The notes below the pieces were generated by a model, which did not search any database, had not been told where the DNA came from, and saw only the letters and a list, made by a program, of their open reading frames with translations. This document shows positions 1 through 50,731 of a stretch of 50,731 bases of DNA, one piece after another; positions within the stretch are counted from its first letter, which is position 1, and each line of letters begins with the position of its first letter. The translations under genes were made by a program, and so were the position numbers. Origin of the DNA: a phage. The stretch lies in sequence record PZ445412.1; one strand, given 5' to 3'.

Positions 1-1572
1 ATGTTGATTTGGGAAGATTTAACAAAACTTGAAAAGCTGGCTATTAAGGAATTAAGCACACACGATTTTGATACTTTCGTTAAAATCTGGTTCCCGATCC
101 AGCAGGGCGAAAAATGGATTCCTAACTGGCATCACCTTTATATTGCAAGGGCAATTGATGAAATTATTGAAGGTGTGCGCAAAGATACCATTTTTAACGT
201 AACGCCAGGTTCAGGCAAAACCGAATTGCTTTCGATCCACTTTCCGCCTTATTCATATTTGAAATTGAACAAGGTGCGAAATCTTAATATTTCGTTTGCT
301 GATACGCTGGTTAAACGTAACAGCAAGCGTGTGCGCGATCTGGTTAACTCGCGAGAATGGCAAGAGCTTTACCCCGCAAAAACTGGTACAAGCAAGGATG
401 ATGAATTTCAGATCCTTAATGACGCTGGCAAAGTTCGCCTGGAAATGATTAGTAAATCAATGGGCGGTCAGATTACTGGTAGCCGTGGCGGTTACATCAC
501 GCCTGGCGTTTATTCCGGTTGCGTAACGCTTGACGATCCAGAAAAGCCAGATGATATGTTTTCGAAGGTGAAGCGTGAGCGCGGTCAAATGATCGCAAAG
601 AACACCATTCGATCGCGTCGCGCACATTCAGAAACGCCGATTATCGTTATTCAGCAGCGTCTACACGCGCAGGATATGACATGGTTTCTGATGAATGGCG
701 GAATGGGTATTGAATTTGATCAGATATCAATTCCGGCGATGGTTACAGAGGAATACGGGAAATCGCTTCCTGATTGGTTGCAACCGCACTTTGAAAAGGA
801 TGTGCTTTCGTCTGAATACATCGTTATTGACGGCGTGAAGTATTATTCTTTTTGGCCTAGCAAGGAAAGCATTCATGACCTGAAAGCGCTACGCGATGCT
901 GATTTGTACACGTTCCTTTCTCAGTATCAGCAAGAGCCAATTGCTCTTGGCGGTAACGCAATTAACGTTGGATGGTTCCAGTATTACGGAACTGGAGAAA
1001 AATCAACGATGCCAAAACCGGATCGCTTTGATTATACGTTTATTACAGCAGATACCGCTCAGAAAGAAGGTGAGCTAAACGACTACAGCGTTTTATGTTA
1101 TTGGGGCATGTTCAAAGGCCGTATATATTTTATTGACGGTGTGCGCGGAAAATGGGAAGCGCCAATGTTAGAAACGCAGTTTAAAGCGTTTGTTAAACAG
1201 TGCTGGAACCGTAACAAAGAATGCGGAAACTTGCGTAAAATTTACGTGGAAGATAAAGCGAGCGGTACAGGTTTGATCCAGAATTGCCGCAAAGCATTTC
1301 CGATAGAAATTACGCCAGTGCAACGCGATAAAGACAAAGTAACGCGCTGCATGGACGCACAGCCAGTGATCAAGAATGGTTATGTTGTATTGCCTGAATC
1401 GCATCACATGCTTGCTGAATTTCTGGCAGAGGCTGCGGCATTCACTTATGATGATAGCCATCCTCATGATGATATTATGGATAACCTTTTTGATGCTGTT
1501 AATATTGAGCTTAACCTTGCTGATAATGCGGTTGATAGAATGAAGCGTTTAGCTGGATTAGCGAAGCGTTAA
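1..1572 (+). CDS. terL: terminase large subunit
   Basis: 523-aa ORF starting at base 1, RBS AGGTGA at window end; Walker-A-like TPGSGKTE; followed by portal; directly downstream of terS across the window junction. Confidence 0.8.
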   Translation: MLIWEDLTKLEKLAIKELSTHDFDTFVKIWFPIQQGEKWIPNWHHLYIARAIDEIIEGVRKDTIFNVTPGSGKTELLSIHFPPYSYLKLNKVRNLNISFADTLVKRNSKRVRDLVNSREWQELYPAKTGTSKDDEFQILNDAGKVRLEMISKSMGGQITGSRGGYITPGVYSGCVTLDDPEKPDDMFSKVKRERGQMIAKNTIRSRRAHSETPIIVIQQRLHAQDMTWFLMNGGMGIEFDQISIPAMVTEEYGKSLPDWLQPHFEKDVLSSEYIVIDGVKYYSFWPSKESIHDLKALRDADLYTFLSQYQQEPIALGGNAINVGWFQYYGTGEKSTMPKPDRFDYTFITADTAQKEGELNDYSVLCYWGMFKGRIYFIDGVRGKWEAPMLETQFKAFVKQCWNRNKECGNLRKIYVEDKASGTGLIQNCRKAFPIEITPVQRDKDKVTRCMDAQPVIKNGYVVLPESHHMLAEFLAEAAAFTYDDSHPHDDIMDNLFDAVNIELNLADNAVDRMKRLAGLAKR

Positions 1573-1585
1573 TGTGTAAAATCAA

Positions 1586-1612
1586 AGGCTGGAATATTCC
1601 GGCCTTTTTTAT
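1586..1612 (+). terminator. hairpin plus T-tract between terL and portal (attenuator/terminator)
   Basis: GGCTGG-AATATT-CCGGCC stem followed by TTTTTTATT. Confidence 0.4.
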
Positions 1613-1625
1613 TATGGGGGTATTT

Positions 1626-2921
1626 ATGAGCGACAAGGTAAAGGCCATTACTAAAGAAGATGGTTACAACGAAATTTTCGGATCTAAAGATGGAACGTTT
1701 AGGCCAAATGCTTTTTACATGCAAAGTGCGGCATTTAAAACGTTATCGCAATTTTATGAAGAAGATGGAATGGCGCGGCGCATTGTCGATGTTATTCCCG
1801 AAGAAATGGTAACACCTGGTTTTAAAGTTGACGGCGTGAAAAATGAAAAGGCTTTTAAATCGCGTTGGGATGAATTGCGATTAAACGCTAAAATTATTGA
1901 TGCACTTTCATGGTCGCGGTTATTTGGCGGTTCTGCAATTCTTGCTGTTGTTGCTGATAACAGAATGCTGAAATCACCTGTAAAGCCTGGCGCACAACTT
2001 GAAGATATTCGCGTATATGATCGCTATCAGATCACCATTCAGGAGCGTGAAACTAATGCGCGGAGTGTTCGTTACGGTGAGCCAAAACTTTATAAGATCT
2101 CACCTGGCGGAGATATACCGGAATTCTTTGTTCATTACTCGCGTATTTGCATCATTGATGGTGAGCGCGTATCGAATGAAAAACGCCGTCAAAATGATGG
2201 TTGGGGCGCAAGCATTTTAAACAAGCGTTTGATTGAGGCGATTGTTGATTATAACTATTGCCAGGAATTAGCAACGCAATTGCTACGCCGAAAACAACAA
2301 GCAGTATGGAAAGCGCGTGATCTGGCTTTGATGTGCGACGATGAAGAAGGTCGCTATGCGGCGCGTTTGCGTTTGGCTCAGGTTGATGACGAAAGCGGAG
2401 TTGGTAAGGCAATTGGTATTGATGCCACAGATGAAGAATATGAGGTTCTCAATTCTGACGTTTCCGGCGTTCCAGAGTTCTTACAGGAAAAGATTGATCG
2501 AATTGTTGCCCTAACTGGCATTCATGAAATCATCCTCAAAAATAAGAACACTGGCGGCGTTTCAGCGAGTCAAAACACGGCGCTAGAGACTTTCTATAAG
2601 TTGATTGATCGCAAGCGCGGAGAGGATTACAAGCCGATTCTTGAATTCCTTTTGCCTTTCATGATCGCAGAAACGGAATGGTCTATTGAATTCGAACCGT
2701 TAAGCGTTCCGAGCGATAAGGACAAAGCTGAAATTATGGCTAAGAACGTTGAATCTGTTGTAAAATTGAAAGCTGAACAGGCGATTGATCTCAAAGAAAC
2801 AAGAGACACTTTGCGATCCATTTGTCCAGATCTTAAAATCAGTGACAATGACAACATTGAATTGCCAGAGCCGGAAGATTTAGATCCAGAGCCAGGGCAA
2901 GAGGGAGGATTGAATAAATGA
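1626..2921 (+). CDS. portal protein
   Basis: Large ORF immediately after terL; likely start MSDKVKAI at 1626 after GGGGG RBS (six-frame ORF starts 1572); acidic C-terminus; position typical of portal. Confidence 0.7.
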   Translation: MSDKVKAITKEDGYNEIFGSKDGTFRPNAFYMQSAAFKTLSQFYEEDGMARRIVDVIPEEMVTPGFKVDGVKNEKAFKSRWDELRLNAKIIDALSWSRLFGGSAILAVVADNRMLKSPVKPGAQLEDIRVYDRYQITIQERETNARSVRYGEPKLYKISPGGDIPEFFVHYSRICIIDGERVSNEKRRQNDGWGASILNKRLIEAIVDYNYCQELATQLLRRKQQAVWKARDLALMCDDEEGRYAARLRLAQVDDESGVGKAIGIDATDEEYEVLNSDVSGVPEFLQEKIDRIVALTGIHEIILKNKNTGGVSASQNTALETFYKLIDRKRGEDYKPILEFLLPFMIAETEWSIEFEPLSVPSDKDKAEIMAKNVESVVKLKAEQAIDLKETRDTLRSICPDLKISDNDNIELPEPEDLDPEPGQEGGLNK

Positions 2922-3589
2922 TGTTTCCCGATATGACAGAGAGCGACGTTGAAAAGGCGCTTAATGATCTTGCGGTTGATATCACTGAAAACAATGCTGA
3001 TGTAGAGGCGGCAATTGCCGCCTTTATGTTGCTGGTTTACGGGTTCGCCGTTAGTGCATACAAATACCACACTCGCCAATTTATCAGAATGGCAAAGCAA
3101 ACAGGAGGCGCAAATAATCGATCCGTTATCCTTCTGATTGGTGGCGTTTACGGAAATATGAATGAACGCTGGTTCAATTCAAAATACATAACCTGGCGAT
3201 CACTTATTGAGGCATCCGTAAGGAAATTTGCGTATAATGTGCTTGATGATTGGGAAGTACAACAGCGTTTAAATGAGTTACGCGAGCAAGCAGAAACAAG
3301 AGCACAGATCCGAAAGCGCCTAAGAAAATATAAGGCGTGGGCTAAAAATAGGGCGTCTGGTTTTGTTGGTTCATGGTATTCCGTGTTAATGTTTCAACGC
3401 GTAGTTGATGCCGGAGTTACCCATTATATTTGGCGCACTCAGGAAGATAACAGGGTTAGACCTGAACACGCGAAATTGGACATGAAGCGGATCTCATTAG
3501 CTATAAAGCACATATTCCCAGGGCAGGAATATAATTGTCGCTGTTGGGCGCAACCGGATTGGAAAACAGAGCAAGAGGTATATTTATGA
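2918..3589 (+). CDS. head morphogenesis / minor capsid protein (SPP1 gp7 / Mu F-like)
   Basis: 223-aa ORF overlapping portal stop (ATGA); position and size typical of F-like head morphogenesis protein. Confidence 0.5.
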   Translation: MMFPDMTESDVEKALNDLAVDITENNADVEAAIAAFMLLVYGFAVSAYKYHTRQFIRMAKQTGGANNRSVILLIGGVYGNMNERWFNSKYITWRSLIEASVRKFAYNVLDDWEVQQRLNELREQAETRAQIRKRLRKYKAWAKNRASGFVGSWYSVLMFQRVVDAGVTHYIWRTQEDNRVRPEHAKLDMKRISLAIKHIFPGQEYNCRCWAQPDWKTEQEVYL

Positions 3590-4695
3590 AGAAGGTGCAA
3601 CGTTTTGATAGTGTCAGAGTAAAGGCTCATTTTGATGAACATGGGTTCTTAGTGGATCGGCCTATTGTGGCGCGAATTGGTTTGCAGATTTATCAAACGC
3701 CATACGGCGAGCGCCGAGAATTCAGGCCAGCAAGTGAAGTATTTAAAGCTGATAGCCTGGCGACTTACGCAGGGAAACCAATCACAGTAGGTCACGTCAC
3801 TGTAACTCCTGAAAACGCCGAGAAGGTTGTTGTTGGATCGTGTTCCGGCGCTGGCATTCCAAATGGTGTGGGCGTTGAAGCGCCGTTAAACATTTACGCA
3901 AAACGAGCAATCGAAAGCGCAAAGAAAAAACAAACGGCTGAAATTAGCGTTGGTTATACGTCGATTGATATTGATAAGCCTGGTTATGGATCTAATGAAA
4001 CTGGTGAATACATCTTTGAAGAAGATCTAAAAGAAGATGAACAGCCACCGGAAGGATGGGTAAAATTTGATGCGCTGCAAACAAGCATTAGCGTTAACCA
4101 TATTGCGTTAGTGTTTAAGGGTCGCGCTGGCATTGCAAAATTGAATCTTGATAGCGAGCAAGAATTCCCGTATGATATCGACGTTAAATTAAATAAAGAG
4201 GACGAAGTTATGACCGTTAAAATTAAACTTGATGGTGCTGTTGAATTTGACGTACCAAAAGAAGTTGCTACTTTTATCGAAACCGTGAAAGCAGACGCTA
4301 CAGCGGCAAAAACTAAAGCCGATAGCCTGGAAGCAGAGCGCGATGCGCTACAGGCGAAAGTTGACGGCATTCCGGCGCAGATTGAAGAAGCCGTGAAAAA
4401 GGCAAAAGCTGACGCTGATGAACATGCTGCACTGGTCGCTACCGCTTCCGAAGTTGGCGTAAAATGCGACGGCTTAACAGCAAAAGAAATTAAAATCGCA
4501 TATGTGAAAGAGGTCATGGGTAATGACATTAGCGCAAAGGCTGATGCATATATTGATACCGCTTTTGATATCGCGAAAGAATCTGATAAAATGGCGGCTC
4601 AACGTATCGCATTAAAAGGCGATGCAGCAAAAAACAAACAGGATGCAGCGGAAACCGTTCTTGATCCTTCCGCGCGTCTGAATAAAGCTAAGTAA
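3586..4695 (+). CDS. prohead protease / scaffolding protein (fusion-like)
   Basis: Start MKKVQRF at 3586 overlapping upstream stop; Ala/Lys/Glu-rich coiled-coil C-terminal half typical of scaffold; lies between portal and capsid genes. Confidence 0.45.
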   Translation: MKKVQRFDSVRVKAHFDEHGFLVDRPIVARIGLQIYQTPYGERREFRPASEVFKADSLATYAGKPITVGHVTVTPENAEKVVVGSCSGAGIPNGVGVEAPLNIYAKRAIESAKKKQTAEISVGYTSIDIDKPGYGSNETGEYIFEEDLKEDEQPPEGWVKFDALQTSISVNHIALVFKGRAGIAKLNLDSEQEFPYDIDVKLNKEDEVMTVKIKLDGAVEFDVPKEVATFIETVKADATAAKTKADSLEAERDALQAKVDGIPAQIEEAVKKAKADADEHAALVATASEVGVKCDGLTAKEIKIAYVKEVMGNDISAKADAYIDTAFDIAKESDKMAAQRIALKGDAAKNKQDAAETVLDPSARLNKAK

Positions 4696-4707
4696 GGAGA
4701 AAATATT

Positions 4708-5187
4708 ATGGCTCAGATTTCAGCAAGTTATCATGTTGCAATGGCTCGTGCCTTGCCTGGTCAAGTTTCTGACACTTCCGCGTATAACATCGACGGCGCT
4801 TGTGTTCTTGATGGTGATACCGGAACAACAATTTATGTTGGCGTTGGTGTTCAACATGGCGGAATTAGCGCAAGCGGTGAGAAATTAATTAAGGCTATGG
4901 CGGCGTCTGGTAATGCTTATGGTGTTGCTATTCGATCCAACTTCCAGACCACATCTAAAGATGGTCGCATGGTTTATGAGGCTGGTAGCGGAATTAACGT
5001 AATGACTAAAGGGCGCGTTTGGATGCTATCTGTAGAATCAGAAGCGCCAGCATTCAAAACACCTATCAGACTTGACAATTCAGGACAGGTTGATTTAATG
5101 TCTGGATTAATTGAAACTACTTGGATCGCAACTGGAGACTTTACGGAATTCCAAGGTCTAAAACTCGTTGAGGTTCAACTGGTATAA
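4708..5187 (+). CDS. head-module protein, paralog 1 (possible decoration/structural protein)
   Basis: RBS AGGAGA; shares motifs YNIDG and G(R)xW(V/M) with the next ORF; followed by hairpin terminator. Confidence 0.4.
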   Translation: MAQISASYHVAMARALPGQVSDTSAYNIDGACVLDGDTGTTIYVGVGVQHGGISASGEKLIKAMAASGNAYGVAIRSNFQTTSKDGRMVYEAGSGINVMTKGRVWMLSVESEAPAFKTPIRLDNSGQVDLMSGLIETTWIATGDFTEFQGLKLVEVQLV

Positions 5188-5191
5188 TAAT

Positions 5192-5217
5192 AAGGCCGGA
5201 TTATTCCGGCCTTTTAT
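5192..5217 (+). terminator. rho-independent terminator-like hairpin
   Basis: GGCCGGA-ttatt-CCGGCC followed by TTTTAT; same stem family as 1586-1612. Confidence 0.5.
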
Positions 5218-5230
5218 ATATGGTGGTTTT

Positions 5231-5671
5231 ATGTCTGATTACGGTTCTATAATAGGTATAGTTGAAAATGGGTGCTTGGTAGATTCAAGCCTTTATAATA
5301 TAGATGGCTCGCCAGTTATGGATGTTTCAGCCGTGATAGGTAAGGCCGTATGTGTTGATCGCATATCTTGCGGTTACAAAATAATCAGCCACAATTTTAA
5401 TGAAAACTCAAAGCATTACGGAATCGTTACGCGTGATTATATGGATTTTTGCAAAGAATATTACGACGCCGGAGATCCGGTTAACGTAATAACTCATGGT
5501 CGAATTTGGGTAATCACTCAGGACGAACAGGATATTCCATCGTATAAAGATCCTGTTTTTGTTAAAGACAATGGCTCTATATCAACAAGTGGATTTCCTA
5601 CCAGTTGGTTTTTTACTGGCGAATACGTAAGATATTCACACGGATATATTTTACTATCAGTTCAGTTGTAG
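5231..5671 (+). CDS. head-module protein, paralog 2
   Basis: Start MSDYGS at 5231 after terminator hairpin; paralogous to 4708-5187 (LYNIDGSPV, HGRIWVITQ). Confidence 0.4.
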   Translation: MSDYGSIIGIVENGCLVDSSLYNIDGSPVMDVSAVIGKAVCVDRISCGYKIISHNFNENSKHYGIVTRDYMDFCKEYYDAGDPVNVITHGRIWVITQDEQDIPSYKDPVFVKDNGSISTSGFPTSWFFTGEYVRYSHGYILLSVQL

Positions 5672-5760
5672 CGTGCTAACACAAAAAACACTTGAACGTT
5701 TAACAAAAAATGCTATATTAAAGCCGTTATTATGACGGCTTTTCTATGAGGGAAAATATT

Positions 5761-6735
5761 ATGTCTAAAGAAATGAAATATGATGAATTTGAAGCAAACG
5801 TGATCGCCAACCACATGCAGTTACGCGGCGCTAAAAACGACGCATCTGATATGGGTATTTGGACGGCTCAAGAGCTTCATAAAATTAAGGCTCAAGCCTA
5901 TGAAAAAGAATATCCGGCAGGTTCCGCACTGCGTGTATTCCCTGTAACGTCCGAGCTTTCTGATACGGATAAAACCTTTGAATATCAGACTTTCGACAAA
6001 GTAGGACACGCAAAAATCATCGCTGATTACACTGATGATCTGCCAACTGTTGACGCGCTGATGACTTCTGAATTCGGTAAAGTGTTCCGCCTTGGTAATG
6101 CGTTCCTGATTTCCATTGACGAAATCAAAGCAGGTCAACGCACTGGCAAGAGCCTTTCCACTCGCAAGGCCAACGCAGCACAGAATGCGCATGATCAGCT
6201 TGTAAATCACCTGGTTTTCAAAGGTTCTAAACCGCATAAAATTATCAGCGTGTTTGATCATCCAAACCTGACAACTATCAACTCCGCAGGTTGGAACAAC
6301 GCCGCAGGTACTGGTAAAAAGCCGGAAACCGCACAGGATGAATTAGAGCAAGCGATTGAAAAAATCGAAACGCTGACAAACGGGCAGCACCGCGCTAATA
6401 TGATCCTGATTCCGCCGTCAATGCGTAAAGTTCTGATGGTTCGTATGCCGGAAACCACCATGAGCTATCTTGATTATTTCAAGCAGCAGAATGGCGGTAT
6501 CACTATTGAATCCATTTCCGAGCTTGAAGATATCGACGGCGCAGGGACTAAAGCGGCACTGGTTTACGAAAAAGATCCGATGAACATGAGCATTGAGATT
6601 CCAGAAGCGTTTAACATGCTGACCGCGCAACCTAAAGACCTGCATTTCAAAGTGCCTTGCACCTCTAAATGCACTGGTCTGACGATTTACCGTCCGTTGA
6701 CGCTTGTTCTGATTAAAGGTCTTGTAGTAGGCTGA
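5761..6735 (+). CDS. major capsid protein
   Basis: 325-aa ORF, RBS GAGGG 8 nt before ATG at 5761; strong terminator downstream; position after scaffold. Confidence 0.7.
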   Translation: MSKEMKYDEFEANVIANHMQLRGAKNDASDMGIWTAQELHKIKAQAYEKEYPAGSALRVFPVTSELSDTDKTFEYQTFDKVGHAKIIADYTDDLPTVDALMTSEFGKVFRLGNAFLISIDEIKAGQRTGKSLSTRKANAAQNAHDQLVNHLVFKGSKPHKIISVFDHPNLTTINSAGWNNAAGTGKKPETAQDELEQAIEKIETLTNGQHRANMILIPPSMRKVLMVRMPETTMSYLDYFKQQNGGITIESISELEDIDGAGTKAALVYEKDPMNMSIEIPEAFNMLTAQPKDLHFKVPCTSKCTGLTIYRPLTLVLIKGLVVG

Positions 6736-6751
6736 TAATTAAATTAATATA

Positions 6752-6780
6752 GGGAACCGTTAAAAGGTTCCCTTTTTTAT
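6752..6780 (+). terminator. rho-independent terminator after major capsid gene
   Basis: GGGAACC-gttaaaa-GGTTCCC followed by TTTTTTAT. Confidence 0.75.
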
Positions 6781-6796
6781 ATCTGGAGAAAAACAA

Positions 6797-7069
6797 ATGG
6801 CTAAAGAAAAAGAAGTTACACTGGTAAACACTGGCGTTGCACTGATTATTATTGATCGCGTTGACGTTATGCCAGGTAAAGAAATTACCGTTGCGGAAAG
6901 CGTGTTAGAGCGGCAGGGTACAAAATCACTGGTTGCACAAGGCAAGCTAACCGTAAAAGATAACAGCGAGCTAAACGATAAGATCATTGAAGCGTTCAAC
7001 GAAAAACGCAAGCCAAACCCAATCGAAGGCAAAAGCAAAGCACAGCTTGAGGAAGGCGGCGAGTATTAA
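6797..7069 (+). CDS. hypothetical head-associated protein
   Basis: 90-aa ORF with RBS GGAGAAA, flanked by terminators on both sides. Confidence 0.4.
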   Translation: MAKEKEVTLVNTGVALIIIDRVDVMPGKEITVAESVLERQGTKSLVAQGKLTVKDNSELNDKIIEAFNEKRKPNPIEGKSKAQLEEGGEY

Positions 7070-7075
7070 TTAGAA

Positions 7076-7103
7076 AGGGCGCTCATGTAGCGCCTTTTTT
7101 ATT
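7076..7103 (+). terminator. rho-independent terminator
   Basis: GGGCGCT-catgt-AGCGCC followed by TTTTTTATT. Confidence 0.7.
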
Positions 7104-7117
7104 ATGGAGAATACACC

Positions 7118-7522
7118 ATGAATGATATTGAGATCCTAGAGCAAATTTATAAAATCGCGCCAGCATTCAAGAAAGTTGATCCTGAATTGATTCAGGCATG
7201 GATTGAACTGGCTAAAGATTTCGTTTGCGAAAAGCATTTCAAAGACAAATATTTCCGCGCTGTTGCTCTTTACACTTTGCACCTAATGACTTTTGACGGA
7301 GCTATGAAACAGGAAAGTGAGAGCGTAGAAAGCTACTCTCATCGTATAGCGTCATTTTCCCTGACTGGTGAGTTTTCGCAAACGTTCAGCAAAGTTAGCG
7401 ACGACACAAGCGGTAACACGTTGCGCCAAACGCCGTGGGGTAAAATGTACGAAGTTCTCAACAAGAAAAAAGGCGGCGGATTTGGCCTTACAACTGCATT
7501 TCATCGGAGGTGCTCACGATGA
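7118..7522 (+). CDS. head-tail connector / head completion protein
   Basis: RBS GGAGAA; position between capsid and tail genes. Confidence 0.4.
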
Positions 7523-7890
7523 ATTATGAACAAATCAGATCTATGGCATCGGCTGGAATTAATTTTTTTAGCGATGGAACGGGTGAATTTGATTGCATTA
7601 CTCAACCTGGAAGCGTTGAAATTGTTGGCGGTATTGAGGTTGAAAAACCTGAAATAAAGGTGAAGATTAAAGGTCTTGTGAGAGCACCACGGACGCGAGA
7701 AGTTGACGGAGAGACAATTAGAGTTACCGACAAGTTAGGCGTTTTTAATGCTGATATAGAGCTTAAAAACGGATATCAGATTGATATCGACGGCGAGCGT
7801 TATGTTATGGTTGAAACAAGACCAATCAGACCAACTAGCATTACCGTTGCTTACCGTCCAATAATGCGGAGGGTTGCGGTTCATGGCTGA
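7519..7890 (+). CDS. head-tail adaptor protein
   Basis: Start MNYEQ at 7519 overlapping upstream stop; position. Confidence 0.35.
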
Positions 7891-8323
7891 TTATTCGATC
7901 CGAGAATTTCATGGCAATGTTGACAAATGGATCGAGCAAGTAGAAAGCGGATTGAATGACGTGATTCAGATTTTTGGTGAAAAGGTTCACGGCGCATTAG
8001 TTGATATTGCGCCAGTGTACACAGGACGATTCAAAGCCAATATGCAGATCACAGCAAACAAGCCGCCTCTTTACGCGCTCAATCAATATGATCCTGATGG
8101 TGAGAAAACAAAGGCGGAAGGTCGCAGGACGCTTTATGCTTTATTGCATGGCGGCGGTGCTATCAAATCAATATACTTTTCCAATATGCTGATTTACGCT
8201 AATGCTCTTGAATATGGTCATTCAAAGCAAGCGCCAGCGGGGGTATTTGGTATCGTTGCGATCCGGTTGCGCTCTTACATGGCGGAAGCGATAAGGGAGG
8301 CGAGAAAGAAAAATGCACTATGA
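7883..8323 (+). CDS. tail completion / neck protein
   Basis: Start MADYSIREF at 7883; overlapping, translationally coupled late genes. Confidence 0.35.
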   Translation: MADYSIREFHGNVDKWIEQVESGLNDVIQIFGEKVHGALVDIAPVYTGRFKANMQITANKPPLYALNQYDPDGEKTKAEGRRTLYALLHGGGAIKSIYFSNMLIYANALEYGHSKQAPAGVFGIVAIRLRSYMAEAIREARKKNAL

Positions 8324-8705
8324 ATTATCTGTTGCGGCAAGAATGGCGCTGGCTCAAGAATACGAAAGCGAATATATGATCGCTTATGAAAACGTTGAAT
8401 TTACGCCACCAAAAGGCGGCGGCATTTGGCTGAAATATGACTACAAAGAAGCAGATACAATAATTCATGATCTGAAAAGGAAATGCATTAGCTATATTGG
8501 AATGGTTCAGATCGGAATTGAATTCCCGCCAGGCTCAGGAATTGATAAGGCTCGCAAGCTGGCAAAAAATATTGCTGATTTCTTTGAAGATGGTAAAATG
8601 CTTTCGAATGGCTATATTTCAGAAGGTGCAAAAGTGCATCAAGTTCAGAAATCAGAATCAGGCTGGTTTTATCCAGTACGTTTTTATGTTCGTTATGATG
8701 GTTAA
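8313..8705 (+). CDS. tail terminator-like protein
   Basis: 130-aa ORF immediately upstream of major tail protein. Confidence 0.35.
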   Translation: MHYELSVAARMALAQEYESEYMIAYENVEFTPPKGGGIWLKYDYKEADTIIHDLKRKCISYIGMVQIGIEFPPGSGIDKARKLAKNIADFFEDGKMLSNGYISEGAKVHQVQKSESGWFYPVRFYVRYDG

Positions 8706-8719
8706 TAAAGGGGGCTATT

Positions 8720-9382
8720 ATGCACTTACCTAACGGAGCACAGATTTTTATTGAGAATACTCGCGCACAGGCAGTAAGCGCAACCAACGTTAGCAACGCT
8801 GAAAAACCGGAGTTCACTGTTGCAAGTGGCGGCACTGACTTTAAAAAGGGTGATTACATTATCGTTACCGCCTCAAGCTGGGGTAAATTGCTTGATCGCG
8901 TTCTGCGTGTGACGGCTGGAGAAGAAACAAAGGTTACTGTTGAAGGTATCGACACGACTGATGAAAACGTTTTTCCGTCTGGTAACGTTACCGCAAGTTT
9001 TGCCAAAATCAACGGATGGTCTGAAATTCCATGCGTACAGGATTTGGGTCAAGACGGCGGCGAGCAACAGTATTACAATTACCAGTGTTTGAGCGATGAC
9101 CAGGAGCAGCAGTTACCAACCTATAAAAGCGCGGTATCACTGACTTACACATTTGCGCATGAGTACGATAACCCTATTTATCCGCTCTTGCGTAAGGCTG
9201 ACGAATCCGGCGACGTTAAAGCATTGCGCATGTATGTACCAAAAGCGAAAGAAATGCGCCTTTGGGCTGGTGTGCTTTCTTTCAACGAGATCCCGCAAAC
9301 GGCGGTAAACGAAATGGAAACCGTTTCTTTGTCGGTATCCCTGAAAGGTCGCTTTACTTTCTTGCCGTCTACTCAGGCTTAA
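8720..9382 (+). CDS. major tail protein
   Basis: 220-aa ORF with RBS AAGGGGG; followed by terminator and then chaperone G/GT and tape measure (canonical siphovirus order). Confidence 0.6.
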   Translation: MHLPNGAQIFIENTRAQAVSATNVSNAEKPEFTVASGGTDFKKGDYIIVTASSWGKLLDRVLRVTAGEETKVTVEGIDTTDENVFPSGNVTASFAKINGWSEIPCVQDLGQDGGEQQYYNYQCLSDDQEQQLPTYKSAVSLTYTFAHEYDNPIYPLLRKADESGDVKALRMYVPKAKEMRLWAGVLSFNEIPQTAVNEMETVSLSVSLKGRFTFLPSTQA

Positions 9383-9387
9383 TTTAA

Positions 9388-9415
9388 AGGGGCGCATTGC
9401 GTCCCTTTTTTATTT
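9388..9415 (+). terminator. rho-independent terminator after major tail gene
   Basis: GGGGCGC-att-GCGTCCC followed by TTTTTTATTT. Confidence 0.6.
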
Positions 9416-9453
9416 GATGTAATATCACCTCAATATTTAACCACTCAGGAGAA

Positions 9454-9774
9454 ATGATAATGGCTAAAATGAAATTGACTCTTGCCCCGCTTCCAGATTT
9501 CAAACTTCCAGTTAAATTTGTATTGCCGGATGGTAACGAGCAGAAAATTGTGTTTACCGTTAAGCATAAAAAGGCCAGCGAGATTCAAGAGCTTTACCAG
9601 AAAGAAGGTATTAAAGATCCTGAATTCATCATGAATGTTGCCGTTGGTTGGGATCTGGAAGAAGAGTTCAACGAAGAAAACGCTCAACTGTTAGTTGATT
9701 ATTATCCTGGCGCGGCGCTGGCTCTTATGGGATCTTATTTAAGTGCGCTGGCAGGGCAACGCGTAAAAAACTAA
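9454..9774 (+). CDS. tail assembly chaperone (lambda G-like)
   Basis: 106-aa ORF before tape measure; ends with slippery A_AAA_AAC directly before stop. Confidence 0.6.
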   Translation: MIMAKMKLTLAPLPDFKLPVKFVLPDGNEQKIVFTVKHKKASEIQELYQKEGIKDPEFIMNVAVGWDLEEEFNEENAQLLVDYYPGAALALMGSYLSALAGQRVKN

Positions 9775-10091
9775 AACGGGCGGTTTATCTGTATTATCAG
9801 AAACCGCCGACAGATGCAGAATTGCAAGCCGTAGGATTAACACGCGCAGACTATGAAGGAGAAGATCCGCCAGAGGTCATATTTGATGAAAGTATGATGC
9901 AATCATGGGATATATTTTGCGCGATGGGCACACAGTGGCGTAGTGCTGGCGCTGGTGCTTACGGTTTTGATTATAATGTTTTGCCTATGTTATTCAGAAT
10001 CTATAAAATAGACGATGAAGAAATGGCCTTAAATGACTTGCGCATCATGGAACAAAAAGCACTGGAAATGATGCAAGCAAATAACAAATAA
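9454..10091 (+). CDS. tail assembly chaperone GT-like, predicted -1 frameshift product
   Basis: The -1 frame is open from 9699 to 10091; slippery heptamer AAAAAAC at 9765-9771; stem-loop GGCGGTTT...AAACCGCC 7 nt downstream. Confidence 0.5.
9765..9808 (+). promoter_or_regulatory. programmed -1 ribosomal frameshift site (slippery A_AAA_AAC plus stimulatory stem-loop)
   Basis: Heptamer at 9765-9771 in the G frame just before its stop; stem 9779-9786 / 9801-9808. Confidence 0.5.
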
Positions 10092-10115
10092 AGCGCCTAC
10101 GGGCGCTTTTTTTAT
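10091..10115 (+). terminator. rho-independent terminator-like hairpin before tape measure gene
   Basis: AGCGCC-tacg-GGCGCT followed by TTTTTTTAT. Confidence 0.55.
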
Positions 10116-10128
10116 GAGGGTAAAATAT

Positions 10129-13038
10129 ATGGCTGAACAATTTGCAGGTTTAACACTTGGCGTTAACGTCGAGCAGTTAAACAGGGCTGTAAAGTCATTG
10201 CAGGACTTTAAAAAAGCAAACGACGAAGCAAAGAAAGGCGTTGAGAGCTTTGTTAATGAGGAAGAAATTGCAAAGCAAAGAGCAAAGCAATTAGCTGATG
10301 AATTGGCGAAACAGAGCCGTGAATTTAAACGCATTCAGGACACTGTTGATCCGACAGCGGCGAAAATGCGCAAGCTATCTCAGGCCGCAAGTGATCTTGA
10401 TAAGCTATGGCAAAAGGGCATTGTTCCCGATGAAACGTTTTTCCAGTTGGGGAGTATGCTGGAAACTCAGATCAGTAAGCTGGAGCGTAATAAAAAGGCG
10501 TTAACGGAAGAAGGCCGCGCAGCACTTGAGGAATCAAAAGCCAAAGAGAAAGCAGCGTTAGCCGGAAAAACTTTCCTTGCGGATCTGGAATCGCAAGCCG
10601 CCGCTCTTGGCAAAACAAAAGCCGAATTGCTGGAAATGAAAGCGGCGCAACTTGGCGTAAGTGCTCAGGCAGCGCCATTTATCGCACAGCTTAAAGCGCA
10701 AGAAAAACAGATGAAGTTAACCGGAATTAGCGCTGGGCAATACAAGCAAGCTATGGCGCAACTTCCGGCTCAGATCACTGACGTTGTAACGTCGCTGGCT
10801 TCCGGTATGCCTGTTTGGTTGGTTGCAATCCAGCAGGGTGGACAGATTAAAGATTCTTTCGGCGGCGTTGGTAATACGTTTAAAGCGCTGTTGTCGTTTC
10901 TGAATCCGGTAAACGTTGGCCTTGCCGCATTAGCCGTTTCAATGGGTGCTCTTGTTAAGGCTGGTTATGATGCGTATAAATCGCAACGTGACTTGCAAGA
11001 GGCGTTGGTGCTGACTGGTGGATATGCTGGCACAAGCGGCGCACAGTTCGATAAGCTGGCGCAGGACATTAATAACAGCACTGATGCGACGATAGGAAAC
11101 ATCCGATCTATCGCAACAGAGCTTGCAAAATCCGGCAAGTTCACGATTGATCAGATTAAAGCAATCACGAAGACTACCGCTCAGTGGTCAACTGTAACGG
11201 GTGAATCAAGCGACAAGATAACCGATTACTTTAATAAGATTGCTGGCGATCCGGTTAAAGGTCTTGCAGAGCTAAACGAGCAATTCAACTTTTTAAGCGA
11301 AGGGCAGTTAACTTATATTGCAGACCTGGAGAAAACGAAAGGCAAAACGGAAGCAGTAACGGCGGCGACAAAGTTATTTGCTGATGTTATGGATCAGAGA
11401 TTAGCTAAACTGGCAGACTCCGCAACGCCATTAGAAAAGATGTGGACGAACATTAAAAAATGGGCGTCAGATGCATGGGGTTGGGTTGGGGATCATACGC
11501 TGGCGGCGCTTAACCTGATTATTGACGTTGTAGCCGGAACCGTTGAGCAGGTTCGTTACTTGCTTAATCAGGGTGATATTCTCATTGGTGAGTTTATCGT
11601 GTCTGCAACAAAGGCTATGCAAAAAATACCTGGTCTTGATGGAGTTGGTGATTCAGTAATTGCACAGCAGCAACAGATCATTAATAAATCAAAAGAGCAA
11701 AACAAAGAGCTATTAAAATCAATTGCCGAACGTAACGAGCGAGTCAAAAAAGGCGAGCAGGGTTACATTGACATGATGAAAAATCGTGCGGCGGTTGAAC
11801 AGCAATATGCTACTAAAACAAAGGAGAATATCAGGAAGGAAGCCGAGGAATTAGCCAAGCGCGATAAAAAACAAAAGGCTGAAAAAGTTAAAGTATCGGC
11901 TGGCGATAAGCTGGAAGAACAATATCAGCGTGATATCCTGGCTTTAGAAACTCAATTAAGAGTTTTGAAAGAGCATAAGACGATCACTGATACCATAAGC
12001 CAGCAACGTAAATCTTTATGGGCTGAACAGGCTAAAATTCAGATTCTGCAAGAAGCCTCAACAAAGCGGCAACTTACTGATGAAGAAAAAAGCATTTTAG
12101 CCAACAAAGATAAGATCCTGGCGATGGCTGAACAAAAAGCCATTTTAGGCGATCAGATTGTTGCACAAACGCGCCTTAATCAGTTGCAAGATAGCTCAAT
12201 CAAGTTTATCCAGCAGCAGAAAGCAGCAACAGAAGCACTAGCCAAAACCAGAGGGTTAAGCGAGCGTGAAGCAGCAAGAGCGGCGGAACGTGCAAAGGTT
12301 GAATCTGATTATCTTGCTAAGGGAGGACAGAAAGAAGATCCGCAACTTAAAGCCATGATGGATGCCTTAGACAACCGCTATAAAGAGGAAGATGCTAAAC
12401 GTGCTGATTGGTTGGCTGGAGCTAAAAATGCCTTTGCGGAGTACGGCGAGGAAGCAATGAACATGTATGATAATATCGGCAACATTGCGAGCCAGGCGCT
12501 AAACGGCCTATCGCAACAAATGGCTGATTTTTTGACTACTGGACAAGCCAACTTCAAAGACTTTGCAAAATCAATCATTAGCCTGATTGTTCAGATGATC
12601 ACAAAAATGGTTATCTTCAATAGCATTTCCGGCATGATGGGCGGCTCAACCTGGACGCTTGGAAGCCTTTTAAGCGGTGCTGGTTTTGCTGGCGGCGGTT
12701 ATACTGGCGACGGTGGCAAATATGATCCGGCTGGAGTTGTTCATAAAGGTGAGTTTGTTTTTACCAAAGAGGCAACGCAAAGGATCGGAGCCAAAAACCT
12801 ATATCGCATGATGCGAGGTTATGCAAACGGCGGTCAAGTAGGAAGCGTGACAACTGGCGGCGCTGGCATCAATCGCGGTGCATCGCAATTTGCGTTTGGT
12901 GATATCAACGTTAACATTGACAACGGTCAAGATCCAAAAGGGATGGAAACTGGTATCAAGATGATTTTCACTGAAATGATTCAACGGTCATGCTCGCAAG
13001 GTGGCGAGGTTTATAATTTTGTTCATGGGAGGGCTTAA
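10129..13038 (+). CDS. tail tape measure protein
   Basis: About 970 aa, long coiled-coil regions, Gly-rich C-terminus; start MAEQF at 10129. Confidence 0.85.
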   Translation: MAEQFAGLTLGVNVEQLNRAVKSLQDFKKANDEAKKGVESFVNEEEIAKQRAKQLADELAKQSREFKRIQDTVDPTAAKMRKLSQAASDLDKLWQKGIVPDETFFQLGSMLETQISKLERNKKALTEEGRAALEESKAKEKAALAGKTFLADLESQAAALGKTKAELLEMKAAQLGVSAQAAPFIAQLKAQEKQMKLTGISAGQYKQAMAQLPAQITDVVTSLASGMPVWLVAIQQGGQIKDSFGGVGNTFKALLSFLNPVNVGLAALAVSMGALVKAGYDAYKSQRDLQEALVLTGGYAGTSGAQFDKLAQDINNSTDATIGNIRSIATELAKSGKFTIDQIKAITKTTAQWSTVTGESSDKITDYFNKIAGDPVKGLAELNEQFNFLSEGQLTYIADLEKTKGKTEAVTAATKLFADVMDQRLAKLADSATPLEKMWTNIKKWASDAWGWVGDHTLAALNLIIDVVAGTVEQVRYLLNQGDILIGEFIVSATKAMQKIPGLDGVGDSVIAQQQQIINKSKEQNKELLKSIAERNERVKKGEQGYIDMMKNRAAVEQQYATKTKENIRKEAEELAKRDKKQKAEKVKVSAGDKLEEQYQRDILALETQLRVLKEHKTITDTISQQRKSLWAEQAKIQILQEASTKRQLTDEEKSILANKDKILAMAEQKAILGDQIVAQTRLNQLQDSSIKFIQQQKAATEALAKTRGLSEREAARAAERAKVESDYLAKGGQKEDPQLKAMMDALDNRYKEEDAKRADWLAGAKNAFAEYGEEAMNMYDNIGNIASQALNGLSQQMADFLTTGQANFKDFAKSIISLIVQMITKMVIFNSISGMMGGSTWTLGSLLSGAGFAGGGYTGDGGKYDPAGVVHKGEFVFTKEATQRIGAKNLYRMMRGYANGGQVGSVTTGGAGINRGASQFAFGDINVNIDNGQDPKGMETGIKMIFTEMIQRSCSQGGEVYNFVHGRA

Positions 13039-13385
13039 TGTTAGATGAATTTACCTGGTGTACGCAGATTCAGAGCGGCGGCGGTGTAATGACAACTATC
13101 AATAACGACAGGGAGGTTGTTTTTGGTAACGGTTATCGCCAAAAGGCATCTTCTGGATTTAACACGGAGCGGAGGGAGTTTTCTATTGTTTACGCTGGCA
13201 CTGATTATAAAAAAGTGAAAGCGTTCATGACGGATCACAGATTAAAGCCTTTCTTGTGGAGGATGCCGGATGGTGATTTAGGATTGTTCACGGTTAAAGC
13301 CGGAACGGTAGGACTAACGCCAATAAGCCCAACCGCTCAGGAAGTCAAAGCAACATTCACGGAAGAATTTACATCCATGCGATAA
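13038..13385 (+). CDS. minor tail protein (lambda M-like)
   Basis: 115-aa ORF overlapping tape-measure stop; position. Confidence 0.55.
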   Translation: MLDEFTWCTQIQSGGGVMTTINNDREVVFGNGYRQKASSGFNTERREFSIVYAGTDYKKVKAFMTDHRLKPFLWRMPDGDLGLFTVKAGTVGLTPISPTAQEVKATFTEEFTSMR

Positions 13386-13389
13386 ATCA

Positions 13390-13413
13390 AAGCCGCCATT
13401 GTGCGGCTTTTTT
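13390..13413 (+). terminator. rho-independent terminator
   Basis: GCCGC-cattgt-GCGGC followed by TTTTTTAT. Confidence 0.6.
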
Positions 13414-13457
13414 ATTGTGTCTATAATGGTGCTTTATTGTGTCTATAATGGTGCTTT
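13414..13457 (+). repeat. perfect 22-bp tandem duplication containing TATAAT (tandem promoter candidate)
   Basis: ATTGTGTCTATAATGGTGCTTT repeated twice, directly upstream of RBS GGAGGG of the L-like gene. Confidence 0.7.
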
Positions 13458-13474
13458 ATTGGAGGGCATAGAAT

Positions 13475-14233
13475 ATGGCTGAAAAACAGATCAAAAAGAC
13501 TTTTGAAAATTGTCTGCAATCGCTTTTCCCTGGTGAAATAATTACGCTTGTTGAGGTTGACGGCACAAAATTTGGTGCGCAGGTTTACCGCTTTCATGCT
13601 GAAAATATCGCGTACACTCCAGAGGAATTAATGCAAGCGCGTGAAACTGGAATATTGCCGCCGAAAGATATTAAATTTCGTGGCGAGGTTTACGGGGCGC
13701 GGCCTTTTGGGATTACTGGCATTGGCTTTACAAGTAACGGAAAGGCAGAGAAACCACAATTAGCGCTTTCAAATTTAGATAGCCGCGTATCTGCATTAAT
13801 CAGATCATATAATGGCATGATGCAAGCCAAAGTAACAATTTGGGTTACATCGGCTGATTTAATTGATGAAGAAGGAAACGTGGAGGATGGCGCATATAGA
13901 AAGTTGGTTTATTATATTGAGCGTCCGAATTTTGTTAATCAGACAGTTGCACGTTTTGAATTAACATCACCTTATGATATGGATGGAATTATGATCCCGC
14001 CACGACTCACGCAAAGCGTTTGTTATTGGGCGCAAAGGGGATGGTATAGAAGCGGGAAAGGTTGTGGATATAACGGATCGGCAATGTTCGATAAAGACAA
14101 TAATCCGGTAACAGATCCGAGCAAGGATTATTGCGCCGGAACAGTGACAGCCTGTAAATTGCGCTTTGGCGCTCAAAATGAATTAGATTTCGGCGGTTGC
14201 GCGGTTGCATCACTATTGAGGAAAAACCAATGA
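13475..14233 (+). CDS. minor tail protein (lambda L-like)
   Basis: 252-aa ORF; Cys cluster near C-terminus; position. Confidence 0.6.
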   Translation: MAEKQIKKTFENCLQSLFPGEIITLVEVDGTKFGAQVYRFHAENIAYTPEELMQARETGILPPKDIKFRGEVYGARPFGITGIGFTSNGKAEKPQLALSNLDSRVSALIRSYNGMMQAKVTIWVTSADLIDEEGNVEDGAYRKLVYYIERPNFVNQTVARFELTSPYDMDGIMIPPRLTQSVCYWAQRGWYRSGKGCGYNGSAMFDKDNNPVTDPSKDYCAGTVTACKLRFGAQNELDFGGCAVASLLRKNQ

Positions 14234-14952
14234 TTAACGCAAAAATTAAACTTGAAATTATGCGCCATGCCAATGACATTTATCCTAATGAATGTTGCGG
14301 CCTGGTAACTCAAAAATCACGCGTACAGAAATATCACCGGATCGACAACGTAAGCAAGGAGCCGGAAAAGCATTTTGAAATGGACGCTGAACAATATGCA
14401 GAAGTTGAGGACGGCGGCGCTGATATCATAGCGATAGTTCACAGCCACACAGGGGAAGGGGCAACCACAATCCCTAGCGCACACGATTTGTGCATGTGTG
14501 ATGAAACTGGTGTTTCTTGGGTTATCGTTTCGATACCAGAGGGAGACATGAGAATTATAGAACCGCAATCACGACCTTTGATTGGTCGCCCATGGTCGCT
14601 TGGCGCTTATGATTGTTGGGGGCTTATTATGGCCTGGCATAAAGAGCAAGGCGTGATACTGAATGATTTCCGCAAGCCGTATGAATGGTGGAAGCCGGAA
14701 TATGGTGAAAACCTTTATCAAGATAATTACTTGAAAGAAGGTTTTATAGAAACAGGCGAACCGCCAAAGCCAGGTGATATGATCATAATGCAGTTGCAAG
14801 CGCCAGTATGGAACCATGCCGGAATTTATTTAGGCAACAATCAACTATTGCATCATGCATTCGGCAAGTTGTCGCGAGTTGATTTATATTCTGGATGGTA
14901 TCATGAACACACAACAATGATTTGCAGACATAAGGATCTGAAAAATGAATAA
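14230..14952 (+). CDS. tail assembly protein (lambda K-like, MPN/JAB + NlpC/P60)
   Basis: HSHTGEG JAB-like motif and Cys/His NlpC/P60-like C-terminal half; start MINAKIK at 14230. Confidence 0.65.
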   Translation: MINAKIKLEIMRHANDIYPNECCGLVTQKSRVQKYHRIDNVSKEPEKHFEMDAEQYAEVEDGGADIIAIVHSHTGEGATTIPSAHDLCMCDETGVSWVIVSIPEGDMRIIEPQSRPLIGRPWSLGAYDCWGLIMAWHKEQGVILNDFRKPYEWWKPEYGENLYQDNYLKEGFIETGEPPKPGDMIIMQLQAPVWNHAGIYLGNNQLLHHAFGKLSRVDLYSGWYHEHTTMICRHKDLKNE

Positions 14953-15544
14953 GGTTATCAACGTAAAATTATCAGGCTCATTAGGTCGCCGCTTTGGTGT
15001 TTTCCATAAATATGCTGTTGATAGTTGGCCTGAATGCGTAAGGGCATTATCAAGCCAGGTTGAAGGATTCAAAGAATTTATGCAAAGTGAAATCGGATCA
15101 AAGATGAAATTTGCAATTTTCGTTGATGGTAAAAATGTTGGCCTGAATAATGATAGCGCATGGCGTTGCGCTCGCGAGGTTCGAATTGTTCCGGTTCCAA
15201 CAGGTTCAAAAAGCGGCGGTTTATTTCAGGTTGTTTTGGGTGCTGTTATTATGGTCGCTGCGTTTTTCACTGGTGGTGCATCGCTGGCGGCTATGGGTGC
15301 TTTTTCATCGGCTGCATTTATGATGGGTGGCGCAATGGCTCTTGGCGGAGTAATGCAGATGATTAGCCCACAACAAGGAGGAATGAGAATGGAGAGCCAA
15401 AGCGCAGCAAATAAACCATCATATGCGTTTGGTGGTGCTGTTAATACTACGGCGGCAGGTTATCCGGTATGTTTACCATATGGTTATAGAACGGTTGGCG
15501 GCGCTGTATTCAGTGCTGGCTCATACGCAGAAGATAAACTTTAA
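14945..15544 (+). CDS. tail assembly protein (lambda I-like)
   Basis: 199-aa ORF with Gly/Ala-rich hydrophobic C-terminal region; position before J. Confidence 0.6.
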   Translation: MNKVINVKLSGSLGRRFGVFHKYAVDSWPECVRALSSQVEGFKEFMQSEIGSKMKFAIFVDGKNVGLNNDSAWRCAREVRIVPVPTGSKSGGLFQVVLGAVIMVAAFFTGGASLAAMGAFSSAAFMMGGAMALGGVMQMISPQQGGMRMESQSAANKPSYAFGGAVNTTAAGYPVCLPYGYRTVGGAVFSAGSYAEDKL

Positions 15545-15550
15545 TTATAT

Positions 15551-15578
15551 AAACCCGCCGTTGCGCGGGTTTTTTGTT
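15551..15578 (+). terminator. rho-independent terminator
   Basis: CCCGCC-gttg-CGCGGG followed by TTTTTTGTT. Confidence 0.6.
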
Positions 15579-15601
15579 ACATGTACAATGGCAGCACGTT
15601 T

Positions 15602-15623
15602 AAATAGCACAAAAGGTTAAAAG
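15602..15623 (+). promoter_or_regulatory. box variant directly upstream of J start
   Basis: AAATAGCACAAAAGGTTAAAAG, 3 nt before ATG, no hairpin. Confidence 0.35.
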
Positions 15624-15625
15624 CT

Positions 15626-18600
15626 ATGATCAAAAATATGATAACTGGCAGTAAGGGCGGTTCTTCAAAGCCTCATACACCTGTTGAAATGGAAGATAAC
15701 CTAATTTCAATTAACAGGATCAGAATTCTTTTAGCTGTTTCTGATGGTGAAGTTGATCCAGACTTTTCATTGAAAGATTTATATTTTGATGACGTTCCGG
15801 TTATGAATCAGGATGGTTCGCTAAACTTTCAGAATGTTAAGGCGGAATTCAGACCAGGGACGCAAACGCAGGATTATATTCAGGGGTTTACTGATACAGC
15901 CAGCGAAATTACAGTTGCTCGCGATCTGACAGCCGCAACTCCTTATATTATTTCTGTTACCAATAAAAACCTTTCTGCGATCCGTATTAAAATTTTAATG
16001 CCTCGCGGGGTTACTCAGGAAGATAACGGAGATCTAACAGGTGTTCGCGTTGAATATGCTGTTGATATGGCTGTTGATGGCGCTGAATATAAAGAGGTTT
16101 TGCATGATGTAATTGAAGGTAAAACAATGAGCGGTTACGACAGAAGCCGCCGAATTGATTTACCTGCTTTCAATGAGCGTGTTTTATTGCGCGTCCGTCG
16201 CCTTACAGATAGCACGTCAGCAAGGGTAACGGATCTGATTAAAATGCAAAGCTATGCGGAAGTTGTAGACGCTAAATTTCGTTACCCACTGACTGGTTTA
16301 GTATATGTTGAGTTTGACAGCGAATTATTCCCTAATGCGTTGCCGAATATCAGCATTAAGAAAAAATGGAAAATCATTAATGTTCCGTCAAATTATGATC
16401 CTATTTCCCGCACTTACTCAGGGTCATGGGATGGAACCTGGAAAAAGGCATGGAGTAATAACCCTGCTTTTGTTCTTTATGATTTGATTACCAATCAGCG
16501 TTACGGACTCGATCAAAGAGAGTTAGGCATCGCGCTTGATAAATGGAGCATTTACGAATGTGCGCAGTATTGCGATCAGATGGTTCCAGACGGTAAAGGC
16601 GGAACAGAGCCGCGCTATCTTTGCGACGTTGTGATCCAGAGCCAGGTAGAGGCGTATCAGCTTGTGCGTGATATTTGTTCAATATTCCGTGGCATGAGCT
16701 TTTGGAATGGTGAAAGCCTTTCAATCGTGATCGATAAGCCTCGCGATGCGTCATACATCTTTACTAATGACAACGTGGTTAACGGTGAATTCACTTACAC
16801 GTTTGCCAGCGAAAAAAGCATGTACACGCAATGCAACGTGACTTTCGACGACGAACAAAACATGTATCAACAGGATGTTGAGGGAGTTTTCGAAACTGAG
16901 GCGGCGTTACGCTTTGGCTATAACAGCACGTCAATTACTGCGATTGGATGCACACGACGCAGCGAAGCCAACCGCCGTGGACGCTGGATTTTAAAAACCA
17001 ACGTCAAGAGCACAACGGTAAACTTTGCTACAGGTCTGGAAGGTATGATCCCAACAGTAGGCGATGTGATTGTTGTATCGGATAACTTCTGGTCAAGCGC
17101 TCTAACGCTGAATCTATCAGGTCGAGTGATGGAGGTTAGCGGGTTGCAGGTGTTCACGCCGTTTAAGGTAGACGCAAGAGCAGGTGATCGCATTCTGGTA
17201 AATAAGCCGGATGGTAAGCCAGTTGGTCGAACCATTGCGCGTGTGAGTGATGACGGTAAAACGCTAACGCTAAACACGACATTTGGTTTTGACGTTCAGC
17301 CGGATACCATTTTTGCAATTGAGCGAACCGATATTGCACAGCAACGATATGTTGTAACCGGAATCACTAAGGGTGACGGTGATGAAGAATTTACCTACAA
17401 CATAACGGCTGTTGAATACGATCCGAACAAATACGATGAAATTGATTATGGCGTAAACATTGATGACCGTCCGACTTCAATCGTGCAGCCTGACATTTTG
17501 CCAGCACCGCAAAACGTCAAGATCGAATCTTATTCGCGAGTTGTCCAGGGCGCGAGCGTGGAAACAATGCATGTTTCATGGGATAAGGTTGAATATGCAA
17601 GCCTTTATGAAATGCAGTGGAGAAAAGACAATGGCAACTGGAACAACACGCCGCGCACAGCCAACAAGGAAACGGAAGTTGAAGGAATTTATGAGGGTAA
17701 CTATCACGTAAGGGTTAGATCTGTTGCAGCGAATGGTTCAGCGTCTGGATGGTCAGCAATTGTAAGCGCCGGATTAACTGGCAAGGTTGGCGAACCGGAA
17801 AGGCCAATTAACCTTACTGCGTCTGACAATGAAGTTTTCGGAATTCGCGTAAAATGGGGTATGCCAGAAGGAAGCGGAGACACGGCATATATTGAGTTGC
17901 ATCAAGCGCCAAACGGTTCTGATGGTCATCCTATTGTTGATGAAGCAACGCTCTTAACGCTGATACCGTTCCCGCAATATGAGTATTGGCATTCAATACT
18001 GCCAGCGGGTCATGTTGTCTGGTACAAGGCAAGGGCAGTTGACAAAATCGGTAACGTTTCTGATTGGACTGATTTTGTGCGCGGCATGGCTTCCGACGAT
18101 ACGAGCATTATCACGGATCATATTAAGGTCGATATTGAAAATTCTGATGGCTATAAGTGGTTGCAGGAAAACGCAATAAAGGCCAATGATAAGATCCACA
18201 GCACAGCGGAATCAGTGATTGAAAACGCATTAGCGAATGATAAAGATGTTCGACGTATGCGAGTTGAAAACGGAAAGCGTAAAGCGGAGTTCTTGCAATC
18301 GCTGAAACTCATTGCAGACGAAACAGAAGCAAGGGTAACGCAGGTCACTCAAATGAGTGTGCAATTTGACGAGAAATTAACGGCTCAAAATAGCGAATTG
18401 AGAGAGGTTATTGCTAACAGCACTGAAACCATTAGCCAAAGGATTGATCAGCTTACAGCTACGTTTGAGAGCGAAATTGATGGTGTTAAGCAGGATATCA
18501 AAGCACAGATAACTGATGTTAACCAGGCAATCACCAATGAATCGGAAGCGCGAGCATCAGCGGATAGGGCGTTATCAACTCAAATTGGTGATACCCAATC

Positions 18601-19402
18601 AGCGGTTAACCAGAAACTTGATTCATGGGTTAACGGTACAAGCGTTGGTGCGATGTACGGAGTTAAGTTGGGGATCAGGTATAACGGGCAGGAATATAGC
18701 GCAGGTATGGCTCTTTCTCTTGTCGCTGATGGTGGCGGAGTTAAATCACAATTCCTGTTTGATGCCGGAAGATTTGCGATCATCAACAATGCTCAAAGCG
18801 GAGCCTTTACATTGCCGTTTGTAGTTGAGAATAACCAGGTGTTTATCAATAGCTTGCTTGTGAAAAACGGCTCTATTGGTAACGCTCAGATAGCTAACTT
18901 CATTAACTCTAACAACTGGCAAAGCGGTGTTGCAGGTTGGGCGATTAACAAGGATGGTTATGCCGAATTCAACCAAGTAACTGTAAGGGGTGGCGTTTAT
19001 GCTTCATACGGATCATTCACTGGCAGCGTTTACGCGCAAGACGGATGGTTTAGGGGTACTGTTTACGCTGAAAAAATTGAGGGTGACGTTGCAAAGGCTG
19101 TTGTTCTTCCGTTTAACGGATCGGTTCACATTCCGGCGGTTAACTATAACAGACACCTTGTGATCCCTTATGTTGGTATTCACGGGTACACATATTCAGG
19201 TGGTACATGGGGCGGCGGTACTGTTTGGGTTGATTCAACATATGGTGGTCGCCTTGCTAACGTTCGGGCAACTGCAATGCATGGCGGATCAAGTGGTTAT
19301 GTTCTGTTGCCAGCAGGTAACGCAACCACGCTTTCATATGGTGGAGATCTAAACCACGCAAACGCAGTACCGATCTTAACAGTTCTGTTATTCAAAGCAT
19401 AA
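15626..19402 (+). CDS. central tail fibre / host specificity protein (lambda J-like)
   Basis: 1258-aa ORF, largest gene, downstream of K/I-like genes; strong terminator downstream. Confidence 0.85.
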   Translation: MIKNMITGSKGGSSKPHTPVEMEDNLISINRIRILLAVSDGEVDPDFSLKDLYFDDVPVMNQDGSLNFQNVKAEFRPGTQTQDYIQGFTDTASEITVARDLTAATPYIISVTNKNLSAIRIKILMPRGVTQEDNGDLTGVRVEYAVDMAVDGAEYKEVLHDVIEGKTMSGYDRSRRIDLPAFNERVLLRVRRLTDSTSARVTDLIKMQSYAEVVDAKFRYPLTGLVYVEFDSELFPNALPNISIKKKWKIINVPSNYDPISRTYSGSWDGTWKKAWSNNPAFVLYDLITNQRYGLDQRELGIALDKWSIYECAQYCDQMVPDGKGGTEPRYLCDVVIQSQVEAYQLVRDICSIFRGMSFWNGESLSIVIDKPRDASYIFTNDNVVNGEFTYTFASEKSMYTQCNVTFDDEQNMYQQDVEGVFETEAALRFGYNSTSITAIGCTRRSEANRRGRWILKTNVKSTTVNFATGLEGMIPTVGDVIVVSDNFWSSALTLNLSGRVMEVSGLQVFTPFKVDARAGDRILVNKPDGKPVGRTIARVSDDGKTLTLNTTFGFDVQPDTIFAIERTDIAQQRYVVTGITKGDGDEEFTYNITAVEYDPNKYDEIDYGVNIDDRPTSIVQPDILPAPQNVKIESYSRVVQGASVETMHVSWDKVEYASLYEMQWRKDNGNWNNTPRTANKETEVEGIYEGNYHVRVRSVAANGSASGWSAIVSAGLTGKVGEPERPINLTASDNEVFGIRVKWGMPEGSGDTAYIELHQAPNGSDGHPIVDEATLLTLIPFPQYEYWHSILPAGHVVWYKARAVDKIGNVSDWTDFVRGMASDDTSIITDHIKVDIENSDGYKWLQENAIKANDKIHSTAESVIENALANDKDVRRMRVENGKRKAEFLQSLKLIADETEARVTQVTQMSVQFDEKLTAQNSELREVIANSTETISQRIDQLTATFESEIDGVKQDIKAQITDVNQAITNESEARASADRALSTQIGDTQSAVNQKLDSWVNGTSVGAMYGVKLGIRYNGQEYSAGMALSLVADGGGVKSQFLFDAGRFAIINNAQSGAFTLPFVVENNQVFINSLLVKNGSIGNAQIANFINSNNWQSGVAGWAINKDGYAEFNQVTVRGGVYASYGSFTGSVYAQDGWFRGTVYAEKIEGDVAKAVVLPFNGSVHIPAVNYNRHLVIPYVGIHGYTYSGGTWGGGTVWVDSTYGGRLANVRATAMHGGSSGYVLLPAGNATTLSYGGDLNHANAVPILTVLLFKA

Positions 19403-19415
19403 AAGGAGTTAAATC

Positions 19416-19450
19416 AATGCCCTGGCTTAACGGTCGGGGCATTTTGTTTT
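19416..19450 (+). terminator. rho-independent terminator after J
   Basis: ATGCCC...GGGGCAT followed by TTTTGTTTTC. Confidence 0.6.
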
Positions 19451-19862
19451 CTTTTGTTCCACGATGTTCACAACCGAATCCGGCGTAAAATTGAAAACGT
19501 CTTGATAACAAAAAGAACAAATTAAATATCTATATAATACATACACTTAGAGTTTAATTATTATTATATATATCTATTTGTATTCTTCTTGTTTCCATTG
19601 TTCTCTATGGTTTGTGGTGGTTGTGTGTTTTGTATTGGTTGATGGTTATATATCACATGGTATGTATTTATATATGGTATGCGGCGTAAATGCGTAAACA
19701 ATGGAACGCAAAAACAACAATTAGTAAAATCATAAACTTACGATGTGATTTTGTTGTCAATGCTAGTTGTAAACGTATGCAAAACAAAAAGAACACTTAA
19801 AGGGTATTGACTACATGCAACAAAGACATATAATGCAGACATACCAACGAGAGGATGACCAA

Positions 19863-20918
19863 ATGAGCGATTTTAAAGTTTACACCTTTGACCAGTTAAC
19901 CAATGATGAATATCACGATCCTAAAGGTTGGGCGGCTGAATACGTTAGCGGTTCAAGCCTGGCAGAAATCTTTGCAACTTGTCCGGCAGCATGGAAATAC
20001 AGACCACGCGAAGAAAGCAAAGCTCTTGTTTTCGGTACGCAGTCACATACCAACTTTCAAAGCAGTGAGTTGTTCGCAAAAGAGTACCGCCGAGCGCCAG
20101 CGCCGGAAGATTACGAAAACTTAATCACAAGCCAAACGGCATTAGCAAGCAAGTTAAAATCTTTTGGCCTGACTGGTACATCTGGGAAAACCTATCCAGA
20201 TCTGATTAAGATGATTGTTGATTGCGGTGAGGATCTTAATGTTCAGTGGCTGATTGAAATGATCGCAGAGAGCCAGGCGCGAGCGGATAAAGTTGAATTG
20301 GTTCCGGCTAAAGATTACGACGCTTGCGTTACCATGCGCCGCGTACTGGAAAGCATACCGGAACACAACGCTTGCATGAATAGCCCAACAGCACAACGCG
20401 AGCTATCAATTTTCGGCACTATCAAAGGCGTGAAAGTCAAAGTAAGGCTTGACCATGTTGATATTTGCAAGGATGTGCTTGCAACAGTGATTTCCGGCTA
20501 TGGTGGTGATGGTAATCCGGTATATGAAACAACGCGATTTGATGAAGCGATTGTGATCACGGATTATAAAACAACGTCAAGCGCTAACCCGTCAGAGTTT
20601 GCAAGGCTGGCATTCGATCATGGCTACTACTTGAAAATGGCATTGCAGCATGACCTATTCAAGAAAGCGTATCCAGAAGAAACGCGCCCCGTAGTAGTCA
20701 GATTGCTGGCGCAGGAAAAGAAAGAGCCTTATTTACCGATCGCATACCGCATGACGGATGAACAATTGAAGATCGGACGGCTTCAATACATGAGTGTGAT
20801 AAACCAGTTTGCAGAATGCCAGGTAAATGACGTTTGGCCTTCATACGCAAACGGAGAGCCGGAAATTGATCTTCAAACACCTGATTGGGTTCGTCGTCAA
20901 TACAAAGGTTTTTTATAA
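19863..20918 (+). CDS. PD-(D/E)XK-family exonuclease (RecE-like recombination nuclease)
   Basis: Motifs RLDHVD and ITDYKTT (D...D/E-x-K); precedes Erf-like and SSB genes; start MSDFKVY at 19863. Confidence 0.5.
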   Translation: MSDFKVYTFDQLTNDEYHDPKGWAAEYVSGSSLAEIFATCPAAWKYRPREESKALVFGTQSHTNFQSSELFAKEYRRAPAPEDYENLITSQTALASKLKSFGLTGTSGKTYPDLIKMIVDCGEDLNVQWLIEMIAESQARADKVELVPAKDYDACVTMRRVLESIPEHNACMNSPTAQRELSIFGTIKGVKVKVRLDHVDICKDVLATVISGYGGDGNPVYETTRFDEAIVITDYKTTSSANPSEFARLAFDHGYYLKMALQHDLFKKAYPEETRPVVVRLLAQEKKEPYLPIAYRMTDEQLKIGRLQYMSVINQFAECQVNDVWPSYANGEPEIDLQTPDWVRRQYKGFL

Positions 20919-20938
20919 ATAGCACTTTTTGCTAAAAC
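20917..20938 (+). promoter_or_regulatory. conserved 22-bp box plus hairpin element
   Basis: AAATAGCACTTTTTGCTAAAAC; hairpin GATGCGTG-gtatacta-CACGCATC at 20949-20972. Confidence 0.6.
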
Positions 20939-20995
20939 TGCCATTCGATGCGTGGTATACTACACGCATCAACCAACGAGAGAGAGGAAATAAAA

Positions 20996-21286
20996 ATGGA
21001 ACAGCAATTCAATGAACAAGACATTCAAGATGTGCGCGATCACGTAGGCGGATTTGTAAACGCATTAGGAATTATGCAACGCCAGTTCTTGCGCGTAATT
21101 GATCCAAGCGAATCACCGGAAACTCTTGAATATGTTCGCAAGGTTGCATATTCGATTGATAACGTTGTGTTAACGGTTCTTCAAATGGAAAATAACGAAG
21201 AGCATCGCAAGATGATTAATCAGGCAAGTGAAATCATGATCCAGAATTTGATTGATTATCACAACGAGAACGAAGAAAAGCATTAA
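20996..21286 (+). CDS. hypothetical acidic protein
   Basis: Start MEQQF at 20996 after box/hairpin element; RBS GAGAGAGG. Confidence 0.4.
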   Translation: MEQQFNEQDIQDVRDHVGGFVNALGIMQRQFLRVIDPSESPETLEYVRKVAYSIDNVVLTVLQMENNEEHRKMINQASEIMIQNLIDYHNENEEKH

Positions 21287-21332
21287 TTAACACGGCGGCG
21301 CAAGCCGCCATTATTAAACCGGAGTCAATGAA

Positions 21333-21995
21333 ATGAAATTTTCCGAACAAAACGCAAACGTAATTAAGGCATTGTTTGAGGCGCGTCAATTATTCACCAA
21401 AGTAAAAAAGGATAAGCAAAACACGCACCTGAAAAATAAATATGCAACTCTTGACAGCGTTCTTGATGCTATTATGCCTGGCCTTACTGATAAGGGTTTA
21501 TTCCTTACTCAAGATCAGAAAGTTGGCGAAGATTTGAAATCAATGACGGTTTTAACTCGCTTCATTCACGTTGAATCAAATGAATGGGTTGAATATAGTT
21601 TCACGTTGCCAATGCAGAAATTAGATCCACAAGGCGGCGGCTCAACAAACAGCTATGCGCGACGTTATGCGCTTTGCACAGCTCTTGGCCTGGCAACGGC
21701 TGACGATGACGCAAATCTTGCCACAAAAAACGCGCAGGATTGGAAAAAAGATCTTGATGCTTGCGATAACCTTACAGACTTGCAAGAAACGTTTAAAACG
21801 GCTTACAAGCAATCTGATGCGGCTAACCGGAGAATCATTAAAGAGCATTACGACAAGCTGAAAGCGAAAATGGAGATCGGAAAGGCTCGCGGTTTTAATC
21901 CGGCTGAACCAGCGGCAAATGTTGCGAAGAATGAAAAAGTTGAAAACCAACCGCAACAGGAAGTAAAATCACATTCTATCACTGACTTTGAATAA
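21333..21995 (+). CDS. single-strand annealing protein (Erf-like)
   Basis: Motifs KNKYATLDSVLDAI and SYARRYAL, recalled as Erf-family signatures; sits between nuclease and SSB. Confidence 0.5.
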   Translation: MKFSEQNANVIKALFEARQLFTKVKKDKQNTHLKNKYATLDSVLDAIMPGLTDKGLFLTQDQKVGEDLKSMTVLTRFIHVESNEWVEYSFTLPMQKLDPQGGGSTNSYARRYALCTALGLATADDDANLATKNAQDWKKDLDACDNLTDLQETFKTAYKQSDAANRRIIKEHYDKLKAKMEIGKARGFNPAEPAANVAKNEKVENQPQQEVKSHSITDFE

Positions 21996-22033
21996 TTTAT
22001 CGCGGGGCGATAACGCCCCGATAAGGAAATAAA

Positions 22034-22462
22034 ATGCACGTTATCACCGGAGAAATTCGCAAAGAGCCTTTTGTTAAGCAAGGGCAAAACGGCACACTTT
22101 ATATTGTTGAGCTTTCAGAATCATATAAAGATCGAGAAGGTAACAGACAATACACCAATTACAAATTCTTCTTTAATGCAAAAAGCGAGGGAATGAATAA
22201 TTGGTATCGTGAGGCATTCCAGCAGGGTAAAATTATTTCTGTATCTTGCGACCAGTTGCGCATTGATAGCAGCGAATATAACGGGCAGATTTATAACACT
22301 CTAACAAGTGCCGGATTTGCTAACCTGCAATTTAGCCAGCGCGGAGGGCAGCAACAAGCGCCACAGCAGCAAAGCCAGCCACGCCAACAGCAGCAGCCAC
22401 GACAGCAAGCGCCTCAAAATAACGAGCCGCCTATGGATTTTGACGACGATATTCCATTCTAA
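22034..22462 (+). CDS. ssb: single-stranded DNA-binding protein
   Basis: Gln/Pro-rich linker and C-terminal acidic tail MDFDDDIPF, the canonical SSB C-terminus. Confidence 0.85.
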   Translation: MHVITGEIRKEPFVKQGQNGTLYIVELSESYKDREGNRQYTNYKFFFNAKSEGMNNWYREAFQQGKIISVSCDQLRIDSSEYNGQIYNTLTSAGFANLQFSQRGGQQQAPQQQSQPRQQQQPRQQAPQNNEPPMDFDDDIPF

Positions 22463-22467
22463 AAATA

Positions 22468-22490
22468 AAGGGGCTTACGCCCCTTTTTCA
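22468..22490. terminator. bidirectional terminator between convergent ssb and minus-strand block
   Basis: AAA-GGGGC-ttac-GCCCC-TTTTT. Confidence 0.6.
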
Positions 22491-22732
22491 CTTTCTTTGA
22501 TACCCAAAACAGCAATTACCTTAACTGCGATCCGGCTTGCAAGTTCAAGCTGTTGTGCGTTAAGCGTTCCTGTATTCATGATAGACAACAGTCCAGACAT
22601 AGAGCCAAGAGCTTTAAAATCAGTAAAGGCTGATTTCATAATATCCATTTGTTGATGACCACCATTCACAATCGCTTGTGCGCGTTCTGATAGGTCTGCA
22701 ACTACCTTTTCAACACCATCACTTTTCGTCAT
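22475..22732 (-). CDS. hypothetical protein
   Basis: 85-aa ORF, last gene of the minus-strand block; convergent with ssb. Confidence 0.35.
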   Translation of the reverse strand: MTKSDGVEKVVADLSERAQAIVNGGHQQMDIMKSAFTDFKALGSMSGLLSIMNTGTLNAQQLELASRIAVKVIAVLGIKESEKGA

Positions 22733-23216
22733 TTTCTGCTACCTTTTCCGCCTGAGTTGCTTGTTGTGGCATGTTAGGCCACGGGCTAATCGCTTCACGT
22801 TCTGCAACAGGCTTTTCCGGTTCAATCCCTAAAAACTTGCCAACAAACTCACCAACGAAATTAGAGCTATCACTTATATAAACGTGCATCCGATCCAGAT
22901 CTGAGGACGTTACACTATTTGGCGCAATCATGATGCGCTGTTGATGAAAGCCGATATACATCACATTAACAGGGCGCTCAAGTGCCCCAGGGTTTGGGGC
23001 AATAACTCCCATGATCCAACAATAATGGATTTGACCATCGCCTAAAGGCTCACATCCAGCATTTAGCCAGTTCACTTTCTGATGTGGGAACATCATAGAC
23101 GAATCTGTTGCGTCACGCCGTAGCGACCAATTAACGCCACCAATTTCAATATTTGGACGTGGGCGCATACCGTTAAACTGAGTCACACCAGCACCATTCT
23201 GATTCATGTTTTGCAT
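22719..23216 (-). CDS. hypothetical protein
   Basis: 165-aa ORF, co-oriented, overlapping the downstream ORF. Confidence 0.4.
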   Translation of the reverse strand: MQNMNQNGAGVTQFNGMRPRPNIEIGGVNWSLRRDATDSSMMFPHQKVNWLNAGCEPLGDGQIHYCWIMGVIAPNPGALERPVNVMYIGFHQQRIMIAPNSVTSSDLDRMHVYISDSSNFVGEFVGKFLGIEPEKPVAEREAISPWPNMPQQATQAEKVAENDEK

Positions 23217-23230
23217 ATCGGCTTACCTTC

Positions 23231-23578
23231 TTACATTGATTTCATTTTACGCAGAGCGCAAATACACGCGGCGGCAAGATCTGTTAATTCTTTCTCAATG
23301 CCGTGATGCGAGCCATCTGATTTTTCAGTCATTAACTCTTTGTATTCCATTTCAACAATTGACATCATGCCGCCTGGCTTGTCGTGGTACGCTTCCCAAG
23401 TATGCGGAGGGTTTGAAATGCGTTCATGAACATCTGCCATAGCTGAACCATGTTCATGAGTTCGATAATGATAACCATCATGATCTTTTTCCTCATGCGA
23501 GCCAATAACAATGCGCGGTAAATGAATGCGTGGCATTCGATAGCCAGCGATCTTAATATGTGACATAAAAGCCTCCAT
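23231..23578 (-). CDS. hypothetical His-rich protein
   Basis: 115-aa ORF with many His residues (HEEKDHDGYHYRTHEHG...). Confidence 0.4.
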   Translation of the reverse strand: MEAFMSHIKIAGYRMPRIHLPRIVIGSHEEKDHDGYHYRTHEHGSAMADVHERISNPPHTWEAYHDKPGGMMSIVEMEYKELMTEKSDGSHHGIEKELTDLAAACICALRKMKSM

Positions 23579-23609
23579 AGAGAAAAGCGCCCCGAAAGGC
23601 GCTTATTTA

Positions 23610-24320
23610 TTAGCAGCCACAGCAGCCAGTAGGCGGCGTTGGCGGGGTAGGCAGTTTGAAGTTAACCAACTGCTCAACCTGGTTAATTTTGCAATTCAGC
23701 GCGGCGGTTTGATTCGCCTGAGACAGTGCAAAACGAGCCTCTTGCAGTTGCGATTTCATATCGCAAATGAGAACAGCCTGAGAATCAGCGAACTGTTGAC
23801 GCATCAGATCACGCGTTGCGTTGCCCTGGCGTTCAATATTCAGGTTTGTCTCGCAGCAACATCTTTCGGCGGCAAGTTGCGCCTCAAAACTAGCTCGCTG
23901 TTGCTCAAACGACTGAGCACAAATAGCACCAGTAATTGTGTTAGTGCTTTGAGTGATCGCAGTGTTAAGACCTGCAAAGCCCTGGACGGATGCCAAAAGG
24001 TTCTGCGTGTTCTGATTGGTAATGCCGTTAAAAGTTGAAGCGGCGGAGCGTTCAACAGTTAAGTTTGTCGCGTTCTGTCCTTGCAGGGTTTGCAGTCCCA
24101 AGTTGTTGACACCAGTCTGAATGTTATTGATACCATCAAGAACGGCGTTTGCACCAACAGCAACAGCAGCACCATCGCCACCACCATTAAAGCCACGACC
24201 ACCAAAGCCATTGCCGAACCATGAACCAATCAGGCCGCCGACAGCGCCGCCAAGACCAGCCGCACCAGCTTCACCGCCACCAAAACCGCCACCCGTAGGT
24301 AATAGAGTCATATCTGACAT
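23610..24320 (-). CDS. Gly-rich protein with Cys-rich C-terminus (possible fibre-associated protein)
   Basis: N-terminal Gly-rich low complexity, central Gln/Asn-rich region, CCCE motif and C-terminal PTPPTPPTGCCGC; directly downstream of tail fibre gene. Confidence 0.45.
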   Translation of the reverse strand: MSDMTLLPTGGGFGGGEAGAAGLGGAVGGLIGSWFGNGFGGRGFNGGGDGAAVAVGANAVLDGINNIQTGVNNLGLQTLQGQNATNLTVERSAASTFNGITNQNTQNLLASVQGFAGLNTAITQSTNTITGAICAQSFEQQRASFEAQLAAERCCCETNLNIERQGNATRDLMRQQFADSQAVLICDMKSQLQEARFALSQANQTAALNCKINQVEQLVNFKLPTPPTPPTGCCGC

Positions 24321-24439
24321 AATGAATTCCTCTTTGACATTAAAAAATTAAAAATTTAAGTAACATTTTCGTTACGCGGTGGAGTATGCGCCTTATTGGA
24401 TGGAATAGATATGGAAGGATTGTAAAGAATTGGTAAATA

Positions 24440-24464
24440 AAAAAGGGAGGCGTTGCGCCTCCCG
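24440..24464 (-). terminator. rho-independent terminator after tail fibre gene (minus strand)
   Basis: GGGAGGCG-ttg-CGCCTCCC with a T-run on the minus strand. Confidence 0.65.
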
Positions 24465-24469
24465 TTGTA

Positions 24470-26389
24470 TTATGGTAGTTCTGGAATTGTTGTGGCATTA
24501 CCTCCAGCCAATCCAGCAATCATTTCCTTCAATTGTTCAATATCAGCTTTTAAACTTGAAACTTCACTTTCTAACGCTTCATTTTTACCCTGCAACTCTT
24601 GAACAACAACAATAAGATCAGAAATAACGGCGCGATCATTAACGTTCATGATTTCGAATTCATCACCGTTTTCATCTGTTGCAGTTCCGCCAAAGAAAAC
24701 GTAAGTGTCGTCTATTTCAGCCATTTGTTGCGCAAGGTATCCACGCTGCAAAACATGGTTTCCCTTATAATAAAACTCCATAACACCAATCTGTTTAACG
24801 CGATCCCATGCGCCAGGCTTAGGAGGTTCAAATCTATCCTTAATACGAACATCAGATCCCTGAATAGCGCAGCGCCCCTCAGGTGTATAGAATCCATTAT
24901 CGTTTCGCATCGAGTACCATACGACACTACCGCCAAATGTGTTAAAAGACCAAACATATTGATACTGTTGCCCAGGGACACCTGCAACATAGTTTTGAAC
25001 ACCAAACCACGAGTTTTCAACATATGTAAGAAGGTTTGCGCCATCGCTTGATTGTTGAGATTTTTCTTTAATCAAAGCAGCAGTCCACGGGCCTCCCTGA
25101 CCATAATAAGCCTTAGCCCACACCGCATTAAATGTAACATCCTGATCAATTCCAACCCCTAAATTTCGTCTTGCTTGAGCTACATTATCAGCACCAGTAC
25201 CACCTTGCGCAATACCTAGAGCCGACCAACCTTTTAGATAGCGATTGAACATACCCCATGTTCCATCATTCCTTACAGATATCTCTTTTAAACCATCTGG
25301 AGAAAGCATTGACGTGAAAACAGAATCCTGAATTATTCTATCAACTTGCAAATTTATTTTTGCTTGCGTAACGTTTTCAGCACCAGTGCCGCCAGCGCCA
25401 ATAGAAAGTGCCGATGTGCTGTTGTTGTCATTACGTGCAACTCGCCATTCTCCATTGTTAGCGATCCGCAATTCATAAGTCCATGCAGGATTTCTGAAAG
25501 AGTTGTAAGCGCCAGTATCTTGATCTTTTACAGAATTAACCGCCTCAACTTTCAAAGCTTCCCTTGCAAGGTCTTTGTTTGCAAGATCATTAAGGTTTTG
25601 ATCCTTATGCAGCAGATTTTCAGGTTGCACCTGTTGCGCCCATTGGCGAGCTTCATCACGCGCAGTCTCAGCGCCAGCCTTTGCATTATCAGCACCAACC
25701 TTTGATTGCTCTGCGGCGAATTGTGCGTTTTCCGCTTCATCACGCGCGTCTAACGCTTCATTTTTAATTCCGGTTATCTCAGTAACGGCAGAATCTTTAA
25801 TCTGTTGCGTTTGGTTTTTTATTGCGTCCGTGTCTGCCTTAATCTGATTGGTTTCGGCAACAGCGGCATTCTTAATCTGTTGAGTTTCAGAAACAGCGGT
25901 ATCCTTAATCTGTTGCGTTTCAGTAACAGCAGCATCCTTTATTGTTTGCGTGTAGTTTTTTAATTGTTCCGTCGCGGCTCGGTCTGCATCAGTTTTTTGC
26001 GCGGAAGCCTCAGCGCGAGCAACAAGATCCTGTATTGTTTTTAAATCAAAGTTTTTGAAAAATTCAATCGCTTCCTCAATAACAGTTTCTTTACTTTGGT
26101 AATAGCGCAGCGTTTCCGCAACATCTTGCGCCATTCCATCTACCGTTAAAGAGTCATTCAACAGGATCACATAATTTCCGTTTTCTACTGGCTCGCCGTC
26201 AGTCTGGATCGCTTTCATTTCCGTGTCACTTACAATATCGCTAATCACAGCCAATTTAAGAGGCGATGTGAGAAATACGATTGTTGCGCCAGCGCGGATA
26301 AGAGAAAGAGGCTCACGCCATTTTGTGCCAGTACCAGTAATAACGCCTTGCGCGTCCATTGCAGCCGTACCAGTGCGATATAAAGCCAT
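24470..26389 (-). CDS. side tail fibre with C-terminal chaperone-like domain
   Basis: 639 aa; about 11-aa tandem repeats (TQQIKDTAVSE-like); C-terminal coiled-coil tail; own sigma70-like promoter and terminator. Confidence 0.7.
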   Translation of the reverse strand: MALYRTGTAAMDAQGVITGTGTKWREPLSLIRAGATIVFLTSPLKLAVISDIVSDTEMKAIQTDGEPVENGNYVILLNDSLTVDGMAQDVAETLRYYQSKETVIEEAIEFFKNFDLKTIQDLVARAEASAQKTDADRAATEQLKNYTQTIKDAAVTETQQIKDTAVSETQQIKNAAVAETNQIKADTDAIKNQTQQIKDSAVTEITGIKNEALDARDEAENAQFAAEQSKVGADNAKAGAETARDEARQWAQQVQPENLLHKDQNLNDLANKDLAREALKVEAVNSVKDQDTGAYNSFRNPAWTYELRIANNGEWRVARNDNNSTSALSIGAGGTGAENVTQAKINLQVDRIIQDSVFTSMLSPDGLKEISVRNDGTWGMFNRYLKGWSALGIAQGGTGADNVAQARRNLGVGIDQDVTFNAVWAKAYYGQGGPWTAALIKEKSQQSSDGANLLTYVENSWFGVQNYVAGVPGQQYQYVWSFNTFGGSVVWYSMRNDNGFYTPEGRCAIQGSDVRIKDRFEPPKPGAWDRVKQIGVMEFYYKGNHVLQRGYLAQQMAEIDDTYVFFGGTATDENGDEFEIMNVNDRAVISDLIVVVQELQGKNEALESEVSSLKADIEQLKEMIAGLAGGNATTIPELP

Positions 26390-26419
26390 AATTACACCTC
26401 ATTTTATTCATTGAAACAG

Positions 26420-26455
26420 TGTAGTGATTATGCGATATTGCTATGTTACATGCAA
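26420..26455 (-). promoter_or_regulatory. sigma70-like promoter for tail fibre gene
   Basis: On minus strand TTGCAT, 17-nt spacer, CATAAT; about 30 nt upstream of fibre ATG. Confidence 0.5.
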
Positions 26456-26480
26456 TAAAAAACCCCGCCTTAGCGGGGTT
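26455..26480 (-). terminator. rho-independent terminator after primase gene (minus strand)
   Basis: CCCCGC-taag-GCGGGG followed by TTTTTT on minus strand. Confidence 0.65.
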
Positions 26481-26544
26481 CGTCAACGACAACGAGAAGT
26501 CAATGAAACAGATTCATCGAAAAGTGTTAGTAGCATGATTAATA

Positions 26545-27471
26545 TTATAATAAGTCACTTGCCTTGTAAAGCCTCCGCTCTATTCCATTTTTGAATTTAC
26601 CGTTAACTGGTAACATTACGTCTAATTCGCGATCATCAGCAGCAATCAAAGTATCGCGATCATTAGCATGGCACACAACGCGCATTTTACGATCTCCTTT
26701 GTATCTGTATGCAACAATTTCAAGATTTGAAGGTGAGAAACACGCCCATACTTCTTGCCCCGTCGCCAGGTGTATATGTTGCGCATCAATCCAATCAACG
26801 CAAAGGTAAATTGTTTTGTCAGTCTTGCCAGTTACCGCAACGCTTCCGCGCGTGTAATCTTTCGCGTAAAAACTGCTTTTCCCTTCCTCATTGACGAAAA
26901 GAATATTGCACATATCATCATCCAATTCATCACTATGCACCAGGTGGCAAGGAATAGCGTGTATATGTTCGTCATATCCACCAGGATTGATTTTTACGCC
27001 TACTTGATACGATTCACCGTCTAACGGATAAAACGCCTCAAAAATGCTTAGGTGCGTTGCTGTCATGGTTTCTGTTTTACTCATTACCTCAGCGCATTTT
27101 TCGTGTGGTGATTGCGATCCGAAATTATAACCGGAGTCACGTTTTGCCGCTTTGTTCGCCTTGTTGACAACCTCAACCGGAACCAGGTTTAACCATTCGC
27201 CTAGAGTGTCGATTGCTTCACTGTAATTTTCACCACGTATGCGCATGAATAATCCGATCCCTGAATCATTCCCGCATTGGTTGCAAATGTTGCCGCCGTC
27301 GCCTTTCTCGTTGATTTTGTCAGTCCAACGAAAGCGATCTTTACCGCCGCAATAAGGGCAAGGCTGATGCTTTCCGTTAAAGGTTAATTGAGGAATATCG
27401 CAAAGTTTCATTAATGCCGCTTGCCACATGCCGCGCATCTTTGGGATCACTTCTTCTTTTTGATAATGCAT
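26545..27471 (-). CDS. DNA primase (zinc-binding, P4-alpha-like N-terminal type)
   Basis: CPYCGGKDRFRW...CNQC zinc-finger motif near N-terminus. Confidence 0.55.
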   Translation of the reverse strand: MHYQKEEVIPKMRGMWQAALMKLCDIPQLTFNGKHQPCPYCGGKDRFRWTDKINEKGDGGNICNQCGNDSGIGLFMRIRGENYSEAIDTLGEWLNLVPVEVVNKANKAAKRDSGYNFGSQSPHEKCAEVMSKTETMTATHLSIFEAFYPLDGESYQVGVKINPGGYDEHIHAIPCHLVHSDELDDDMCNILFVNEEGKSSFYAKDYTRGSVAVTGKTDKTIYLCVDWIDAQHIHLATGQEVWACFSPSNLEIVAYRYKGDRKMRVVCHANDRDTLIAADDRELDVMLPVNGKFKNGIERRLYKASDLL

Positions 27472-27484
27472 TTCTCAACCTCCA

Positions 27485-27521
27485 AATAAAAAACCTGGCA
27501 CGATGATAAACCATGCCAGGC
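27485..27521 (-). terminator. hairpin plus T-tract between HTH gene and primase (minus strand)
   Basis: CCTGGCATGG...CGTGCCAGG followed by TTTTTTATTT on minus strand. Confidence 0.5.
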
Positions 27522-27529
27522 CGGAATTT

Positions 27530-28138
27530 TTAGCAATCAGTGCTATCGACGGAAATCACAACGCGTTTCTTCTGATTGGCTTCCTTTGCTTTGCGCCGTT
27601 CTTCTTTCGCCTTTTCGCGTTCAGCTTTGCGCCGCGCTTTCTCCTTCTCGCGTTCTTCTGGACTCATAGACCGCAACGGATCGTAAGGCCGCACAAATCC
27701 TCTTGCTTCCGCTTCCTCTTTGGTTACAAATCGCATCAGCTTTCTGTTGCTGCAACGATTCTCTAATGGCTTGCCGTTATTATCAAATTTGATATCTGGA
27801 CGGCAATATGAAGCGCGGAAGCCGTTAAAACCTTTGCGTCGGTAATCTTTCTGGATCAGTTCAGCGCCTTTAGTTGAAATCATGCCGCGCTCTTTCCATC
27901 CCCATACTGTTTTAAGGTTAACGCCAATTTCACGCGCCAGGGCAGCGCAACCGCCGTAAGCGTTGACAACTTCATCAAGCCGCGCTTTTAATCCGGCTCT
28001 TACTTCTTCCTTTAATACAAGATAACCGCTAACAGGTGCGCGACGTTTACGATCTTTACCACGTCTTACGCCGTTGTTACCATTGATTGTTCGTTTGTCG
28101 ATTTCGCCAGTTGAGGCAGCAATTTTGATTTCGCTCAT
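27530..28138 (-). CDS. HTH DNA-binding protein with basic C-terminal tail
   Basis: HTH-like segment CAALAREIGVNLKTVWGWKERG; Lys/Arg/Glu-rich C-terminus; first gene of leftward unit upstream of primase. Confidence 0.4.
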   Translation of the reverse strand: MSEIKIAASTGEIDKRTINGNNGVRRGKDRKRRAPVSGYLVLKEEVRAGLKARLDEVVNAYGGCAALAREIGVNLKTVWGWKERGMISTKGAELIQKDYRRKGFNGFRASYCRPDIKFDNNGKPLENRCSNRKLMRFVTKEEAEARGFVRPYDPLRSMSPEEREKEKARRKAEREKAKEERRKAKEANQKKRVVISVDSTDC

Positions 28139-28148
28139 ATTTTCACCT

Positions 28149-28170
28149 GTAGCACTTTTTGCTAAAAAAC
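28149..28170 (+). promoter_or_regulatory. conserved 22-bp box upstream of helicase
   Basis: GTAGCACTTTTTGCTAAAAAAC followed by TATGATAT and a small hairpin. Confidence 0.5.
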
Positions 28171-28226
28171 TTGATTAAGTTTGTGTATGATATGCCTCAA
28201 ATGGCATTTAGTCAAAAGGATAAAAA

Positions 28227-30200
28227 ATGATTCCTAACATTGAAAAGCAGATTGCAGATCTTGGAGAGGAAAGAATTAAGGCAATCCAGAAGCGTTTCAC
28301 GGTTGGTGAGATTGTCCCGTATGAATACCAATGCGTTGCTTACGCTGAAATTGCAAAGCGCTTGAGCAAGTATGTCGATCCGTTTTTCGTTAAAGCGGCG
28401 GTATCGGCAGGTAAAACAATAATCTTTGCTATGGTTGCGGCTCAGTGTCGGAAAATGGGATTGAAAGCGTTATTTCTGGCGCGTCAATCTGAAATCGTGG
28501 ATCAGGATTCAAAAGAGATTAGCGCCTTTGGTGTTCCGAATTCCGTTTATTGCGCTGGCCTGAATACCAAAAGCGCTTATTTCCCGATTGTTGTCGGATC
28601 GGAAGGTACTGTAATTGGTGGATTGAATAAAGCGTTAGGTGATTACGTCCCACAGGTTTTAGGTATAGATGAATGTCATCAAGTCAACTGGAATGATATT
28701 GTTGAAGCCGAGGAAAACGGCGAAAGCATAGAGCAAATGATGACGCCGAAAGGTGAACCAGTTGAAGGGCATCCATTGCTGATTGGTTCAGGACGCGCAC
28801 AATACACCATTATCATTGCAGAAATGCGCCGCCGTTGTCTTGAGACTTACGGTCATCAGTTGCGCATATTTGGAATGACCGGATCGGAATATCGCGGAAT
28901 TGAGCCGATACTTGTCGAAGATAAAAGAATTCCTGGGTTTTGGCGTGAGCAGATCACAAACATTGATACTGATTACCTGGTAAAATTTGGTTCAGTTGTT
29001 CCCACATATTTTGGCAATGTTGGTGATTTGGGTTACGACTTATCAGAATTTACGCCAGTGCATGAATTTGGCGTTGCTGATTATGACCAGAAGCAATTAA
29101 AGGCCATGAGTGACAAGATTCACCAATCAGTAACCATGACGCAGAAAATAATGCAGATGGTTCATGAGGTAATGAAAAACCGCTTATGTGCTCTTGTTAC
29201 TTGCGCTGACGAAAGGCACTGCAAAGAGGCGGCGGCGGCGCTTCCGTCTGGCACGAAATATCACATTATTACCGGAAAAACTGGAGAGAAACAGCGGCGC
29301 TTATGGCTTGAGGATGCCTATGAAGGGCGCGTGAAATACATCTTCCAGGTTCAGGCGCTAACAACTGGCGTTAACGTTCCGCCGTGGGATACTTCTGTGA
29401 TTTTGCGTAAGATCGGAAGCCTGACGCTATTAACTCAGCTTTTGGGGCGTGGTATGCGTCAATTAAAAACTTACCATAAAGAAGTATTGGGAATGCACAA
29501 AACGGATCACCTTGTTTTGGATTTTTCCGGCACGATGTTTGAAATGGGTAATTTGTATTTCGATCCTATGTTAGAGCAAGCGCAATTCCAGTTGCGTAAA
29601 TCACAGGATAAAGATCCGAAATATTGCCCGATTTGCGGCACAGAAAATTCATTCTATGCTCGCCGTTGCATTAATGAGGATGAAAACGGAAATCGTTGTG
29701 AACATTTCTGGACGTTCCAGGAGTGTGAGGATCAGATTGATGACCGCACAAAGAAAGTTATTGTAAAAGGTTGCGGCGCAAAAAATGACGTTGCTGCGCG
29801 TGTATGCCGTTGCTGTAATGTTCAGTTACGCGATCCAAATGATAACTTGTCCGGCAAGATGTACCGTAAAAACGATTGGTGCGACGTGTTAGATTTTAAT
29901 GTGACGCTGACAAAAAACCAGGCTGGCGTAATATTCTGCTACACGTTGCGTGATAGTGGCGGCGTAGAATTCAGGGCATACGAAAAATATTTCCCTGAAT
30001 CAGAACACAAGATATGCAAAACGCTTTGGACAAAGGCGGTTAGAACTCACGTTATAGATCGCCAGGCCGCAAACTTTATGATCACTTGCCGCAATGCAAT
30101 TAAGATCATGAGTTATGCGGGGCAAATATTGCCGCCAAAACGTGTTACCCATCGCAAGAACACAAAGAAAGAAGATTTGATCGCACAGAAGGAGTTTTAA
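28227..30200 (+). CDS. superfamily-2 ATP-dependent helicase with C-terminal zinc ribbons
   Basis: Walker A AVSAGKT, DExH box GIDECHQ, C-terminal CPICG...C..C and CG...CRCC pairs. Confidence 0.7.
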   Translation: MIPNIEKQIADLGEERIKAIQKRFTVGEIVPYEYQCVAYAEIAKRLSKYVDPFFVKAAVSAGKTIIFAMVAAQCRKMGLKALFLARQSEIVDQDSKEISAFGVPNSVYCAGLNTKSAYFPIVVGSEGTVIGGLNKALGDYVPQVLGIDECHQVNWNDIVEAEENGESIEQMMTPKGEPVEGHPLLIGSGRAQYTIIIAEMRRRCLETYGHQLRIFGMTGSEYRGIEPILVEDKRIPGFWREQITNIDTDYLVKFGSVVPTYFGNVGDLGYDLSEFTPVHEFGVADYDQKQLKAMSDKIHQSVTMTQKIMQMVHEVMKNRLCALVTCADERHCKEAAAALPSGTKYHIITGKTGEKQRRLWLEDAYEGRVKYIFQVQALTTGVNVPPWDTSVILRKIGSLTLLTQLLGRGMRQLKTYHKEVLGMHKTDHLVLDFSGTMFEMGNLYFDPMLEQAQFQLRKSQDKDPKYCPICGTENSFYARRCINEDENGNRCEHFWTFQECEDQIDDRTKKVIVKGCGAKNDVAARVCRCCNVQLRDPNDNLSGKMYRKNDWCDVLDFNVTLTKNQAGVIFCYTLRDSGGVEFRAYEKYFPESEHKICKTLWTKAVRTHVIDRQAANFMITCRNAIKIMSYAGQILPPKRVTHRKNTKKEDLIAQKEF

Positions 30201-30202
30201 AG

Positions 30203-30610
30203 ATGGTTAATGATAAAGGAGATTATCTGGAGTATTACGACAAATCAGATCCAGATACAAGAAAAGAAGAATCTCACCAGGTTGATTCTTACTCATGGCT
30301 TATATACGAATTCCCCATGTGGCTTGTTTGGCACACTAAAAACGAAGGGAAGAAAACCATTGGCACAGCAGTAAAAGATCAGCAAGCAGGTGTGAAAAAG
30401 GGAGTAAGCGACATTCTAATCCTGACTGGTTTTATTGGCTGCAAATATTCATTCATTGCCATTGAGCTTAAAAAAGCCAACAAGAAAGGCACAAAAGTAA
30501 GCAAGGAACAAAAGGAATTCTTACGTCGCGTTAGGGAATGCGGAGGATTTGCCGCCGTATGCTATGGTGTAGAGCAAGTAAAATTGGCTATCGCAGACGC
30601 TACAAAATAG
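30203..30610 (+). CDS. VRR-NUC domain nuclease
   Basis: GVSDILIL...IAIELKK pattern consistent with the VRR-NUC D...E.K core; follows helicase. Confidence 0.5.
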   Translation: MVNDKGDYLEYYDKSDPDTRKEESHQVDSYSWLIYEFPMWLVWHTKNEGKKTIGTAVKDQQAGVKKGVSDILILTGFIGCKYSFIAIELKKANKKGTKVSKEQKEFLRRVRECGGFAAVCYGVEQVKLAIADATK

Positions 30611-30626
30611 CACTTTTTGTTAAAAC
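30605..30626 (+). promoter_or_regulatory. conserved 22-bp box plus hairpin element
   Basis: AAATAGCACTTTTTGTTAAAAC; hairpin GGCGCA-acggaa-TGCGCC; CATAATGCAC; AGAACGAAACGGAG. Confidence 0.6.
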
Positions 30627-30681
30627 AGGCGCAACGGAATGCGCCATAATGCACCCATCAGAACGAAACGGAGAATTAACC

Positions 30682-30960
30682 ATGAAAAAGATGTTATCAG
30701 TAGTTGCTTTATCACTTGCCCTTGTCGGTTGCATGGATAAACCCAAAACATATATTTGCGGAAATGAAGCGTTTGAGGTTACAAGCGACTATATGAAAGT
30801 TGTGCAAGGCAAAAGCACAGGCGTTGTAATGGATAATATCAGCAAAAATCAATATAAGTTGTTTACGCCAATTGGAACGGCTTATTACACTGTTAACGAT
30901 AGCACCATTGATATTAAAGTTGGCGTTTATCAGCACACTCTAACTTGCGAGGTAAAATAA
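30682..30960 (+). CDS. lipoprotein (candidate Cor-like superinfection exclusion protein)
   Basis: Signal peptide with lipobox LALVGC; start MKKML at 30682 after box/hairpin element. Confidence 0.55.
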   Translation: MKKMLSVVALSLALVGCMDKPKTYICGNEAFEVTSDYMKVVQGKSTGVVMDNISKNQYKLFTPIGTAYYTVNDSTIDIKVGVYQHTLTCEVK

Positions 30961-30961
30961 A

Positions 30962-31699
30962 ATGGCTAAGGATTTTCAGGACAAAGCAACCATTGATACT
31001 TTTGAGCCGGAAATGGATTTTCATGAATTGCAACACGGCAGATATTCAGATATTGCGTTGCGTTCAGGTGGTCATTATCAGCCAGTTAGAGAAAACCCAA
31101 TGTTCAAGGTTAGCGGCAACCGTTACGCCGGAAGTAAGACACCTGATGTTGTGCGTGATTTGTGGGAAACGCCAGATGAAATTGTAGAATATTTGGCTGA
31201 ACGTTACGGCAAATACGATCTTGATGCAGCCGCAAGCGAAAACAACAAGAAATGCGATAAGTTTTACAGCAAGGAAACAAACTGCTTAAAACGTTGGTGG
31301 GGTAGCAATAAGCATGTTTGGCTCAATCCACCATACAGCAATCCAGATCCGTTTGTGTTAAAAGCAATTGAGCAGATGGAACACGGAAACCAGATTGATA
31401 TTTTACTTCCGGCTGACAACTCAACAGCATGGTTTAGCGATGCACAAAAACACGCGGCTGAAATTATCTGGATCACTGGCGAAACATGGGAAGAAGAAGG
31501 AAAACAATATTCCCGCACTGGTCGAGTATCGTTTATTTCTGGAATGACAGGTGAACCAGTTAGCGGAAACAATAAAGGAAGCGTGATTTTTATCATGCGA
31601 CAACTGAAAGAAGGTGAGCAACAACAAACTCATTATGTGCCAATTAGTGAAATTTGCCCTTCTGTTGAGAACAAACGCACAAAAGCGCGGAGTATTTAA
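30962..31699 (+). CDS. dam: DNA N6-adenine methyltransferase (phage Dam type)
   Basis: Catalytic NPPY motif (WLNPPYSNPDP) and upstream DLDAAAS motif. Confidence 0.75.
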   Translation: MAKDFQDKATIDTFEPEMDFHELQHGRYSDIALRSGGHYQPVRENPMFKVSGNRYAGSKTPDVVRDLWETPDEIVEYLAERYGKYDLDAAASENNKKCDKFYSKETNCLKRWWGSNKHVWLNPPYSNPDPFVLKAIEQMEHGNQIDILLPADNSTAWFSDAQKHAAEIIWITGETWEEEGKQYSRTGRVSFISGMTGEPVSGNNKGSVIFIMRQLKEGEQQQTHYVPISEICPSVENKRTKARSI

Positions 31700-31701
31700 A
31701 G

Positions 31702-31968
31702 ATGGAAAAGATTGAAACTATTGTTGAAAATGGCGTTGAATATCGACGCGTTGAATTAACTGAACGTGGTTTATGGTTGCTTTATCGCGCTATGGTTTGC
31801 GAAGCTATAGAGAAAGCGAAAGAAACTGAAACAGTAGGATCTGATTTGTGGATGTTCACAGGTGCGCTTGATATGAGCTTTGATGAAACAAAAGAGCTTG
31901 TATTGAGCAAGTGGGAAGAAAAGATAAATCAAGATCTCAAAGAATTTTTAGCAGATCCGAATAAATAG
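31702..31968 (+). CDS. hypothetical acidic protein
   Basis: 88 aa, Glu/Asp-rich; stop codon embedded in box element. Confidence 0.4.
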   Translation: MEKIETIVENGVEYRRVELTERGLWLLYRAMVCEAIEKAKETETVGSDLWMFTGALDMSFDETKELVLSKWEEKINQDLKEFLADPNK

Positions 31969-31985
31969 CACTTTTTGTTAAAAAT
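31963..31985 (+). promoter_or_regulatory. conserved 22-bp box plus hairpin element
   Basis: Box then hairpin TGCCCC-gcgaaagt-GGGGCA, ATAATCA, TCAACGAAAC. Confidence 0.6.
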
Positions 31986-32038
31986 GCCCCGCGAAAGTGG
32001 GGCATAATCATTTCAACGAAACACGATAGGGCTTTAAG

Positions 32039-32203
32039 ATGGAAATCAAAAACATTGAATACTTCAAAGATGCGCAATGGCTGGCAAGAGAGGCAATTTT
32101 CTTGCGTGATCGAAAAAATCCTATTGTTGTGTCACAGATACTTTGGAATGACGCTATGAAACTTCTTAAAAAGGCTTACGGTCATGAAAATAATGAGGGG
32201 TAA
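32039..32203 (+). CDS. hypothetical small protein
   Basis: 54-aa ORF after box/hairpin/TCAACGAAAC leader; not in the 60-aa ORF track. Confidence 0.35.
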   Translation: MEIKNIEYFKDAQWLAREAIFLRDRKNPIVVSQILWNDAMKLLKKAYGHENNEG

Positions 32204-32426
32204 AAAAGAAACATGGGATTTAGCTAAAAAAGGCGGTCTTGATGAAGGGATCGCAAAAATAGCGCAATATTTCGATATTAAAGACGTGTGCGTTATTGTC
32301 GGTGATGAAATGGCATATGTGGATGAAAAGCCGCGCAAGGTTCATCGCGTTCCGGCAATTCCGACAACAATTGACTATAAAGAAGTGATCAACAAAACCA
32401 AAGAGCAAAGGAAATATTACAAGTGA
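32184..32426 (+). CDS. hypothetical protein
   Basis: 80-aa ORF overlapping upstream gene end. Confidence 0.35.
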   Translation: MKIMRGKKETWDLAKKGGLDEGIAKIAQYFDIKDVCVIVGDEMAYVDEKPRKVHRVPAIPTTIDYKEVINKTKEQRKYYK

Positions 32427-32519
32427 AAACAATTAAATTCATGTTTGCTGTTGCCTTGCCGCCAATGCTGGCATGGTTTATGATGTATGCCGTTGTTATG
32501 AAATAAGAGGATTTGTGAA

Positions 32520-33635
32520 ATGAGTGCGGCAAAAATTACGGACGAACAACTTATTGCAGAAAGGGCGGCAGGTTTAAAACTGCGTGAGATTGCGGAAAAA
32601 TACGGAATGAGCTTGCGCCAGGTTGAGCACCGACACAGCAAATTGGCTAAACGTGGGGAAATATCAACAATCGGATCGCCTGGCTTTGCTGTAATTGGTG
32701 AATCACAGCTTAAACGTGCAAATGGTGAGGTTGTAATGACCTGGACTAAAACGCACAAAGACAAAGCACAATTAGAGGCAATCATGCAAGCGGCTATGGC
32801 TGCATTTTCGGAAGAAGTGCCGCGCGTCGAACCGCAACCGGAAAAGATTGTTGACTACTCGCAAACGCTGGCGTTATATCCGATCTTTGATATCCATATT
32901 GGCGCAATGGCTCATAAGCATGAAAGCGGTGAGAATTACGACACGGCAACGGCGGAAAACGTCATGAATGAGTTTTTCGATTATGCAGTTGATAAAGCGC
33001 CGAATAGCGAAAAGGCTGTATTGCTGATTGGTGGTGATATGATTCACAGTGACGGTCTGGAGGCTGTAACACCTGCAAGCGGTCACGTTTTGGATCAAGA
33101 TAGCCGTTACGCAAAACTTGTTTATGTTGCTATCCGCGCCACGCGTCGAGCAGTAAGCAGAATGCTGGAAAAACATAAAGAGGTTGAATTGCAGATCATT
33201 GAAGGTAATCACGACCAATCAGGAATGATCTGGCTACGTGCTGCAATGGCGGCGGCGTATGAGAATGAGCCACGCGTAAAGGTTGATGTTTCTCCGCGTG
33301 TCGTGCATCACACTCAATATGGTAAAACATTCCTGGCTTATCATCATGGTCACACTGTACGCAAACCAGAAACGCTTTTAATGATGTGTGCAGCGGATTG
33401 GCGGGAAGATTTCGGAAACTCCAATTCAATGTATGCTCATGTAGGGCATTGGCATCATCAGACCGTCACAGAAACTAGCCTGGGCATTGTTGAGGTTCAT
33501 AGCACTATGGCGGCTAAAGATGCTTATGCGGCGCGTGGAGGTTGGCGTTCACGCCGTCGAGCGGCGGTAATTATCTATGATAAGGAATATGGCGAGATAG
33601 GGCGCTTCATGTTCTACCCTGAAATGATTGCATAA
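32520..33635 (+). CDS. metallophosphoesterase with N-terminal HTH-like domain
   Basis: Calcineurin-like motifs GDMIHSD, EGNHDQ, HHGH, GHWHH; N-terminal LKLREIAEKYGMSLRQV HTH-like. Confidence 0.55.
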   Translation: MSAAKITDEQLIAERAAGLKLREIAEKYGMSLRQVEHRHSKLAKRGEISTIGSPGFAVIGESQLKRANGEVVMTWTKTHKDKAQLEAIMQAAMAAFSEEVPRVEPQPEKIVDYSQTLALYPIFDIHIGAMAHKHESGENYDTATAENVMNEFFDYAVDKAPNSEKAVLLIGGDMIHSDGLEAVTPASGHVLDQDSRYAKLVYVAIRATRRAVSRMLEKHKEVELQIIEGNHDQSGMIWLRAAMAAAYENEPRVKVDVSPRVVHHTQYGKTFLAYHHGHTVRKPETLLMMCAADWREDFGNSNSMYAHVGHWHHQTVTETSLGIVEVHSTMAAKDAYAARGGWRSRRRAAVIIYDKEYGEIGRFMFYPEMIA

Positions 33636-33746
33636 TTAAATTATCACCTAAAAAGGCTGGCTAAATGCTGGCCTTTTTTTGTTTTTGTCGTTAACATAAT
33701 CAGACTATTTTTGATATTGACTTTTTAATTTTTAAAGGATCTGGTT

Positions 33747-33962
33747 ATGCGTGAATTTATTAACTTTGCAACTTATTCAAGCGGTGGCGCTACCTTCTCA
33801 GGCGCTGCAAGTGGTCAATTACTGTTGGCGGCTCTAACATTCATATTCTTTGTTATTTTCGGCGCTATTGGCTTGTGGTTAAGGTGGCGTGACAGCAAGG
33901 CGATCCGAGAAGCGTTAGAGTGTGGAGATCTTAAAACCGCTCTTAAAATTAACCAAAAATAG
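33747..33962 (+). CDS. holin (possible pinholin)
   Basis: 71 aa, hydrophobic TM segment LLLAALTFIFFVIFGAIGLWL, charged C-terminus; directly upstream of endolysin. Confidence 0.55.
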   Translation: MREFINFATYSSGGATFSGAASGQLLLAALTFIFFVIFGAIGLWLRWRDSKAIREALECGDLKTALKINQK

Positions 33963-33974
33963 GGAGTGAATTTA

Positions 33975-34469
33975 ATGGCTATTAAAAAGACAATAGCCGC
34001 TACCATAACGGGCGCGGCTCTAATGATGGCATCGCCCTTGATTGAAGAAATTGAGGGCGTGAGGTATAAGCCTTACAAGGATATTGCAGGAATCTGGACT
34101 GTATGCCACGGCATCACCGGAAAGGATGTGATATTAGGAAAGGAATATACCAGGCGAGAATGTGACGCGCTACTTGCAAAGCATATGAAAGTTGCGGCTG
34201 ACGCTGTTGATAAAGCGGTTAAGGTTGATATTCCTATTTCTATGCGAGCGGCCTTGTACTCATTCACATTCAACGCCGGAACGGGGGCATTCAGGAAATC
34301 AACCATGTTGAAGAAGATCAACAATGGTGATCTGTATGGTGGTTGTGGCGAGCTTTGGAACTGGACATATTACCGGAACCCGAAAACGGGCAAAAAGGAA
34401 AAATCAAAGGGATTGAAGAATCGCCGCGCTGTTGAATATAAATATTGTGTAATGGATCTGAATAAATGA
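33975..34469 (+). CDS. endolysin, lysozyme type with putative SAR N-terminus
   Basis: [23 protein letters not shown] closely matches the catalytic region of P21-type SAR lysozymes; Gly/Ala-rich weak TM at N-terminus. Confidence 0.75.
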
Positions 34470-34855
34470 AAAGAAAATTACTGGCTATTATGATGTGCAT
34501 TGCTCTTTCTGGTTGTTCAGCTTCAAGCGTGTTACCTGGTCTGATTGGTAGCAAGCCTGATATAACGGCACAGGCTGGAGCGGAGAATGTGAAACAGACT
34601 GTTGGTGTAACCGCAAAGCAGGATACATCAAGCAAGCAGAAAACCACATTCAAAGAATCGGCAGTTGGCGAGGTTGACACGTCTAATAAAAAGCAGGTGA
34701 GCACTTCAAGCATTAAGGCAGAAAACATCACAGCGGAAAGAATAGAGATCCGCAATAATGATGGTCTTAATGTTCCGGCAATCGCAATGGGTATATTGAT
34801 GTTTATTGCGGGTATGTTGGCGGGTTGGTCACTGAAACGAAATAAGGCGGCATAA
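34466..34855 (+). CDS. unimolecular spanin (u-spanin)
   Basis: Lipobox LSGC at N-terminus plus C-terminal TM helix; last gene of lysis cassette. Confidence 0.65.
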
Positions 34856-34871
34856 GCCGCCTTTATTATTA
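34841..34871. terminator. bidirectional terminator between lysis cassette and leftward operon
   Basis: GGCGGC-ataa-GCCGCC flanked by A-run and T-run. Confidence 0.6.
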
Positions 34872-35093
34872 AAAAATGTTGTTCATTAAGTCTTGGAAAG
34901 TATTTTCGCTATAATCCCTTTCCTCAATAATGTGAGCACCTTTCTTTTTTATGTTCCACAACATTTCTTCATATTCACTTCTGTTGATCCCAAAAGTTCT
35001 ACCATCATCAACAAAAGCAGTACCTTTATCGTTGAATGTATCAAATGTGACGTTAACAACGCGAGTGGTTTTGATAGTATATTTCAGAGTCAT
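34869..35093 (-). CDS. hypothetical protein
   Basis: 74 aa; preceded by box, hairpin and TCGAAACGAAAC leader; last gene of leftward operon. Confidence 0.45.
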   Translation of the reverse strand: MTLKYTIKTTRVVNVTFDTFNDKGTAFVDDGRTFGINRSEYEEMLWNIKKKGAHIIEERDYSENTFQDLMNNIF

Positions 35094-35152
35094 GGTTATT
35101 CCCCTTTGTTCGTTTCGTTTCGATGAAACAAATATACCCGATGCGAGATCGG

Positions 35153-35176
35153 GTTTTTTGACAAAAAGTGCTATTC
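35153..35176 (-). promoter_or_regulatory. conserved box plus hairpin element (minus orientation)
   Basis: Reverse complement GAATAGCACTTTTTGTCAAAAAAC; hairpin CCCGAT-ctcgc-ATCGGG; TATATT; TCGAAACGAAACGAAC. Confidence 0.6.
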
Positions 35177-35368
35177 AAAGCGTCTGACGTGAATCAGCAA
35201 TTCACCATCATTGTTTGTCAGTTGGTGCTCTTGATCCTCAAACGCTCGCATATCTGAATACAGGAGAAGCATTAAGGCATAAACAAAATCATCATGCGGA
35301 ATTTGCATTGCTGAACTTTCTTTCAAAATAAGATCTATCAAATGTTGGCTTGCTGAATAATTCTTCAT
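35171..35368 (-). CDS. hypothetical small protein (start uncertain; may begin at 35308)
   Basis: Stop codon TAG is embedded in box 35153-35176 as for other real genes; overlaps 35292-35684 in another frame. Confidence 0.3.
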   Translation of the reverse strand: MKNYSASQHLIDLILKESSAMQIPHDDFVYALMLLLYSDMRAFEDQEHQLTNNDGELLIHVRRFE

Positions 35369-35684
35369 CGCTCATTTTCTCAATGTTCATCATCTCCCAC
35401 ACATAACGATTGGAATCACCTTCCAGGCTATGCAACTCAAAATTAAACGGCCTTTTCATCTTGTTTTTGCACCAGTACACGCAATGAACGCCGTCAAGAT
35501 ATCCATAACCCATCATTCGCGCTATAAACTCTTTGCTTGAGCTTGATGCGAAATAGCGGGGCGTTACCCCCGCATTTTTGGCGAGCCTTTCACATTCACG
35601 GTGTCGGAATATAAATCTTGCTAACTCTTGGCGGTTGAATTTCTCGCGAGACTCGCAAAAGCGATACAGATCTAATAAGAACAT
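35292..35684 (-). CDS. hypothetical protein
   Basis: 130-aa ORF immediately downstream of the 526-aa gene. Confidence 0.45.
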   Translation of the reverse strand: MFLLDLYRFCESREKFNRQELARFIFRHRECERLAKNAGVTPRYFASSSSKEFIARMMGYGYLDGVHCVYWCKNKMKRPFNFELHSLEGDSNRYVWEMMNIEKMSDEELFSKPTFDRSYFERKFSNANSA

Positions 35685-35686
35685 GA

Positions 35687-37267
35687 TTACCCCATTAACG
35701 CCGGATTGACATAAACAAATTTACCCACGCTGCAAACATAATTCTTTTCTTCAAGCATTGGCAATAATTGTTCCTCAATTCGTTTCATCACGCCTGATTG
35801 ACCTGTAAACGGCTTAACCTTACGAGCACTTTCATAGATCGCTCTTGCATTGGTAACGCCTTTATTTTGACGTGAGATCTTAATGATGATTTCAATTAAC
35901 TTGCTCATTTCGGCATCATCGCCAGCGTGACCGGAAGCATTCGCGGCGTTGATATATGTTTTGCTTAATTCGCTGAACATCACCAAAGCCTCTTGCATTG
36001 TCTCAACTTCAATTTCTCGCGACTTTTGCGGCGTACCGTTTGGATTAAACCAATTGCGGATCGTGTGCAATACTGACGCAATGCGGATCACTTGCTTATC
36101 CATTTTACCCAAAGCACCACGCAACATTGTATGTGAATATTTCCCGCCGTCTGCTAAATCTGGCTCTAATTGCTGTCGAGCAATATTAAGAACACGCATT
36201 GCAGAACGTGACGGCTTCAATACAACATTTTGTTCAGTCATGATGTTATGAATCAACTGAAAATATTGCGCCTTTAATTCTTTATCAACTGGCGTGTAAT
36301 CAAGATCACCATTTTCATCAATAAATACACGCTCGCCTAACATTGTTTTTTCACGTACAAGCAAGAAACGTTCACTAACACCGATACCCCGCGCCCCTGC
36401 ATCCATGATCCCTTTTATCGTTTCATCCTGGGCAATTACGCTCATGCAGCCCAACGCAACAAAACTCATATTGTTTTCAGAGTTTGCGCGAGCTATTGAA
36501 ACGTGTCCGGCGTCCCATGCTTTTAGAACCAATTCGCTGTTAGTCTTGCGATCACTATTAGCGTAAGTCAATCCGAGTAAGCTGTTGATGCTTGTTGCTT
36601 CATCGGAAATGACAGCAAAGTTACCCTGGCGATTGTTGATCTTTGCTAACCCTTCCGGCGTGGTGTCTGATACCGGAAAAACGATATCGCACATTTTTTC
36701 TAACTTTTCCTCTAATTCCTCCTTTTCCTCAAACAACGCCGCTAACTCAGTGCCGGAACGTTCAGCTTTCAATTCCTTTTCAACGCCTTTTAATTTAGCT
36801 GCGATCTTCTTTCGCTCTTTCTTGCGTTGTTCGTTTATTCGCTCAACTTCACAGACCATTGGCGCAATAGCCAGGCTGTTGATTGCTGACTTACCAGTTG
36901 ACGGCGGCTGACTGGTTACAACATAAAGCGCCGTTGGTTGTTCAGTGCCGTGGTACTCAACCTGGAAACGTCCAACCATAGCGGCGGAAACGCAACCAAT
37001 GAAATGCATATAGGCTGATGATTCAGGAAATTGAACAGATTGCGCAATGCTACGTGACAGTTTACCCACAACATCAACATCATTACCCAAAGAGATCACA
37101 GGATAGCGGTCATTAGCGCCGTTGATATCCTTTACAGGTTCCCAAAAGCTGGACGATTGGCGGTAGCCGTTCGACTGAATAGCAACGCGAAGCGGCGATG
37201 TTCCCTGCGATTCTGCAATGGCTATAACTTGTTGAGGTGTCAATTTGTTGGTGTCAAAGTCAAACAT
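35687..37267 (-). CDS. DUF3987-like P-loop protein (primase-associated helicase-like)
   Basis: 526 aa, Walker-A-like TSQPPSTGKSA; family assignment from memory of P4-alpha C-terminal-like proteins. Confidence 0.4.
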   Translation of the reverse strand: MFDFDTNKLTPQQVIAIAESQGTSPLRVAIQSNGYRQSSSFWEPVKDINGANDRYPVISLGNDVDVVGKLSRSIAQSVQFPESSAYMHFIGCVSAAMVGRFQVEYHGTEQPTALYVVTSQPPSTGKSAINSLAIAPMVCEVERINEQRKKERKKIAAKLKGVEKELKAERSGTELAALFEEKEELEEKLEKMCDIVFPVSDTTPEGLAKINNRQGNFAVISDEATSINSLLGLTYANSDRKTNSELVLKAWDAGHVSIARANSENNMSFVALGCMSVIAQDETIKGIMDAGARGIGVSERFLLVREKTMLGERVFIDENGDLDYTPVDKELKAQYFQLIHNIMTEQNVVLKPSRSAMRVLNIARQQLEPDLADGGKYSHTMLRGALGKMDKQVIRIASVLHTIRNWFNPNGTPQKSREIEVETMQEALVMFSELSKTYINAANASGHAGDDAEMSKLIEIIIKISRQNKGVTNARAIYESARKVKPFTGQSGVMKRIEEQLLPMLEEKNYVCSVGKFVYVNPALMG

Positions 37268-37318
37268 CTAAAAATCTCCTTCTTGTTGCCGCTAATTATA
37301 ACGGCAACATTCTACAGC

Positions 37319-37340
37319 CTTTTAGCAATTCGTGCTATTT
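37319..37340 (-). promoter_or_regulatory. conserved box (GAATTG type) plus hairpin element
   Basis: Reverse complement AAATAGCACGAATTGCTAAAAG; hairpin TGTTGCCG-ttataatta-CGGCAACA with TATAAT in the loop. Confidence 0.6.
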
Positions 37341-37583
37341 GATCGGCTCAACCCTGGCTAATAACTTTCCATCTATAATGCTATGACATTCAAGAGTTTT
37401 AGGATCGAATGCAAGCGAACGATGGAACGTATGACCAATCAGAAAATATGAATGCTTATCCCTGATGCGATAGACCGTTTCACCTTCCTTTAATGAAGAT
37501 ATCTCACTGAAAACAACCTTGTAACGGTATTTTTGCATGGCCTCAGAACGGTGAGGAATGTAATCTTTTTCCGGTAAACTCAT
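37335..37583 (-). CDS. hypothetical protein
   Basis: 82-aa ORF, start overlapping upstream gene stop. Confidence 0.4.
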   Translation of the reverse strand: MSLPEKDYIPHRSEAMQKYRYKVVFSEISSLKEGETVYRIRDKHSYFLIGHTFHRSLAFDPKTLECHSIIDGKLLARVEPIK

Positions 37584-37942
37584 GAGTATTTGGCCTCAAA
37601 CAGATAAGCACCGCCAGCGGCTGAAAATCCAACTTCTTCCCGATACAGCGTGAAACGATCGCCGTTTTCGTCGAACACGTATCCAGCAACAGCACCTAAC
37701 ACGCGCCCTTGTTCGATCTGATAACGCTTATCGGCCTTGAAAGTTTTCTTGATCTGCATGGAGTGATTTACCCATTTGCAAAGGATTGTTTTTGTCTTGA
37801 CTTGACGGAAAGTCATTCCGGTTAAATTGGCGTGAATCCATTTCCCATCTAACTTAACGAAAGTATCATCATTTTCATCAACGCGTGCCTTGTATAGACG
37901 GTTATCAGATCCGATAAGTTTAATTGATTTGAATTTAGCCAT
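37580..37942 (-). CDS. hypothetical protein
   Basis: Start MAKFKSIK at 37942 with RBS AGGAGA; six-frame ORF extension (to 38035) runs through the box. Confidence 0.45.
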   Translation of the reverse strand: MAKFKSIKLIGSDNRLYKARVDENDDTFVKLDGKWIHANLTGMTFRQVKTKTILCKWVNHSMQIKKTFKADKRYQIEQGRVLGAVAGYVFDENGDRFTLYREEVGFSAAGGAYLFEAKYS

Positions 37943-37997
37943 TTGATTTATCTCCTTTTGTTTCGACGAGTGCATTATGCCGGATTCTAGATCCGGC

Positions 37998-38019
37998 GTT
38001 TTAACAAAAAGTGCTATTT
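37998..38019 (-). promoter_or_regulatory. conserved 22-bp box plus hairpin element
   Basis: Reverse complement AAATAGCACTTTTTGTTAAAAC; hairpin GCCGGAT-ctaga-ATCCGGC; CATAATGCAC; TCGAAAC. Confidence 0.6.
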
Positions 38020-38709
38020 CTGATTTGCCAGGCATACAGCAAGCGCAAAGCCGCGCGGAGTGAGTGAGCGGATCAGCTTTGTGCGCTTAGACTTGCCGCC
38101 GAGCTTTTGCCAGCCTGGATTGTTGTTCCCTGTTGGCAATACTGCGTTTGTATCCGGCATCACAAAGCCGTTACCCGTCCAAAGACAAGTTTTTTTGGTG
38201 TACGCATCGCGAGCGGGAATGATTTCAGGAAAGTGAGGATGTTTATCATCTTCCGGCAATAGACCGCCAAACGCGCAAGGATGAAATATAAAATCAGGTT
38301 GCCGCCACATCGACGACAGGACGCTAACAGGATTCTCGATCATGTATGGCACATTGAACCAATCCGCAATTTCAGCCGCAATCTTGCATGTTGAAACGGC
38401 CTTATCCTGGAATAGCGGATCACGTTCACGCTTTGCGGCAAAGTGACGCGAACCGCTAACAGCTAAATCAGTGCATGGAGGAAATGCAATCACAAAATCA
38501 GGCTTTCCGTAAACCTCATTGCGAGCCTTAAAGCTGAAATCTGAATCAATCCAAACGTTTACATACTCAATGTTGGGATGACTTACGCGCACTGAATGGT
38601 AATCACCATGATCGGCATCATCATAATTGAAACAGATTACTTTGTGACCACGTTCAGCCCACGGCAACGCATCATAACCGGAACCGCTAAAAAGAGAAAA
38701 AACTAACAT
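38014..38709 (-). CDS. putative C5-cytosine DNA methyltransferase-like protein (short)
   Basis: LFSGSG (motif I-like), FPPC with catalytic-type Cys, IENP (ENV-like); start MLVFSLF at 38709 with RBS AAGGAT; only about 231 aa. Confidence 0.35.
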   Translation of the reverse strand: MLVFSLFSGSGYDALPWAERGHKVICFNYDDADHGDYHSVRVSHPNIEYVNVWIDSDFSFKARNEVYGKPDFVIAFPPCTDLAVSGSRHFAAKRERDPLFQDKAVSTCKIAAEIADWFNVPYMIENPVSVLSSMWRQPDFIFHPCAFGGLLPEDDKHPHFPEIIPARDAYTKKTCLWTGNGFVMPDTNAVLPTGNNNPGWQKLGGKSKRTKLIRSLTPRGFALAVCLANQK

Positions 38710-38816
38710 ACTTAAATCCTTTGTGTATGGCCTTGTAAGGCGTTTTGTTTGGTGGTGTCGCAACTGTATTGGTTGCGACCTGAAATCGCGACACGATGCG
38801 AAACAGGCCGCTAATT

Positions 38817-39053
38817 TTAGAATGGGAAACAGCGCTTGCAAGATGGATCGAAGTTACAACCGCAATCATTGATTATTGCATTAGGATCAGCAAGCATCAC
38901 GCTACTTTCTTGATCCATATCCATAGCGCCTAATGCGTCATCAAGCGTTATTTCAAGATAGGCAACTTTGAGCGCCCACTCTTTGTTAAGTCCAGCCGCC
39001 TCCGCTTCATGTAGGCGAGCAAAGAAAGCATCTTGAACCATGATTAACTCCAT
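38817..39053 (-). CDS. hypothetical protein
   Basis: 78-aa ORF in leftward operon. Confidence 0.4.
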   Translation of the reverse strand: MELIMVQDAFFARLHEAEAAGLNKEWALKVAYLEITLDDALGAMDMDQESSVMLADPNAIINDCGCNFDPSCKRCFPF

Positions 39054-39265
39054 TTCTCGATCAGGAAAGAAAGATCATCAACAAGCGCGTAAGCATCGCT
39101 TTCAGTCATGCGTCGGATTTTGCCTCCTGGATGTTCGCCCACAGCGTAACCAGTTTTTACGCGGGTAATCGTTAACTGATGGAATCCAGAAGCGCGATCC
39201 ATTTTCAAAACTACTTTCCCGTGAGCTTTGACAATGTTCATGATGGATTCAGTTTTCAGTTTCAT
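39044..39265 (-). CDS. hypothetical protein
   Basis: 73 aa; preceded by GAATTG-type box 39320-39343. Confidence 0.45.
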   Translation of the reverse strand: MKLKTESIMNIVKAHGKVVLKMDRASGFHQLTITRVKTGYAVGEHPGGKIRRMTESDAYALVDDLSFLIEKWS

Positions 39266-39319
39266 TTTTGATTCTCCATTTTGTTTGTGTGAAAGTATGA
39301 TACCAATCAGAGCGATATC

Positions 39320-39343
39320 GTTTTTAGCAATTCGTGCTATTTA
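39320..39343 (-). promoter_or_regulatory. conserved box (GAATTG type)
   Basis: Reverse complement AAATAGCACGAATTGCTAAAAAC; followed by TGGTATCATACT. Confidence 0.5.
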
Positions 39344-39487
39344 CGGCGATAAACGGATATCCTGTTAAATCTGCGGGTCTGTATTTCTTGTGCGGCCTCC
39401 ACCAATTAACATCTTTTGACAGCATGAAAACCTTGTTGCCGACAATTTGATAAAAGCAACCATTTTCCACATTCTTAAACAGATTTT

Positions 39488-39721
39488 TCACAACCTAACC
39501 TCATGATATTCGATGAATTCTTGCACATATGAGCATTCTCGCGGCGACTCCTGGCCTTTTAGAACTTCACAACCACCATTGAACAGATAGCAGTGCTGGC
39601 AAAGGTTGCCGCCCACGTTTTCCTCAGCGATCTGAATTCCGGTACACAAACCGCCACCAAACCTATGAGGAAAATCGTAAGCCTGGCAGCGGCACGTTGC
39701 TTGATGCCGCTTACGTTTCAT
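39488..39721 (-). CDS. hypothetical Cys-rich (zinc-binding-like) protein
   Basis: 77 aa with about 9 Cys (CRC...C...CxxC...C...C). Confidence 0.4.
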   Translation of the reverse strand: MKRKRHQATCRCQAYDFPHRFGGGLCTGIQIAEENVGGNLCQHCYLFNGGCEVLKGQESPRECSYVQEFIEYHEVRL

Positions 39722-39990
39722 TAGATGTTCTCGCTAATAAACTGGATAACCTGGCGAAGATGTTTTTCATCCTTAATTGTCGCTGGTAATTCTTCCTTAA
39801 CTTCTTGGCTTAGATAGATATTACCTTTCCATGTAAAACTACCATCATCATTAATGTAATAAGAGCAAAGCCATTCGCAATCATTATCAGCCTCCCAAAT
39901 GCACAATACATCCATATCATTAAATTGCTCAACGCTTAACTCAATGCCACGTTTGCCAGCGAAGTTAGTAGTTGTTTTTGATACCATCAT
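39721..39990 (-). CDS. hypothetical protein
   Basis: 89 aa; preceded by box 40045-40067 and TCGAAACGAACCGGAG leader. Confidence 0.45.
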   Translation of the reverse strand: MMVSKTTTNFAGKRGIELSVEQFNDMDVLCIWEADNDCEWLCSYYINDDGSFTWKGNIYLSQEVKEELPATIKDEKHLRQVIQFISENI

Positions 39991-40044
39991 TTTTAGATTC
40001 TCCGGTTCGTTTCGATGAATGTATTATGCCAAAACAAACCGGAT

Positions 40045-40067
40045 CGCTTTTAACAAAAAGTGCTATT
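40045..40067 (-). promoter_or_regulatory. conserved 22-bp box element
   Basis: Box then GGCATAATACA and TCATCGAAACGAACCGGAG leader. Confidence 0.55.
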
Positions 40068-40261
40068 TAGTCAGATTCCATTACGATGACCGGATCAAGA
40101 CGTTCAAGCACGACTTTGAAATCTGCGTAAAAAGTCGGGCGGCGTTTTGTCAATTCCTCATAGGTATCAGTTGCCAGGCAAGCGTGATCACCTTCATAGC
40201 ACACAACGCGTTTACCGTTGGCGCGGCTGATTGCAACCACGCGGTAAGTGTTCTTGCTCAT
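40067..40261 (-). CDS. hypothetical protein
   Basis: 64-aa ORF, coupled to neighbours. Confidence 0.4.
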   Translation of the reverse strand: MSKNTYRVVAISRANGKRVVCYEGDHACLATDTYEELTKRRPTFYADFKVVLERLDPVIVMESD

Positions 40262-40491
40262 GAAATCACCTCAATTTCGCAAAGATGATCGACGCCAGGC
40301 GCATAAACCCCGCTTTTATCATTAGTGACGCAGAGGCAAAGAGACAATCCGCGATTATCAACGATGTGCAGCCAATCCATGCGGGTATAAAGAATTTCGT
40401 ATTCGCGCTCACTGTCAAAAGTCCAAACGCCAATGAATTCACCAAGCGCCTTAACTCTTACCTTCTTGCCTACAAATTTTTGATCGTTCAT
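40258..40491 (-). CDS. hypothetical protein
   Basis: 77-aa ORF, ATGA overlap with upstream gene. Confidence 0.4.
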   Translation of the reverse strand: MNDQKFVGKKVRVKALGEFIGVWTFDSEREYEILYTRMDWLHIVDNRGLSLCLCVTNDKSGVYAPGVDHLCEIEVIS

Positions 40492-40713
40492 TTATTCATC
40501 CTCAACAGTTTCAAACACGGTATTAAATGCCAGAAGTTTAAATTTCTTGCCAGGCTCAACAACCTGAATATTCCAGGTAATTCCGCCGTGATATGCGACC
40601 ATATCATCAATATCGACGGTGATTTGTGCGCCCTTCTTGAATAAACCTTTCTCATGAGTAGCGTCACGTTCAGTAACTACAGTTTCGAATTGCGTTTGTT
40701 GTTCAAAGTTCAT
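40492..40713 (-). CDS. hypothetical protein
   Basis: 73 aa; preceded by box 40769-40790, hairpin and CAACCAATCAGGAG leader. Confidence 0.45.
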   Translation of the reverse strand: MNFEQQTQFETVVTERDATHEKGLFKKGAQITVDIDDMVAYHGGITWNIQVVEPGKKFKLLAFNTVFETVEDE

Positions 40714-40768
40714 CGTTGATTCTCCTGATTGGTTGATGCGTGTATTATGCCGGAATTAGATCCGGCAC

Positions 40769-40790
40769 GTTTAACAAAAAGTGCTATTTC
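40769..40790 (-). promoter_or_regulatory. conserved 22-bp box plus hairpin element
   Basis: Box; hairpin GTGCCGGA-tctaat-TCCGGCAC; ATAATACACGCATCAACCAATCAGGAG. Confidence 0.6.
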
Positions 40791-40933
40791 AAAACACAAA
40801 ATGCCCTGGCGCTAAAAGTATTATCTTTGACTATTTGCCGCGCCTCCAGGCAACGAGCTTTGCTGTGAAATTCTTGCGTTGTTACCGCCTCACCTTGCAT
40901 TGTTTGAAGCGCAATAATTAGCACGTAAATCAT
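40784..40933 (-). CDS. hypothetical small protein (49 aa)
   Basis: ATG overlaps stop of upstream gene (ATGA); its TAG stop is embedded in box 40769-40790; below the 60-aa track cutoff. Confidence 0.35.
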   Translation of the reverse strand: MIYVLIIALQTMQGEAVTTQEFHSKARCLEARQIVKDNTFSARAFCVLK

Positions 40934-41169
40934 TTTTCCTTTCCTTCATTGTATGTAAGGTTAATGTGAATTGATGCACTTCCGACAATTTCAGCGGTTC
41001 CAATCTCAACCATGTATATCAATTCATGGCGGCTAAATGATGTGTACGCAGGGAAGCCGTCAACAATGCGCATAACCGGAAGTTCACTGTATTTTGTGTT
41101 AGGCACTGCATATTCATTGCCAGTGCTCTTAATGCGTATAAGAATCATTTTATTCTCCCACGATCCCAA
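40930..41169 (-). CDS. hypothetical protein
   Basis: 79-aa ORF. Confidence 0.4.
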   Translation of the reverse strand: MGSWENKMILIRIKSTGNEYAVPNTKYSELPVMRIVDGFPAYTSFSRHELIYMVEIGTAEIVGSASIHINLTYNEGKEK

Positions 41170-41434
41170 AGATAGAAATTATTGAGTTTGTACGACTCCG
41201 GCGATACTTGCGCATAACAAACGTTAAGTTTTCGCCTTGCTGATGACCTAGCGTGATCGGCATTTCAGAACCATCACCGAATTCATCACCAATCTTTTTT
41301 GGCTTTTCTCGCCACGCGCAAATAAAACCAAATTTATCACGCGTGATATAGCGGTATATGTTAGGAAGGGGCAATTTCAACCCCTCGAAATCAACCTGTT
41401 GCGTGTAACTGCGAAAATTAAGCGTGGAATTCAT
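41150..41434 (-). CDS. hypothetical protein
   Basis: 94-aa ORF. Confidence 0.4.
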   Translation of the reverse strand: MNSTLNFRSYTQQVDFEGLKLPLPNIYRYITRDKFGFICAWREKPKKIGDEFGDGSEMPITLGHQQGENLTFVMRKYRRSRTNSIISIFGIVGE

Positions 41435-41573
41435 ACATCACCTCACCAAATTCACCAACGATTTGAGCCTTATAAAAACCGCCTTTACTTGCAATGTTAT
41501 ATGCTGCGTGCATTGGCATTTCGAATTGTTCAGCTTTGCTGTTTTCGTGCTCCCAGGTAATCAGTACGACCAT
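41418..41573 (-). CDS. hypothetical small protein, first gene of leftward operon
   Basis: Start MVVLITWEHE at 41573 with RBS GAGGAT after box 41629-41650. Confidence 0.4.
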   Translation of the reverse strand: MVVLITWEHENSKAEQFEMPMHAAYNIASKGGFYKAQIVGEFGEVMYEFHA

Positions 41574-41628
41574 TTTGTAATCCTCAATTCGTTTCGATGA
41601 AGTAATCATAGCAATTCGTGACTGATTG

Positions 41629-41650
41629 GTTTTAACAAAAAGTGCTATTC
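41629..41650 (-). promoter_or_regulatory. conserved 22-bp box, first element of leftward operon
   Basis: Box followed by CCAATCAG, CACGAATTGCTA and TCATCGAAACGAATTGAGG. Confidence 0.55.
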
Positions 41651-41656
41651 ATGCGA

Positions 41657-41684
41657 TAGACCGATTGGTCTAGACCGTTTGGTC
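41657..41684. promoter_or_regulatory. two abutting 14-bp palindromes (operator-like)
   Basis: AGACCGATTGGTCT and AGACCGTTTGGTCT just upstream of the first leftward box. Confidence 0.55.
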
Positions 41685-41721
41685 TAATGAACACATCGTT
41701 TTCTGTATCGAACGGATTCAC

Positions 41722-41815
41722 GATCACGTTATGCGATCACAATATGATCATGTTGATGATTGATGTGTGAGTTGATTTGATTTTATTTGATGGGATTTGA
41801 TTAGATTTGAGTAGC
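41722..41815. repeat. GATC cluster plus 10-bp-phased ATTTGA iterons (candidate origin or protein-binding array)
   Basis: Three GATC within 30 bp; ATTTGA at 41775, 41785, 41795, 41805 with exact 10-bp spacing. Confidence 0.6.
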
Positions 41816-42248
41816 TAGTGAGCAGAAATAATCACACCTTGCCGATCAGAGAAAACTTTTCCCGCAAAACATCACTCCAGGCTAGCTCTTGTCTCAATCT
41901 GTTTTCTGCTGTCTCAATTCGCACATTCCGCAAAAAAGCGAAACGGTTCACAAACAGAAAGAACAAATAAATCACCTATATAATAATAATAAAATCAACT
42001 AGTTAGTTATATATATCTATTTATGGTTATATATCTGTCTTAGTTGTTCTGTCTATATAGGCATACCCTGGTATATTTCAATTTATATATTGATATTGGT
42101 ATCTATGGGTATATATATCTATATATGCTCGATTTCCGGCGCAAACTGGTGAACAGGCGAAAAAGACAAGCGTTTTCATTGCTTTGCGTTGAAATTTGTC
42201 TCAAATCGCATATTGAAATGTATTAAGAACCAAAAGAACTTGACACGT

Positions 42249-42275
42249 TATAGAACAAGTTATAACATTCACGGC
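42249..42275 (+). promoter_or_regulatory. sigma70-like promoter candidate for rightward early genes
   Basis: TTGACA, 15-nt spacer, TATAAC; followed by ACCAATCAGGAGG leader. Confidence 0.35.
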
Positions 42276-42304
42276 GTACCAAAAACCAATCAGGAGGAAA
42301 AACA

Positions 42305-42760
42305 ATGGAAGAATTCGACTACATCCCAATGAAAGATTTCTGCAACGGCCTACGCGAAAAGGCAAAGAGCATTGCAGAAGGTGAACCACTAGTGATCCCG
42401 TTGGCTATGCTGGTTCAAAAACTGCATCCAGAAGATGCGAGAAAGGTTACAGCCAGCTACATAAGAACCATCCTTGTGCGCACACCTGAAATCAAAGAGA
42501 AAGGAAGCGTGAGCATCAAGAAGTGCAATTGCCCGGATCGCGGTGAATACCTTGAAGTGACGCTCAACGAAAACAAAAAGCGTCGAGTGATCACAAGTGA
42601 CGACCTTCCAGCAATCAAGGAGGCGGCTGTAAGTAGCGCTTTCGAGAAGTTTATGCACATTCAGCCTGACGTTACAGATCTTGAAGGTGATCAGTTAGTT
42701 GGTGCTACTGTAGCGTTGCGCCGCATGAAAAATCTGATTAAGTCAATGATTAAGGGGTGA
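42305..42760 (+). CDS. hypothetical protein, first gene of rightward early block
   Basis: 151 aa; RBS CAGGAGGA; TTGACA promoter-like hexamer upstream at 42249. Confidence 0.5.
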   Translation: MEEFDYIPMKDFCNGLREKAKSIAEGEPLVIPLAMLVQKLHPEDARKVTASYIRTILVRTPEIKEKGSVSIKKCNCPDRGEYLEVTLNENKKRRVITSDDLPAIKEAAVSSAFEKFMHIQPDVTDLEGDQLVGATVALRRMKNLIKSMIKG

Positions 42761-43047
42761 TGAAAATGAAAATGTCTAAAATAGACTCACTAGCAAAGGT
42801 GATTGCCGAGGAATTGCGAGATCAGAGCGTTAGTGATTCAGATTGGAATATCCTAAAAGAAAACGTTATGCGCCTGTTAGGTAATCGTGTGAGAGTTGTT
42901 TCTGACTACATTGACACGAAAGGCCGAGAATGCACTATGGATGTTGTTTATGTTGCCGGATCGCCAGCGTACCTAACAGCAACAAAAGCTCTCATTGAAA
43001 GCGGAGCTAAATTTACAGTTATTCCGTTGACAGTGACAAAGGGGTGA
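42757..43047 (+). CDS. hypothetical protein
   Basis: 96-aa ORF overlapping upstream stop. Confidence 0.4.
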   Translation: MMKMKMSKIDSLAKVIAEELRDQSVSDSDWNILKENVMRLLGNRVRVVSDYIDTKGRECTMDVVYVAGSPAYLTATKALIESGAKFTVIPLTVTKG

Positions 43048-43051
43048 TGTG

Positions 43052-43153
43052 ATGAATACAAAATACATTGAATTGTGTCTATGCTTGCTTATCCTGGCTT
43101 ATCCTGGCGATTGCGGCAACTTTCGGATCGATGGCTGTTATGATTTTTGTTGA
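43052..43153 (+). CDS. tiny Cys-rich peptide (33 aa); an alternative overlapping TM peptide in another frame ends at 43175
   Basis: ATG 7 nt after RBS-like AAAGGGGTG; alternative frame gives a hydrophobic peptide whose stop overlaps the next ATG. Confidence 0.25.
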   Translation: MNTKYIELCLCLLILAYPGDCGNFRIDGCYDFC

Positions 43154-43171
43154 CGCTATGGACGGCCTAAA

Positions 43172-43279
43172 ATGAAAGCATTCGCCTTTGTCGCTGCAAT
43201 GTGGTGTGTTGTTATTGATAGTCCTGGCGTGGCGCTAGTTGTGTTGGGTCTGATTTTGTTGGGGGTGTTTGATGAATAA
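43172..43279 (+). CDS. tiny single-TM peptide (35 aa)
   Basis: MKAFAFVAAMWCVVIDSPGVALVVLGLILLGVFDE; coupled to neighbours. Confidence 0.35.
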   Translation: MKAFAFVAAMWCVVIDSPGVALVVLGLILLGVFDE

Positions 43280-43385
43280 GAAACTTTTAGATCATGCCGT
43301 GGTGTTCTTTATCGCTGCTGCTGGATTTTCGCTGTTGTCAATTGCTTTTTCAATCCTTGCTTTTGCCGTGTCAATGCTGAAATGA
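43272..43385 (+). CDS. tiny single-TM peptide (37 aa)
   Basis: MNKKLLDHAVVFFIAAAGFSLLSIAFSILAFAVSMLK; ATG overlaps upstream stop. Confidence 0.35.
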   Translation: MNKKLLDHAVVFFIAAAGFSLLSIAFSILAFAVSMLK

Positions 43386-43405
43386 CGGATTACATCCTGA
43401 TTGGT

Positions 43406-43427
43406 AAATAGCACTTTTTGTTAAAAC
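43406..43427 (+). promoter_or_regulatory. conserved 22-bp box plus hairpin element
   Basis: Box; hairpin GGGGT...ACCCC enclosing TTGACATAATT; TCGAAACGAAACGAGG. Confidence 0.6.
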
Positions 43428-43482
43428 TCAATTGGGGTGGTTTGACATAATTACCCCATCGAAACGAAACGAGGAAAATAAA

Positions 43483-43740
43483 ATGTTTGAACTGAAACGC
43501 GTAACTGTTGAGATCCTGAATGATGGCTCTTACGATGGAATGAAACACTTAACCTTCCCGATCCGCATTGAGAATTGCATTGATTATGGTATTGAAGTTG
43601 GAATGGTTGACGTTCCGCTTGATGCACTTATCGCGGCTGGCTATGACAAAGAGAAAGGCCAATGTGCTGATATACCGGATAGCTATGAAAGCGACACGCA
43701 TTTCCCGTTCACATATGGCGAATGCCGGATTGTTGATTGA
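43483..43740 (+). CDS. hypothetical acidic protein
   Basis: Start MFELKRV at 43483 after box, hairpin and TCGAAACGAAACGAGG leader. Confidence 0.45.
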   Translation: MFELKRVTVEILNDGSYDGMKHLTFPIRIENCIDYGIEVGMVDVPLDALIAAGYDKEKGQCADIPDSYESDTHFPFTYGECRIVD

Positions 43741-43812
43741 GGTTATAAAATGAGCAGTTAGCACAATGAGCACGTAATGCAATTCTACCGCCATAGAATA
43801 AAGAAAATTCTC

Positions 43813-43833
43813 AATAGCACGAATTGCTAAAAC
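43813..43833 (+). promoter_or_regulatory. conserved box (GAATTG type)
   Basis: AATAGCACGAATTGCTAAAAC; hairpin GGTAT-agtaatccc-ATACC with TATAGT. Confidence 0.55.
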
Positions 43834-43889
43834 AGAATCTTGGGCTTGCGGTATAGTAATCCCATACCAAACAAATAGAGGATCACAAA

Positions 43890-44204
43890 ATGGAATTAGC
43901 ACGTAACGCGATTTATGGTTTACACCTCAAAGGCGGCAAAGGTTCAACTTATGCGCACCTGTTTCATGTTAACGATCGCGGCCAGGTTGATATTGCAATG
44001 TATGTTGACCAACTGGTTAAAGGTTGTGAGTCCGACAAGTTCAGACCGGACCTGATTGAATACGATCACACATACAGTCATGACCACTGGTTAGATGGTT
44101 ATAAGTTTACAATGCTGGATACCCATGTTATTGACACAGGCAAGTTAACTAATCGAGACTATAAGCGCATGGCTCGAAAGGTAGTTAAACTTAAAGCGCA
44201 ATAG
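43890..44204 (+). CDS. hypothetical protein
   Basis: 104 aa; preceded by GAATTG-type box 43813-43833. Confidence 0.45.
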   Translation: MELARNAIYGLHLKGGKGSTYAHLFHVNDRGQVDIAMYVDQLVKGCESDKFRPDLIEYDHTYSHDHWLDGYKFTMLDTHVIDTGKLTNRDYKRMARKVVKLKAQ

Positions 44205-44219
44205 CACAAAATGTTAAGC
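44200..44219 (+). promoter_or_regulatory. box variant plus hairpin with extended -10
   Basis: AATAGCACAAAATGTTAAGC; hairpin GGTCAT...ATGACC enclosing TGGTATAAT; GCATCAACCAACCAAAGGAG. Confidence 0.55.
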
Positions 44220-44276
44220 GGTCATGTGTCCTGATTGGTATAATGACCGCATCAACCAACCAAAGGAGAAGTAAAA

Positions 44277-44384
44277 ATGTCTAAAGAGTCTATCAAGCAA
44301 TTTCTGAAATACGGTTCTATGATTGTGCTCGCTACCGTTGTGCTGGCTGGCATCGCATATAGCATTATTGAGTTTGCGGGGTAA
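44277..44384 (+). CDS. tiny single-TM peptide (35 aa)
   Basis: MSKESIKQFLKYGSMIVLATVVLAGIAYSIIEFAG; preceded by box variant, hairpin with TGGTATAAT, RBS AAGGAG. Confidence 0.4.
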   Translation: MSKESIKQFLKYGSMIVLATVVLAGIAYSIIEFAG

Positions 44385-44387
44385 TTG

Positions 44388-44930
44388 ATGTTTACGATCA
44401 ACTTATGGGGAAGGGATTATGTTAATCCCTATGTTGTGACAAAACAGCGTTTCGTTATTTTCGACCTGGACGGCACATTGTCAAATGGTGAGCACCGCTT
44501 GCACCTGTTGCCAACGGTTGATTTGCACCTTACTGAAAGCTGGAGTGAGTTTAATCGCGCCGCAAAGGATGATTCACCATTCAGCAATAACATTGCCGTG
44601 TGCAATGCCATGTTTGATGCCGGATACCTGGTTATCATCCTAACAGGTCGAAGTGATGAAGTTGAATCGGAAACACGAGCATGGTTGGCTGAAAACGGCG
44701 TTTCTTTCGATTGGCTGATTATGCGCCGCGCCAGCGATAACCGGAAAGATACCGTAATCAAAGAGGAAGTTTTACGTACTATCGGACTTGATCGCATTGT
44801 CGCATGTTGGGATGACTCACCAAACGTTATTGCACACCTGCGCGGCCTGGGCTTGACGGTTTACCAGGTCATTGACTACGGAGAGCAGTTGCACGATCAC
44901 TTAAAGTCTCACGGAGTGGAGAAGTTATGA
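44388..44930 (+). CDS. HAD-superfamily phosphatase (polynucleotide 3'-phosphatase-like)
   Basis: HAD motif I FDLDGTLS near N-terminus. Confidence 0.5.
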   Translation: MFTINLWGRDYVNPYVVTKQRFVIFDLDGTLSNGEHRLHLLPTVDLHLTESWSEFNRAAKDDSPFSNNIAVCNAMFDAGYLVIILTGRSDEVESETRAWLAENGVSFDWLIMRRASDNRKDTVIKEEVLRTIGLDRIVACWDDSPNVIAHLRGLGLTVYQVIDYGEQLHDHLKSHGVEKL

Positions 44931-45103
44931 AACTAAAATGCATCGGTGAATATCCAGGTTTTACGGTTGGCAACATGTACAATGCAACAATCGGAATGGA
45001 TCACACATTTGGTTATGAATGCTATGTTGTCATTGATGATGATGGTGATTCACGTAGCATTGATTTCGAAACAGAGGATTTTATAGAGGATCGCTATCTG
45101 TGA
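44927..45103 (+). CDS. hypothetical small acidic protein (58 aa)
   Basis: ATG overlaps upstream stop (ATGA); acidic C-terminus. Confidence 0.35.
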   Translation: MKLKCIGEYPGFTVGNMYNATIGMDHTFGYECYVVIDDDGDSRSIDFETEDFIEDRYL

Positions 45104-45200
45104 TTGAAAACTATGATCCAATGGCGCTTGCTTGGGGGATTGGTGCTTTTATCGTGGCGGTTGTGATTTTCTTATGGGATATCAACAGGAGAGACAAATA

Positions 45201-45380
45201 ATGTATACATACGTTTTACTGATGGTTGTCATGGGCTATCAATCAGGCGGCGCTTTGAGTCATGAGTTTACCGGAATTGAAGCGTGTGAGAATGCAGCAC
45301 AGCAGATGAAAGAGAAGTTGGGGCGCAATCGTGATGTTGTTTATTCATGCGTACCGAAAAACTCAAGTCTCGTTAAATAG
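45201..45380 (+). CDS. hypothetical small protein
   Basis: Start MYTYVLL at 45201 with RBS GGAGAGA; stop embedded in box 45375-45396; a 26-aa hydrophobic peptide ORF (45121-45201) precedes it. Confidence 0.4.
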   Translation: MYTYVLLMVVMGYQSGGALSHEFTGIEACENAAQQMKEKLGRNRDVVYSCVPKNSSLVK

Positions 45381-45427
45381 CACTTTTTGCTAAAACTTGC
45401 TAAGGCACATTTGATAAAGTGTGCCTT
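45375..45427 (+). promoter_or_regulatory. conserved box plus class-B hairpin
   Basis: Box; hairpin AAGGCACA-tttgataaag-TGTGCCTT. Confidence 0.6.
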
Positions 45428-45453
45428 GTCGAGACAAGCAAGGAGAATGACGA

Positions 45454-45708
45454 ATGAAATATTACAGGTGCGGCAGTCTTATTTATCGTGACGATGGGGT
45501 TAATATTTTTGTTGCCTATTATGACAAGATGGAATTTTTTGAATCCATTTACACAAGGCGCGTTTTTAATTCAATGGTTGATGCCGGATTTATGAAAGAG
45601 TGCGAGCCACCAAAAGCGAAGCCGTTTTATAAAAATGTTGATTTCTGGCATAACGCCGTATTGATCACAATTCTGTTAATTCTTTCCGTGGGGTTTATTT
45701 TCTTATGA
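45454..45708 (+). CDS. hypothetical membrane protein (C-terminal TM anchor)
   Basis: RBS AAGGAGAA; C-terminal hydrophobic segment AVLITILLILSVGFIFL. Confidence 0.45.
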   Translation: MKYYRCGSLIYRDDGVNIFVAYYDKMEFFESIYTRRVFNSMVDAGFMKECEPPKAKPFYKNVDFWHNAVLITILLILSVGFIFL

Positions 45709-45887
45709 TGCTTGATAACCGTAAAGAGACTGAAAAAACGATCAGCTATCTGCGTGAGCTTGCCGATAGACTGGAAAACGGCGAAGTGGGATTAAATGAT
45801 ATTACGATTGAAGCGCGTAATATTTGTTGGAACGTTGAAGAAGAAACATTAACACTACAAACTGTTAAGGCGGTAAACAATGGCTAA
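45705..45887 (+). CDS. hypothetical protein
   Basis: 60-aa ORF coupled between membrane protein and kinase. Confidence 0.4.
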   Translation: MMLDNRKETEKTISYLRELADRLENGEVGLNDITIEARNICWNVEEETLTLQTVKAVNNG

Positions 45888-46455
45888 AATTATCATCCTA
45901 AATGCGCCTCCTGGTGCTGGTAAAGATACGATCGGCAAGATGATTTCAGTTTTCGCAGACGGTAAGCAATGCCGCATCATTAGCTTTAAAGAGCCAATGT
46001 TTGACATAGCGTTAGCTATCCTGGGTAAAGAGAACTATCAGCGCTTCATGTTGGCTTATGATGACAGAGAGCAGAAAGAAAGACCGCAAACATTCCTGAT
46101 GGGTATGTCGCCGCGAGAGTTCATGATCTGGATTAGTGAGGATGTGATCAAGCCTAAATTCGGAAGGGATTATTTCGGCGTAAGGTTTAACCAAAAGGTA
46201 AAAGAGTGCGATGCTCCTGTTGTTTGCACTGACGGCGGTTTTCCAGATGAAATTATCGCGCTAATCAATGCTGGTAATGAGGTGAAGTTATGCCGATTGC
46301 ATAGGGACGGATTCACGTTTGCAGGTGATAGCCGCAACTACATTCGAATCAATCCATACTACCAGAAAAACGGATATAGTGAGCACGATTACTTATTAAC
46401 CAATGAAAAGCCGATGATTACAGTTAGCGAAATCATTCGCGATCACCTTAAATAG
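45880..46455 (+). CDS. P-loop nucleotide kinase (dNMP kinase-like)
   Basis: N-terminal P-loop NAPPGAGKDT; stop embedded in box 46450-46471. Confidence 0.55.
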   Translation: MAKIIILNAPPGAGKDTIGKMISVFADGKQCRIISFKEPMFDIALAILGKENYQRFMLAYDDREQKERPQTFLMGMSPREFMIWISEDVIKPKFGRDYFGVRFNQKVKECDAPVVCTDGGFPDEIIALINAGNEVKLCRLHRDGFTFAGDSRNYIRINPYYQKNGYSEHDYLLTNEKPMITVSEIIRDHLK

Positions 46456-46501
46456 CACGAATTGCTAAAACTTGCGCAAGGCCATTTGATATAGTGGCCT
46501 T
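46450..46501 (+). promoter_or_regulatory. conserved box (GAATTG type) plus class-B hairpin
   Basis: Box; hairpin AAGGCCA-tttgatatag-TGGCCTT. Confidence 0.6.
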
Positions 46502-46535
46502 ATTCAAGAGAAGCAACCAATCAGAGGAATAACCG

Positions 46536-46733
46536 ATGAAAATTAAATGCACCAAATCAAACACCATGAATCTGACAGTTGGCGCGATTTACCATATGGA
46601 AGAAGGTGTAAACGGATTTAGCCCAACTGTTACGCATGAATACGGCGGTCACTTCTTCTTAAACGGTAAAGACGGATTATCTGTAAATGTTGGCTCTTTC
46701 GTTCTGGCAGAATTTGAGGTCGTGGAGGAATAA
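46536..46733 (+). CDS. hypothetical protein
   Basis: 65 aa; after box, hairpin and CAACCAATCAGAGG leader. Confidence 0.45.
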   Translation: MKIKCTKSNTMNLTVGAIYHMEEGVNGFSPTVTHEYGGHFFLNGKDGLSVNVGSFVLAEFEVVEE

Positions 46734-46735
46734 AA

Positions 46736-46900
46736 ATGTTTTGGATTCATTCGCCGCAAGGATTGCTTTATGTGCCTGGCGTTGAGTTAGAAGAGCGGCG
46801 CGACGGCGACACGGTGAACATCATAACGAAGGATTCAAAAGGCCATACACTAAAAACGTATGTTTTTAACACTCCGGTTAAGGTTGAAAAAGATGATTAA
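46736..46900 (+). CDS. hypothetical small protein (54 aa)
   Basis: ATG 3 nt after upstream stop; not in the 60-aa track. Confidence 0.35.
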   Translation: MFWIHSPQGLLYVPGVELEERRDGDTVNIITKDSKGHTLKTYVFNTPVKVEKDD

Positions 46901-47036
46901 GATGTGGTTAATATTTATCCTGCTTGTCATAATTGGCAATATTTTGATTGTCGCTAATTGTGTTCCTTTTGGTGGCGCTGTTTTGGGTATGGCTGGTTAT
47001 TACGTTGGGTATAAAGGGAATAAATTAGATGAATAG
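46893..47036 (+). CDS. tiny membrane peptide (47 aa)
   Basis: MIKMWLIFILLVIIGNILIVANCVPFGGAVLGMAGYYVGYKGNKLDE; overlaps neighbours. Confidence 0.35.
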   Translation: MIKMWLIFILLVIIGNILIVANCVPFGGAVLGMAGYYVGYKGNKLDE

Positions 47037-47274
47037 AAAAATGCTGGTACGCGCATTCGCAAAGATTGCTAAAAGATGGGGTGATTCAGCTAAAACACCT
47101 TACACGTTTGGCATGTACGGTTACAAGAATGCTCGCGCATGGGGTCGCATCATTACAGATAACTATGAATCCGAAATGCTGGAGGCTTACGCAAGCTGGA
47201 TTGATACACCGCTAAATGAATGGGGCCAGGCTGAATATGATTGTTTTGCTGATGAAGAAATTTCTTGCTGGTAA
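47029..47274 (+). CDS. hypothetical protein
   Basis: 81-aa ORF. Confidence 0.4.
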   Translation: MNRKMLVRAFAKIAKRWGDSAKTPYTFGMYGYKNARAWGRIITDNYESEMLEAYASWIDTPLNEWGQAEYDCFADEEISCW

Positions 47275-47286
47275 GGAGACTAAACG

Positions 47287-47799
47287 ATGAAAGCTAAAAA
47301 TGATTTTTATAACTACCTGACGAAAGGTCGTGACTATACCGTTTTGAATAGCATTGATACTCTTTACCTGGTTGTTGCTGATAATGGCGTTAGAGTTTGG
47401 CTTGATAAAACGCTTTTCGAAAGCGAGCACCTAAGCAATGCAAAGCGAATAGCAGATGAAGCAAGCGCATTAGCAGAGCGTGAACGAATTCGCGATATAG
47501 TAGCGGAGCAGGTTAGAAATTCTTGTTTGCCTGGTGGCGATATCTTCAAATCAATGCGCGGTGAAATGACGGTTGGAATTAAAGATCGCGTAATTGCAAA
47601 ATCAGTTGATTCTGTAATTGAGAATGCGAAATTCAATGCAATGATTGAATCGGAGCCTAATGAATACATCAAAGTGCTGGAACAATTGCGCGAAGTATTG
47701 CGAGTGCCGGATGGTGAAAACATTGTGACTCATGCAAAGGTTGTAAGAACGTTGGCTGATGCTTTGCTTGACGTTTATCCAGGAATGAAGCGCAAATAG
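47287..47799 (+). CDS. hypothetical protein
   Basis: 170 aa, RBS AAGGAGA; stop embedded in box 47794-47815. Confidence 0.45.
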   Translation: MKAKNDFYNYLTKGRDYTVLNSIDTLYLVVADNGVRVWLDKTLFESEHLSNAKRIADEASALAERERIRDIVAEQVRNSCLPGGDIFKSMRGEMTVGIKDRVIAKSVDSVIENAKFNAMIESEPNEYIKVLEQLREVLRVPDGENIVTHAKVVRTLADALLDVYPGMKRK

Positions 47800-47845
47800 C
47801 ACTTTTTGTTAAAACTTCCGCGAGGACATTTGTTAAAGTGTCCTC
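47794..47845 (+). promoter_or_regulatory. conserved box plus class-B hairpin
   Basis: Box; hairpin GAGGACA-tttgttaaag-TGTCCTC. Confidence 0.6.
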
Positions 47846-47871
47846 ATTGAAGCGAAACAGAGGAAAACGCA

Positions 47872-48084
47872 ATGAAAATCAAAATCACCAAAATCGACAC
47901 TATCAACGGCGACGGCTCAATCACTCTTGAGCAATGCGGGTTGGTTATCGGGGATGTTCTGGAGGTTGACGGGCATTTCAGCGACGGATCTTATTGTGTG
48001 ATTGCGCCGCGTAACAGCGAGTTTATCAAAGCTGGCGACAATATCAGTGTTAACCATGATGAATGCGAGGTTGTAGAAAAATGA
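47872..48084 (+). CDS. hypothetical protein
   Basis: 70 aa; after box, hairpin and GAAGCGAAACAGAGGAAA leader. Confidence 0.45.
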   Translation: MKIKITKIDTINGDGSITLEQCGLVIGDVLEVDGHFSDGSYCVIAPRNSEFIKAGDNISVNHDECEVVEK

Positions 48085-48413
48085 TTCAGATTAACCTATC
48101 AGAAGAACAAGCGAAATCATTGTTGCGCGGCCTGGGCTGGCGAATGGGTAGCGGTAGCGAGGCGGTTGTAAACATCAAAGAGGAAGTAGCAAAAGAGCTT
48201 TTTGCACAGCTTGAGCATAAACTGATGCCAACCTCAACAAGCGCGGCGGAGTTGGCAGTGTGGCGGCATGAAAACGGCCTTAATGAAATGGATGTTGAGA
48301 AGTGGAAGCGTAAAAACTGTAAAGAGGTTGTAAGCGTTCCAATGGATGTTGTTAGAAAAAACCAACTTCCTTACTATCCGGCTTTTGAAGTTATCATGAA
48401 TATAGGTGGTTAA
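48081..48413 (+). CDS. hypothetical protein
   Basis: Start MIQINLSEEQ at 48081 overlapping upstream stop. Confidence 0.4.
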   Translation: MIQINLSEEQAKSLLRGLGWRMGSGSEAVVNIKEEVAKELFAQLEHKLMPTSTSAAELAVWRHENGLNEMDVEKWKRKNCKEVVSVPMDVVRKNQLPYYPAFEVIMNIGG

Positions 48414-48414
48414 A

Positions 48415-48756
48415 ATGATTTACGTTCACACTTACGGGATCGGGAAGTTTGCCAGCAAGCAGATCCGAAACATTCACGACACGCATGATGAAGCGGAAGC
48501 GCAACGGCGCGTTTTGGGTGGAGTGGTTCAGGCGTTTGAATCAGTGGAAAACTTAGAAAGCGAATGGATGGAGCGCGAGAACATAAAGGATCTGATTGTT
48601 GATGAGGTGTCATGCTTGATTGATGATCTCACAACTGATGCGCCAGGGTCGCCGAGAAACTATGAGCCAGGCTCAACGCAATGGGATTGTTGGAAGGTCA
48701 AAACGCTAAGCAACATCCGTGATATTCTGGACGGAAAATTTAACGAAATTGAATAG
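48415..48756 (+). CDS. hypothetical protein
   Basis: Start MIYVHTY 2 nt after upstream stop. Confidence 0.4.
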   Translation: MIYVHTYGIGKFASKQIRNIHDTHDEAEAQRRVLGGVVQAFESVENLESEWMERENIKDLIVDEVSCLIDDLTTDAPGSPRNYEPGSTQWDCWKVKTLSNIRDILDGKFNEIE

Positions 48757-48941
48757 TGTTTAAAGCGCCTCAATAGCATTCTAATAGGTGCTAATTTTGG
48801 AAAGGTGATTGTATGCCTAATTACATAAACCTTCTCAGTGGTGCGCACAGAAGCAAGAGGAAGCACTAGAGCGCGGCGACACTGACACAGCATTACATTA
48901 CTTTGAAATGTACCAACTTTGGAAATCAAGAGGACTGTAAA

Positions 48942-49169
48942 ATGTTTGGATTATGCGAAGCACAATTTAACATCGTTAAACGCGCTGCAAAGGCTTGTGC
49001 TGATGATGTGAGAAAAGAAATCAAGAGAGGCAGCAAATACGATCAGATAGCATCAGGCATCATAACCAAACATCACGCACAGGTTTCGGTGTTGATTACA
49101 AGGTTGCGCTTCATCTGGCTTGTTGGTTATCTCGAGGGTCGTTATGGTCAATCTGGCGAGTACGAATAA
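48942..49169 (+). CDS. hypothetical protein
   Basis: Start MFGLCEAQ at 48942 with RBS AAGAGGA. Confidence 0.4.
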   Translation: MFGLCEAQFNIVKRAAKACADDVRKEIKRGSKYDQIASGIITKHHAQVSVLITRLRFIWLVGYLEGRYGQSGEYE

Positions 49170-49351
49170 TAGCCAGTTGGTTCAAGTAAGGTTGACGGCG
49201 TGTTGTCTGATTGGTAGATTAAACGCCGTGAACATAAGATGTGTTTACACACAACGCGCGGCGCGATAGCCGTAAAGCCAAATCGGATGGGATTGCATTG
49301 CAAATGACCGTCGCGGGAGCCGTAACCCGCAACCACTCAGGAGATTAATTT

Positions 49352-49561
49352 ATGAAATACACTTTGCTTTTCAAAGAAAGAGTTTTGCATCCTGGTAGCG
49401 ATCTTCTTGTTAATCGCGTAATTGTTTCAGAAAAAGATTTCGATATTGATGTTCAAAGGGATGGTGTCATAATCTCAAACAAAGAAGATACAAAAGCGTT
49501 TTCATTCCCCAAACACAACATCATTCAGCTTATCGCAGAGGAAGAAAATAATGCAGAATAA
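49352..49561 (+). CDS. hypothetical protein
   Basis: 69 aa, RBS CAGGAGA. Confidence 0.4.
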   Translation: MKYTLLFKERVLHPGSDLLVNRVIVSEKDFDIDVQRDGVIISNKEDTKAFSFPKHNIIQLIAEEENNAE

Positions 49562-49712
49562 AGAGATTGCAAAGGTAACTATCATCGTTGAGCGTGACGG
49601 CAAGAAAACGCGATATAAAAAGAGATTTAAACAAGGTGAGGCGATGTTAGGCCGCGTTGGTGATTTCATGGTGAAGTTGCAAGAGGATAAACCGGATGAA
49701 ATTCAAGGTTAA
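49551..49712 (+). CDS. hypothetical small basic protein (53 aa)
   Basis: ATG overlapping upstream gene end; Lys/Arg-rich. Confidence 0.3.
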   Translation: MQNKEIAKVTIIVERDGKKTRYKKRFKQGEAMLGRVGDFMVKLQEDKPDEIQG

Positions 49713-49878
49713 ATTAACTATCCGGCGCATGGGTCGCAATTGCGGAACATGTAAGCAAGATTTCGAATGCGAGGTTGATGCTTTAGGATCACTTGAGGCA
49801 GCAGCCAAAGCCAAAGAACTTTCAGGCGCTAACCCTGAAACGCACCAATTTTCAATCAATTATGTGAGGGCTATATAA
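49696..49878 (+). CDS. hypothetical protein
   Basis: 60 aa with CxxC (CGTCKQDFEC). Confidence 0.35.
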   Translation: MKFKVKLTIRRMGRNCGTCKQDFECEVDALGSLEAAAKAKELSGANPETHQFSINYVRAI

Positions 49879-50108
49879 TGCTGATGTTTATTGCTGGATT
49901 CGGTTTTTGTGCGCTGATTTGCTTTTTTGTTTATCTTTGCGTTTCCTGGGGTGTTCGTGCTTGCGTAAGAGATAACGAACTGGTTATTGCCGTATACAAA
50001 AACAAAAGCGATGTTTGGGAAATTACACGAAATTACGAAAAGATTGCTGATGAAATTGCGTTTCGTCGCAAGTTTGGCAAGCCTGGAAGCATTAAGTACA
50101 TCGACTGA
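49878..50108 (+). CDS. hypothetical membrane protein
   Basis: N-terminal TM segment MLMFIAGFGFCALICFFVYLCV. Confidence 0.4.
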   Translation: MLMFIAGFGFCALICFFVYLCVSWGVRACVRDNELVIAVYKNKSDVWEITRNYEKIADEIAFRRKFGKPGSIKYID

Positions 50109-50124
50109 TGCAACGCCAAAAGAT

Positions 50125-50150
50125 AACCCGCCTTGTGCGGGTTTTTTTGT
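50125..50150 (+). terminator. rho-independent terminator upstream of terS
   Basis: CCCGCC-ttgt-GCGGG followed by TTTTTTTGT. Confidence 0.6.
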
Positions 50151-50195
50151 GCCTACAATTTAGCTATAATCACGCCTCAACAGGAGGATTTTATT

Positions 50196-50720
50196 ATGGC
50201 TAAAAAAACAGAAGCGCCAGCGGCGGAAAGTCTAAACTTTAAAAAGTTATGGAATAAGCGATATTCCGATCTGGTAGGTAGTGAGATTGATAAACGCGCA
50301 ACGCTAACGCCGGAACAAGTCATGAACCTGATTGTTCAGTATTTTGAGTGGGCGGAGTTAACCGCCATTAAAGCAGGTGAAACGGCATCCTTTCAGGGTC
50401 GAGTGTATCAGGATACGATTCACAAGCCGCGTATTTTTACATGGGAAGGGTTAAAGCTGTTTTGCGGTTTTTCCGGCACAGCACTAGCAAAGTGGAAACT
50501 TAAACCAGGCTATGATGTTGTGATCGAATTTGCTGAGTCTGTAATAAAAGAGCAGAAATACCAGTTAGCCGCAAACGGAATGATTAACAGCACCATGATC
50601 GCAAAAGAGCTTGGCATTGATAAAGGCGACACGTTCAATATTAGCGCCAACGCAAAAGAGCAAGACAATACAGAAGAAGCGATGAAAAACGCAGTCGCAA
50701 GCGTCCTAAGCAAGATTTAA
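50196..50720 (+). CDS. terS: terminase small subunit
   Basis: Start MAKKTEAP at 50196 with RBS CAGGAGGA; immediately upstream of terL across the window junction; terminator and promoter-like element upstream. Confidence 0.6.
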   Translation: MAKKTEAPAAESLNFKKLWNKRYSDLVGSEIDKRATLTPEQVMNLIVQYFEWAELTAIKAGETASFQGRVYQDTIHKPRIFTWEGLKLFCGFSGTALAKWKLKPGYDVVIEFAESVIKEQKYQLAANGMINSTMIAKELGIDKGDTFNISANAKEQDNTEEAMKNAVASVLSKI

Positions 50721-50731
50721 AGGTGAATGCT

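Follow-up and report, generated by a model that had tools for sequence, protein, structure and literature searches.

The analyzed window, a stretch of 50,731 nucleotides, is the genome of Escherichia phage DanielBernoulli (Bas08, MZ501059; Drexlerviridae, Tempevirinae, Tlsvirus) rotated by 536 bases, and a 3.6-kb region around the gene pair described here is 100% identical to this phage. The pair, termed genes A and B in the following, lies in a standard head module. Genes for the large terminase, the portal, a Mu-F-like morphogenesis protein and a DUF2213 prohead protease (3535–4695) are located upstream. The gene of the major capsid protein (Pfam PF09950; 5761–6735, plus strand) and a gene for a small DUF7444 protein follow downstream. 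A and B occupy the place expected of cement-protein genes, flanked by the prohead protease/scaffold gene on one side and the gene of the major capsid protein on the other. Gene A (4708–5187, plus strand) encodes 159 amino acids, begins with ATG and ends with a triple stop (TAA TAA TAA). Its Shine-Dalgarno (SD) sequence AAGGAG (4694–4699, plus strand), read from the letters, overlaps with the protease stop codon. Gene B (5231–5671, plus strand) encodes 146 amino acids and starts with an ATG placed 4 nt downstream of a weak SD-like GGTGG, also read from the letters (5222–5226, plus strand). The coding sequences match the GenBank entries bas08_0006 ('capsid decoration protein') for A and bas08_0007 ('hypothetical protein') for B. 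An upstream TTG start for B at position 5168 was rejected, as translation from it would have to run across the stops of A and the hairpin behind them; the relatives all start at the methionine of MSDY....

The two genes are separated by an intrinsic-terminator-like hairpin with a T-rich tail (5192–5221), which closes the block reaching from the portal gene to A. Behind B, a sigma-70-type promoter for the capsid gene (5692–5719) is directly followed by a second hairpin of 10 pairs (5720–5742), and hairpin detection revealed a further terminator-like structure after the capsid gene (6751–6773); all of these lie on the plus strand. The capsid start given in GenBank is the ATG at 5746, located right behind the second hairpin and devoid of an SD sequence. 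The ATG at 5761 is favored by an SD sequence GAGGG (5749–5753), by the annotation of phage TLS and by the alignment of other lineages.

The first-pass annotation of this region had proposed an ancient duplication of genes A and B. In a BLASTP comparison of both proteins, 143 residues could be aligned with 30% identity and 53% positives (E 7e-19), far beyond chance, and by this alignment A and B are true paralogs that arose when the gene of a head-associated protein was duplicated in tandem long ago. They share the motifs AYNIDG/LYNIDG, GINVMTKGRVWM/PVNVITHGRIWV and TGDF/TGEY (A/B) in the same order. All motifs listed earlier are thus present, except that the leading G of the second one is replaced by P in B. 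In a Hanrivervirus-like contig (IMGVR_UViG_2974632794, locus L067, 1711–3049), the 3′ end of gene A and the terminator are partially duplicated in tandem. This is either a recent event or an assembly artefact, and it shows a possible route to such paralogs.

Both proteins belong to capsid cement families. With a Pfam gathering threshold of 27 bits, A scored 83 bits against PF22758 (Phage_cement) and 56 bits against PF23982 (XM1_gp53), and B scored 53 and 90.7 bits, respectively, all above the threshold. The best family is PF22758 (structural cement protein, E217 gp24/Pam3 gp6) for A and PF23982 (XM1 gp53 minor capsid protein) for B, and both were assigned to PHROG 1989. The proteins of E217, Pam3 and XM1 fall into the same Pfam families, but they are myophage proteins with less than 20% identity to A or B. 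In a sequence search of the PDB, A matched the 158-residue cement protein of phages T1 and FCWL1 (9KZJ, 9KMG) over its full length with an E-value of 7e-43. B matched residues 14–139 of the 255-residue T1 'BIG2 domain-containing protein' gp48 (E 3e-13) and of the FCWL1 'decoration protein gp29' (E 3e-12; chains 9kzj_H/9kmh_ak).

Structure prediction pointed in the same direction. The AF2 model of A (pLDDT 86.5) reached a Foldseek TM score of 0.85 to the T1/FCWL1 cement chains. The model of B (pLDDT 77.6), in which the N-terminal 24 residues are disordered or of low confidence and residues 30–146 are confident, matched best to the N-domain of gp29/gp48 (TM 0.72). For both predicted models, the beta-tulip fold of the 9kmg/9kzj chains was recovered with a probability of 1.00. 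The next-best matches were Pam3 (8HDT) and XM1 (7KMX), and remoter ones comprised the cement proteins of XM1, Pam3, E217, TW1 and HFTV1 and the base of the phi29 head fibre. Judged by these models, A resembles T1 gp49 and B the N-terminal beta-tulip domain of T1 gp48. The suggestion that the pair encodes head-associated proteins is borne out by Pfam, PDB sequence search and predicted fold alike, and the alignment and modelling proposed as a check yielded significant similarity and a predicted cement fold in both copies. A more distant parallel concerns lambda gpD and TW1 gp56, trimers of a beta-tulip protein that stabilize the expanded HK97-fold shell at three-fold and quasi-three-fold sites (comparison from PMC11945409). 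TW1 (5WK1_K) appears as a weak fold match. Lambda gpD was absent from the PDB sequence matches of A and B (E up to 10) and from the top 50 Foldseek matches; it has no detectable sequence similarity to either protein and is a functional analogy taken from the literature. Moreover, the N-terminal arm of the T1 cement protein extends to the inner capsid surface, whereas lambda gpD does not (PMC11945409).

The intergenic hairpin consists of AAGGCCGGA-TTAT-TCCGGCCTT (5192–5213; stem 5192–5200/5205–5213) with a 9-bp stem including six G-C pairs, is followed by TTTTATATAT, and starts 4 nt past the first stop codon of A. Energy estimates for it span approx. -16 to -19 kcal/mol, with -16.3 kcal/mol in the assessment as a terminator (z = -3.9 compared to shuffled sequences). 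A GC-rich stem-loop with a U-rich tract, intergenic and co-oriented with the gene, corresponds to a predicted intrinsic terminator as already assumed from the first inspection, with a U-tract shorter than in related genera. The A-B spacer is 100% identical in eight Tlsvirus genomes. Outside this genus, 36 distinct spacers of two-paralog loci were compared, and each contains a GC hairpin with a T-run between A and B. Their stems, with energies of -11 to -19 kcal/mol, fall into at least nine unrelated sequences. The stems of 21 lineage representatives differ in sequence, and all of them fold at -10.7 to -19 kcal/mol and are followed by a T-run. At least nine unrelated stems at one place indicate that the stem-loop is maintained although its sequence changes. 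Every Drexlerviridae locus surveyed has an equivalent hairpin with a different stem sequence behind its cement gene, and this includes phages devoid of B. The spacer between terL and the portal gene contains a terminator-like hairpin as well (1584–1607; AAAGGCTGGAATATTCCGGCCTTT plus T-run), close in sequence to the one behind A. Since the hairpin also occurs in B-less phages and a similar one follows terL, it represents general punctuation of the late region rather than a B-specific device. It is better regarded as marking where the portal-to-A unit stops, with B placed in its lee. The hairpins behind terL and the capsid gene are in line with the 'transcripton' concept known from T1 and TLS. 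A hairpin within B (5274–5290; six pairs, three of them G-C) was discarded as a chance match in coding sequence.

The signals preceding the two reading frames are of unequal strength. The SD sequence of A (AAGGAG) is strong and spaced 8 nt from the start codon, and that of B (GGTGG, 4 nt) is weak. No promoter-like site was detected on the plus strand between 4592 and 5692. B therefore probably depends on read-through of the terminator, which would fit a minor subunit. The proposal that the second copy possesses start signals of its own holds for translation (GGTGG and ATG), but not for transcription, as there is no promoter-like site between the terminator and the start of B. The '21-nt direct repeat' of TLS was considered as a promoter of B and rejected: no copy is found upstream of B, and the only nearby one is inverted and lies inside the capsid promoter. 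About 19 copies of this repeat (ATAGCACnnnTTGnTAAAA) occur in the window (for example at 20919, 30607, 37999 and 43408). The copies compared with the annotation point in the same direction as the gene behind them, and each is located approx. 22 nt upstream of a CATAAT/TATAAT-like -10 element, from which it is often separated by a short inverted repeat. The inverted copy (5698–5716, minus strand) forms the spacer of the capsid promoter and is exact in T1-like phages, which suggests that one DNA-binding factor may act at two promoter geometries.

The capsid promoter itself (TTGAAC, 16 nt, TG-n-TATATT) is conserved. In Bas08 it lies right after the stop codon of B, and in every locus surveyed such a promoter is present just upstream of the capsid gene, with TTGAAC, TTGCAC or TTGACG, a 16-nt spacer and TG-n-TATATT, TATCAT or TATTAT. 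The second hairpin begins one base past the -10 element and its position is kept in most other lineages; T1-like loci contain a hairpin with a full T-run after the capsid promoter, and none reached the detector threshold in Hanrivervirus-type loci. As the predicted transcription start (about 5725–5728) falls into the left arm, we infer that the second hairpin can form in transcripts arriving from B and not in capsid transcripts begun at the promoter. It would then act as a putative terminator of B-containing read-through transcripts, and it may be the 'own terminator' that the first-pass annotation ascribed to the second copy.

The hairpin between A and B might instead be an RNA-stabilizing 3′ stem-loop or a processing site, the A:B ratio being set mainly by translation or by competition during assembly. 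Similar hairpins after terL, A and the capsid gene would be compatible with such a role, given that promoterless downstream genes still need to be transcribed. The T-tract TTTTATATAT of Bas08 is short, interrupted and the weakest in the family, and the difference between AAGGAG and GGTGG with its 4-nt spacing could by itself favor A. However, six to eight T residues follow the hairpin in most other lineages, the classical shape of an intrinsic terminator, and B is preceded there by a good GGAG SD sequence, so that translation alone would not lower B. A role other than termination thus appears possible but rather unlikely.

The closest system of known structure is the head of phage T1, and the T1-type cement pair, whose structure was published in 2025, is already known; the Bas08 pair is its Tlsvirus counterpart. 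In T1, the beta-tulip fold is found in gp49 as well as in the first 153 residues of gp48 (PMC11945409, Viruses 2025). The T=7 head of T1 carries 80 gp49 homotrimers and 60 heterotrimers composed of one gp48 and two gp49 subunits. The N-terminal arm of gp49 contacts the A-domains of two capsid proteins at the inner capsid surface, while gp48 is confined to the outside, and residues 154–255 of gp48 form a flexible Ig-like C-terminus that may aid adsorption (PMC11945409). Bas08 and T1 both belong to the Drexlerviridae and share the gene order protease, cement protein, terminator, paralog, promoter, major capsid protein. A is approx. 50–55% identical to gp49 and B approx. 30% identical to the N-domain of gp48, with the same predicted fold. 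Like gp48, B is the second cement-family gene directly 3′ of a gp49-type gene and behind a terminator. For T1 and FCWL1, trimers at three-fold and quasi-three-fold sites of the mature capsid have been seen. The first-pass annotation had suggested that the pair may represent alternative decoration. This is doubtful, as the T1 paralogs co-assemble (one gp48 with two gp49) and do not replace each other (PMC11945409).

According to a figure legend, the hexon next to the penton of T1 is ringed by four homotrimers and two heterotrimers (PMC11945409). Taken together, this legend, the number 60 (12 x 5) and the presence of five gp29 chains in the portal vertex structure of FCWL1 (PDB 9kmh) lead us to infer that the heterotrimers occupy vertex-proximal sites, which the paper does not state explicitly. 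Mass spectrometry of virions of swan01 (Warwickvirus), a phage of the same subfamily as Bas08, detected both paralogs (SWAN_00027 and SWAN_00026; PMC6563131). A primary paper on FCWL1, or on virion proteomics of a short-B phage, was not found in the literature.

Comparison within Tlsvirus revealed that A and B are exchanged jointly. Salmonella phage 36 (survey loci L029/L095) and Citrobacter phage ElisaCorrea (L027/L096) are Tlsvirus members whose protease and capsid proteins are 94–100% identical to those of Bas08. Their A proteins share just 67–68% identity with Bas08 A, and their B proteins are long (250–270 amino acids) and just 38–42% identical. The nucleotide identity to the window drops from approx. 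98% to approx. 50% between positions ~4780 and ~5681. The first boundary corresponds to codon ~25 of A, right past YNIDG, and the second lies just 5′ of the -35 region of the capsid promoter. Salmonella phages PHB07 and UTK0007 contain the phage 36 cassette at 96% nucleotide identity (cassette alone compared). From this drop in identity, the core of A, the terminator and B move as one cassette, which is exchanged for an Ig-bearing version, while the N-terminal arm of A, the arm that in T1 touches the capsid protein, stays with the shell genes. The swap also shows that bare and decorated cement sets are both accepted by the same shell. In gene A of phage Sazh (L019), the region corresponding to window positions 4810–4925 is a mosaic patch with a 9-nt insertion, the rest being 97–99% identical. 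The patch, possibly a variable loop, falls between YNIDG and the conserved YGVAIRS strand.

Joint exchange would fit A and B as interacting partners and bears on the question whether both enter the same trimers. B might remain unmixed with A, either as homotrimers at special sites or as an assembly factor outside the mature virion, for example a procapsid chaperone or placeholder. The N-terminal arm of B (MSDYGSIIG...) is unlike that of A (MAQISASYHVAMARALPG...) and is conserved among the B proteins of Tempevirinae, which would suit a separate task, and the solved structures come from phages with an Ig-bearing B (T1, FCWL1). On the other hand, the gp48 domain of T1 resides in a trimer with two gp49 subunits and FCWL1 has the same gp49- and gp48-type (gp29) proteins. 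Together with the presence of both swan01 paralogs in the virion and the coupled exchange in Tlsvirus, this makes an unmixed B improbable.

The major difference to T1 concerns the C-terminus. T1 gp48 and FCWL1 gp29 comprise 255 residues including the flexible C-terminal Ig-like (BIG2) domain that projects from the capsid, whereas the 146-residue B of Bas08 has none. B ends (…ILLSVQL) where the beta-tulip domain stops in A (…LVEVQLV) and in gp48 (…IIEVRV), and its alignment with gp48 stops at gp48 residue ~139–143, before the Ig-like segment 154–255. No more than 74 nt are left between B and the capsid gene. A Pfam profile search detected no Ig family in A or B at E-values up to 1. The idea that the duplicated proteins are Ig-like surface proteins is therefore not tenable for Bas08: neither of them carries such a domain, and B ends with the last beta-tulip strand. 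The C-terminal Ig-like/BIG2 extension is found only in relatives, such as T1 gp48, FCWL1 gp29, EC125 and swan01.

Several database labels need correction in this light. The 146-residue TLS ortholog of B (AY308796 GJGTLS_35) is labelled 'IgG-domain-containing decoration protein', an annotation error, since its reading frame stops at the end of the beta-tulip domain as in B. Likewise erroneous are the labels of phage 36 (KR296690 SP36_21/22), namely 'putative zonula occludens toxin' for A and 'scaffolding protein SbcC-like' for B. The TLS re-annotation paper treated only Gp34 (A) as a decoration protein and assigned it to an 18.5-kDa band. B, being close to A in size, would co-migrate with A on the SDS gel of TLS. 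As far as we could find, the short state of B without an Ig-like domain, which is common to several genera, has apparently not been described before.

A tblastn search detected B-like sequences in 823 phage records, nearly all of them Drexlerviridae, with 44 records at least 95% identical to B and none between 60% and 95%. A word-indexed protein search with B returned nine matches, and the mixture of short and long forms emerged from an exhaustive search of representatives. A survey of 79 IMG/VR and five GenBank loci by HMM and BLAST revealed four layouts between the protease and capsid genes. The first contains a single cement gene (Webervirus and others). The second consists of a cement gene and a short paralog of 143–168 amino acids (Tlsvirus, Hanrivervirus and at least three more groups). 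In the third, the paralog is long (250–270 amino acids; 337 for swan01), and C-termini recognized by Pfam are Ig-like, BIG2 or cadherin-like. The fourth combines the cement gene with an unrelated 481-residue collagen-repeat protein (Rogue1 type). In other Drexlerviridae, the slot between cement terminator and capsid promoter thus holds a variable surface-protein gene, which is an Ig-bearing paralog in Warwickvirus and Tunavirus and is missing in Webervirus. The B-slot proteins of Rogunavirus-type loci (Rogue1, L007 3035–4480; L056, L059, L080) contain long collagen-like G-X-Y repeats, and the 481-residue protein probably represents another type of fibre on the capsid surface. As Webervirus and many other Drexlerviridae have no B, the protein is dispensable for this capsid type.

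A neighbor-joining tree, which is rough (midpoint-rooted, no bootstrap) and was used solely for the interspersion of short and long forms and not for counting losses, placed A in one cluster with the single-copy cement proteins, and the B proteins on long branches, where short and long forms are intermingled. This interspersion indicates that the C-terminal domain was probably lost or gained repeatedly. In the loci of other genera, leaving out the Tlsvirus loci L027 and L029 with their near-identical flanking genes, identity to Bas08 was 30–49% for B, 54–73% for A, 64–81% for the protease and 75–85% for the major capsid protein. Among the head proteins compared, B evolves fastest. Nevertheless, its reading frame is intact in 44 of 44 Tlsvirus records with the short version, at a protein identity of at least 95%. 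Within Tlsvirus, pN/pS of B was about 0.23, a value from eight genomes with at most 13 substitutions, too few for a firm dN/dS. Three other short-B lineages (pS 0.16–0.5) gave dN/dS values of 0.13–0.27, similar to A. Intact frames, pN/pS and dN/dS, and the mass spectrometry of both paralogs in the long-B relative swan01 indicate that B is a live gene under purifying selection. The case of one copy being a pseudogene, which would have spoken against a functional pair, does not apply, as both reading frames are intact. That B is a decaying, functionless remnant of an Ig-bearing decoration gene on its way to a pseudogene, as its rapid divergence, its weak SD sequence, its place behind a terminator and the interspersion of long Ig-bearing and short forms might suggest, is highly improbable in view of the intact frames, the low dN/dS values, the persistence of short forms in at least five separate lineages, and the retention of the invariant family residues in a fold that is confident over residues 30–146.

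The data are best combined in a model that we consider reasonably probable as a whole, in which A and B are beta-tulip cement paralogs, B is a minor subunit in some of the trimers, and expression is graded by gene position. It builds on the homology, predicted fold, signals, conservation and purifying selection described above and extends them to putative heterotrimers, a probable capsid location of B and a stoichiometry that would be set by read-through. As in T1, A would be the abundant subunit and form trimers at the three-fold and quasi-three-fold positions of a T=7 shell, its N-terminal arm touching the major capsid protein. B would take the place of one A in a subset of trimers, probably at 60 sites beside the five-fold vertices. 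Since B consists of the cement domain only, without an Ig domain, any role would be structural rather than adhesive. A, which closes the portal-protease-A block, has a strong ribosome-binding site and precedes an intrinsic terminator, would yield much product. B, transcribed only through terminator read-through and equipped with a weak ribosome-binding site, would yield little, and the conserved promoter would restart transcription for the major capsid protein. B would thereby lie in a transcriptional shadow between terminator and next promoter and would be present in a minority of the cement trimers.

A more far-reaching version of this model is put forward tentatively. The cement domain of the minor paralog, and not its Ig appendage, would be the part under selection, with B as a vertex-proximal specialist adapting the trimer to the penton-hexon-hexon geometry. 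A conserved leaky terminator would fix the dose of B, and the unit of A core, terminator and B would be a swappable cassette recombining between the conserved N-terminal arm of A and the capsid promoter. If this holds true, phages with an identical shell could switch their surface from bare to Ig-decorated.

The core finding is ordinary and of modest interest to specialists. Corrected labels for the TLS ortholog (Ig), Bas08 B ('hypothetical') and phage 36 A (zonula occludens toxin) should be useful. The terminator-B-promoter layout and the swap within one genus offer a natural test bed for the ratios of capsid accessory subunits. Decoration that is exchangeable on an unchanged shell is relevant to phage display and to the engineering of phages of the BASEL collection. 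Furthermore, Tlsvirus and several other genera keep a minor paralog that lacks the Ig-like domain, which suggests that its structural role is separable from the proposed role in adhesion.

Follow-up and report, generated by a model that had tools for sequence, protein, structure and literature searches.

A conserved slippery site at the G/GT tail assembly chaperone locus of Escherichia phage DanielBernoulli (Bas08) and its likely use in −1 ribosomal frameshifting

The window analysed here is a stretch of 50,731 nucleotides from Escherichia phage DanielBernoulli (Bas08, MZ501059; Drexlerviridae, Tlsvirus), and all features of the locus described below lie on its plus strand. A Pfam scan revealed the gene order major tail protein (Phage_tail_3), G (Phage_TAC_4), T (DUF1799) and tape measure protein (TMP_2), with lambda-like neighbours of the G/T pair (TMP_2/Tape_meas_lam_C and Phage_min_tail). 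The upstream gene, encoding the major tail (tube) protein, occupies 8720–9382 (Phage_tail_3, E = 6e-66), and the downstream gene, encoding the tape measure protein, extends from 10129 to 13038 (TMP_2 and Tape_meas_lam_C); the start of the latter is given as 10114 in MZ501059, whereas the Shine-Dalgarno energy favours 10129. Placed between these two genes is an overlapping pair of open reading frames (ORFs), 9460–9774 and 9771–10091.

The first of the pair, G, is listed as an ORF at 9454–9774 with a TAA stop at 9772–9774, and is labelled "tape measure chaperone" in MZ501059 (ATG 9454, 106 aa). Its likely start, as judged from the ribosome-binding sequence, is ATG 9460 and not ATG 9454: a Shine-Dalgarno sequence for the G/GT gene, AGGAG, can be read at 9447–9451, 8 nt upstream of ATG 9460, and pairing with the 16S tail yields a duplex energy of −7.4 kcal/mol at ATG 9460 vs −3.4 kcal/mol at ATG 9454. 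The resulting 0-frame product (9460–9774, 104 aa) matches the Pfam family PF08748, Phage_TAC_4, over residues 1–104 (E = 1.7e-36; 125.6 bits vs a cut-off of 21.1), and is annotated here as a tail assembly (tape measure) chaperone. The second, T, is a segment of 106 codons and a stop in the −1 frame (9771–10091) that would be read only after a shift, and its translation matches Pfam DUF1799 (E = 5.7e-12). The −1 frame is open from 9699 to 10091, and the ORF lister gives its downstream part only as 9822–10091, from a TTG start. An earlier, sequence-only reading of the locus had reported the end of the chaperone ORF at 9774, the extent of the open −1 frame and the dependence of the separate downstream ORF on that TTG, all of which were confirmed. 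Joined across the overlap, the two segments give a fused GT of 210 aa, join(9460..9771,9771..10091). The profile PHROG 17368 (213 positions), which was built on the fused product, matches G at positions 1–107 and T at positions 109–213; searches of PDB sequences and of NCBIfam with the fused protein returned no matches.

The last two sense codons of G are covered by the slippery heptamer A_AAA_AAC (9765–9771). As the same reading had claimed, the heptamer stands in the correct X_XXY_YYZ register right before the G stop, which can be verified from the 0-frame codons GTA (9763–9765), AAA (9766–9768) and AAC (9769–9771), followed by TAA. This stop (9772–9774) directly abuts the heptamer and is a possible "shifty stop" component of the site. 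AAAAAAC occurs 24 times in the window, no more often than the 27.3 expected, so that its raw occurrence is no evidence of function. As a check on chance, 178 mechanically called ORFs of at least 60 aa were screened for an in-register X_XXY_YYZ heptamer in the overlap together with a −1 extension of at least 60 codons, and both were found in four of them. Two of these lie within the tape-measure and J genes and are spurious; another belongs to a minus-strand gene pair and has the poor heptamer T_TTC_CCA. The heptamer falls on the last two sense codons only in 9454–9774. Judged by sequence comparison, the significance of the heptamer site rests on its conservation.

The 28 relatives all share the same 13 nt, A-AAA-AAC-TAA-A, while their neighbouring codons vary freely, and GTAAAAAACTAAA is identical across 24 IMG/VR relatives with a G identity of 70–100%. 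Aligned by codon, the 28 sequences agree without exception at the final base of GTA/GCA, at the codons AAA and AAC and at CTA, with which the −1 frame begins; elsewhere in the same alignment, conserved Lys, Asn and Leu columns show 2–5 synonymous codons. C9771 is likewise unchanged in all 28, although a C to T change would be synonymous in both frames. The combination of A_AAA_AAC and a stop is also found in Tunavirus JMPW2, Guelphvirus ACG-M12, Webervirus Solomon, Sauletekiovirus AAS23 and Dhillonvirus slur05, and Ralstonia phage Dina has G_GGA_AAC and TGA at the equivalent site. Among the metagenomic (IMG/VR) loci surveyed, X_XXA_AAC with a stop immediately 3′ of the heptamer is present at 73 of 124, with TAA, TAG and TGA all in use. 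Most Webervirus relatives, being without the canonical heptamer, carry A_AAA_GTY TAA instead, so the rules for slipping are not uniform in the family.

Analysis of nucleotide diversity by codon position revealed a −1-frame periodicity that sets in at the slip site, with the first post-shift codon. Between the slip site and 9822, diversity at positions 1/2/3 is 0.085/0.096/0.371; it is 0.215/0.115/0.514 from 9822 to 9894, and 0.177/0.119/0.428 over the remainder of T. In all 28 sequences there are no stops in the T frame, and 1–7 in the other two frames. When the peptide predicted to follow the shift was searched with tblastn, the alignment began at its residue 1 for 1121 of 1153 phage records, and such matches reach down to 34–50% identity.

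Beyond the heptamer, after a 7-nt spacer (9772–9778), lies a candidate stimulator hairpin (9779–9808) with an outer helix GGCGGUU/AACCGCC and an inner helix UCUG/CAGA, whose arms GGCGGTTT (9779–9786) and AAACCGCC (9801–9808) are complementary. Folding of 9760–9830 in RNAfold gave −18.9 kcal/mol, with a 7-bp outer and a 4-bp inner helix (z = −2.94 vs dinucleotide shuffles); 2% of synonymous recodings fold as well as the native hairpin, and its stability lies at the 1.7th percentile of the 42-nt windows of the locus. Hairpins of different sequence occur at the same offset in other lineages, and for 14 of the 24 lineage representatives this offset is within the most stable 10% of windows of their own locus. 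The stem-loop that had been proposed 7 nt downstream of the heptamer is present and unusually stable, and this part of the sequence-only reading is partly supported. A covariation test over a genus-level alignment of 21 relatives gave no support, the one double change being matched in 95–178 of 500 shuffles, and the hairpin is lost without compensation in L016, L023, ACG-M12 and AAS23, all of which keep the heptamer. An Rfam scan of 9300–10200 (E ≤ 1) found nothing at the frameshift site, and weak sRNA- or terminator-like matches at the flanking terminators. Because the arms encode the conserved peptide R-A-V...K-P-P, their complementarity may partly be a by-product of coding. A plausible role for the hairpin is that of a non-essential frameshift stimulator.

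Taken from comparative sequence data, the reading that we hold with high confidence is that 9460–10091 holds the paired tail assembly chaperone genes of a T1/TLS-like siphophage, which are expressed via programmed −1 ribosomal frameshifting. The fusion could also come mainly from transcriptional slippage, with RNA polymerase adding one A in the run of six at 9765–9770, and the product expected from this, ...RVKK-LKRAV..., is the deposited conceptual translation of Stevie, LL5, Sazh and U136B. Efficient transcriptional slippage in E. coli, however, needs longer runs, of about 9 or more, than the A6 found here. The conserved property is the X_XXY_YYZ register and not run length, with relatives having G_GGA_AAC (three A) or CAAAAG (four A); the conserved seventh base, C, and the abutting stop would be left unexplained, and the hairpin is positioned downstream of the A run, not upstream of it in the nascent RNA. 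We consider this origin very unlikely here, even though bacteria are known to show slippage of this kind and some IS elements exploit it (reviewed in PMC5009743).

Still less likely is that T is a separate small gene with its own initiation at TTG 9822 or ATG 9894 and that no frameshift product is made. MZ501059 does annotate such a gene (bas08_0016, 65 aa, from ATG 9894), and stand-alone DUF1799 proteins of 48–104 aa have been called in many genomes; the lengths of these calls scatter (48, 55, 63, 65, 87, 89, 98, 99 and 104 aa), however, as is expected if no real start exists. ATG 9894 is a conserved Met codon in 27 of 28 relatives, but is missing from Solomon, and the 123 nt that precede it show third-position periodicity, no T-frame stops and conservation at the protein level. 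At 9822, a start codon is present in only 13 of the 28; the other 15 have TTA, CTT or CTG. No candidate start has a Shine-Dalgarno sequence: the duplex energy is +0.4 kcal/mol at both 9822 and 9894 and −0.4 kcal/mol at 9897, whereas neighbouring genes range from −6.1 to −10.7 kcal/mol. The preference of the sequence-only reading for a fused GT over an independent T is supported by every computational test applied to it: gene order, the fused PHROG profile, site conservation, coding constraint in the −1 frame, the lack of a Shine-Dalgarno sequence or conserved start codon for T, and the joined coding sequences (CDS) annotated in the genus. That the −1 ORF is a decaying remnant without an expressed product, its heptamer being coincidental in an AT-rich genome where the motif is common (the 24 copies, not enriched), is barely conceivable given that T is under strong purifying selection (third-position diversity 3–4 times that of positions 1 and 2), has homologues in 1153 phage records and both Pfam and PHROG families, and that heptamer, stop and first T codon are invariant.

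Under programmed ribosomal frameshifting, most ribosomes would stop at TAA 9772 after making G (104 aa), and a small fraction would slip back by one nucleotide on A_AAA_AAC (9765–9771), with tRNA-Lys re-pairing from AAA to AAA and tRNA-Asn from AAC to AAA. After the slip the −1 frame would be read as CUA AAA CGG ... to 10091, yielding the 210-aa G–T fusion. The abutting 0-frame stop and the hairpin 7 nt downstream probably lengthen the dwell on the site and lift an intrinsically weak heptamer to a useful low level of shifting. In lambda, the tape measure protein is bound by the G part and the major tail protein by the T part, and neither is found in virions (PMC5009743). By analogy, the tape measure protein of Bas08 would be coated with many copies of G and few of GT, recruitment of the major tail protein would fall to the T domain (DUF1799), and G and GT would be absent from the virion. 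Production of the GT fusion, its ratio to G, the roles of stop and hairpin and the protein contacts are what we infer for Bas08. The literature searched contains no experimental detection of the fusion for Bas08 or for Tlsvirus/Drexlerviridae, only genome announcements asserting the frameshift.

In E. coli reporters, shifting on A_AAA_AAC amounts to 0.16% when no stimulator is present, 0.19% when the IS911 stimulators are added and 0.74% when the IS3 pseudoknot is (PMC4066793 supplement). With a heptamer this weak, the expected yield is below the ~1:30 of lambda unless the stop and the hairpin help. We tentatively raise the possibility, as one that could well prove wrong, that the recoding signal of the DUF1799 family is a composite of weak heptamer, abutting stop and hairpin, and not a plain lambda-type heptamer. 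The suggestion draws on a heptamer type, X_XXA_AAC, that is poor in E. coli (0.16–0.74%) and is nonetheless fixed even at C9771, on a stop that is constant in position and variable in identity, and on a hairpin that often follows 6–8 nt later in a lineage-specific sequence.

The arrangement has several known counterparts. The −1 frameshift of lambda gpG/gpGT was reportedly described by Levin in 1993 and by Xu, Hendrix and Duda in 2004, 2013 and 2014. Bas08 shares with it the overlapping ORFs between the major tail and tape measure genes and an X_XXY_YYZ heptamer near the 3′ end of G, and the low-level −1 shift that produces the G–T fusion in lambda would, from the same arrangement read here, take place in Bas08 as well. 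No sequence homology to lambda gpG/gpT was detected, a Pfam scan (E ≤ 0.01) having given only Phage_TAC_4 and DUF1799; as far as sequence comparison goes, the relation to lambda G/T is one of functional analogy and positional equivalence, not of a common sequence family. Unlike in lambda, the Bas08 heptamer abuts the stop and is followed by a hairpin, and the families are Phage_TAC_4 and DUF1799. The heptamers differ too, G_GGA_AAG in lambda (PMC5009743) vs A_AAA_AAC in Bas08, with AAC being a weak A-site codon in E. coli (PMC4066793). The mechanism of lambda G/GT and its wide conservation are reviewed in PMC5009743.

The same A_AAA_AAC is used by IS1 insA-insB′, where a small amount of fusion is made in E. 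coli at low intrinsic efficiency and frameshifting is proven (PMC4066793). IS1 differs from the Bas08 site in that its product is a transposase and in having no established stimulator; a stop abutting the IS1 heptamer was found in no source consulted. An A-rich heptamer followed by a downstream hairpin, in the setting of E. coli translation, is also shared with E. coli dnaX (tau/gamma). In dnaX there is an upstream internal Shine-Dalgarno sequence, shifting reaches about 50%, and the shifted product is the shorter one, whereas it would be the longer one in Bas08. A dnaX-like upstream Shine-Dalgarno stimulator was considered for Bas08 and rejected: CAGGG is present in the window at 9752–9756, but neither it nor the AGGG within it is conserved, the Ala-Gly codons of relatives at this position being GCGGGC or GCTGGT, with a third-position identity of 0.3–0.4. 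The heptamer of dnaX, A_AAA_AAG, is highly efficient (PMC5009743), unlike A_AAA_AAC in Bas08.

The closest counterparts are within Tlsvirus itself, where tfmA/tfmS of Tls and the joined "tape measure chaperone" CDS of Stevie, Sazh, LL5 and U136B comprise the same genes in the same position with the same site, GTAAAAAACTAA. Joined frameshift CDS are annotated in Tls (tfmS), Stevie, Sazh and Solomon, and a conserved frameshift is stated in genome announcements (PMC4319613, PMC8407766). Reconstructed fusions are identical to Bas08 GT at 210 of 210 residues in Stevie, 209 of 210 in Sazh and 207 of 210 in Tls. There is no biological difference between Bas08 and these relatives; the DanielBernoulli record simply has no join, and its distal part appears as a 65-aa "hypothetical protein". 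The deposited product of Stevie and LL5 (AIX12284.1, AWY04347.1) differs at one junction residue, with KK and not KN: the join in the GenBank records of relatives, join(..9768,9768..), sits one codon earlier and gives KK, whereas tandem slippage predicts KN. The exact K-N-L fusion is absent from the protein collection searched, where the K-K-L version is present.

The site in Bas08 is real, and the G/GT frameshift predicted from it is an ordinary one, of the well-known kind by which T1-like phages obtain a short and a long tail assembly chaperone from a single gene. It is already known and annotated in the genus, and nothing about it is biologically new, since G/GT frameshifting was recognised in 1993–2004 as a conserved trait of long-tailed phages. 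Its outcome is an annotation correction, namely a joined 210-aa GT CDS for MZ501059 (record coordinates are those of the window +536) in place of bas08_0016, and a correct structural-gene annotation is of some value in a phage of the BASEL collection that serves as a model for defence systems. In addition, Pfam DUF1799 can be taken for the T domain of tail chaperones in T1-like phages. Quantitatively, a heptamer that E. coli reads weakly would have to deliver the right GT:G ratio from a position beside a stop. Should stop and hairpin set this ratio, possibly by P-site slippage while release factor is awaited, the family would have a distinct, tunable variant of tail-chaperone recoding, and if the composite reading is true the Webervirus branch with A_AAA_GTY TAA would amount to a natural tetramer-only experiment.

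The tail region at 8700–10200 matches Escherichia phage DanielBernoulli (Bas08, MZ501059.1; Drexlerviridae, Tempevirinae, Tlsvirus) over its full length at 100% identity in megablast, the window coordinate being the coordinate in that record minus 536. The same search matched 142 additional phage records, chiefly T1/TLS-like coliphages and phages of Salmonella and Citrobacter. Nineteen records labelled “Campylobacter jejuni” phage closely match this coliphage-type region, and “Streptococcus agalactiae phage MBBL140” has 94.8% identity to it; since the abstract of PMC13164509 describes T1-like phages as contaminants that recur in laboratories, these host labels are suspect.

Pfam assigned Phage_tail_3 (tail tube protein) to 8720–9382, TMP_2 and Tape_meas_lam_C to 10114–13038 and Phage_min_tail to 13038–13385, while the conceptual fusion of the chaperone G with the overlapping −1-frame segment T matched Phage_TAC_4 at residues 1–104 (E = 1.7e-36) and DUF1799 at residues 126–205 (E = 5.7e-12). 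This order is like that of lambda (V, G/T, H, M). Both parts also match PHROG 17368 (213 positions; G covers 1–107 and the post-shift peptide 109–213), which indicates that the family was built from fused products; the fused protein had no relative in the PDB and no NCBIfam model. Two strong intrinsic-terminator-like hairpins with T-tracts flank the G–T cassette, one following the major tail gene (9386–9408) and one preceding the tape measure gene (10090–10109, scoring on the minus strand too). Both are labelled as terminators in the records of phages Stevie and Sazh, and may lower transcription stepwise through the tail operon.

The sequence-only reading had proposed a −1 programmed frameshift here, and its coordinates were verified: G stops at 9772–9774, the open −1 frame spans 9699–10091, and the heptamer AAAAAAC at 9765–9771 lies directly before the stop (…CGC GTA AAA AAC TAA AAC GGG CGG TTT…), its first A being the third base of GTA and thus giving A_AAA_AAC in the X_XXY_YYZ register. 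The mechanical ORF list gives the −1 frame only as 9822–10091 (89 aa), with a TTG start. The heptamer alone is not special: the window has 24 copies, where 27.3 would be expected. Four of 178 mechanical ORFs (≥60 aa) have both a canonical heptamer in register and a −1 extension reaching 60 codons or more; two are spurious, inside the tape measure and J genes, one belongs to a minus-strand pair of genes whose heptamer, T_TTC_CCA, is a poor one, and only in 9454–9774 does the heptamer fall on the final two sense codons. The minus-strand pair, in which a 78-aa ORF (39053..38817) overlaps a 275-aa ORF (38841..38014) in the −1 frame with T_TTC_CCA at 38829, is probably an ordinary gene overlap with a start of its own.

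Conservation of the site is strict. The string GTAAAAAACTAAA is identical in 23 of 24 IMG/VR relatives whose G identity spans 70–100%, the remaining locus having been set aside for an indel within G (L026). A codon alignment of 28 distinct sequences, including Tunavirus JMPW2, Guelphvirus ACG-M12, Webervirus Solomon and Sauletekiovirus AAS23, shows the third base of the Val/Ala codon, AAA, AAC and the first −1 codon CTA to be invariant throughout. At adjacent third positions the majority base is shared by only 30–60% of sequences, and 2–5 synonymous codons occur at other columns of conserved Lys, Asn or Leu. A C-to-T change at 9771 would be silent in both frames (AAT for AAC, TTA for CTA), yet C9771 is invariant in these 28 relatives and in 73 canonical metagenomic loci. 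The opening −1 codons are rare in E. coli (CUA invariant, then CGG or AGG in 24/28), and together with C9771 they point to nucleotide-level selection beyond the textbook heptamer.

The arrangement also occurs in other phages: G ends in A_AAA_AAC and TAA in JMPW2, ACG-M12, Solomon, AAS23 and Dhillonvirus slur05, and in G_GGA_AAC and TGA in Ralstonia phage Dina. Among 124 IMG/VR loci retrieved with the T peptides of Solomon and slur05, 50 have A_AAA_AAC and 23 have G_GGA_AAC before a stop, which may be TAA, TAG or TGA. Judged by these endings, the modal architecture of the DUF1799 chaperone family is a weak X_XXA_AAC heptamer directly abutting the G stop. Another 38 loci have the ending seen in most Webervirus-type relatives (GCA AAA GTY/GCC TAA), in which the canonical heptamer is replaced by an A_AAA tetramer alone, at the penultimate codon (L032, Klebsiella phage TSK1 590–610; L039–L076); the −1 peptide L-R-R-A-V-Y-L is still conserved in them, and the type may represent a tetramer or P-site-only frameshift variant. 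In nine metagenomic DUF1799 loci, among them L092, L093, L103, L107, L108 and L110, the upstream ORF ends in C_ATT_GGC TGA, with no slippery heptamer at the stop.

The best-supported model is the lambda system with a weaker heptamer. In lambda, gpG and gpGT occur at about 30:1 and neither is found in the virion; the tape measure protein is bound by G and the G part of GT, and the major tail protein by the T part (PMC5009743). In E. coli reporters, −1 shifting was 0.163% on AAAAAAC and 0.291% on AAAAAAG with no stimulator, 0.189% and 4.3% with IS911 stimulators, and 0.739% and 39% with the IS3 pseudoknot (Sharma et al. 2014, PMC4066793 supplement). According to the authors, AAC-to-AAA re-pairing is poorly tolerated in bacteria, and weak heptamers such as A_AAA_AAC serve where little fusion is wanted, as in IS1 (PMC4066793). 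Here, the abutting stop and the downstream hairpin would probably increase output. The junction would read …RVKN-LKRAV… if slippage were tandem, or if the stop stimulated slippage in the P site once Asn had been decoded; it would read …RVKK-LKRAV… if only the P site slipped ahead of Asn decoding, or if RNA polymerase inserted an A. The deposited fusions of Stevie, LL5, Sazh and U136B (AIX12284.1 cluster) read RVKK, being joined one codon early, and a KN-junction fusion was absent from a collection of 15 billion proteins. That the fusion arises mainly by transcriptional slippage on the A6 run is unlikely: the conserved feature is the register-specific X_XXY_YYZ and not run length, given G_GGA_AAC and CAAAAG in relatives, and slippage would leave the conserved seventh base and the stop unexplained.

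The proposed stem-loop, a possible stimulator, is present 7 nt after the heptamer, where GGCGGTTT (9779–9786) is complementary to AAACCGCC (9801–9808). RNAfold gave −18.9 kcal/mol for 9760–9830, with an outer helix of 7 bp (9779–85/9802–08) and an inner one of 4 bp (9788–91/9798–9801). In favour of a functional role, one of 200 dinucleotide shuffles folds equally well (z = −2.94), as do only 2% of sequences recoded synonymously for the same peptide (mean −12.2 ± 3.2), and the 42-nt window after the heptamer falls at the 1.7th percentile of such windows in its locus. The Arg codon of the 5′ arm is a rare CGG or AGG in 24/28 sequences. Dhillonviruses have a hairpin of partly different sequence at the same offset (GGCGGCG/CGCCGCC), and unrelated hairpins begin 6–8 nt downstream in L080/81 and L085/94. 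Among 24 lineage representatives, which are not phylogenetically independent, 14 rank in the top 10% for stability within their own locus and 8 in the top 5%. Against such a role, no covariation was seen in 21 sequences (80.4% of cells pair, 80.0% in shuffles; one double change), the helix is disrupted, with no compensating change, in L016, L023, ACG-M12 and AAS23, the arms are coding sequence for the conserved R-A-V and K-P-P, and Rfam has no matching family. A role as a dispensable stimulator is plausible, with the chances roughly even.

Coding constraint on the −1 frame begins at the slip site. Nucleotide diversity at −1-frame positions 1/2/3 is 0.085/0.096/0.371 from there to 9822, 0.215/0.115/0.514 from 9822 to 9894 and 0.177/0.119/0.428 in the rest of T; the frame has no stop in 28/28 sequences, with 1–7 in the other two frames. 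In tblastn, the post-shift peptide matched 1153 phage records (1121 with at least 80% query coverage), and among the matches listed the alignments start with the first residue even where identity falls to about 34%. The intervening sequence, from the G stop to any possible internal start, is thus translated, which, together with the lack of a Shine-Dalgarno, contradicts an independently initiated T as in the DanielBernoulli record, where G (from ATG 9454) is followed by a 65-aa “hypothetical protein” (window 9894–10091) with no join. ATG 9894 is a conserved Met, and TTG 9822 is TTA, CTT or CTG in 15/28 relatives. No Shine-Dalgarno was found at 9822, 9894 or 9897 (16S-tail duplex +0.4, +0.4 and −0.4 kcal/mol); for genes nearby the values are −7.4 (G), −6.1 (tape measure) and −10.7 (major tail, M). 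Database entries for DUF1799 on its own come in nine lengths (48–104 aa), as expected where gene callers have no true start. Decay of T to a remnant is excluded by its purifying selection, seen in codon-position diversity. The preference for a fused GT over a TTG-initiated T is supported by site conservation, −1 coding constraint and the absence of start signals.

Public-record starts for G and tape measure appear a few codons early. For G, ATG 9460 is a likelier start than 9454 (AGGAG at 9447–51; −7.4 vs −3.4 kcal/mol), and for tape measure ATG 10129 is likelier than 10114 (GAGGG at 10117–21; −6.1 vs −2.5). ATG 10114 falls within the U-tract of the preceding terminator, and the later starts are those given in the records of Stevie and Sazh.

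The G/GT interpretation is supported by the sequence comparisons, and it is already known. Joined CDSs at the same site are annotated in Tls (tfmS over tfmA, AY308796), Stevie (“tape measure chaperone”, j2), Sazh (“Tape measure chaperone frameshift product”) and Solomon, and genome announcements state the frameshift explicitly (PMC4319613, PMC8407766). Reconstructed fusions are identical to that of the window at 210/210 (Stevie), 209/210 (Sazh) and 207/210 (Tls) residues. The practical value is an annotation fix, missing frameshift joins being a recognised, widespread gap (PRFect, PMC10885494). Of residual, mild interest are the tuning of a weak, stop-abutting heptamer and the behaviour of the tetramer-only Webervirus variant.

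Follow-up and report, generated by a model that had tools for sequence, protein, structure and literature searches.

A lineage-specific 22-bp tandem duplication with a TATAAT box in front of the distal tail genes of Escherichia phage DanielBernoulli

Introduction

The closest described counterpart of the locus analysed here is found in phage TLS (AY308796 / NC_009540), the archetype of the genus Tlsvirus, whose 2024 re-annotation lists the intrinsic terminator between the tail genes M and L as T46 (PMC11447400, Table S1). That re-annotation was stringent, also employed SAPPHIRE.CNN and accepted three promoters in the whole genome, none of them after T46. Almost no promoters were found in the late region of TLS (PMC11447400). 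For phage T1, the same work cites the genome paper of that phage (Roberts et al., 2004) for the description of late 'transcriptons', i.e. terminator-flanked units that contain RpoD promoters. GenBank records of T1, Sazh and Stevie annotate the same M/L terminator, and those of LL5, Sazh, Stevie and U136B annotate a ribosome-binding site (RBS) at the GGAGGG motif that precedes L. Our literature search found no mapped transcription start in Drexlerviridae, the genome papers resting on prediction.

Escherichia phage DanielBernoulli (Bas08; MZ501059.1) is a T1-like coliphage of 50,731 bp that belongs to Drexlerviridae, Tempevirinae, Tlsvirus and is part of the BASEL collection; its receptors are TolC and the LPS core (BASEL paper). 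A preliminary description of its sequence had drawn attention to a perfect 22-bp tandem duplication with a TATAAT in each copy, and had offered two readings of it, tandem promoters boosting the expression of the distal tail genes or a recent slippage duplication. We found no discussion of this repeat in the BASEL paper or in other papers that name DanielBernoulli.

Results

Identity of the genome and layout of its tail genes

The window, that is, the whole 50,731-nt stretch of DNA analysed here (PZ445412.1), is MZ501059.1 rotated by 536 bp, with the large terminase gene in first place; its segment 12900-14000 matches DanielBernoulli at 100% in megablast. Pfam searches confirmed a lambda-like distal tail block with the order M, terminator, repeat, L-K-I-J, in which the L-like gene is the first after the repeat:

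10114-13038, tape measure (TMP_2 and Tape_meas_lam_C in Pfam)
13038..13385, plus strand, M-like minor tail protein of 115 aa (PF05939, E=6.6e-19, model positions 2-108 of 108)
13389..13413, plus strand, intrinsic terminator from the terminator scan, with stem AAAGCCGC/GCGGCTTT, loop CATTGT and a T6 run at 13408-13413
13461..13466, plus strand, Shine-Dalgarno sequence (SD) GGAGGG of the L-like gene, 8 nt 5' of the ATG at 13475
13475..14233, plus strand, L-like minor tail (tail tip) protein (PF05100, E=2.3e-45)
14197-14952, K-like protein (Prok-JAB and NlpC_P60 in Pfam)
14945-15544, I-like protein (Lambda_tail_I, PF06805)
15626-19402, J-like protein (tail tip and FNIII-A J domains in Pfam)

The stop codon of the M-like gene (13383-13385) lies just 5' of the terminator, whose hairpin (13389-13410) consists of eight pairs, five of them G-C, and a 6-nt loop, is followed by the T-run and has a predicted energy of -11.9 kcal/mol. 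Per-sequence folds indicated that relatives retain the hairpin with other stems (GCCCGC/GCGGGC, GCCCCC/GGGGGC and GCCTCC/GGGGGC), the changes in the two arms compensating each other. RNAalifold returned no consensus structure of the terminator over the relatives, the underlying MAFFT alignment not being structure-aware. An Rfam search of positions 13200-13700 at E<=1 gave only sub-threshold, terminator-like chance matches and no family at threshold, so that no known RNA family appears to be involved.

Several features of the neighbourhood deserve mention in their own right. The deposited start of the M-like gene (bas08_0018, window position 13089) appears to lie 17 codons too far downstream; the open reading frame (ORF) from ATG 13038 overlaps the tape-measure stop codon as TAATG, spans PF05939 positions 2-108 and resembles in its start T1 gp37, which begins 3 nt past the tape-measure gene. 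The best match to the sigma70 consensus in the neighbourhood (TTAACA-16-TATAAT, 11/12 positions) is on the minus strand at 13911-13938, antisense within the L gene and directed toward the repeat. A minus-strand ORF of 58 aa (13421-13597) was taken as spurious, being antisense to the well-supported L gene. Finally, over the tail region the window shares 96% identity with OR786094.1, a record labelled 'Streptococcus phage MBBL140' with Streptococcus agalactiae as host; mislabelling or contamination of that record is the probable cause.

Structure of the repeat

The unit ATTGTGTCTATAATGGTGCTTT is found at 13414-13435 and again, as a perfect tandem copy, at 13436-13457, between the terminator hairpin and the RBS of the L-like gene, and the two identical TATAAT elements are 22 bp apart; in these respects the preliminary description was accurate. 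Tandem Repeats Finder delineated a full tract of period 22 (13411-13461; 2.3 copies, 100% matches, no indels, score 102); among the perfect tandem repeats of the genome it ranks first. Its parts are as follows:

13411..13461, plus strand, whole tract, TTTATTG + TGTCTATAATGGTGC + TTTATTG + TGTCTATAATGGTGC + TTTATTG, with a 15-nt core and heptamers that start at 13411, 13433 and 13455
13414..13435, plus strand, first copy of the unit, with TATAAT (P1) at 13422-13427, which retains the ancestral distance to the candidate -35 box
13436..13457, plus strand, second copy of the unit, with TATAAT (P2) at 13444-13449, which retains the ancestral distance to the RBS

Allowing up to 3 mismatches, we found no further site for the unit in the window, and none of 100 dinucleotide-preserving shuffles of the window yielded a single unit match at the same tolerance.

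The window also holds at least 16 copies of the 21-nt direct repeat aaATAGCACnnnTTGnTAAAA (e.g. at 20919, 30607 and 43408 on the plus strand and at 41648, 37338 and 5716 on the minus strand), which has been described for TLS, where its function is unknown (PMC11447400). We considered whether the 22-bp unit is related to this element and decided against it, since no match between the two is seen on either strand and the 16 copies are all elsewhere. Also rejected was a long-range helix based on an 11-nt complementarity of the 3' end of M (13347-13357) with each repeat unit, one arm of which is changed in locus L004 with no compensation in the other.

Other repeats were seen elsewhere in the window. 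An imperfect 33-bp tandem repeat (25837-25951; 3.5 copies, 83% matches, score 142) sits in a minus-strand ORF of 639 aa (24470-26389) and probably represents an 11-residue protein repeat. A non-coding segment of ~430 bp between divergent gene blocks (~41610-42040) is rich in short repeats (TAGACCGATTGGTC/TAGACCGTTTGGTC, CGATCAC twice and a TGATT-type repeat of 8.6 copies) and may harbour an origin of replication or control elements of the early genes.

Origin of the second copy

Among the approximately 50 Tls-type GenBank records, the two-copy state was found only in MZ501059. A 1.1-kb query (1101 nt) matched 53 phage records, and the relatives among the matches listed covered 1078-1081 nt of it. 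A 95-nt query with the repeat at its centre aligned unbroken over its full length with MZ501059 only; in other Tls-type records the alignment spanned 70-75 nt or ended at query position 54. Each of the 38 IMG/VR loci collected via the L protein had at most one copy, and the sequence of the two-copy junction was absent from IMG/VR, from the JGI metagenome contigs and from the GTDB contigs (one genome per species). Between the window and its closest relatives, Citrobacter phage CF1 DK-2017 and Salmonella phage YSP2, we counted 80-88 substitutions over 3.75 kb, and over this distance the 22-nt gap is the sole indel. Since the relatives have a single copy, the junction is absent from the collections and the extra unit is the sole indel, the duplication is derived and maps to the terminal branch leading to DanielBernoulli. 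The preliminary description had pointed to single-copy relatives with unchanged expression as a possible objection; single-copy relatives are indeed the rule in the ~50 Tls-type records, and this bears on copy number only.

The single-copy Tls-type spacers read CTTTTT-TTTATTG-TGTCTATAATGGTGC-TTTATTG-GAGGG, with a start-to-start spacing of the two heptamers of 22 bp, so that the ancestor already carried a 7-bp direct repeat at exactly the period of the duplication. Slippage or unequal exchange between these heptamers in the ancestral M/L spacer would produce the observed structure, and the three heptamers and two cores in the window are precisely the product expected from two 7-bp repeats. The hallmarks of slippage are all present, namely perfect head-to-tail copies, an ancestral direct repeat whose spacing equals the period, and a derived state confined to one lineage. 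Together with the unique two-copy state and the sole indel over 3.75 kb, they make the second reading of the preliminary description, a recent slippage duplication, very probably the correct one. As to slippage versus recombination, we infer the pathway from established knowledge of microhomology-mediated duplications.

A formal 'zero-copy' layout exists in the NBD2-type phages (L031, which is vB_EcoS_NBD2, and L029), which read GGGGGCTTTTTTATTGGAGGT, with the T-run abutting the RBS. These are distant phages (their L protein is ~74-77% identical), and their layout is evidence that the module can be absent and no proof of its deletion by the slippage route.

Recurrence of the terminator and TAnAAT arrangement

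In an alignment of 22 distinct M/L spacers, three elements were conserved: the terminator hairpin, its T-run and a hexamer TAnAAT, in which T, A, A and A reach 90% or more; the stretch from the -10 hexamer to the RBS could not be aligned. The motif TTG(T/C)GC was located exactly 17 bp 5' of TAnAAT in 14 of the 19 distinct spacers that carry the hexamer. A TGn extended -10 element was seen at M/L in eight Drexlerviridae lineages; it is missing from the Tls group, and GTC precedes both TATAAT copies of DanielBernoulli. A similar arrangement recurs at the I/J junction, where 12 distinct variants were compared; in 11 of them the spacer is exactly 17 bp long and varies in sequence, and 10 have TATAAT. 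T1 has TTGCGC-17-TAGAAT at M/L and TTGCGC-17-TATAAT at I/J (22793-22830 and 24972-25010 of our locus L041). On the late strand of the window there are three such modules, at 13389-13427, 15551-15589 and 50125-50170, the last of which, upstream of the small terminase gene (terS), has a natural pair of -10-like hexamers 11 bp apart:

13399..13404, plus strand, candidate -35 box TTGTGC of the M/L module, in the loop and 3' stem of the terminator (3/6 matches, TTG kept), 17 bp 5' of the first TATAAT
15551..15589, plus strand, I/J module with a hairpin at 15551-15572, TTGCGC at 15561-15566, a 17-bp spacer and TACAAT at 15584-15589
50125..50170, plus strand, module before the small terminase gene, with a hairpin at 50125-50143, TTGTGC at 50133, TACAAT at 50154 (15-bp spacer) and TATAAT at 50165

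Two side observations concern the I/J junction. The single variant with a 19-bp spacer is that of Salmonella phage 36 (locus L003; KR296690), in which the terminators at both M/L and I/J have T8 where its relatives have T6, likely a homopolymer sequencing error. The 'DR8' reported at I/J in the TLS paper overlaps the RBS of the J gene and is conserved family-wide.

In DanielBernoulli the -10 hexamers at 13422 and 13444 are both 6/6 TATAAT, with A2 and T6 present. The -35 match is 3/6 for each, P1 having TTGTGC, with its TTG, at 17 bp and P2 having TCTATA, which lacks the TTG, at 18 bp; a sigma70 scan that required at least 4/6 matches per hexamer called neither. The distance between TTG and the -10 hexamer is fixed at 17 bp across divergent spacers and at independent junctions, as a sigma70 promoter would predict and terminator function would not, and for this reason we consider that the TAnAAT box with its TTG(T/C)GC is probably, with odds somewhat better than even, a sigma70 promoter. 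Such a promoter would fit the 'transcripton' picture that PMC11447400 attributes to the T1 genome paper. Transcription of the upstream tail genes would stop at the terminator hairpin, part of whose loop and 3' stem, TTG(T/C)GC, would double as a -35 box for the TAnAAT 17 bp downstream. The host sigma70 promoter formed in this way would let transcription start afresh for the tail-tip genes L-K-I-J.

It is also conceivable that TAnAAT is no promoter and instead binds a protein, signals RNA processing or belongs to the downstream context of the terminator, in which case the duplication would reflect neutral slippage in non-promoter DNA. Our search found no experimental start site for Drexlerviridae, the authors of the TLS re-annotation accepted no promoter at M/L, and the -35-like bases form part of the hairpin, such that the conservation of TTG(T/C)GC may reflect the recurrent terminator rather than a -35 role. 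The hexamer, moreover, is absent at M/L in three lineages (L034 and the NBD2-type L031 and L029), where the T-run of the terminator runs into the RBS (TTTTTTATTGGAGG; ~1470-1500 in L031). In these phages L must be expressed by read-through, and the candidate promoter is thus dispensable in some lineages. What speaks against this view is that the hexamer is sigma70 -10-like, with A2 and T6 invariant, that it keeps its 17-bp distance from TTG in highly divergent spacers at two independent junctions, that a TGn has been added in eight lineages, and that no Rfam family reaches threshold near the repeat. To our knowledge, terminators have no requirement for TATAAT 8-11 nt 3' of the U-tract. We therefore regard a non-promoter role as unlikely, and a probable sigma70 promoter is assumed below.

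Expected effect on tail-tip gene expression

If the module is a promoter, the duplication has divided its ancestral geometry between two sites:

P1, upstream copy, TTGTGC-17-TATAAT in the ancestral arrangement, with a TTG-type -35 and no TGn; predicted start at 13434-13436, giving a leader of ~39 nt with the second TATAAT at ~+9 to +14 and a 5' end ~25 nt 5' of the SD
P2, downstream copy, TATAAT with TCTATA at 18 bp, with neither a TTG-type -35 nor TGn; predicted start at ~13456-13458, giving a leader of ~17 nt and a 5' end ~3 nt 5' of the SD

Thus, P1 would keep the full promoter geometry with a leader longer by ~22 nt, and all that P2 would retain is its -10 box and the original spacing from the RBS. 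The open complex of RNA polymerase spans roughly -55 to +20. With 22 bp between them, P1 and P2 fall inside one polymerase footprint and would not be occupied simultaneously, competing rather than adding up. Functional tandem promoters are expected to have sufficient recognition elements for each start, and P2 has neither a TTG-type -35 nor TGn. In the read-through RNA, the predicted probability that the SD is unpaired is 0.41 with one copy and 0.35 with two, which indicates no clear structural consequence. Of the claim that tandem promoters boost tail-gene expression, the part that stands is that the TATAAT belongs to a promoter-like module conserved across Drexlerviridae; boosting is not favoured, as only P1 keeps its -35 and the two sites overlap. 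The net effect on tail-tip expression would most likely be small or nil, and the second copy could have been fixed by drift or by a plaque-purification bottleneck. We infer near-neutrality, as well as promoter activity and the start sites, from the layout of the locus. A modest increase, through P2 firing or a better leader, is possible, as is a decrease, by occlusion or by a sigma-dependent pause at the downstream TATAAT.

An adaptive reading would have both TATAAT elements fire, or the longer A/U-rich P1 leader aid translation of L, so that the output of L-K-I-J is raised and selected. Both -10 hexamers are perfect, and paired hexamers are found elsewhere, not only past the terminator before terS in the same genome, 11 bp apart, but also at M/L in locus L011 (TATAAT followed by TACAAT). 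The ancestral distance from the -10 box to the SD is short in Tls-type phages, 11 nt compared with 10-21 nt or more in other lineages; because of this short distance a P2-type transcript would start only ~3 nt 5' of the SD, in comparison with the P1 leader of ~39 nt that follows from the duplication. Nevertheless, P2 has TCTATA at 18 bp in place of a TTG-type -35 and lacks TGn, occupancy of the two sites would be mutually exclusive, the predicted accessibility of the SD barely shifts, and the allele is seen in none of ~50 relatives and in no metagenomic contig, with no sign of recurrent selection. Hence, selected tandem promoters appear distinctly improbable. The same holds for the more general proposition that the duplication is non-neutral because the second -10, ~10 nt past the P1 start, adds a start site, a sigma70-dependent pause or a longer leader; this, too, we consider doubtful. 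If true, it would alter the stoichiometry of M to L-K-I-J.

Discussion

The account that we favour, a recent and lineage-specific slippage duplication of the -10 box of a probable sigma70 promoter with a small net effect, has in our estimate a probability of about 0.7. Short tandem repeats are usually collapsed by assemblers rather than expanded. An artefact of sequencing or assembly, with only one copy in the real phage, might be suspected from a duplication that is present in a single record and comes from a short-read assembly, and is nevertheless very improbable, given that the 51-bp tract is well inside one Illumina NextSeq read at a coverage of 50-100x, that the authors settled ambiguities by PCR and Sanger sequencing (BASEL paper), that an assembly error would be expected to remove a copy, and that the tract is exactly the structure predicted from the ancestral 7-bp microhomology. 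The duplication is real but ordinary, a case of textbook slippage whose product is the TLS T46 spacer plus one unit.

By itself, the duplication matters little, its chief use being to mark the Bas08 strain. More is to be gained from its context, an intrinsic terminator whose loop doubles as a candidate -35 box at two or three junctions of late genes across the Drexlerviridae, T1 among them. The natural series of zero, one and two copies in NBD2, TLS and DanielBernoulli provides cheap material for studying this candidate terminator/promoter module, and, should the second copy prove non-neutral, DanielBernoulli and TLS would make a natural pair for learning how Drexlerviridae insulate and restart late transcription.

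TLS is the nearest comparison. From the stop codon of M to the start codon of L it is identical to DanielBernoulli, including the hairpin, the T-run, the TGTCTATAATGGTGC core, the TTTATTG flanks and the GGAGGG RBS, except for the extra 22 bp; TLS has one copy, as does every other Tls-type phage examined, whereas DanielBernoulli has two. The TLS paper annotates the terminator at M/L and no promoter (PMC11447400). T1 shares the layout at both M/L and I/J, directly 3' of annotated terminators, but has a single -10 box, and no promoters are annotated beside the terminators in its GenBank record.

Closely spaced tandem sigma70 promoters are known, e.g. E. coli gal P1/P2, which likewise place two -10 hexamers for the same gene within one polymerase footprint. 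In cases of the gal type, however, each start has determinants of its own, an extended -10 or an activator, whereas P2 of DanielBernoulli has the -10 box only. Pause elements of the lambda PR' type similarly consist of a -10-like non-template sequence early in the transcript, and the second TATAAT would lie at ~+9 to +14 of the predicted P1 transcript; by this analogy, sigma70-dependent pausing at the second TATAAT is conceivable. Unlike the DanielBernoulli repeat, the lambda elements are nearer +1 and serve the loading of Q, and we know of no Q-like antiterminator in Drexlerviridae. The best fit is to the slipped-strand tandem duplications of bacteria and phages, with which the DanielBernoulli repeat shares the perfect copies, a period equal to the spacing of the ancestral repeats (7 bp, 22 bp apart) and the restriction to a single lineage. 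Its mechanism appears no different from theirs, and its only peculiarity is the -10 box inside the duplicated segment.

Follow-up and report, generated by a model that had tools for sequence, protein, structure and literature searches.

Distribution of the repeat

The window, i.e., the whole 50,731-nt stretch analysed here, comes from Escherichia phage DanielBernoulli (Bas08, Tlsvirus, Drexlerviridae). A search for AAATAGCAC-N6-YTAAAAC with up to three mismatches revealed 17 matches in the window versus 1.84 ± 1.41 in shuffled sequences, and two degenerate boxes, 28146(+) and 44199(+), could be aligned after TAGCAC was set in register. In total, 19 boxes share the orientation of the next gene and one antisense copy, 5697(-), lies in the head-gene region, versus about two boxes expected by chance. 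The family of at least 18 boxes claimed by the first-pass annotation is thus confirmed; its sites are real, although several coordinates were shifted by 1–3 nt, and the copy at 27527(-) had been overlooked. The claim that the orientation always matches the next gene holds for the 19 copies but not for the antisense one. Nor is every copy strictly intergenic, as had been stated, because boxes 27527(-) and 39321(-) encode the final six codons of the upstream gene. In 10 of the 19 copies, the upstream gene ends at the TAG within the box, which is not clearly the "most" originally described; TAA serves as the stop at box positions 17–19 in two further copies, and overlapping positions 1–2 in another two. 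This role is largely automatic because the box has stops in two of the three frames. The start codon, placed by the same annotation 60–80 bp past the box, was found 73–86 nt from the box start.

That the element might be uncharacterised, as had been suggested, proved wrong. A report on the phage TLS (German, Kropinski, Misra et al. 2024, PMC11447400) describes 21-nt direct repeats with the consensus aaATAGCACnnnTTGnTAAAA, present in 18 intergenic copies that are co-oriented with transcription, lie about 76 nt before start codons and fall into A, T and G subclasses. It also notes similar repeats in T1, Rtp and Rogue1. The TLS repeats are the same element as the boxes described here, with copies at orthologous positions in the present Tlsvirus. 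Their function was left open there, a stoperator, an enhancer site or an UP element being suggested. The passages of that report covered here contain no mention of a fixed 18-nt distance to the -10, of marbox identity or of hairpin classes, so that on this basis the 18-nt register and the marbox identity are new here, while the repeat family itself has been known since 2024.

The box was found in 1136 phage records, nearly all with Enterobacterales hosts. Unrelated T4-like Klebsiella phages also carry the full cassette (box, 18 nt, TATATT and CATCGAAACGAAAC leader), which was found in Slopekvirus Miro, a T4-like phage, and in 174–177 kb IMG/VR contigs.

Individual modules

Among the rightward modules, that at 20917..20961(+) has the box AAATAGCACTTTTTGCTAAAAC, a 17-nt spacer and TGg-TATACT bracketed by a hairpin (20947-20970), and may drive gp24 and the genes for an Erf-like recombinase and SSB. 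At 28146..28191(+), the putative helicase-gene promoter, a degenerate 5' end (CCTGTAGCAC...) is followed by a perfect core of the host marbox (GCACTTTTTGCTAAA; see below), 18 nt and TATGAT; the module overlaps, in divergent orientation, the canonical sigma70 promoter that serves gp33 (28215-28187, minus strand). Consensus boxes lie at 30605..30650(+), with 18 nt containing a hairpin (30628-30645) and CATAAT before gp36 and Dam, the TAG being the stop of a VRR-NUC gene, and at 43406..43451(+), with 18 nt and TGa-CATAAT within a hairpin (GGGGT...ACCCC) before gp69. The putative gp39-41 promoter at 31963..32008(+) has a spacer hairpin and CATAAT, and its TAG ends gp38. G-class boxes followed by 18 nt were found at 43812..43857(+), with TATAGT (putative gp70 promoter), and at 46450..46495(+), with TGa-TATAGT in a hairpin loop (putative gp79-83 promoter). 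The degenerate A-class box CAATAGCACAAAATGTTAAGCG at 44199..44244(+), whose TAG is the gp70 stop, is followed by 18 nt and TGg-TATAAT and would serve gp71 and the polynucleotide kinase gene. In two further modules with a consensus box and 18 nt, the hexamer again lies in a hairpin loop: 45375..45420(+), with TGa-TAAAGT (putative gp76-78 promoter), and 47794..47839(+), with TGt-TAAAGT (putative gp84-86 promoter).

Among the leftward modules, 27503..27548(-) has the box CGATAGCACTGATTGCTAAAAA, 18 nt and TATCAT with a strong terminator-like hairpin with a T-run across the -10, and is the putative primase-gene promoter; its box encodes the final codons and TAA stop of the HTH gene gp33. The box GAATAGCACTTTTTGTCAAAAA at 35131..35176(-), whose B-box CAAA matches micF, precedes a spacer hairpin and TATATT (putative gp45 promoter). 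A G-class box (GAA middle), 18 nt and TATAAT in a hairpin loop at 37295..37340(-) form the putative promoter of the second helicase, gp48. At 37974..38019(-), a consensus box whose TAG is the Dcm stop is followed by a spacer hairpin and CATAAT (putative gp50-49 promoter). The G-class box at 39297..39342(-), with TGg-TATCAT, encodes the final codons and TAA stop of gp55 and may drive gp54-52 and Dcm. The putative gp57-55 promoter at 40023..40068(-) combines a consensus box, 18 nt and TGg-CATAAT, and that of gp60-58 at 40744..40789(-) has a spacer hairpin and CATAAT (gp60 belongs to the Pfam Gp54 antiviral-trigger family). The module at 41605..41650(-), with 18 nt and TATGAT (putative gp64-61 promoter), borders a 650-bp non-coding gap and is the first in the operon of leftward small genes.

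Two copies are atypical. The A-class box AAATAGCACAAAAGGTTAAAAG at 15602..15623(+) lies directly upstream of a J-like tail-tip gene (ATG 15626, 24 nt past the box start); at 18 nt only TGa-TAACTG is found, inside the gene and without a proper -10, and T1, Rtp and TLS share a box at this position. The antisense orphan ATATAGCATTTTTTGTTAAACG at 5673..5718(-), between head genes, combines a perfect marbox core with a weak -10 (TGt-TAGCAC). It is conserved in TLS (DR7) and in T1 (15067-, then TGt-TATACA), and is possibly an antisense promoter.

Promoter geometry

In 17 of the 19 window copies, exactly 18 nt separate the box end from a -10-like hexamer, the exceptions being box 20917, with a 17-nt spacer, and box 15602, without a -10. 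The spacing described earlier as near-constant is indeed fixed, at 18 nt past the box end, equal to 22 nt past TTGYTA. T1-like contigs yielded 385 unique modules, of which 319 (83%) have at this spacing both A-11 and T-7, the positions with the highest information content. Matches of at least 5/6 to TATAAT occur in 245 of the 385 at offset 18 and in at most 11 at any other offset. Of the 385 modules, 312 (81%) carry G-14 and 166 (43%) carry TG. The first-pass reading of promoter modules with a fixed-distance -10, leader and RBS is therefore supported.

With the hexamer set at -12..-7, the box spans -52..-31, with its core centre at about -40 and GCAC at -47..-44. No -35 was recognised, in agreement with the earlier statement that this is not a textbook -35/-10 promoter: the match to TTGACA at a 17-nt spacer averages 1.5 of 6, and a canonical sigma70 scan did not detect the box promoters. 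The mean for mapped class II MarA/SoxS/RamA promoters is similar, at 1.9 matches to the -35 (PMC10268841). Box promoters lacking a -35 would also explain why only three intergenic sigma70-like promoters were found in the whole TLS genome (PMC11447400).

Similarity to the host marbox

The core of the box, GCAC-TTTT-TG-YT-AAA, agrees with the marbox consensus published for MarA, SoxS and Rob. With the form gcannwwntgnnaaa (PMC12052159), 20 perfect matches were found in the window versus 2.07 expected, and 16 of the 20 are boxes. With the consensus GCAHWWWWTGYYAAA (PMC6900184), all 19 boxes and the antisense copy match with at most one mismatch, 13 of them perfectly. The variable box positions 10–12 and 16 coincide with degenerate or unspecified consensus positions (10 = H, 11–12 = W, 16 = Y). 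Because the degenerate marbox consensus has 17,730 matches at up to two mismatches in E. coli (PMC12052159), a match to it carries little weight by itself; the marbox case, as read from the sequence, would rest on the perfect matches together with the fixed geometry.

In class II promoters, a forward marbox overlaps the -35 and clusters near -41 (PMC12052159, PMC10268841, PMC6900184). In a cryo-EM complex with micF, Rob touches -47G and -45A (PMC9178005), in the same register as the phage GCAC. The first-pass annotation had proposed a matrix scan. Run on E. coli, a phage-box matrix gave as its top match the micF robbox TGACAGCACTGAATGTCAAAAC, followed by 18 nt, TAGAAT, 7 nt and the micF +1, a box-to--10 geometry identical to that of the phage modules. 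It also recovered the mar marbox, in backward orientation, and that of fumC, which PMC12052159 S2 places at -39. The results for sodA and inaA were not as expected: no convincing site was found at sodA, and the site chosen at inaA differs from that in PMC12052159 S2. Direct observations are the sequence, geometry and conservation of the box and its agreement with micF and with the published consensus. The phage box is stricter than the host consensus, with ATA before GCAC and TT before G nearly invariant, and this extra constraint could reflect a different reader. The earlier suggestion of a factor-binding site is supported as a reading; the resemblance to a consensus marbox/robbox in class II geometry had been missed.

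Proposed mechanism

We propose, with a probability of roughly 60%, that the box forms the activator-binding half of a class II sigma70 promoter with a host marbox-type reader, the probable readers being Rob, MarA or SoxS of the host. The 20-bp core ATAGCAC-NNN-TTG-YTAAAAC would act as a forward marbox/robbox in place of the -35, bound by a monomeric activator with two HTHs from the MarA/SoxS/Rob family; RamA may also do so in Klebsiella hosts. One HTH would enter GCAC (-47..-44) and the second TAAA (-36..-33), and the activator would touch the alpha-CTD and displace or contact sigma70 region 4. RNA polymerase would then use an extended -10, with G-14, often TG, and the TATAAT-like hexamer 18 bp past the box. 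Transcription would start at the A of a conserved CATCG and continue into an A-rich leader of 20–25 nt that contains a Shine-Dalgarno site. About 18 box promoters may in this manner drive all early and middle (non-structural) gene blocks. The GC-rich stem-loop in the spacer or around the -10 can form in read-through RNA only, and most likely attenuates or terminates transcription from upstream, as in T4-type PeSL cassettes; the boxes would thus sit in PeSL-like cassettes with a putative attenuator. From these features we infer the identity of the binding protein, activation, where transcription starts and that the stem-loop acts as an attenuator.

No AraC-type HTH was detected among 58 small or hypothetical phage proteins, and a literature search found no binding, reporter or transcript 5'-end data on T1-like phages. 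The likeliest default activator would be Rob, which is constitutively abundant. Unstressed cells contain little MarA and SoxS, and most of their Rob is probably sequestered. The rapid growth of T1-like phages in plain broth counts against a need for scarce MarA/SoxS or sequestered Rob; the extended -10 could make the box promoters activator-independent. The proposed marbox identity offers a testable answer to the published open question on TLS-type repeats.

Alternative explanations

The box might instead be read by a phage protein, either gp33 (T1 gp23 / Rtp52 family) or an unrecognised small protein, acting as a class II-type activator of middle promoters, which we consider possible but unlikely. 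Here, gp33 would be made first from a canonical sigma70 promoter and then switch on the middle promoters. It has a YdaS/Cro-like HTH, its PHROG is annotated as a transcriptional regulator, two boxes flank it, and the gene is among the few preceded by a canonical sigma70 promoter (TTGACT-17-TATCAT). The counterpart of this promoter in TLS is P57 (PMC11447400). Homologues of gp33 were found in 831 Drexlerviridae-size records, co-occurring with the box across Drexlerviridae, and the box contains an imperfect palindrome, TAGCA-N5-TGCTA. However, T at position 16 breaks the palindrome in 41% of modules, and the variants carry no compensating changes; this asymmetric conservation fits a monomeric reader with two HTHs rather than a Cro-like dimer. 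The perfect marbox match and the micF geometry would then be coincidental. Although the cassette occurs in T4-like Slopekviruses, 30 evenly spaced rows of the gp33 search contained only 43–53 kb phages. Small genes of the host-takeover type would also have to await gp33 synthesis.

A factor-independent extended -10, with the box as a curved A/T-rich UP-like element and/or a homology patch for cassette shuffling, seems quite unlikely. Extended -10 promoters need no -35, and the frequencies of G-14 and TG as well as the A/T tracts of the box agree with this explanation. The cassette has moved into T4-like phages, and PeSL elements provide a precedent for conserved promoter cassettes as recombination linkers (PMC2839356). 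However, the near-2-bit conservation at the G/C-containing positions (GCAC, TG) across three subfamilies exceeds what UP elements or homology patches need, and the strict 18-bp register implies a stereospecific RNA polymerase contact. The UP consensus reportedly lies at -59..-38 (Estrem et al. 1998), whereas the box, at -52..-31, overlaps the -35 region; its location and its invariant G/C positions contradict the UP-element reading of the first-pass annotation.

It is very unlikely that the boxes are negative or decoy elements, i.e., repressor-bound stoperator-like roadblocks or marbox decoys titrating MarA, SoxS and Rob from host stress genes. Orientation-biased intergenic repeats resemble L5 stoperators, as suggested in the TLS report (PMC11447400), about 20 consensus marboxes per genome times hundreds of genome copies would presumably be an effective sink, and the copies 15602 and 5697(-) lack a good -10. 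However, the phage is virulent, no repressor was detected among the 58 proteins, the fixed distance to a sigma70-type -10 would be superfluous, and the forward orientation over the -35 is an activating geometry. An RNA element (hairpin UAGCA-N5-UGYUA in read-through transcripts, e.g., a processing or stability signal) is extremely improbable: C/T alternation at position 16 preserves G-C or G-U pairing, but Y is already in the marbox consensus there (PMC6900184), the stem is only 5 bp and A/U-rich, conservation reaches beyond it, and the 385 modules contain no compensatory double changes, while variant copies disrupt pairs.

Comparison with known systems

The modules resemble T4 middle promoters (MotA box, sigma appropriation), in which an activator box with a TGCT core replaces the -35 before a good -10 and the phage uses host sigma70 RNA polymerase. 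However, the MotA box is centred at about -30, 11–13 bp from the -10, whereas TTGYTA here lies 22 bp from it, and no MotA/AsiA homologues were found among the 58 proteins.

Promoter-early stem-loop (PeSL) elements are mobile cassettes of the T4-type phages RB49 and phi1 (Arbiol et al. 2010, PMC2839356). Like the present modules, they are intergenic, begin in an A/T-rich stretch at the stop codon of the preceding gene, combine a promoter with a GC-rich stem-loop (often GGGG...CCCC) before or over the -10, followed by SD and ATG, and have small ORFan genes nearby and signs of horizontal movement (PMC2839356). They differ in having a normal -35 hexamer and an UP-like tract in place of the marbox, and their terminator and promoter activity and mini-circles were shown experimentally (PMC2839356), whereas the present modules are known from sequence alone.

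Host class II MarA/SoxS/Rob(/RamA) promoters such as micF and fumC have the same asymmetric forward marbox overlapping and replacing the -35, with a canonical sigma70 -10 and no recognisable -35; micF also shares the 18-bp distance to the -10 and GCAC at -47..-44. Unlike them, the phage boxes occur in a virulent genome at about 18–25 copies per 50 kb, all near-perfect to the consensus, whereas host marboxes are degenerate and lack the near-invariant ATA and TT. In the phage, judged here by sequence only, the box is in addition coupled to a stem-loop and a conserved leader.

A family of co-oriented intergenic boxes

The window showed 100% identity with Escherichia phage DanielBernoulli (Bas08, MZ501059.1; Drexlerviridae, Tempevirinae, Tlsvirus), the record of which is rotated relative to it (record coordinate = window coordinate + 536). 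The first-pass annotation had proposed a recurrent family of at least 18 intergenic promoter-like boxes of 22 bp, each pointing to the next gene and usually carrying the upstream stop codon. The recurrence was confirmed, as the proposed pattern gave 17 matches at ≤3 mismatches against 1.84 expected. The degenerate copies at 28146 and 44199 became alignable after TAGCAC was put in register, and the total in the window was 19 co-oriented copies plus one antisense copy at 5697(-), between head genes. All 19 copies point in the same direction as the next gene, as had been claimed, and the boxes of the related phages T1 and Rtp are likewise co-oriented with the next gene. The stop-codon claim was only half right. 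The TAG inside the box is the stop codon of the upstream gene in 10 of the 19 copies, which is not clearly most of them; TAA at box positions 17-19 serves this role in two further copies and TAA overlapping box positions 1-2 in another two, which gives 14 of 19 copies with the upstream stop within or at the box. Since two of the three reading frames meet a stop codon in the box, such use is largely automatic.

In the structural block before the tail-tip gene (window 1-15.5 kb), no gene is preceded by a co-oriented box. The sole box before a structural gene is an atypical copy of the A class (one of the box subclasses A, T and G) at 15602-15647(+), directly upstream of the J-like tail-tip gene. 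The ATG lies 24 nt after the start of this box, part of which doubles as the RBS region, and at 18 nt there is only a poor -10 (TGa-TAACTG), inside the tail-tip gene. Its position is kept in T1 (25019), Rtp (23311) and the related phage TLS (DR8). The antisense box (5673-5718, minus strand) points into the upstream late gene and has a perfect core of the marbox, the binding site of the host activators MarA, SoxS and Rob. It is kept in TLS (DR7) and in T1 (15067-, then TGt-TATACA at 18 nt), and may act as an antisense promoter inside the late region.

The box family is real and, simply as an observation, has been known since the TLS repeats were published. According to the 2024 TLS re-annotation, the genome has 18 intergenic 21-nt repeats with the consensus aaATAGCACnnnTTGnTAAAA, located about 76 nt before start codons along the direction of transcription and divided into A, T and G subclasses, and T1, Rtp and Rogue1 carry similar repeats (PMC11447400). 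The authors identified no more than three intergenic promoters that were sigma70-like; for the repeats they proposed a role as stoperators, enhancer sites or UP elements, and listed their function as an open question (PMC11447400). We found no paper linking marboxes to phage promoters in the literature open to search, and our literature searches turned up neither transcriptomes nor TSS data on T1-like phages or Drexlerviridae.

Module architecture and promoter signals

In 17 of the 19 window copies, a -10 hexamer (c/tATAaT) starts exactly 18 nt past the end of the box, the exceptions being 20917, with 17 nt, and 15602, without a -10. A conserved G at -14, often as TG, precedes the hexamer in the window modules (box, spacer, -10 hexamer and leader), and a C-rich discriminator, the conserved CATCGAAACGAAAC, a Shine-Dalgarno site and the ATG follow it. 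The identical architecture was found in T1 (Tunavirinae) and Rtp (Braunvirinae).

About 120 IMG/VR loci on T1-like contigs yielded 385 unique modules. A-11 and T-7 are present at the 18-nt spacing in 319 of the 385, and a TATAAT match of 5/6 or better occurs at offset 18 in 245, compared with at most 11 at any other single offset. G at -14 was found in 312 modules and TG at -15/-14 in 166. The information content of the hexamer is highest at positions 2 and 6 (A-11 and T-7), which is the signature of sigma70 -10 recognition. The expected +1 falls on a conserved CA, which is no more than a hint of the transcript start. No -35 hexamer was found at a 17-nt spacer (mean TTGACA match 1.5/6), and a canonical sigma70 promoter scan detected none of the box modules, in agreement with the earlier view that this is not a textbook sigma70 promoter. 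The extended -10 and the conserved upstream box, without a -35, suggest promoters in which the box replaces the -35. The boxes are very probably promoter elements.

The non-structural region has only three strong canonical sigma70 promoters, at 19807-19834(+), 28215-28187(-) and 42240-42268(+). They precede exoVIII, the HTH gene gp33 and gp65, and are the counterparts of the three published TLS promoters P51, P57 and P01; that of gp33 stands back-to-back with the box promoter serving the helicase gene. A 650-bp non-coding gap separates divergent early operons at 41650-42305. Directly upstream of the 41629 box, the gap has 14-bp palindromes in tandem (TAGACCGATTGGTC x2); further short tandem repeats and AT-rich TATATATCTAT repeats also occur in it, and it ends in the canonical promoter TTGACA-17-TAACAT at 42240-42268. 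This gap could be an origin, a pac site or a regulatory region. The small protein gp60, encoded at 40492-40713(-), matched Pfam PF25180 'Phage antiviral trigger protein Gp54' (E = 1e-30), suggesting that it may trigger a host defence system.

The box matches the host marbox in class II geometry

MarA, SoxS and Rob are monomers of the AraC/XylS family with two HTH motifs. One form of the marbox consensus, gcannwwntgnnaaa (PMC12052159), is matched perfectly at 20 sites in the window, 16 of them boxes, where 2.07 would be expected. The other form, GCAHWWWWTGYYAAA (PMC6900184), is matched with at most one mismatch by all 19 boxes and the antisense copy, 13 of the matches being perfect. The variable box positions (10-12 and 16) correspond to degenerate or unspecified consensus positions (H, W, Y; n, w).

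In class II promoters, by definition, the marbox is in forward orientation and overlaps the -35, clustering near -41 (PMC12052159, PMC10268841, PMC6900184); these promoters have a canonical -10 and no recognisable -35, which averages 1.9 matches (PMC10268841). We used -36 to -55 as the class II position range. With the hexamer set at -12..-7, the box spans -52..-31 and its 15-bp core is centred at about -40, a placement that depends on the inferred start site, whereas the marbox-to--10 distance of 18 bp, identical in the phage modules and in micF, does not. Judged from sequence, the phage modules show each class II feature, namely a consensus site, forward orientation, the expected position and a -10 without a -35. 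The cryo-EM structure of the Rob-RNAP-micF complex has Rob in contact with -47G and -45A of the A-box (GCAC) and occluding sigma70 region 4, with the B-box overlapping the -35 (PMC9178005). The phage GCAC lies at -47..-44 in the hexamer register of -12..-7, and the two positions contacted by Rob in micF fall within it.

Scanning host DNA with a box matrix, an idea of the first-pass annotation, succeeded at some loci and failed at others when a matrix built only from phage boxes was applied to selected E. coli regions. The top match at micF was the known robbox, TGACAGCACTGAATGTCAAAAC, followed by 18 nt, TAGAAT, 7 nt and the micF +1. The top match in the marC-marR intergenic region was the known backward marbox ATGCCACGTTTTGCTAAATC, which is listed at -73 (PMC12052159 S2), and that at fumC was GCACGAAAGACCAAA, listed at -39 (PMC12052159 S2). 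At sodA the phage-box matrix gave no convincing site, at nfo a forward match with 18 nt and TATCAT ranked only third with a negative score, and at inaA the matrix chose a site other than the one listed in PMC12052159 S2. Because these three results were poor or ambiguous, we relied only on micF, mar and fumC.

Cassettes in T4-like phages

Klebsiella phage Miro (Straboviridae, Slopekvirus), an unrelated T4-like phage, carries a complete cassette at KT001919.1 57541-57624, consisting of the box, a spacer of 18 nt, TATATT and a CATCGAAACGAAAC leader. The cassette is also present in IMG/VR contigs of 174-177 kb, and a BLAST search revealed 3-4 complete T1-type cassettes per Slopekvirus genome. The Miro cassette adjoins a gene without a homologue in the T1-like set compared, and for Miro96, the neighbouring gene, a T1-like contig encodes a homologue with 64% identity. 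Slopekvirus cassettes adjoin different genes from the T1-like ones, which is consistent with mobility. The sequences suggest that cassettes have been exchanged horizontally between phage families. Box matches in other, unrelated contigs lack the -10 and provide a negative control for the cassette.

About 20 records named 'Campylobacter phage' (e.g., A131 and C4; 47-50 kb) are T1-like genomes with boxes and gp33. These are probably mis-assigned or contaminant Drexlerviridae.

Candidate readers of the box

The best-supported mechanism would be class II activation through the marbox, within a terminator-promoter cassette resembling PeSL, the promoter-early stem-loop cassette of T4-type phages. 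A host protein probably reads the box, namely Rob, MarA or SoxS, or RamA in Klebsiella. The box was found in 1136 phage records, almost all with Enterobacterales hosts. That the cassette is portable to a phage whose transcription programme differs speaks for a host reader. Within Drexlerviridae, gp33 remains a rival. Among 58 small or hypothetical proteins of the phage, a Pfam scan gave HTH matches only for gp33 (YdaS/Cro-like) and, weakly, for the N-terminus of gp41; gp33 homologues occur in 831 records, and 30 of them, sampled evenly down the ranking, were all from phages of 43-53 kb. A Cro-like dimer fits the asymmetric conservation of the box poorly, and the TAGCA/TGYTA palindrome is broken in 41% of modules, the variants being without compensating changes. 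Since the sampled homologues were confined to 43-53 kb phages, gp33 probably does not explain the Slopekvirus copies. The promoters might also work independently of an activator through the extended -10. If that is the case, or if a phage protein reads the box, our central claim fails and the promoter reading survives.

A phage-encoded MarA-like protein was rejected, as the Pfam scan found no AraC-type HTH among the 58 proteins, a very divergent analogue aside. The UP element, described by Estrem et al. in 1998, is reportedly an A/T-rich tract at about -59 to -38, upstream of the -35 hexamer. The resemblance to it seen in the first-pass annotation did not hold in either position or composition, because the box lies at -52..-31, has invariant G/C positions and is not followed by a -35. 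A sigma54 promoter (TGGCAC-N5-TTGC) does not agree with the box, which reads TAGCAC-N3-TTGC, with AG-N8-GC instead of GG-N10-GC at -24/-12; the box lacks the first G and is followed by a sigma70 -10. With TTGYTA in the role of the -35, the spacer would be 22 nt long, and no conservation was seen 17 nt downstream of TTGYTA. An RNA mini-hairpin in the box was rejected for lack of covariation.

A more far-reaching interpretation, to which we assign a probability of roughly 0.45, is that Drexlerviridae would wire nearly all early and middle transcription to host MarA, SoxS, Rob or RamA, with the marbox cassette as a horizontally mobile promoter unit that would already have spread into T4-like phages. 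The family meant is the whole of the virulent Drexlerviridae, i.e., T1, TLS, Rtp and the Klebsiella Webervirus therapy phages. The class II marbox reading would explain both the function of the TLS repeats and the scarcity of sigma70-like promoters noted in the TLS paper (PMC11447400). The four host activators drive multidrug resistance and respond to bile, salicylate and oxidative stress. If the far-reaching interpretation is true, phage gene expression reads out the stress state of the host; constitutive mar, ram or sox resistance mutants should be better hosts, and rob-, marA- or soxS-deficient strains poorer ones. Confirmation of the class II marbox reading would make Rob, MarA, SoxS or RamA a host factor of phages that are widely applied in therapy, above all against Klebsiella. 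Multidrug-resistant isolates show up-regulation of these activators, so that phage productivity would be linked to drug resistance, with a bearing on phage-antibiotic synergy and evolutionary trade-offs. The modules are also compact, strong promoter parts, which would be inducible by salicylate, paraquat or bile if they depend on MarA, SoxS or Rob.

Stem-loops and comparison with known systems

The 48 nt after the box have a mean folding energy of -11.2 kcal/mol, compared with -7.1 kcal/mol in shuffles, and -10 kcal/mol or lower is reached by 61% of modules and 17% of shuffles. Support for the hairpin comes from this enrichment, orthologous modules being too alike for informative covariation. 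The stem-loop spans the -10 in 59% of modules, typically as GGGGTA...TACCCC, and lies wholly in the spacer, abutting the hexamer, in 19%. Its arm sequences differ between modules, which argues against a common protein site. Because the inferred start is inside or after the 3' arm, the hairpin would form only in read-through RNA. Several T1 hairpins directly after boxes are annotated in the T1 record as rho-independent terminators; a proper T-run was found in one window copy, 27527(-).

Stoperators of the mycobacteriophage L5 type are asymmetric, repeated repressor sites oriented with transcription, where they block elongation. The boxes show the orientation bias; stoperators, however, are not strictly coupled to a -10 as the boxes are. 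The Pfam scan of the 58 small or hypothetical proteins gave no repressor gene.

The nearest known parallel is PeSL of T4-type phages, in which an upstream stop is followed by a promoter with a GGGG...CCCC stem-loop between or over its elements, an SD and the ATG. Experiments have shown that PeSL stem-loops attenuate transcription and that the cassettes recombine, with formation of mini-circles (PMC2839356). The phage modules share this intergenic layout, with a GC-rich stem-loop. By analogy, we infer that their stem-loop may act as an attenuator or insulator. PeSL has a canonical -35 and -10, whereas the phage modules have a marbox in place of the -35. If our reading is true, it would extend the idea of mobile promoter cassettes from PeSL to activator-dependent promoters.

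Follow-up and report, generated by a model that had tools for sequence, protein, structure and literature searches.

Several phages carry cis-acting sites with which the DNA described here can be compared. The T4 origins oriF(uvsY) and oriG and the primary origin of T7 are primed by transcription, and a T4 origin is located at the promoter of a recombination gene. The OL/OR sites of lambda, the O1-IHF-O2 early operator of Mu and the gal repressosome are systems of distant operators that use looping or an IHF/HU bend, and P4 has two separate cis sites, ori and crr, which contain the same short repeats (TGTTCACC) and are recognised by one helicase-type initiator. [quoted passage not shown] For the Drexlerviridae, two papers reported that no replication origin was found (PMC11447400, PMC7718038), and the 2024 TLS re-annotation described no origin-like repeats anywhere in the genome and listed unexplained non-coding repeats among its open questions. 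A search of the literature returned nothing on Drexlerviridae transcription start sites or origins.

The stretch of DNA that was analysed (the window, 50,731 nucleotides) is 100% identical to MZ501059.1, Escherichia phage DanielBernoulli (Bas08; Drexlerviridae, Tlsvirus), in which each coordinate equals the window coordinate plus 536. The gene set of this phage includes a primase, two helicases and recE/erf/ssb. The original prediction was that a segment of about 100 bp at 19511-19610 is duplicated at 41957-42060. When region A (around the first copy) was compared with the rest of the window by blastn, one outstanding match was obtained, between 19507-19579 and 41953-42022 (80% of 76 nt, E 4e-8), and softer scoring extended it to 19478-19794 against 41925-42239 (E 8.5e-12). 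A profile for nhmmer, made from the copies upstream of recE in relatives only and excluding the window sequence, matched the window at just two places, both on the plus strand: 19507-19609 (E 1.6e-13) and 41953-42052 (E 5.2e-8). The blastn and nhmmer results therefore show that the duplication is real and that its coordinates had been placed correctly to within a few bases. The Smith-Waterman score of region A against region B was 33, compared to 14.0 +/- 2.1 for dinucleotide shuffles (0/1000 as high) and 16.3 +/- 3.2 for shuffles of 25-nt blocks that preserve local AT content (1/1000), so that the alignment is significant and low-complexity AT similarity alone is rejected. We refer to the duplicated segment as the core. 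The parts of region A, all on the plus strand, are as follows.

19416-19452, plus strand: intrinsic terminator with a 12-bp stem followed by TTTTGTTTT, belonging to the J-like tail tip gene and marking the left limit of region A
19455-19472, plus strand: two tandem TGTTC(C)AC boxes with a 10-bp period (TGTTCCAC, TGTTCACA), from the sequence and GAACA/TGTTC clustering
19481-19690, plus strand: span between two direct copies of CGGCGTAAA (19481-19489 and 19682-19690), which are 201 bp apart
19507-19609, plus strand: core element, copy A (blastn, shuffles, nhmmer)
19514-19520, 19533-19538, 19567-19574 and 19598-19604, plus strand: copy A sub-motifs AGAACAA, TATAAT, TATATATC and TTGTTCT, respectively
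19605-19681, plus strand: tract rich in G+T and poor in C that contains TGGT/GGTT repeats (G 29 / C 8 per 100 nt)
19785-19834, plus strand: proximal early promoter P_recE (promoter scan; TLS P51; activity of T1 PrecE-gfp, PMC6737242)
19789, 19807-19812, 19829-19834 and 19863, plus strand: P_recE elements, namely a AAAAAGAACAC box (AAGAACA at 19789), -35 TTGACT, -10 TATAAT and the recE ATG

The terminator of the J-like tail tip gene has been annotated likewise in phage Stevie. The parts of region B are as follows.

41630-41649, minus strand: 21-nt marbox-like repeat in the promoter of the leftward early operon, the first gene of which starts at 41573 (PMC11447400)
41722-41810, plus strand: pac-like segment found in region B only, with GATC four times within 28 bp (41722-41749) and GATTTGA three times (41774-41810)
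41953-42052, plus strand: core element, copy B (blastn; nhmmer E 5e-8)
41960-41966, 41979-41984 and 42044-42050, plus strand: copy B boxes AGAACAA, TATAAT and TTGTTCT, respectively
41993-42005, 42010 and 42028, plus strand: copy B inner motifs, a perfect IHF consensus core AATCAACTAGTTA (41993-42005) and TATATATC at 42010 and 42028
42053-42155, plus strand: tract after the core that contains TGGTAT/GGGTAT repeats, TATATATC for the third time (42112) and CGGCGCAAA (42137)
42226-42268, plus strand: proximal early promoter of the rightward operon (promoter scan; TLS P01)
42240-42245, 42252-42258 and 42263-42268, plus strand: elements of this promoter, namely -35 TTGACA abutted by AAAAGAAC, AGAACAA in the spacer, and -10 TAACAT

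Each copy is thus part of a module of about 350-400 bp that consists of an AT-rich core of about 100 bp, a G+T-rich tract on the same strand and a sigma-70 early promoter at the end. Beyond the cores, a weaker similarity between A and B continues for about 320 nt and reaches the promoter in both regions. The remaining descriptive parts of the original prediction also held: both copies lie upstream of plus-strand gene blocks, which begin with recE (ATG 19863) and the DUF7174 gene (ATG 42305); the 100 nt after copy A are GT-rich (G 29 / C 8 / T 40 / A 23); and there is no open reading frame of at least 60 aa within 19403-19814. A related-locus search using the DUF7174 protein (42305-42760) gave no confirmed relative. 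Core A plus the GT tract are contained in the span 19481-19690 bounded by CGGCGTAAA, but this bracket is weak evidence, because the motif lacks genome specificity. Only in phage Rtp is the flanking CSGCRNAAA motif specific to regions A and B. Across core B, an inverted GTGAACA box (42149-42155) faces GGTTCAC (41945-41951).

The core was found at positions -370 to -250 relative to the recE ATG in 41 IMG/VR relatives, even where the remaining spacer could not be aligned. Tls-like phages, Klebsiella phage K50PH164C1 and Hanrivervirus G29-2 have a second copy in the divergent region, 7-10 kb upstream of terL, as do 6 of 7 further genomes (E 6e-13 to 5e-38). In this search for terL relatives a single-protein query yielded close relatives only, and an alignment query was needed for wider reach; a degenerate AT-rich DNA pattern run over IMG/VR returned mostly unrelated contigs and was of no use for finding second copies. 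Tls, T1, Rtp and six further IMG/VR genomes all have the pair of cores, with one copy invariably preceding recE and the other 7-10 kb ahead of terL, and both positions are orthologous across three subfamilies. The distance from the core to the downstream ATG is likewise conserved, at about 320-400 nt, at both positions and in all lineages.

These observations bear on the idea that the similarity arose by chance between AT-rich sequences, or that a small MITE-like element was inserted twice. A and B are the most AT-rich regions of the genome and the core has terminal inverted repeats, in line with this idea, but the similarity exceeds that of shuffles which preserve local composition, the independent profile finds just these two sites, and the two copies have fixed orthologous positions across subfamilies and do not qualify as MITEs. 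Furthermore, neither plasmids nor 5,426 E. coli genomes contained a copy of the core. On these grounds we rejected this explanation, which we regard as extremely improbable.

In several lineages, the two copies within a genome resemble each other more than they resemble their orthologues. The A-versus-B score of a genome was greater than any cross-genome score in T1 (35), Rtp (84) and three of the IMG/VR genomes (L038, 100; L030, 91; L039, 62), which points to concerted evolution, as far as the sequences indicate. It was also found that each lineage has flanking motifs of its own. All 6 genome occurrences of TGTAACA in T1 (p 2.5e-10) and all 6 of CCGCGGA in Rtp (p 3e-9) are in the two regions, as are 5 of the 11 occurrences of AGAACAA in Bas08 (p 2.9e-6); in Rtp, four TACGC repeats phased at 10 bp abut both cores, and in Tls the density of GAACA peaks at A and B. 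Therefore, the likeness of A and B within lineages, combined with the lineage-specific motifs, points to a shared, lineage-specific DNA-binding factor.

The duplex stability of the four genomes Bas08, Tls, T1 and Rtp was compared in 80-bp windows, and the lowest-stability windows genome-wide were exactly the two cores in each, with copy A the least stable and copy B the second in Bas08. The dG of the cores was -73 to -80 kcal/mol, relative to a genome mean of -108 (sd 5.8) and to values of -87 to -89 for the third-ranked window in the four phages. Both cores in all four phages are therefore markedly weaker than their surroundings, as expected of an AT-rich unwinding element.

The core is flanked by the inverted boxes AGAACAA and TTGTTCT, the 84-nt offset of which is identical in copies A and B. 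The arms of this dyad covary over 27 copies (GAACA with TGTTC, AAACA with TGTTT) at a spacing of 86-89 nt, and 72.5% of cells were paired, compared to 39-54% in slid controls. A perfect IHF consensus, WATCAANNNNTTR, is present at a fixed offset near the core midpoint in 16 of 46 copies, including copy B, and is missing from copy A here and from every Tls-like A copy. In a Keio screen using the Tls-like phage LL5, no ihf dependence was reported (PMC7229145). Of the 46 distinct copies, 33 have a TATAAT hexamer at a fixed offset, as do both copies of T1 and copy B of Rtp, and the hexamer is preceded in register, at 18-19 nt, by an A[AG]AACA box. In T1, Rtp and Tls the edge of the core carries the 12-mer TGTATAKCRTGT. 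Over the 100 nt that follow the core, the mean composition across relatives was G 24 and C 12, with G in excess of C in 42 of 45 distinct copies; copy B of Bas08 has a weak strand bias (G 18 / C 15 per 100 nt). By composition, the non-template strand downstream of the core is thus G-rich. The two regions of Bas08 each contain just 3-5 short GAACA-type boxes, and no long iterons were found in them.

It had been suggested that the duplicated segment could be a small-RNA gene. A search of Rfam gave nothing at the gathering threshold, or at E<=1 beyond noise, neither core is followed by a terminator, and RNAalifold found 0 conserved pairs in 27 copies, with covariation in the 7-nt outer dyad only. 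Both cores of the window fold as single strands into a long imperfect hairpin with a z of only about -2.2, and the Tls cores fold less well (z -0.5 and -1.6). The small-RNA suggestion is therefore not supported, as no match, terminator or conserved fold was found.

A pac site, or an accessory site of terminase, used at two places was another of the suggested roles. Copy B lies about 190 bp from the restriction-mapped pac of TLS, position 1 of the TLS record (this pac, AGATTT) aligns at about 41765, and the T1, TLS and Rtp records all begin about 130-220 bp to the left of their own B cores. IHF-assisted pac or cos sites exist, for example in P1 and lambda. However, the GATC cluster and the GATTTGA repeats, like the mapped pac to the left of core B, are confined to region B and absent from region A, and if there were another pac 22 kb away, in the same orientation, a second packaging series would result, whereas TLS virion DNA shows one submolar pac fragment (PMC11447400). 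Several of the record starts are set by convention and not by data (Sazh: PMC6908799), and the starts of the LL5 and Sazh records inside region B are conventional and therefore provide no evidence for termini. It appears very improbable that packaging is the role of the shared segment.

With regard to promoters, the proposal of a duplicated promoter cassette was right in that each region ends in a sigma-70 consensus promoter (19807-19834, TTGACT-16-TATAAT; 42240-42268, TTGACA-17-TAACAT), but it did not hold for the conserved core itself, which lies about 230-330 bp upstream. The shared segment contains a -10-like hexamer only and no sigma-70 cassette with -35 and -10 elements at 16-18 bp. Genome-wide, there are three intergenic sigma-70 consensus promoters, of which two end regions A and B and the third is P_pir; the same three, including P51 and P01, are listed in the TLS paper. 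The core could nevertheless be a distal promoter in which an activator box 12-13 bp upstream of TATAAT replaces the -35 element, producing a long GU-rich leader or a non-coding transcript into recE and the rightward early operon. The fixed offset of TATAAT in most of the distinct copies, the A[AG]AACA box in register with it and the absence of a terminator between the core and the downstream gene are consistent with this possibility. We consider it quite unlikely, however, because the core has neither a -35 nor an extended -10 element and the consensus scan made no call, whole clades (L012, L014 and L023-L036) lack TATAAT and retain the other parts of the core, the IHF core would overlie the predicted start site, and neither a conserved RNA fold nor an Rfam match was found.

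A stronger alternative, which we think possible but somewhat doubtful, is that the core serves the two early promoters as an operator or enhancer module. In this reading, a phage regulator (Pir or another early HTH protein) would use the boxes as its operators, looping of the AT-rich, IHF-bendable core would allow operators far apart to cooperate, and the two copies would stay alike because both answer to one regulator. The operators of lambdoid phages and their repressor show a within-genome co-variation like that of the A and B copies. Two of the three intergenic sigma-70 promoters are 230-300 bp downstream of a core, the homology runs from the core as far as the promoter, and the conserved core-to-ATG distance fits a transcriptional role at least as well as an origin. 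In addition, GAACA boxes are beside or inside both proximal promoters (19789, 42234, 42252), and the 84-bp box offset corresponds to eight helical turns. Like lambda, Mu and gal, Bas08 would have two related control regions beside early promoters that co-vary with its own regulator, with a candidate IHF/HU-bent segment between putative half-sites separated by integral helical turns; unlike in those systems, the boxes measure 5-7 bp, have about 88 nt between them and are 230-330 bp away from the sigma-70 promoters. In T1 the promoter works and is regulated without the core, and nothing comparable to the immunity or lysogeny system of lambda is present. Specifically, a T1 PrecE fragment without the core is an active promoter that is repressed by Pir and cAMP-CRP (PMC6737242); this repression speaks for control by a phage regulator, but because the fragment does not include the core, the core is dispensable for basal activity and Pir control. 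Moreover, AGAACAA is absent from the promoter regions of pir, dam and holin, all of which are Pir-controlled in T1, P_pir has no such module, and the extreme conserved duplex instability, the G+T strand bias and the 12-mer are left unexplained. We rejected AGAACAA as a general Pir operator, because the sequence between pir and the helicase gene (28139-28226) does not contain it and none was found near the dam and holin promoters.

Our best single reading, which we hold tentatively, is that the cores are a pair of origin-type unwinding sites comparable to oriL and oriR of SPP1. The sequences show how the parts are arranged and conserved, that each genome has a pair, where the melting minima fall and that the boxes covary, and from this we infer protein binding, unwinding and origin activity at the cores. 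The origin and operator readings stand close, and we prefer the former. The two cores would be the two cis-acting DNA-opening sites of the phage: a lineage-specific phage DNA-binding protein would sit on the boxes either side of the core, the core would be folded between them by IHF or intrinsic bending, and the duplex would open there and replication start. The arrangement might be two origins, or one origin with an additional site that binds the initiator, as in SPP1 oriL/oriR or P4 ori/crr, and priming may be coupled to rightward transcription from the -10-like element of the core, as for T4 oriF/oriG and the T7 primary origin.

Several observations count against an origin. The nearest replication genes (primase and helicase at 26.5-30.2 kb, DUF3987 helicase at 35.7-37.3 kb) are 4.7-6.7 kb from the cores, so that the location beside an initiator gene, which is typical but not universal, was not found. 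The minima of duplex stability are accounted for by AT-richness alone, the TATAAT of the core has no -35 partner, and visual inspection revealed no convincing DnaA boxes. The lack of reported ihf dependence in LL5, the missing IHF consensus of copy A and the GAACA boxes at the proximal promoters, placed as operators would be, also count against it. The cumulative GC skew tracks gene orientation and transcription and gave no independent origin signal. In the search for a trans-acting factor, comparison of a 130-aa HTH protein, Pir and the DUF3987 helicase with Pfam, PHROGs, NCBIfam and PDB sequences returned generic labels only. A single-sequence structure model of the 130-aa HTH protein was discarded (pLDDT 48.6).

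The origin reading can be set beside the known systems. Bas08 resembles SPP1 in being a siphovirus of the pac type, about 45-50 kb in size, and in having two widely separated sites, non-coding or partly coding, that are composed of repeats and AT-rich DNA. One of these is in a long intergenic region with transcription signals on both sides, and copy A is directly before recE-erf-ssb, in parallel with the second SPP1 site. The differences are that oriL is inside the initiator gene, with gp38 binding and origin activity proven, whereas the Bas08 sites are outside replication genes and known from sequence, and that the SPP1 repeats are tandem beside the AT element, whereas the Bas08 boxes are inverted around an AT core. 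The resemblance to T4 and T7 is in the order on one strand of a promoter-like -10 with an upstream activator-type box, an easily melted AT segment and a G-rich non-template tract. In contrast to those phages, the Bas08 core promoter is putative, with TATAAT absent in some clades, an R-loop is hypothetical, and Bas08 is without an RNA polymerase or known sigma-appropriation factors. P4 and Bas08 both have two cis sites that share short repeats, those of Bas08 being TGTTCAC, TGTTCCAC and TGTTCT. However, the P4 alpha protein unites primase and helicase in a fusion that has a known DNA-binding domain, crr is built from direct repeats of 120 bp rather than as an AT-rich dyad, and the motif resemblance may be coincidental.

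A more specific form of the origin reading, unlikely when taken as a whole, is a two-origin system of dyad-flanked, IHF-bent unwinding elements, in which a lineage-specific helicase-type initiator (for example, DUF3987 plus an HTH partner) would occupy the boxes 88 nt apart, rightward core transcription would prime across the G-rich tract, and the copy at recE-erf-ssb would control the switch from origin- to recombination-dependent replication. If true, such a system would represent a T4/SPP1-like logic new for T1-type phages.

T1 is one of Delbrück's seven classic phages, and Drexlerviridae phages are common in therapeutic collections and as laboratory contaminants. In phage engineering, the A and B non-coding regions should not be disrupted or used for insertion without testing. 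The analysis provides two sites of about 100 bp, conserved in at least three subfamilies, with explicit sub-motifs (the boxes, the IHF core and the 12-mer at the edge). Taken together, the paired modules are the strongest candidates to date for origins of replication or sites of early-gene control in the Drexlerviridae, and because they make clear predictions, the questions of origin and control in this family are experimentally testable.

The DNA is a complete phage genome, that of Escherichia phage DanielBernoulli (Bas08; Drexlerviridae, Tempevirinae, Tlsvirus), and its start is shifted by 536 nt from that of record MZ501059.1. The regions and copies compared were:

19403-19862, region A: flanked by the J-like tail tip gene (15626-19402) on the left and by recE/exonuclease VIII (ATG at 19863) on the right
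41574-42304, region B: divergent spacer separating leftward and rightward blocks of small early genes
19507-19609, plus strand: core of copy A
41953-42052, plus strand: core of copy B

Region B is the conventional linearisation spot of the T1, TLS and Rtp records, and region A opens with the J terminator. The position between J and the element is occupied in other Drexlerviridae by a receptor-binding-protein (RBP) locus with RBP and cor-like genes, which the TolC-dependent phages Bas08, TLS and LL5 lack (PMC8594841). It is because this locus is missing that the J terminator abuts the element in Bas08.

The original prediction, that a segment of about 100 bp at 19511-19610 is duplicated at 41957-42060, was evaluated by searching the remainder of the genome with region A (blastn), and one outstanding match was found, 19507-19579 with 41953-42022 (80% of 76 nt, E 4e-8), which softer scoring lengthened to 19478-19794 with 41925-42239 (E 8.5e-12). 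The local alignment score of 33 was reached by 0 of 1000 dinucleotide shuffles (14.0 ± 2.1) and by 1 of 1000 block shuffles preserving local composition. The strongest control was a profile made from the recE-upstream sequences of relatives only, with no sequence of this genome in it. It gave exactly two matches, 19507-19609 (E 1.6e-13) and 41953-42052 (E 5e-8), both on the plus strand, and none in the other AT-rich spacers of the genome. Therefore, the duplication is real, and an explanation by low complexity fails.

Both cores contain identical parts in identical order and register:

19514 (A) and 41960 (B): left box, AGAACAA
19533 (A) and 41979 (B): TATAAT
between TATAAT and the right box in both cores: A/T-rich centre, then TATATATC
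19598 (A) and 42044 (B): right box, TTGTTCT

The distance between the boxes, start to start, is exactly 84 nt in both copies. All five genome occurrences of TATATATC are on the plus strand and within A or B. Of the 11 occurrences of AGAACAA, both strands counted, 5 are within these regions (p 2.9e-6). A perfect IHF core, AATCAACTAGTTA, was found at 41993-42005 in copy B, near the midpoint between the boxes, and no match to this consensus in copy A. When all 80-bp duplex windows of a genome are ranked by stability, the two cores take the two lowest places in each of Bas08, Tls, T1 and Rtp: their dG is -73 to -80 kcal/mol, whereas the third-ranked window lies at -87 to -89 and the genome mean at -108 (sd 5.8).

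At the right edge of the core, a 12-mer, TGTATA[G/T]C[G/A]TGT, is common to T1, Rtp and TLS (copy B), with only one extra copy elsewhere in these genomes, inside Rtp region A; it was not found in Bas08. This motif, present in three subfamilies, is possibly the element's oldest recognition sequence. Its sites are:

T1: 298 and 30084
Rtp: 280, 28153 and 28278 (minus strand)
Tls: 276

In Rtp, CCGCGGAAA, with the palindrome TTTCCGCGGAAA, is confined to the two regions (378-389; 171, 28044), and core B lies between the copies at 171 and 381, which are about 210 bp apart. A loosely comparable arrangement exists in Bas08, where CGGCGTAAA stands at 19481 and 19682 but is not region-specific.

The pair was found across the family. 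The core lies at -370 to -250 from the recE ATG in 41 IMG/VR relatives (RecE 62-98% identical), in which the remaining recE-upstream spacer is about 55% identical and essentially unalignable. Eight Tls-like genomes, Klebsiella phage K50PH164C1 and Hanrivervirus G29-2 carry a B copy in the divergent spacer, at 7-10 kb upstream of terL. In other clades, six of seven further genomes had a single strong same-strand match to their recE-upstream element, again 7-10 kb upstream of terL (E 6e-13 to 5e-38, 158-306 nt); in one of the six, identity between A and B is about 88% over 130 nt, and the similarity persists up to the promoter. The pair is at 30016-30095 and 220-309 in T1 (Tunavirinae) and at 28005-28374 and 132-495 in Rtp (Braunvirinae; score 101, shuffles 15 ± 2.3).

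A score matrix of A against B copies over ten genomes showed that the genome's own A-B score tops its row and column for T1 (35), Rtp (84) and three others (L038, 100; L030, 91; L039, 62), exceeding or rivalling orthologue scores between lineages. This pattern is weakest in the Tls-like phages: the A copy has drifted, the own score is 30-38, and Bas08 copy B best matches the A copy of another genus (78). Every lineage has its own short G/C-containing motif almost restricted to the two regions: TGTAACA in T1 (6 of 6 genome occurrences, p 2.5e-10), CCGCGGA in Rtp (6 of 6, p 3e-9), which also has four TACGC repeats with 10-bp phasing abutting both cores, and GAACA/TGTTC variants in Tempevirinae, for which the top two density windows of Tls are A and B. 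In 27 diverse copies, the boxes, spaced at 86-89 nt, covary (GAACA with TGTTC in 9, AAACA with TGTTT in 13), and box cells are complementary in 72.5%, compared to 39-54% with one arm slid. Together, co-evolving copies, lineage motifs and box covariation argue for one lineage-specific factor that recognises the two arms as well as the two copies, for repeated gene conversion between A and B, or for a combination of these.

Several proposed functions lost ground. A small-RNA gene had been suggested, and we found no match to a known RNA family, no terminator after either core and, using RNAalifold on 27 copies, zero conserved pairing. As a single strand, the hairpin only marginally beats shuffles in the two Bas08 copies (z about -2.2), and it is weaker in both of those from Tls (z -0.5 and -1.6). 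No tRNA genes were found. A host-derived or mobile sequence was also considered, and neither 72,556 plasmids nor 5,426 complete E. coli genomes gave a match; in our estimation, chance similarity or a mobile element is scarcely credible.

Left of the core, and in region B only, are a 21-nt repeat promoter of the leftward operon and a pac-like segment:

41722-41810: four GATC in 28 bp (CGATCAC, CGATCAC, TGATCAT), then three GATTTGA

TLS position 1, the pac mapped by restriction analysis (AGATTT; PMC11447400), aligns here. That the shared segment is a pac site is very improbable: neither the pac-like repeats nor the mapped TLS pac extend beyond the left part of region B. In layout, the segment at 41722-41810 is similar to the Dam-regulated pac site of P1; Bas08 carries a gene for its own Dam methylase, and the T1 and Rtp records open amid similar short TGATTG-type repeats.

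The 21-nt intergenic repeat, aaATAGCACnnnTTGnTAAAA, fits what we take to be the E. coli MarA/SoxS/Rob 'marbox' consensus, AYNGCACNNWNNRYYAAA. The genome has 17 such matches, where shuffles predict 0.08; every one is intergenic and points the same way as the gene that follows, and most have a -10-like hexamer about 19 nt past the motif. Examples are:

20919, 30607, 31965, 43408 and 47796, plus strand: marbox-like sites
38017, 40066 and 41648, minus strand: marbox-like sites
30626-30650, 31985-32005, 37975-37995 and others: hairpin-bearing repeat units

This arrangement suggests activator-dependent (class II-like) promoters using host Rob/MarA/SoxS or a phage analogue; Pfam, NCBIfam and PDB searches detected no AraC-family protein in the phage. 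In many units, a short GC-rich hairpin (GCGCAACGGAATGCGC, CCCCGCGAAAGTGGGG, CCGGATCTAGAATCCGG) occupies the spacer between repeat and -10; the next promoter thus seems to incorporate a terminator-like stem of the gene before it. The repeat is known in T1-like phages, with no function assigned (PMC11447400). A separate array at 25762-25951, of four direct repeats (the last three 33 nt apart), probably encodes a repeated 11-residue motif in the minus-strand ORF 24470-26389 (639 aa; annotated as hypothetical in TLS and as tail fibre in Rtp).

The GT-rich stretch noticed after copy A holds (29 G and 8 C in the following 100 nt), and nearly all copies have such a bias: downstream of the core, the plus strand has G>C in 42 of 45 copies and T>A in 44 of 45, and the 100 nt upstream show no G/T strand bias in the same copies. 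Both regions end in a sigma-70 promoter:

19807-19834, region A: TTGACT-16-TATAAT, 11/12 consensus
42240-42268, region B: TTGACA-17-TAACAT, 10/12 consensus

These are two of the genome's only three intergenic promoters of such quality, the same three listed by the TLS authors, and GAACA-type boxes also occur at them (19789; 42234 and 42252). A T1 PrecE-gfp fusion is active in uninfected E. coli and repressed by Pir (Orf23) and by cAMP-CRP (PMC6737242). The Pir homologue of Bas08 is at 27533-28138. According to its forward primer, the fusion fragment starts at T1 30178, downstream of the T1 core (30008-30100); therefore, neither the activity nor the regulation of the proximal promoter needs the core. 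A core acting as a distal promoter or leader, for which its TATAAT might serve, is unlikely.

Two models, which are not mutually exclusive, fit most of the data. Our tentative best reading is a pair of origin-type sites. The core, which melts easily and has inverted boxes for a putative phage-specific protein on either side, would be bent by IHF or by its own sequence and followed by a G-rich non-template strand, with a similarly organised site twice per genome. Possible as well, with slightly less confidence on our part, is a control module for the two early promoters, in which operators over about 300 bp with an IHF-bendable centre would cooperate by looping and co-vary with their regulator in the style of lambda OL/OR. 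Such a module accounts for the conserved distance to the promoters and for the boxes at them, whereas origin-type sites better explain the extreme, conserved duplex instability, the downstream strand bias and a promoter that does not need the core. The remaining probability goes to something not considered.

For origin-type sites, T4 and T7 offer a parallel: the activator-type box, TATAAT, unwinding element and G-rich tract follow one another in an order reminiscent of their transcription-primed origins. A precedent for two similarly organised sites is SPP1 oriL/oriR, of which the second is proposed to set off a change to recombination-dependent replication (PMC6316719); in Bas08, copy A lies directly before recE-erf-ssb. 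The TLS and SU57 papers both report that no origin was found (PMC11447400, PMC7718038), the latest TLS annotation reports no origin-like repeats (PMC11447400), and the searched literature contained no other report of an origin for Drexlerviridae. From the dependences listed for the Tls-like phage LL5 in a Keio screen, ihf, fis and hns are absent (PMC7229145).

The pair is undescribed in the searchable literature, with earlier mention possible in the genome papers of T1 (Virology 2004) or Rtp (J Bacteriol 2006). Familiar kinds include IHF sites, pairs of related control regions, and AT-rich unwinding elements with protein sites beside them, and this element, a putative origin or operator region, is best grouped with these. 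What appears to be new is the existence of the pair and its conservation across the Drexlerviridae, its fine structure, and the evidence for co-evolution of the two copies within each genome.
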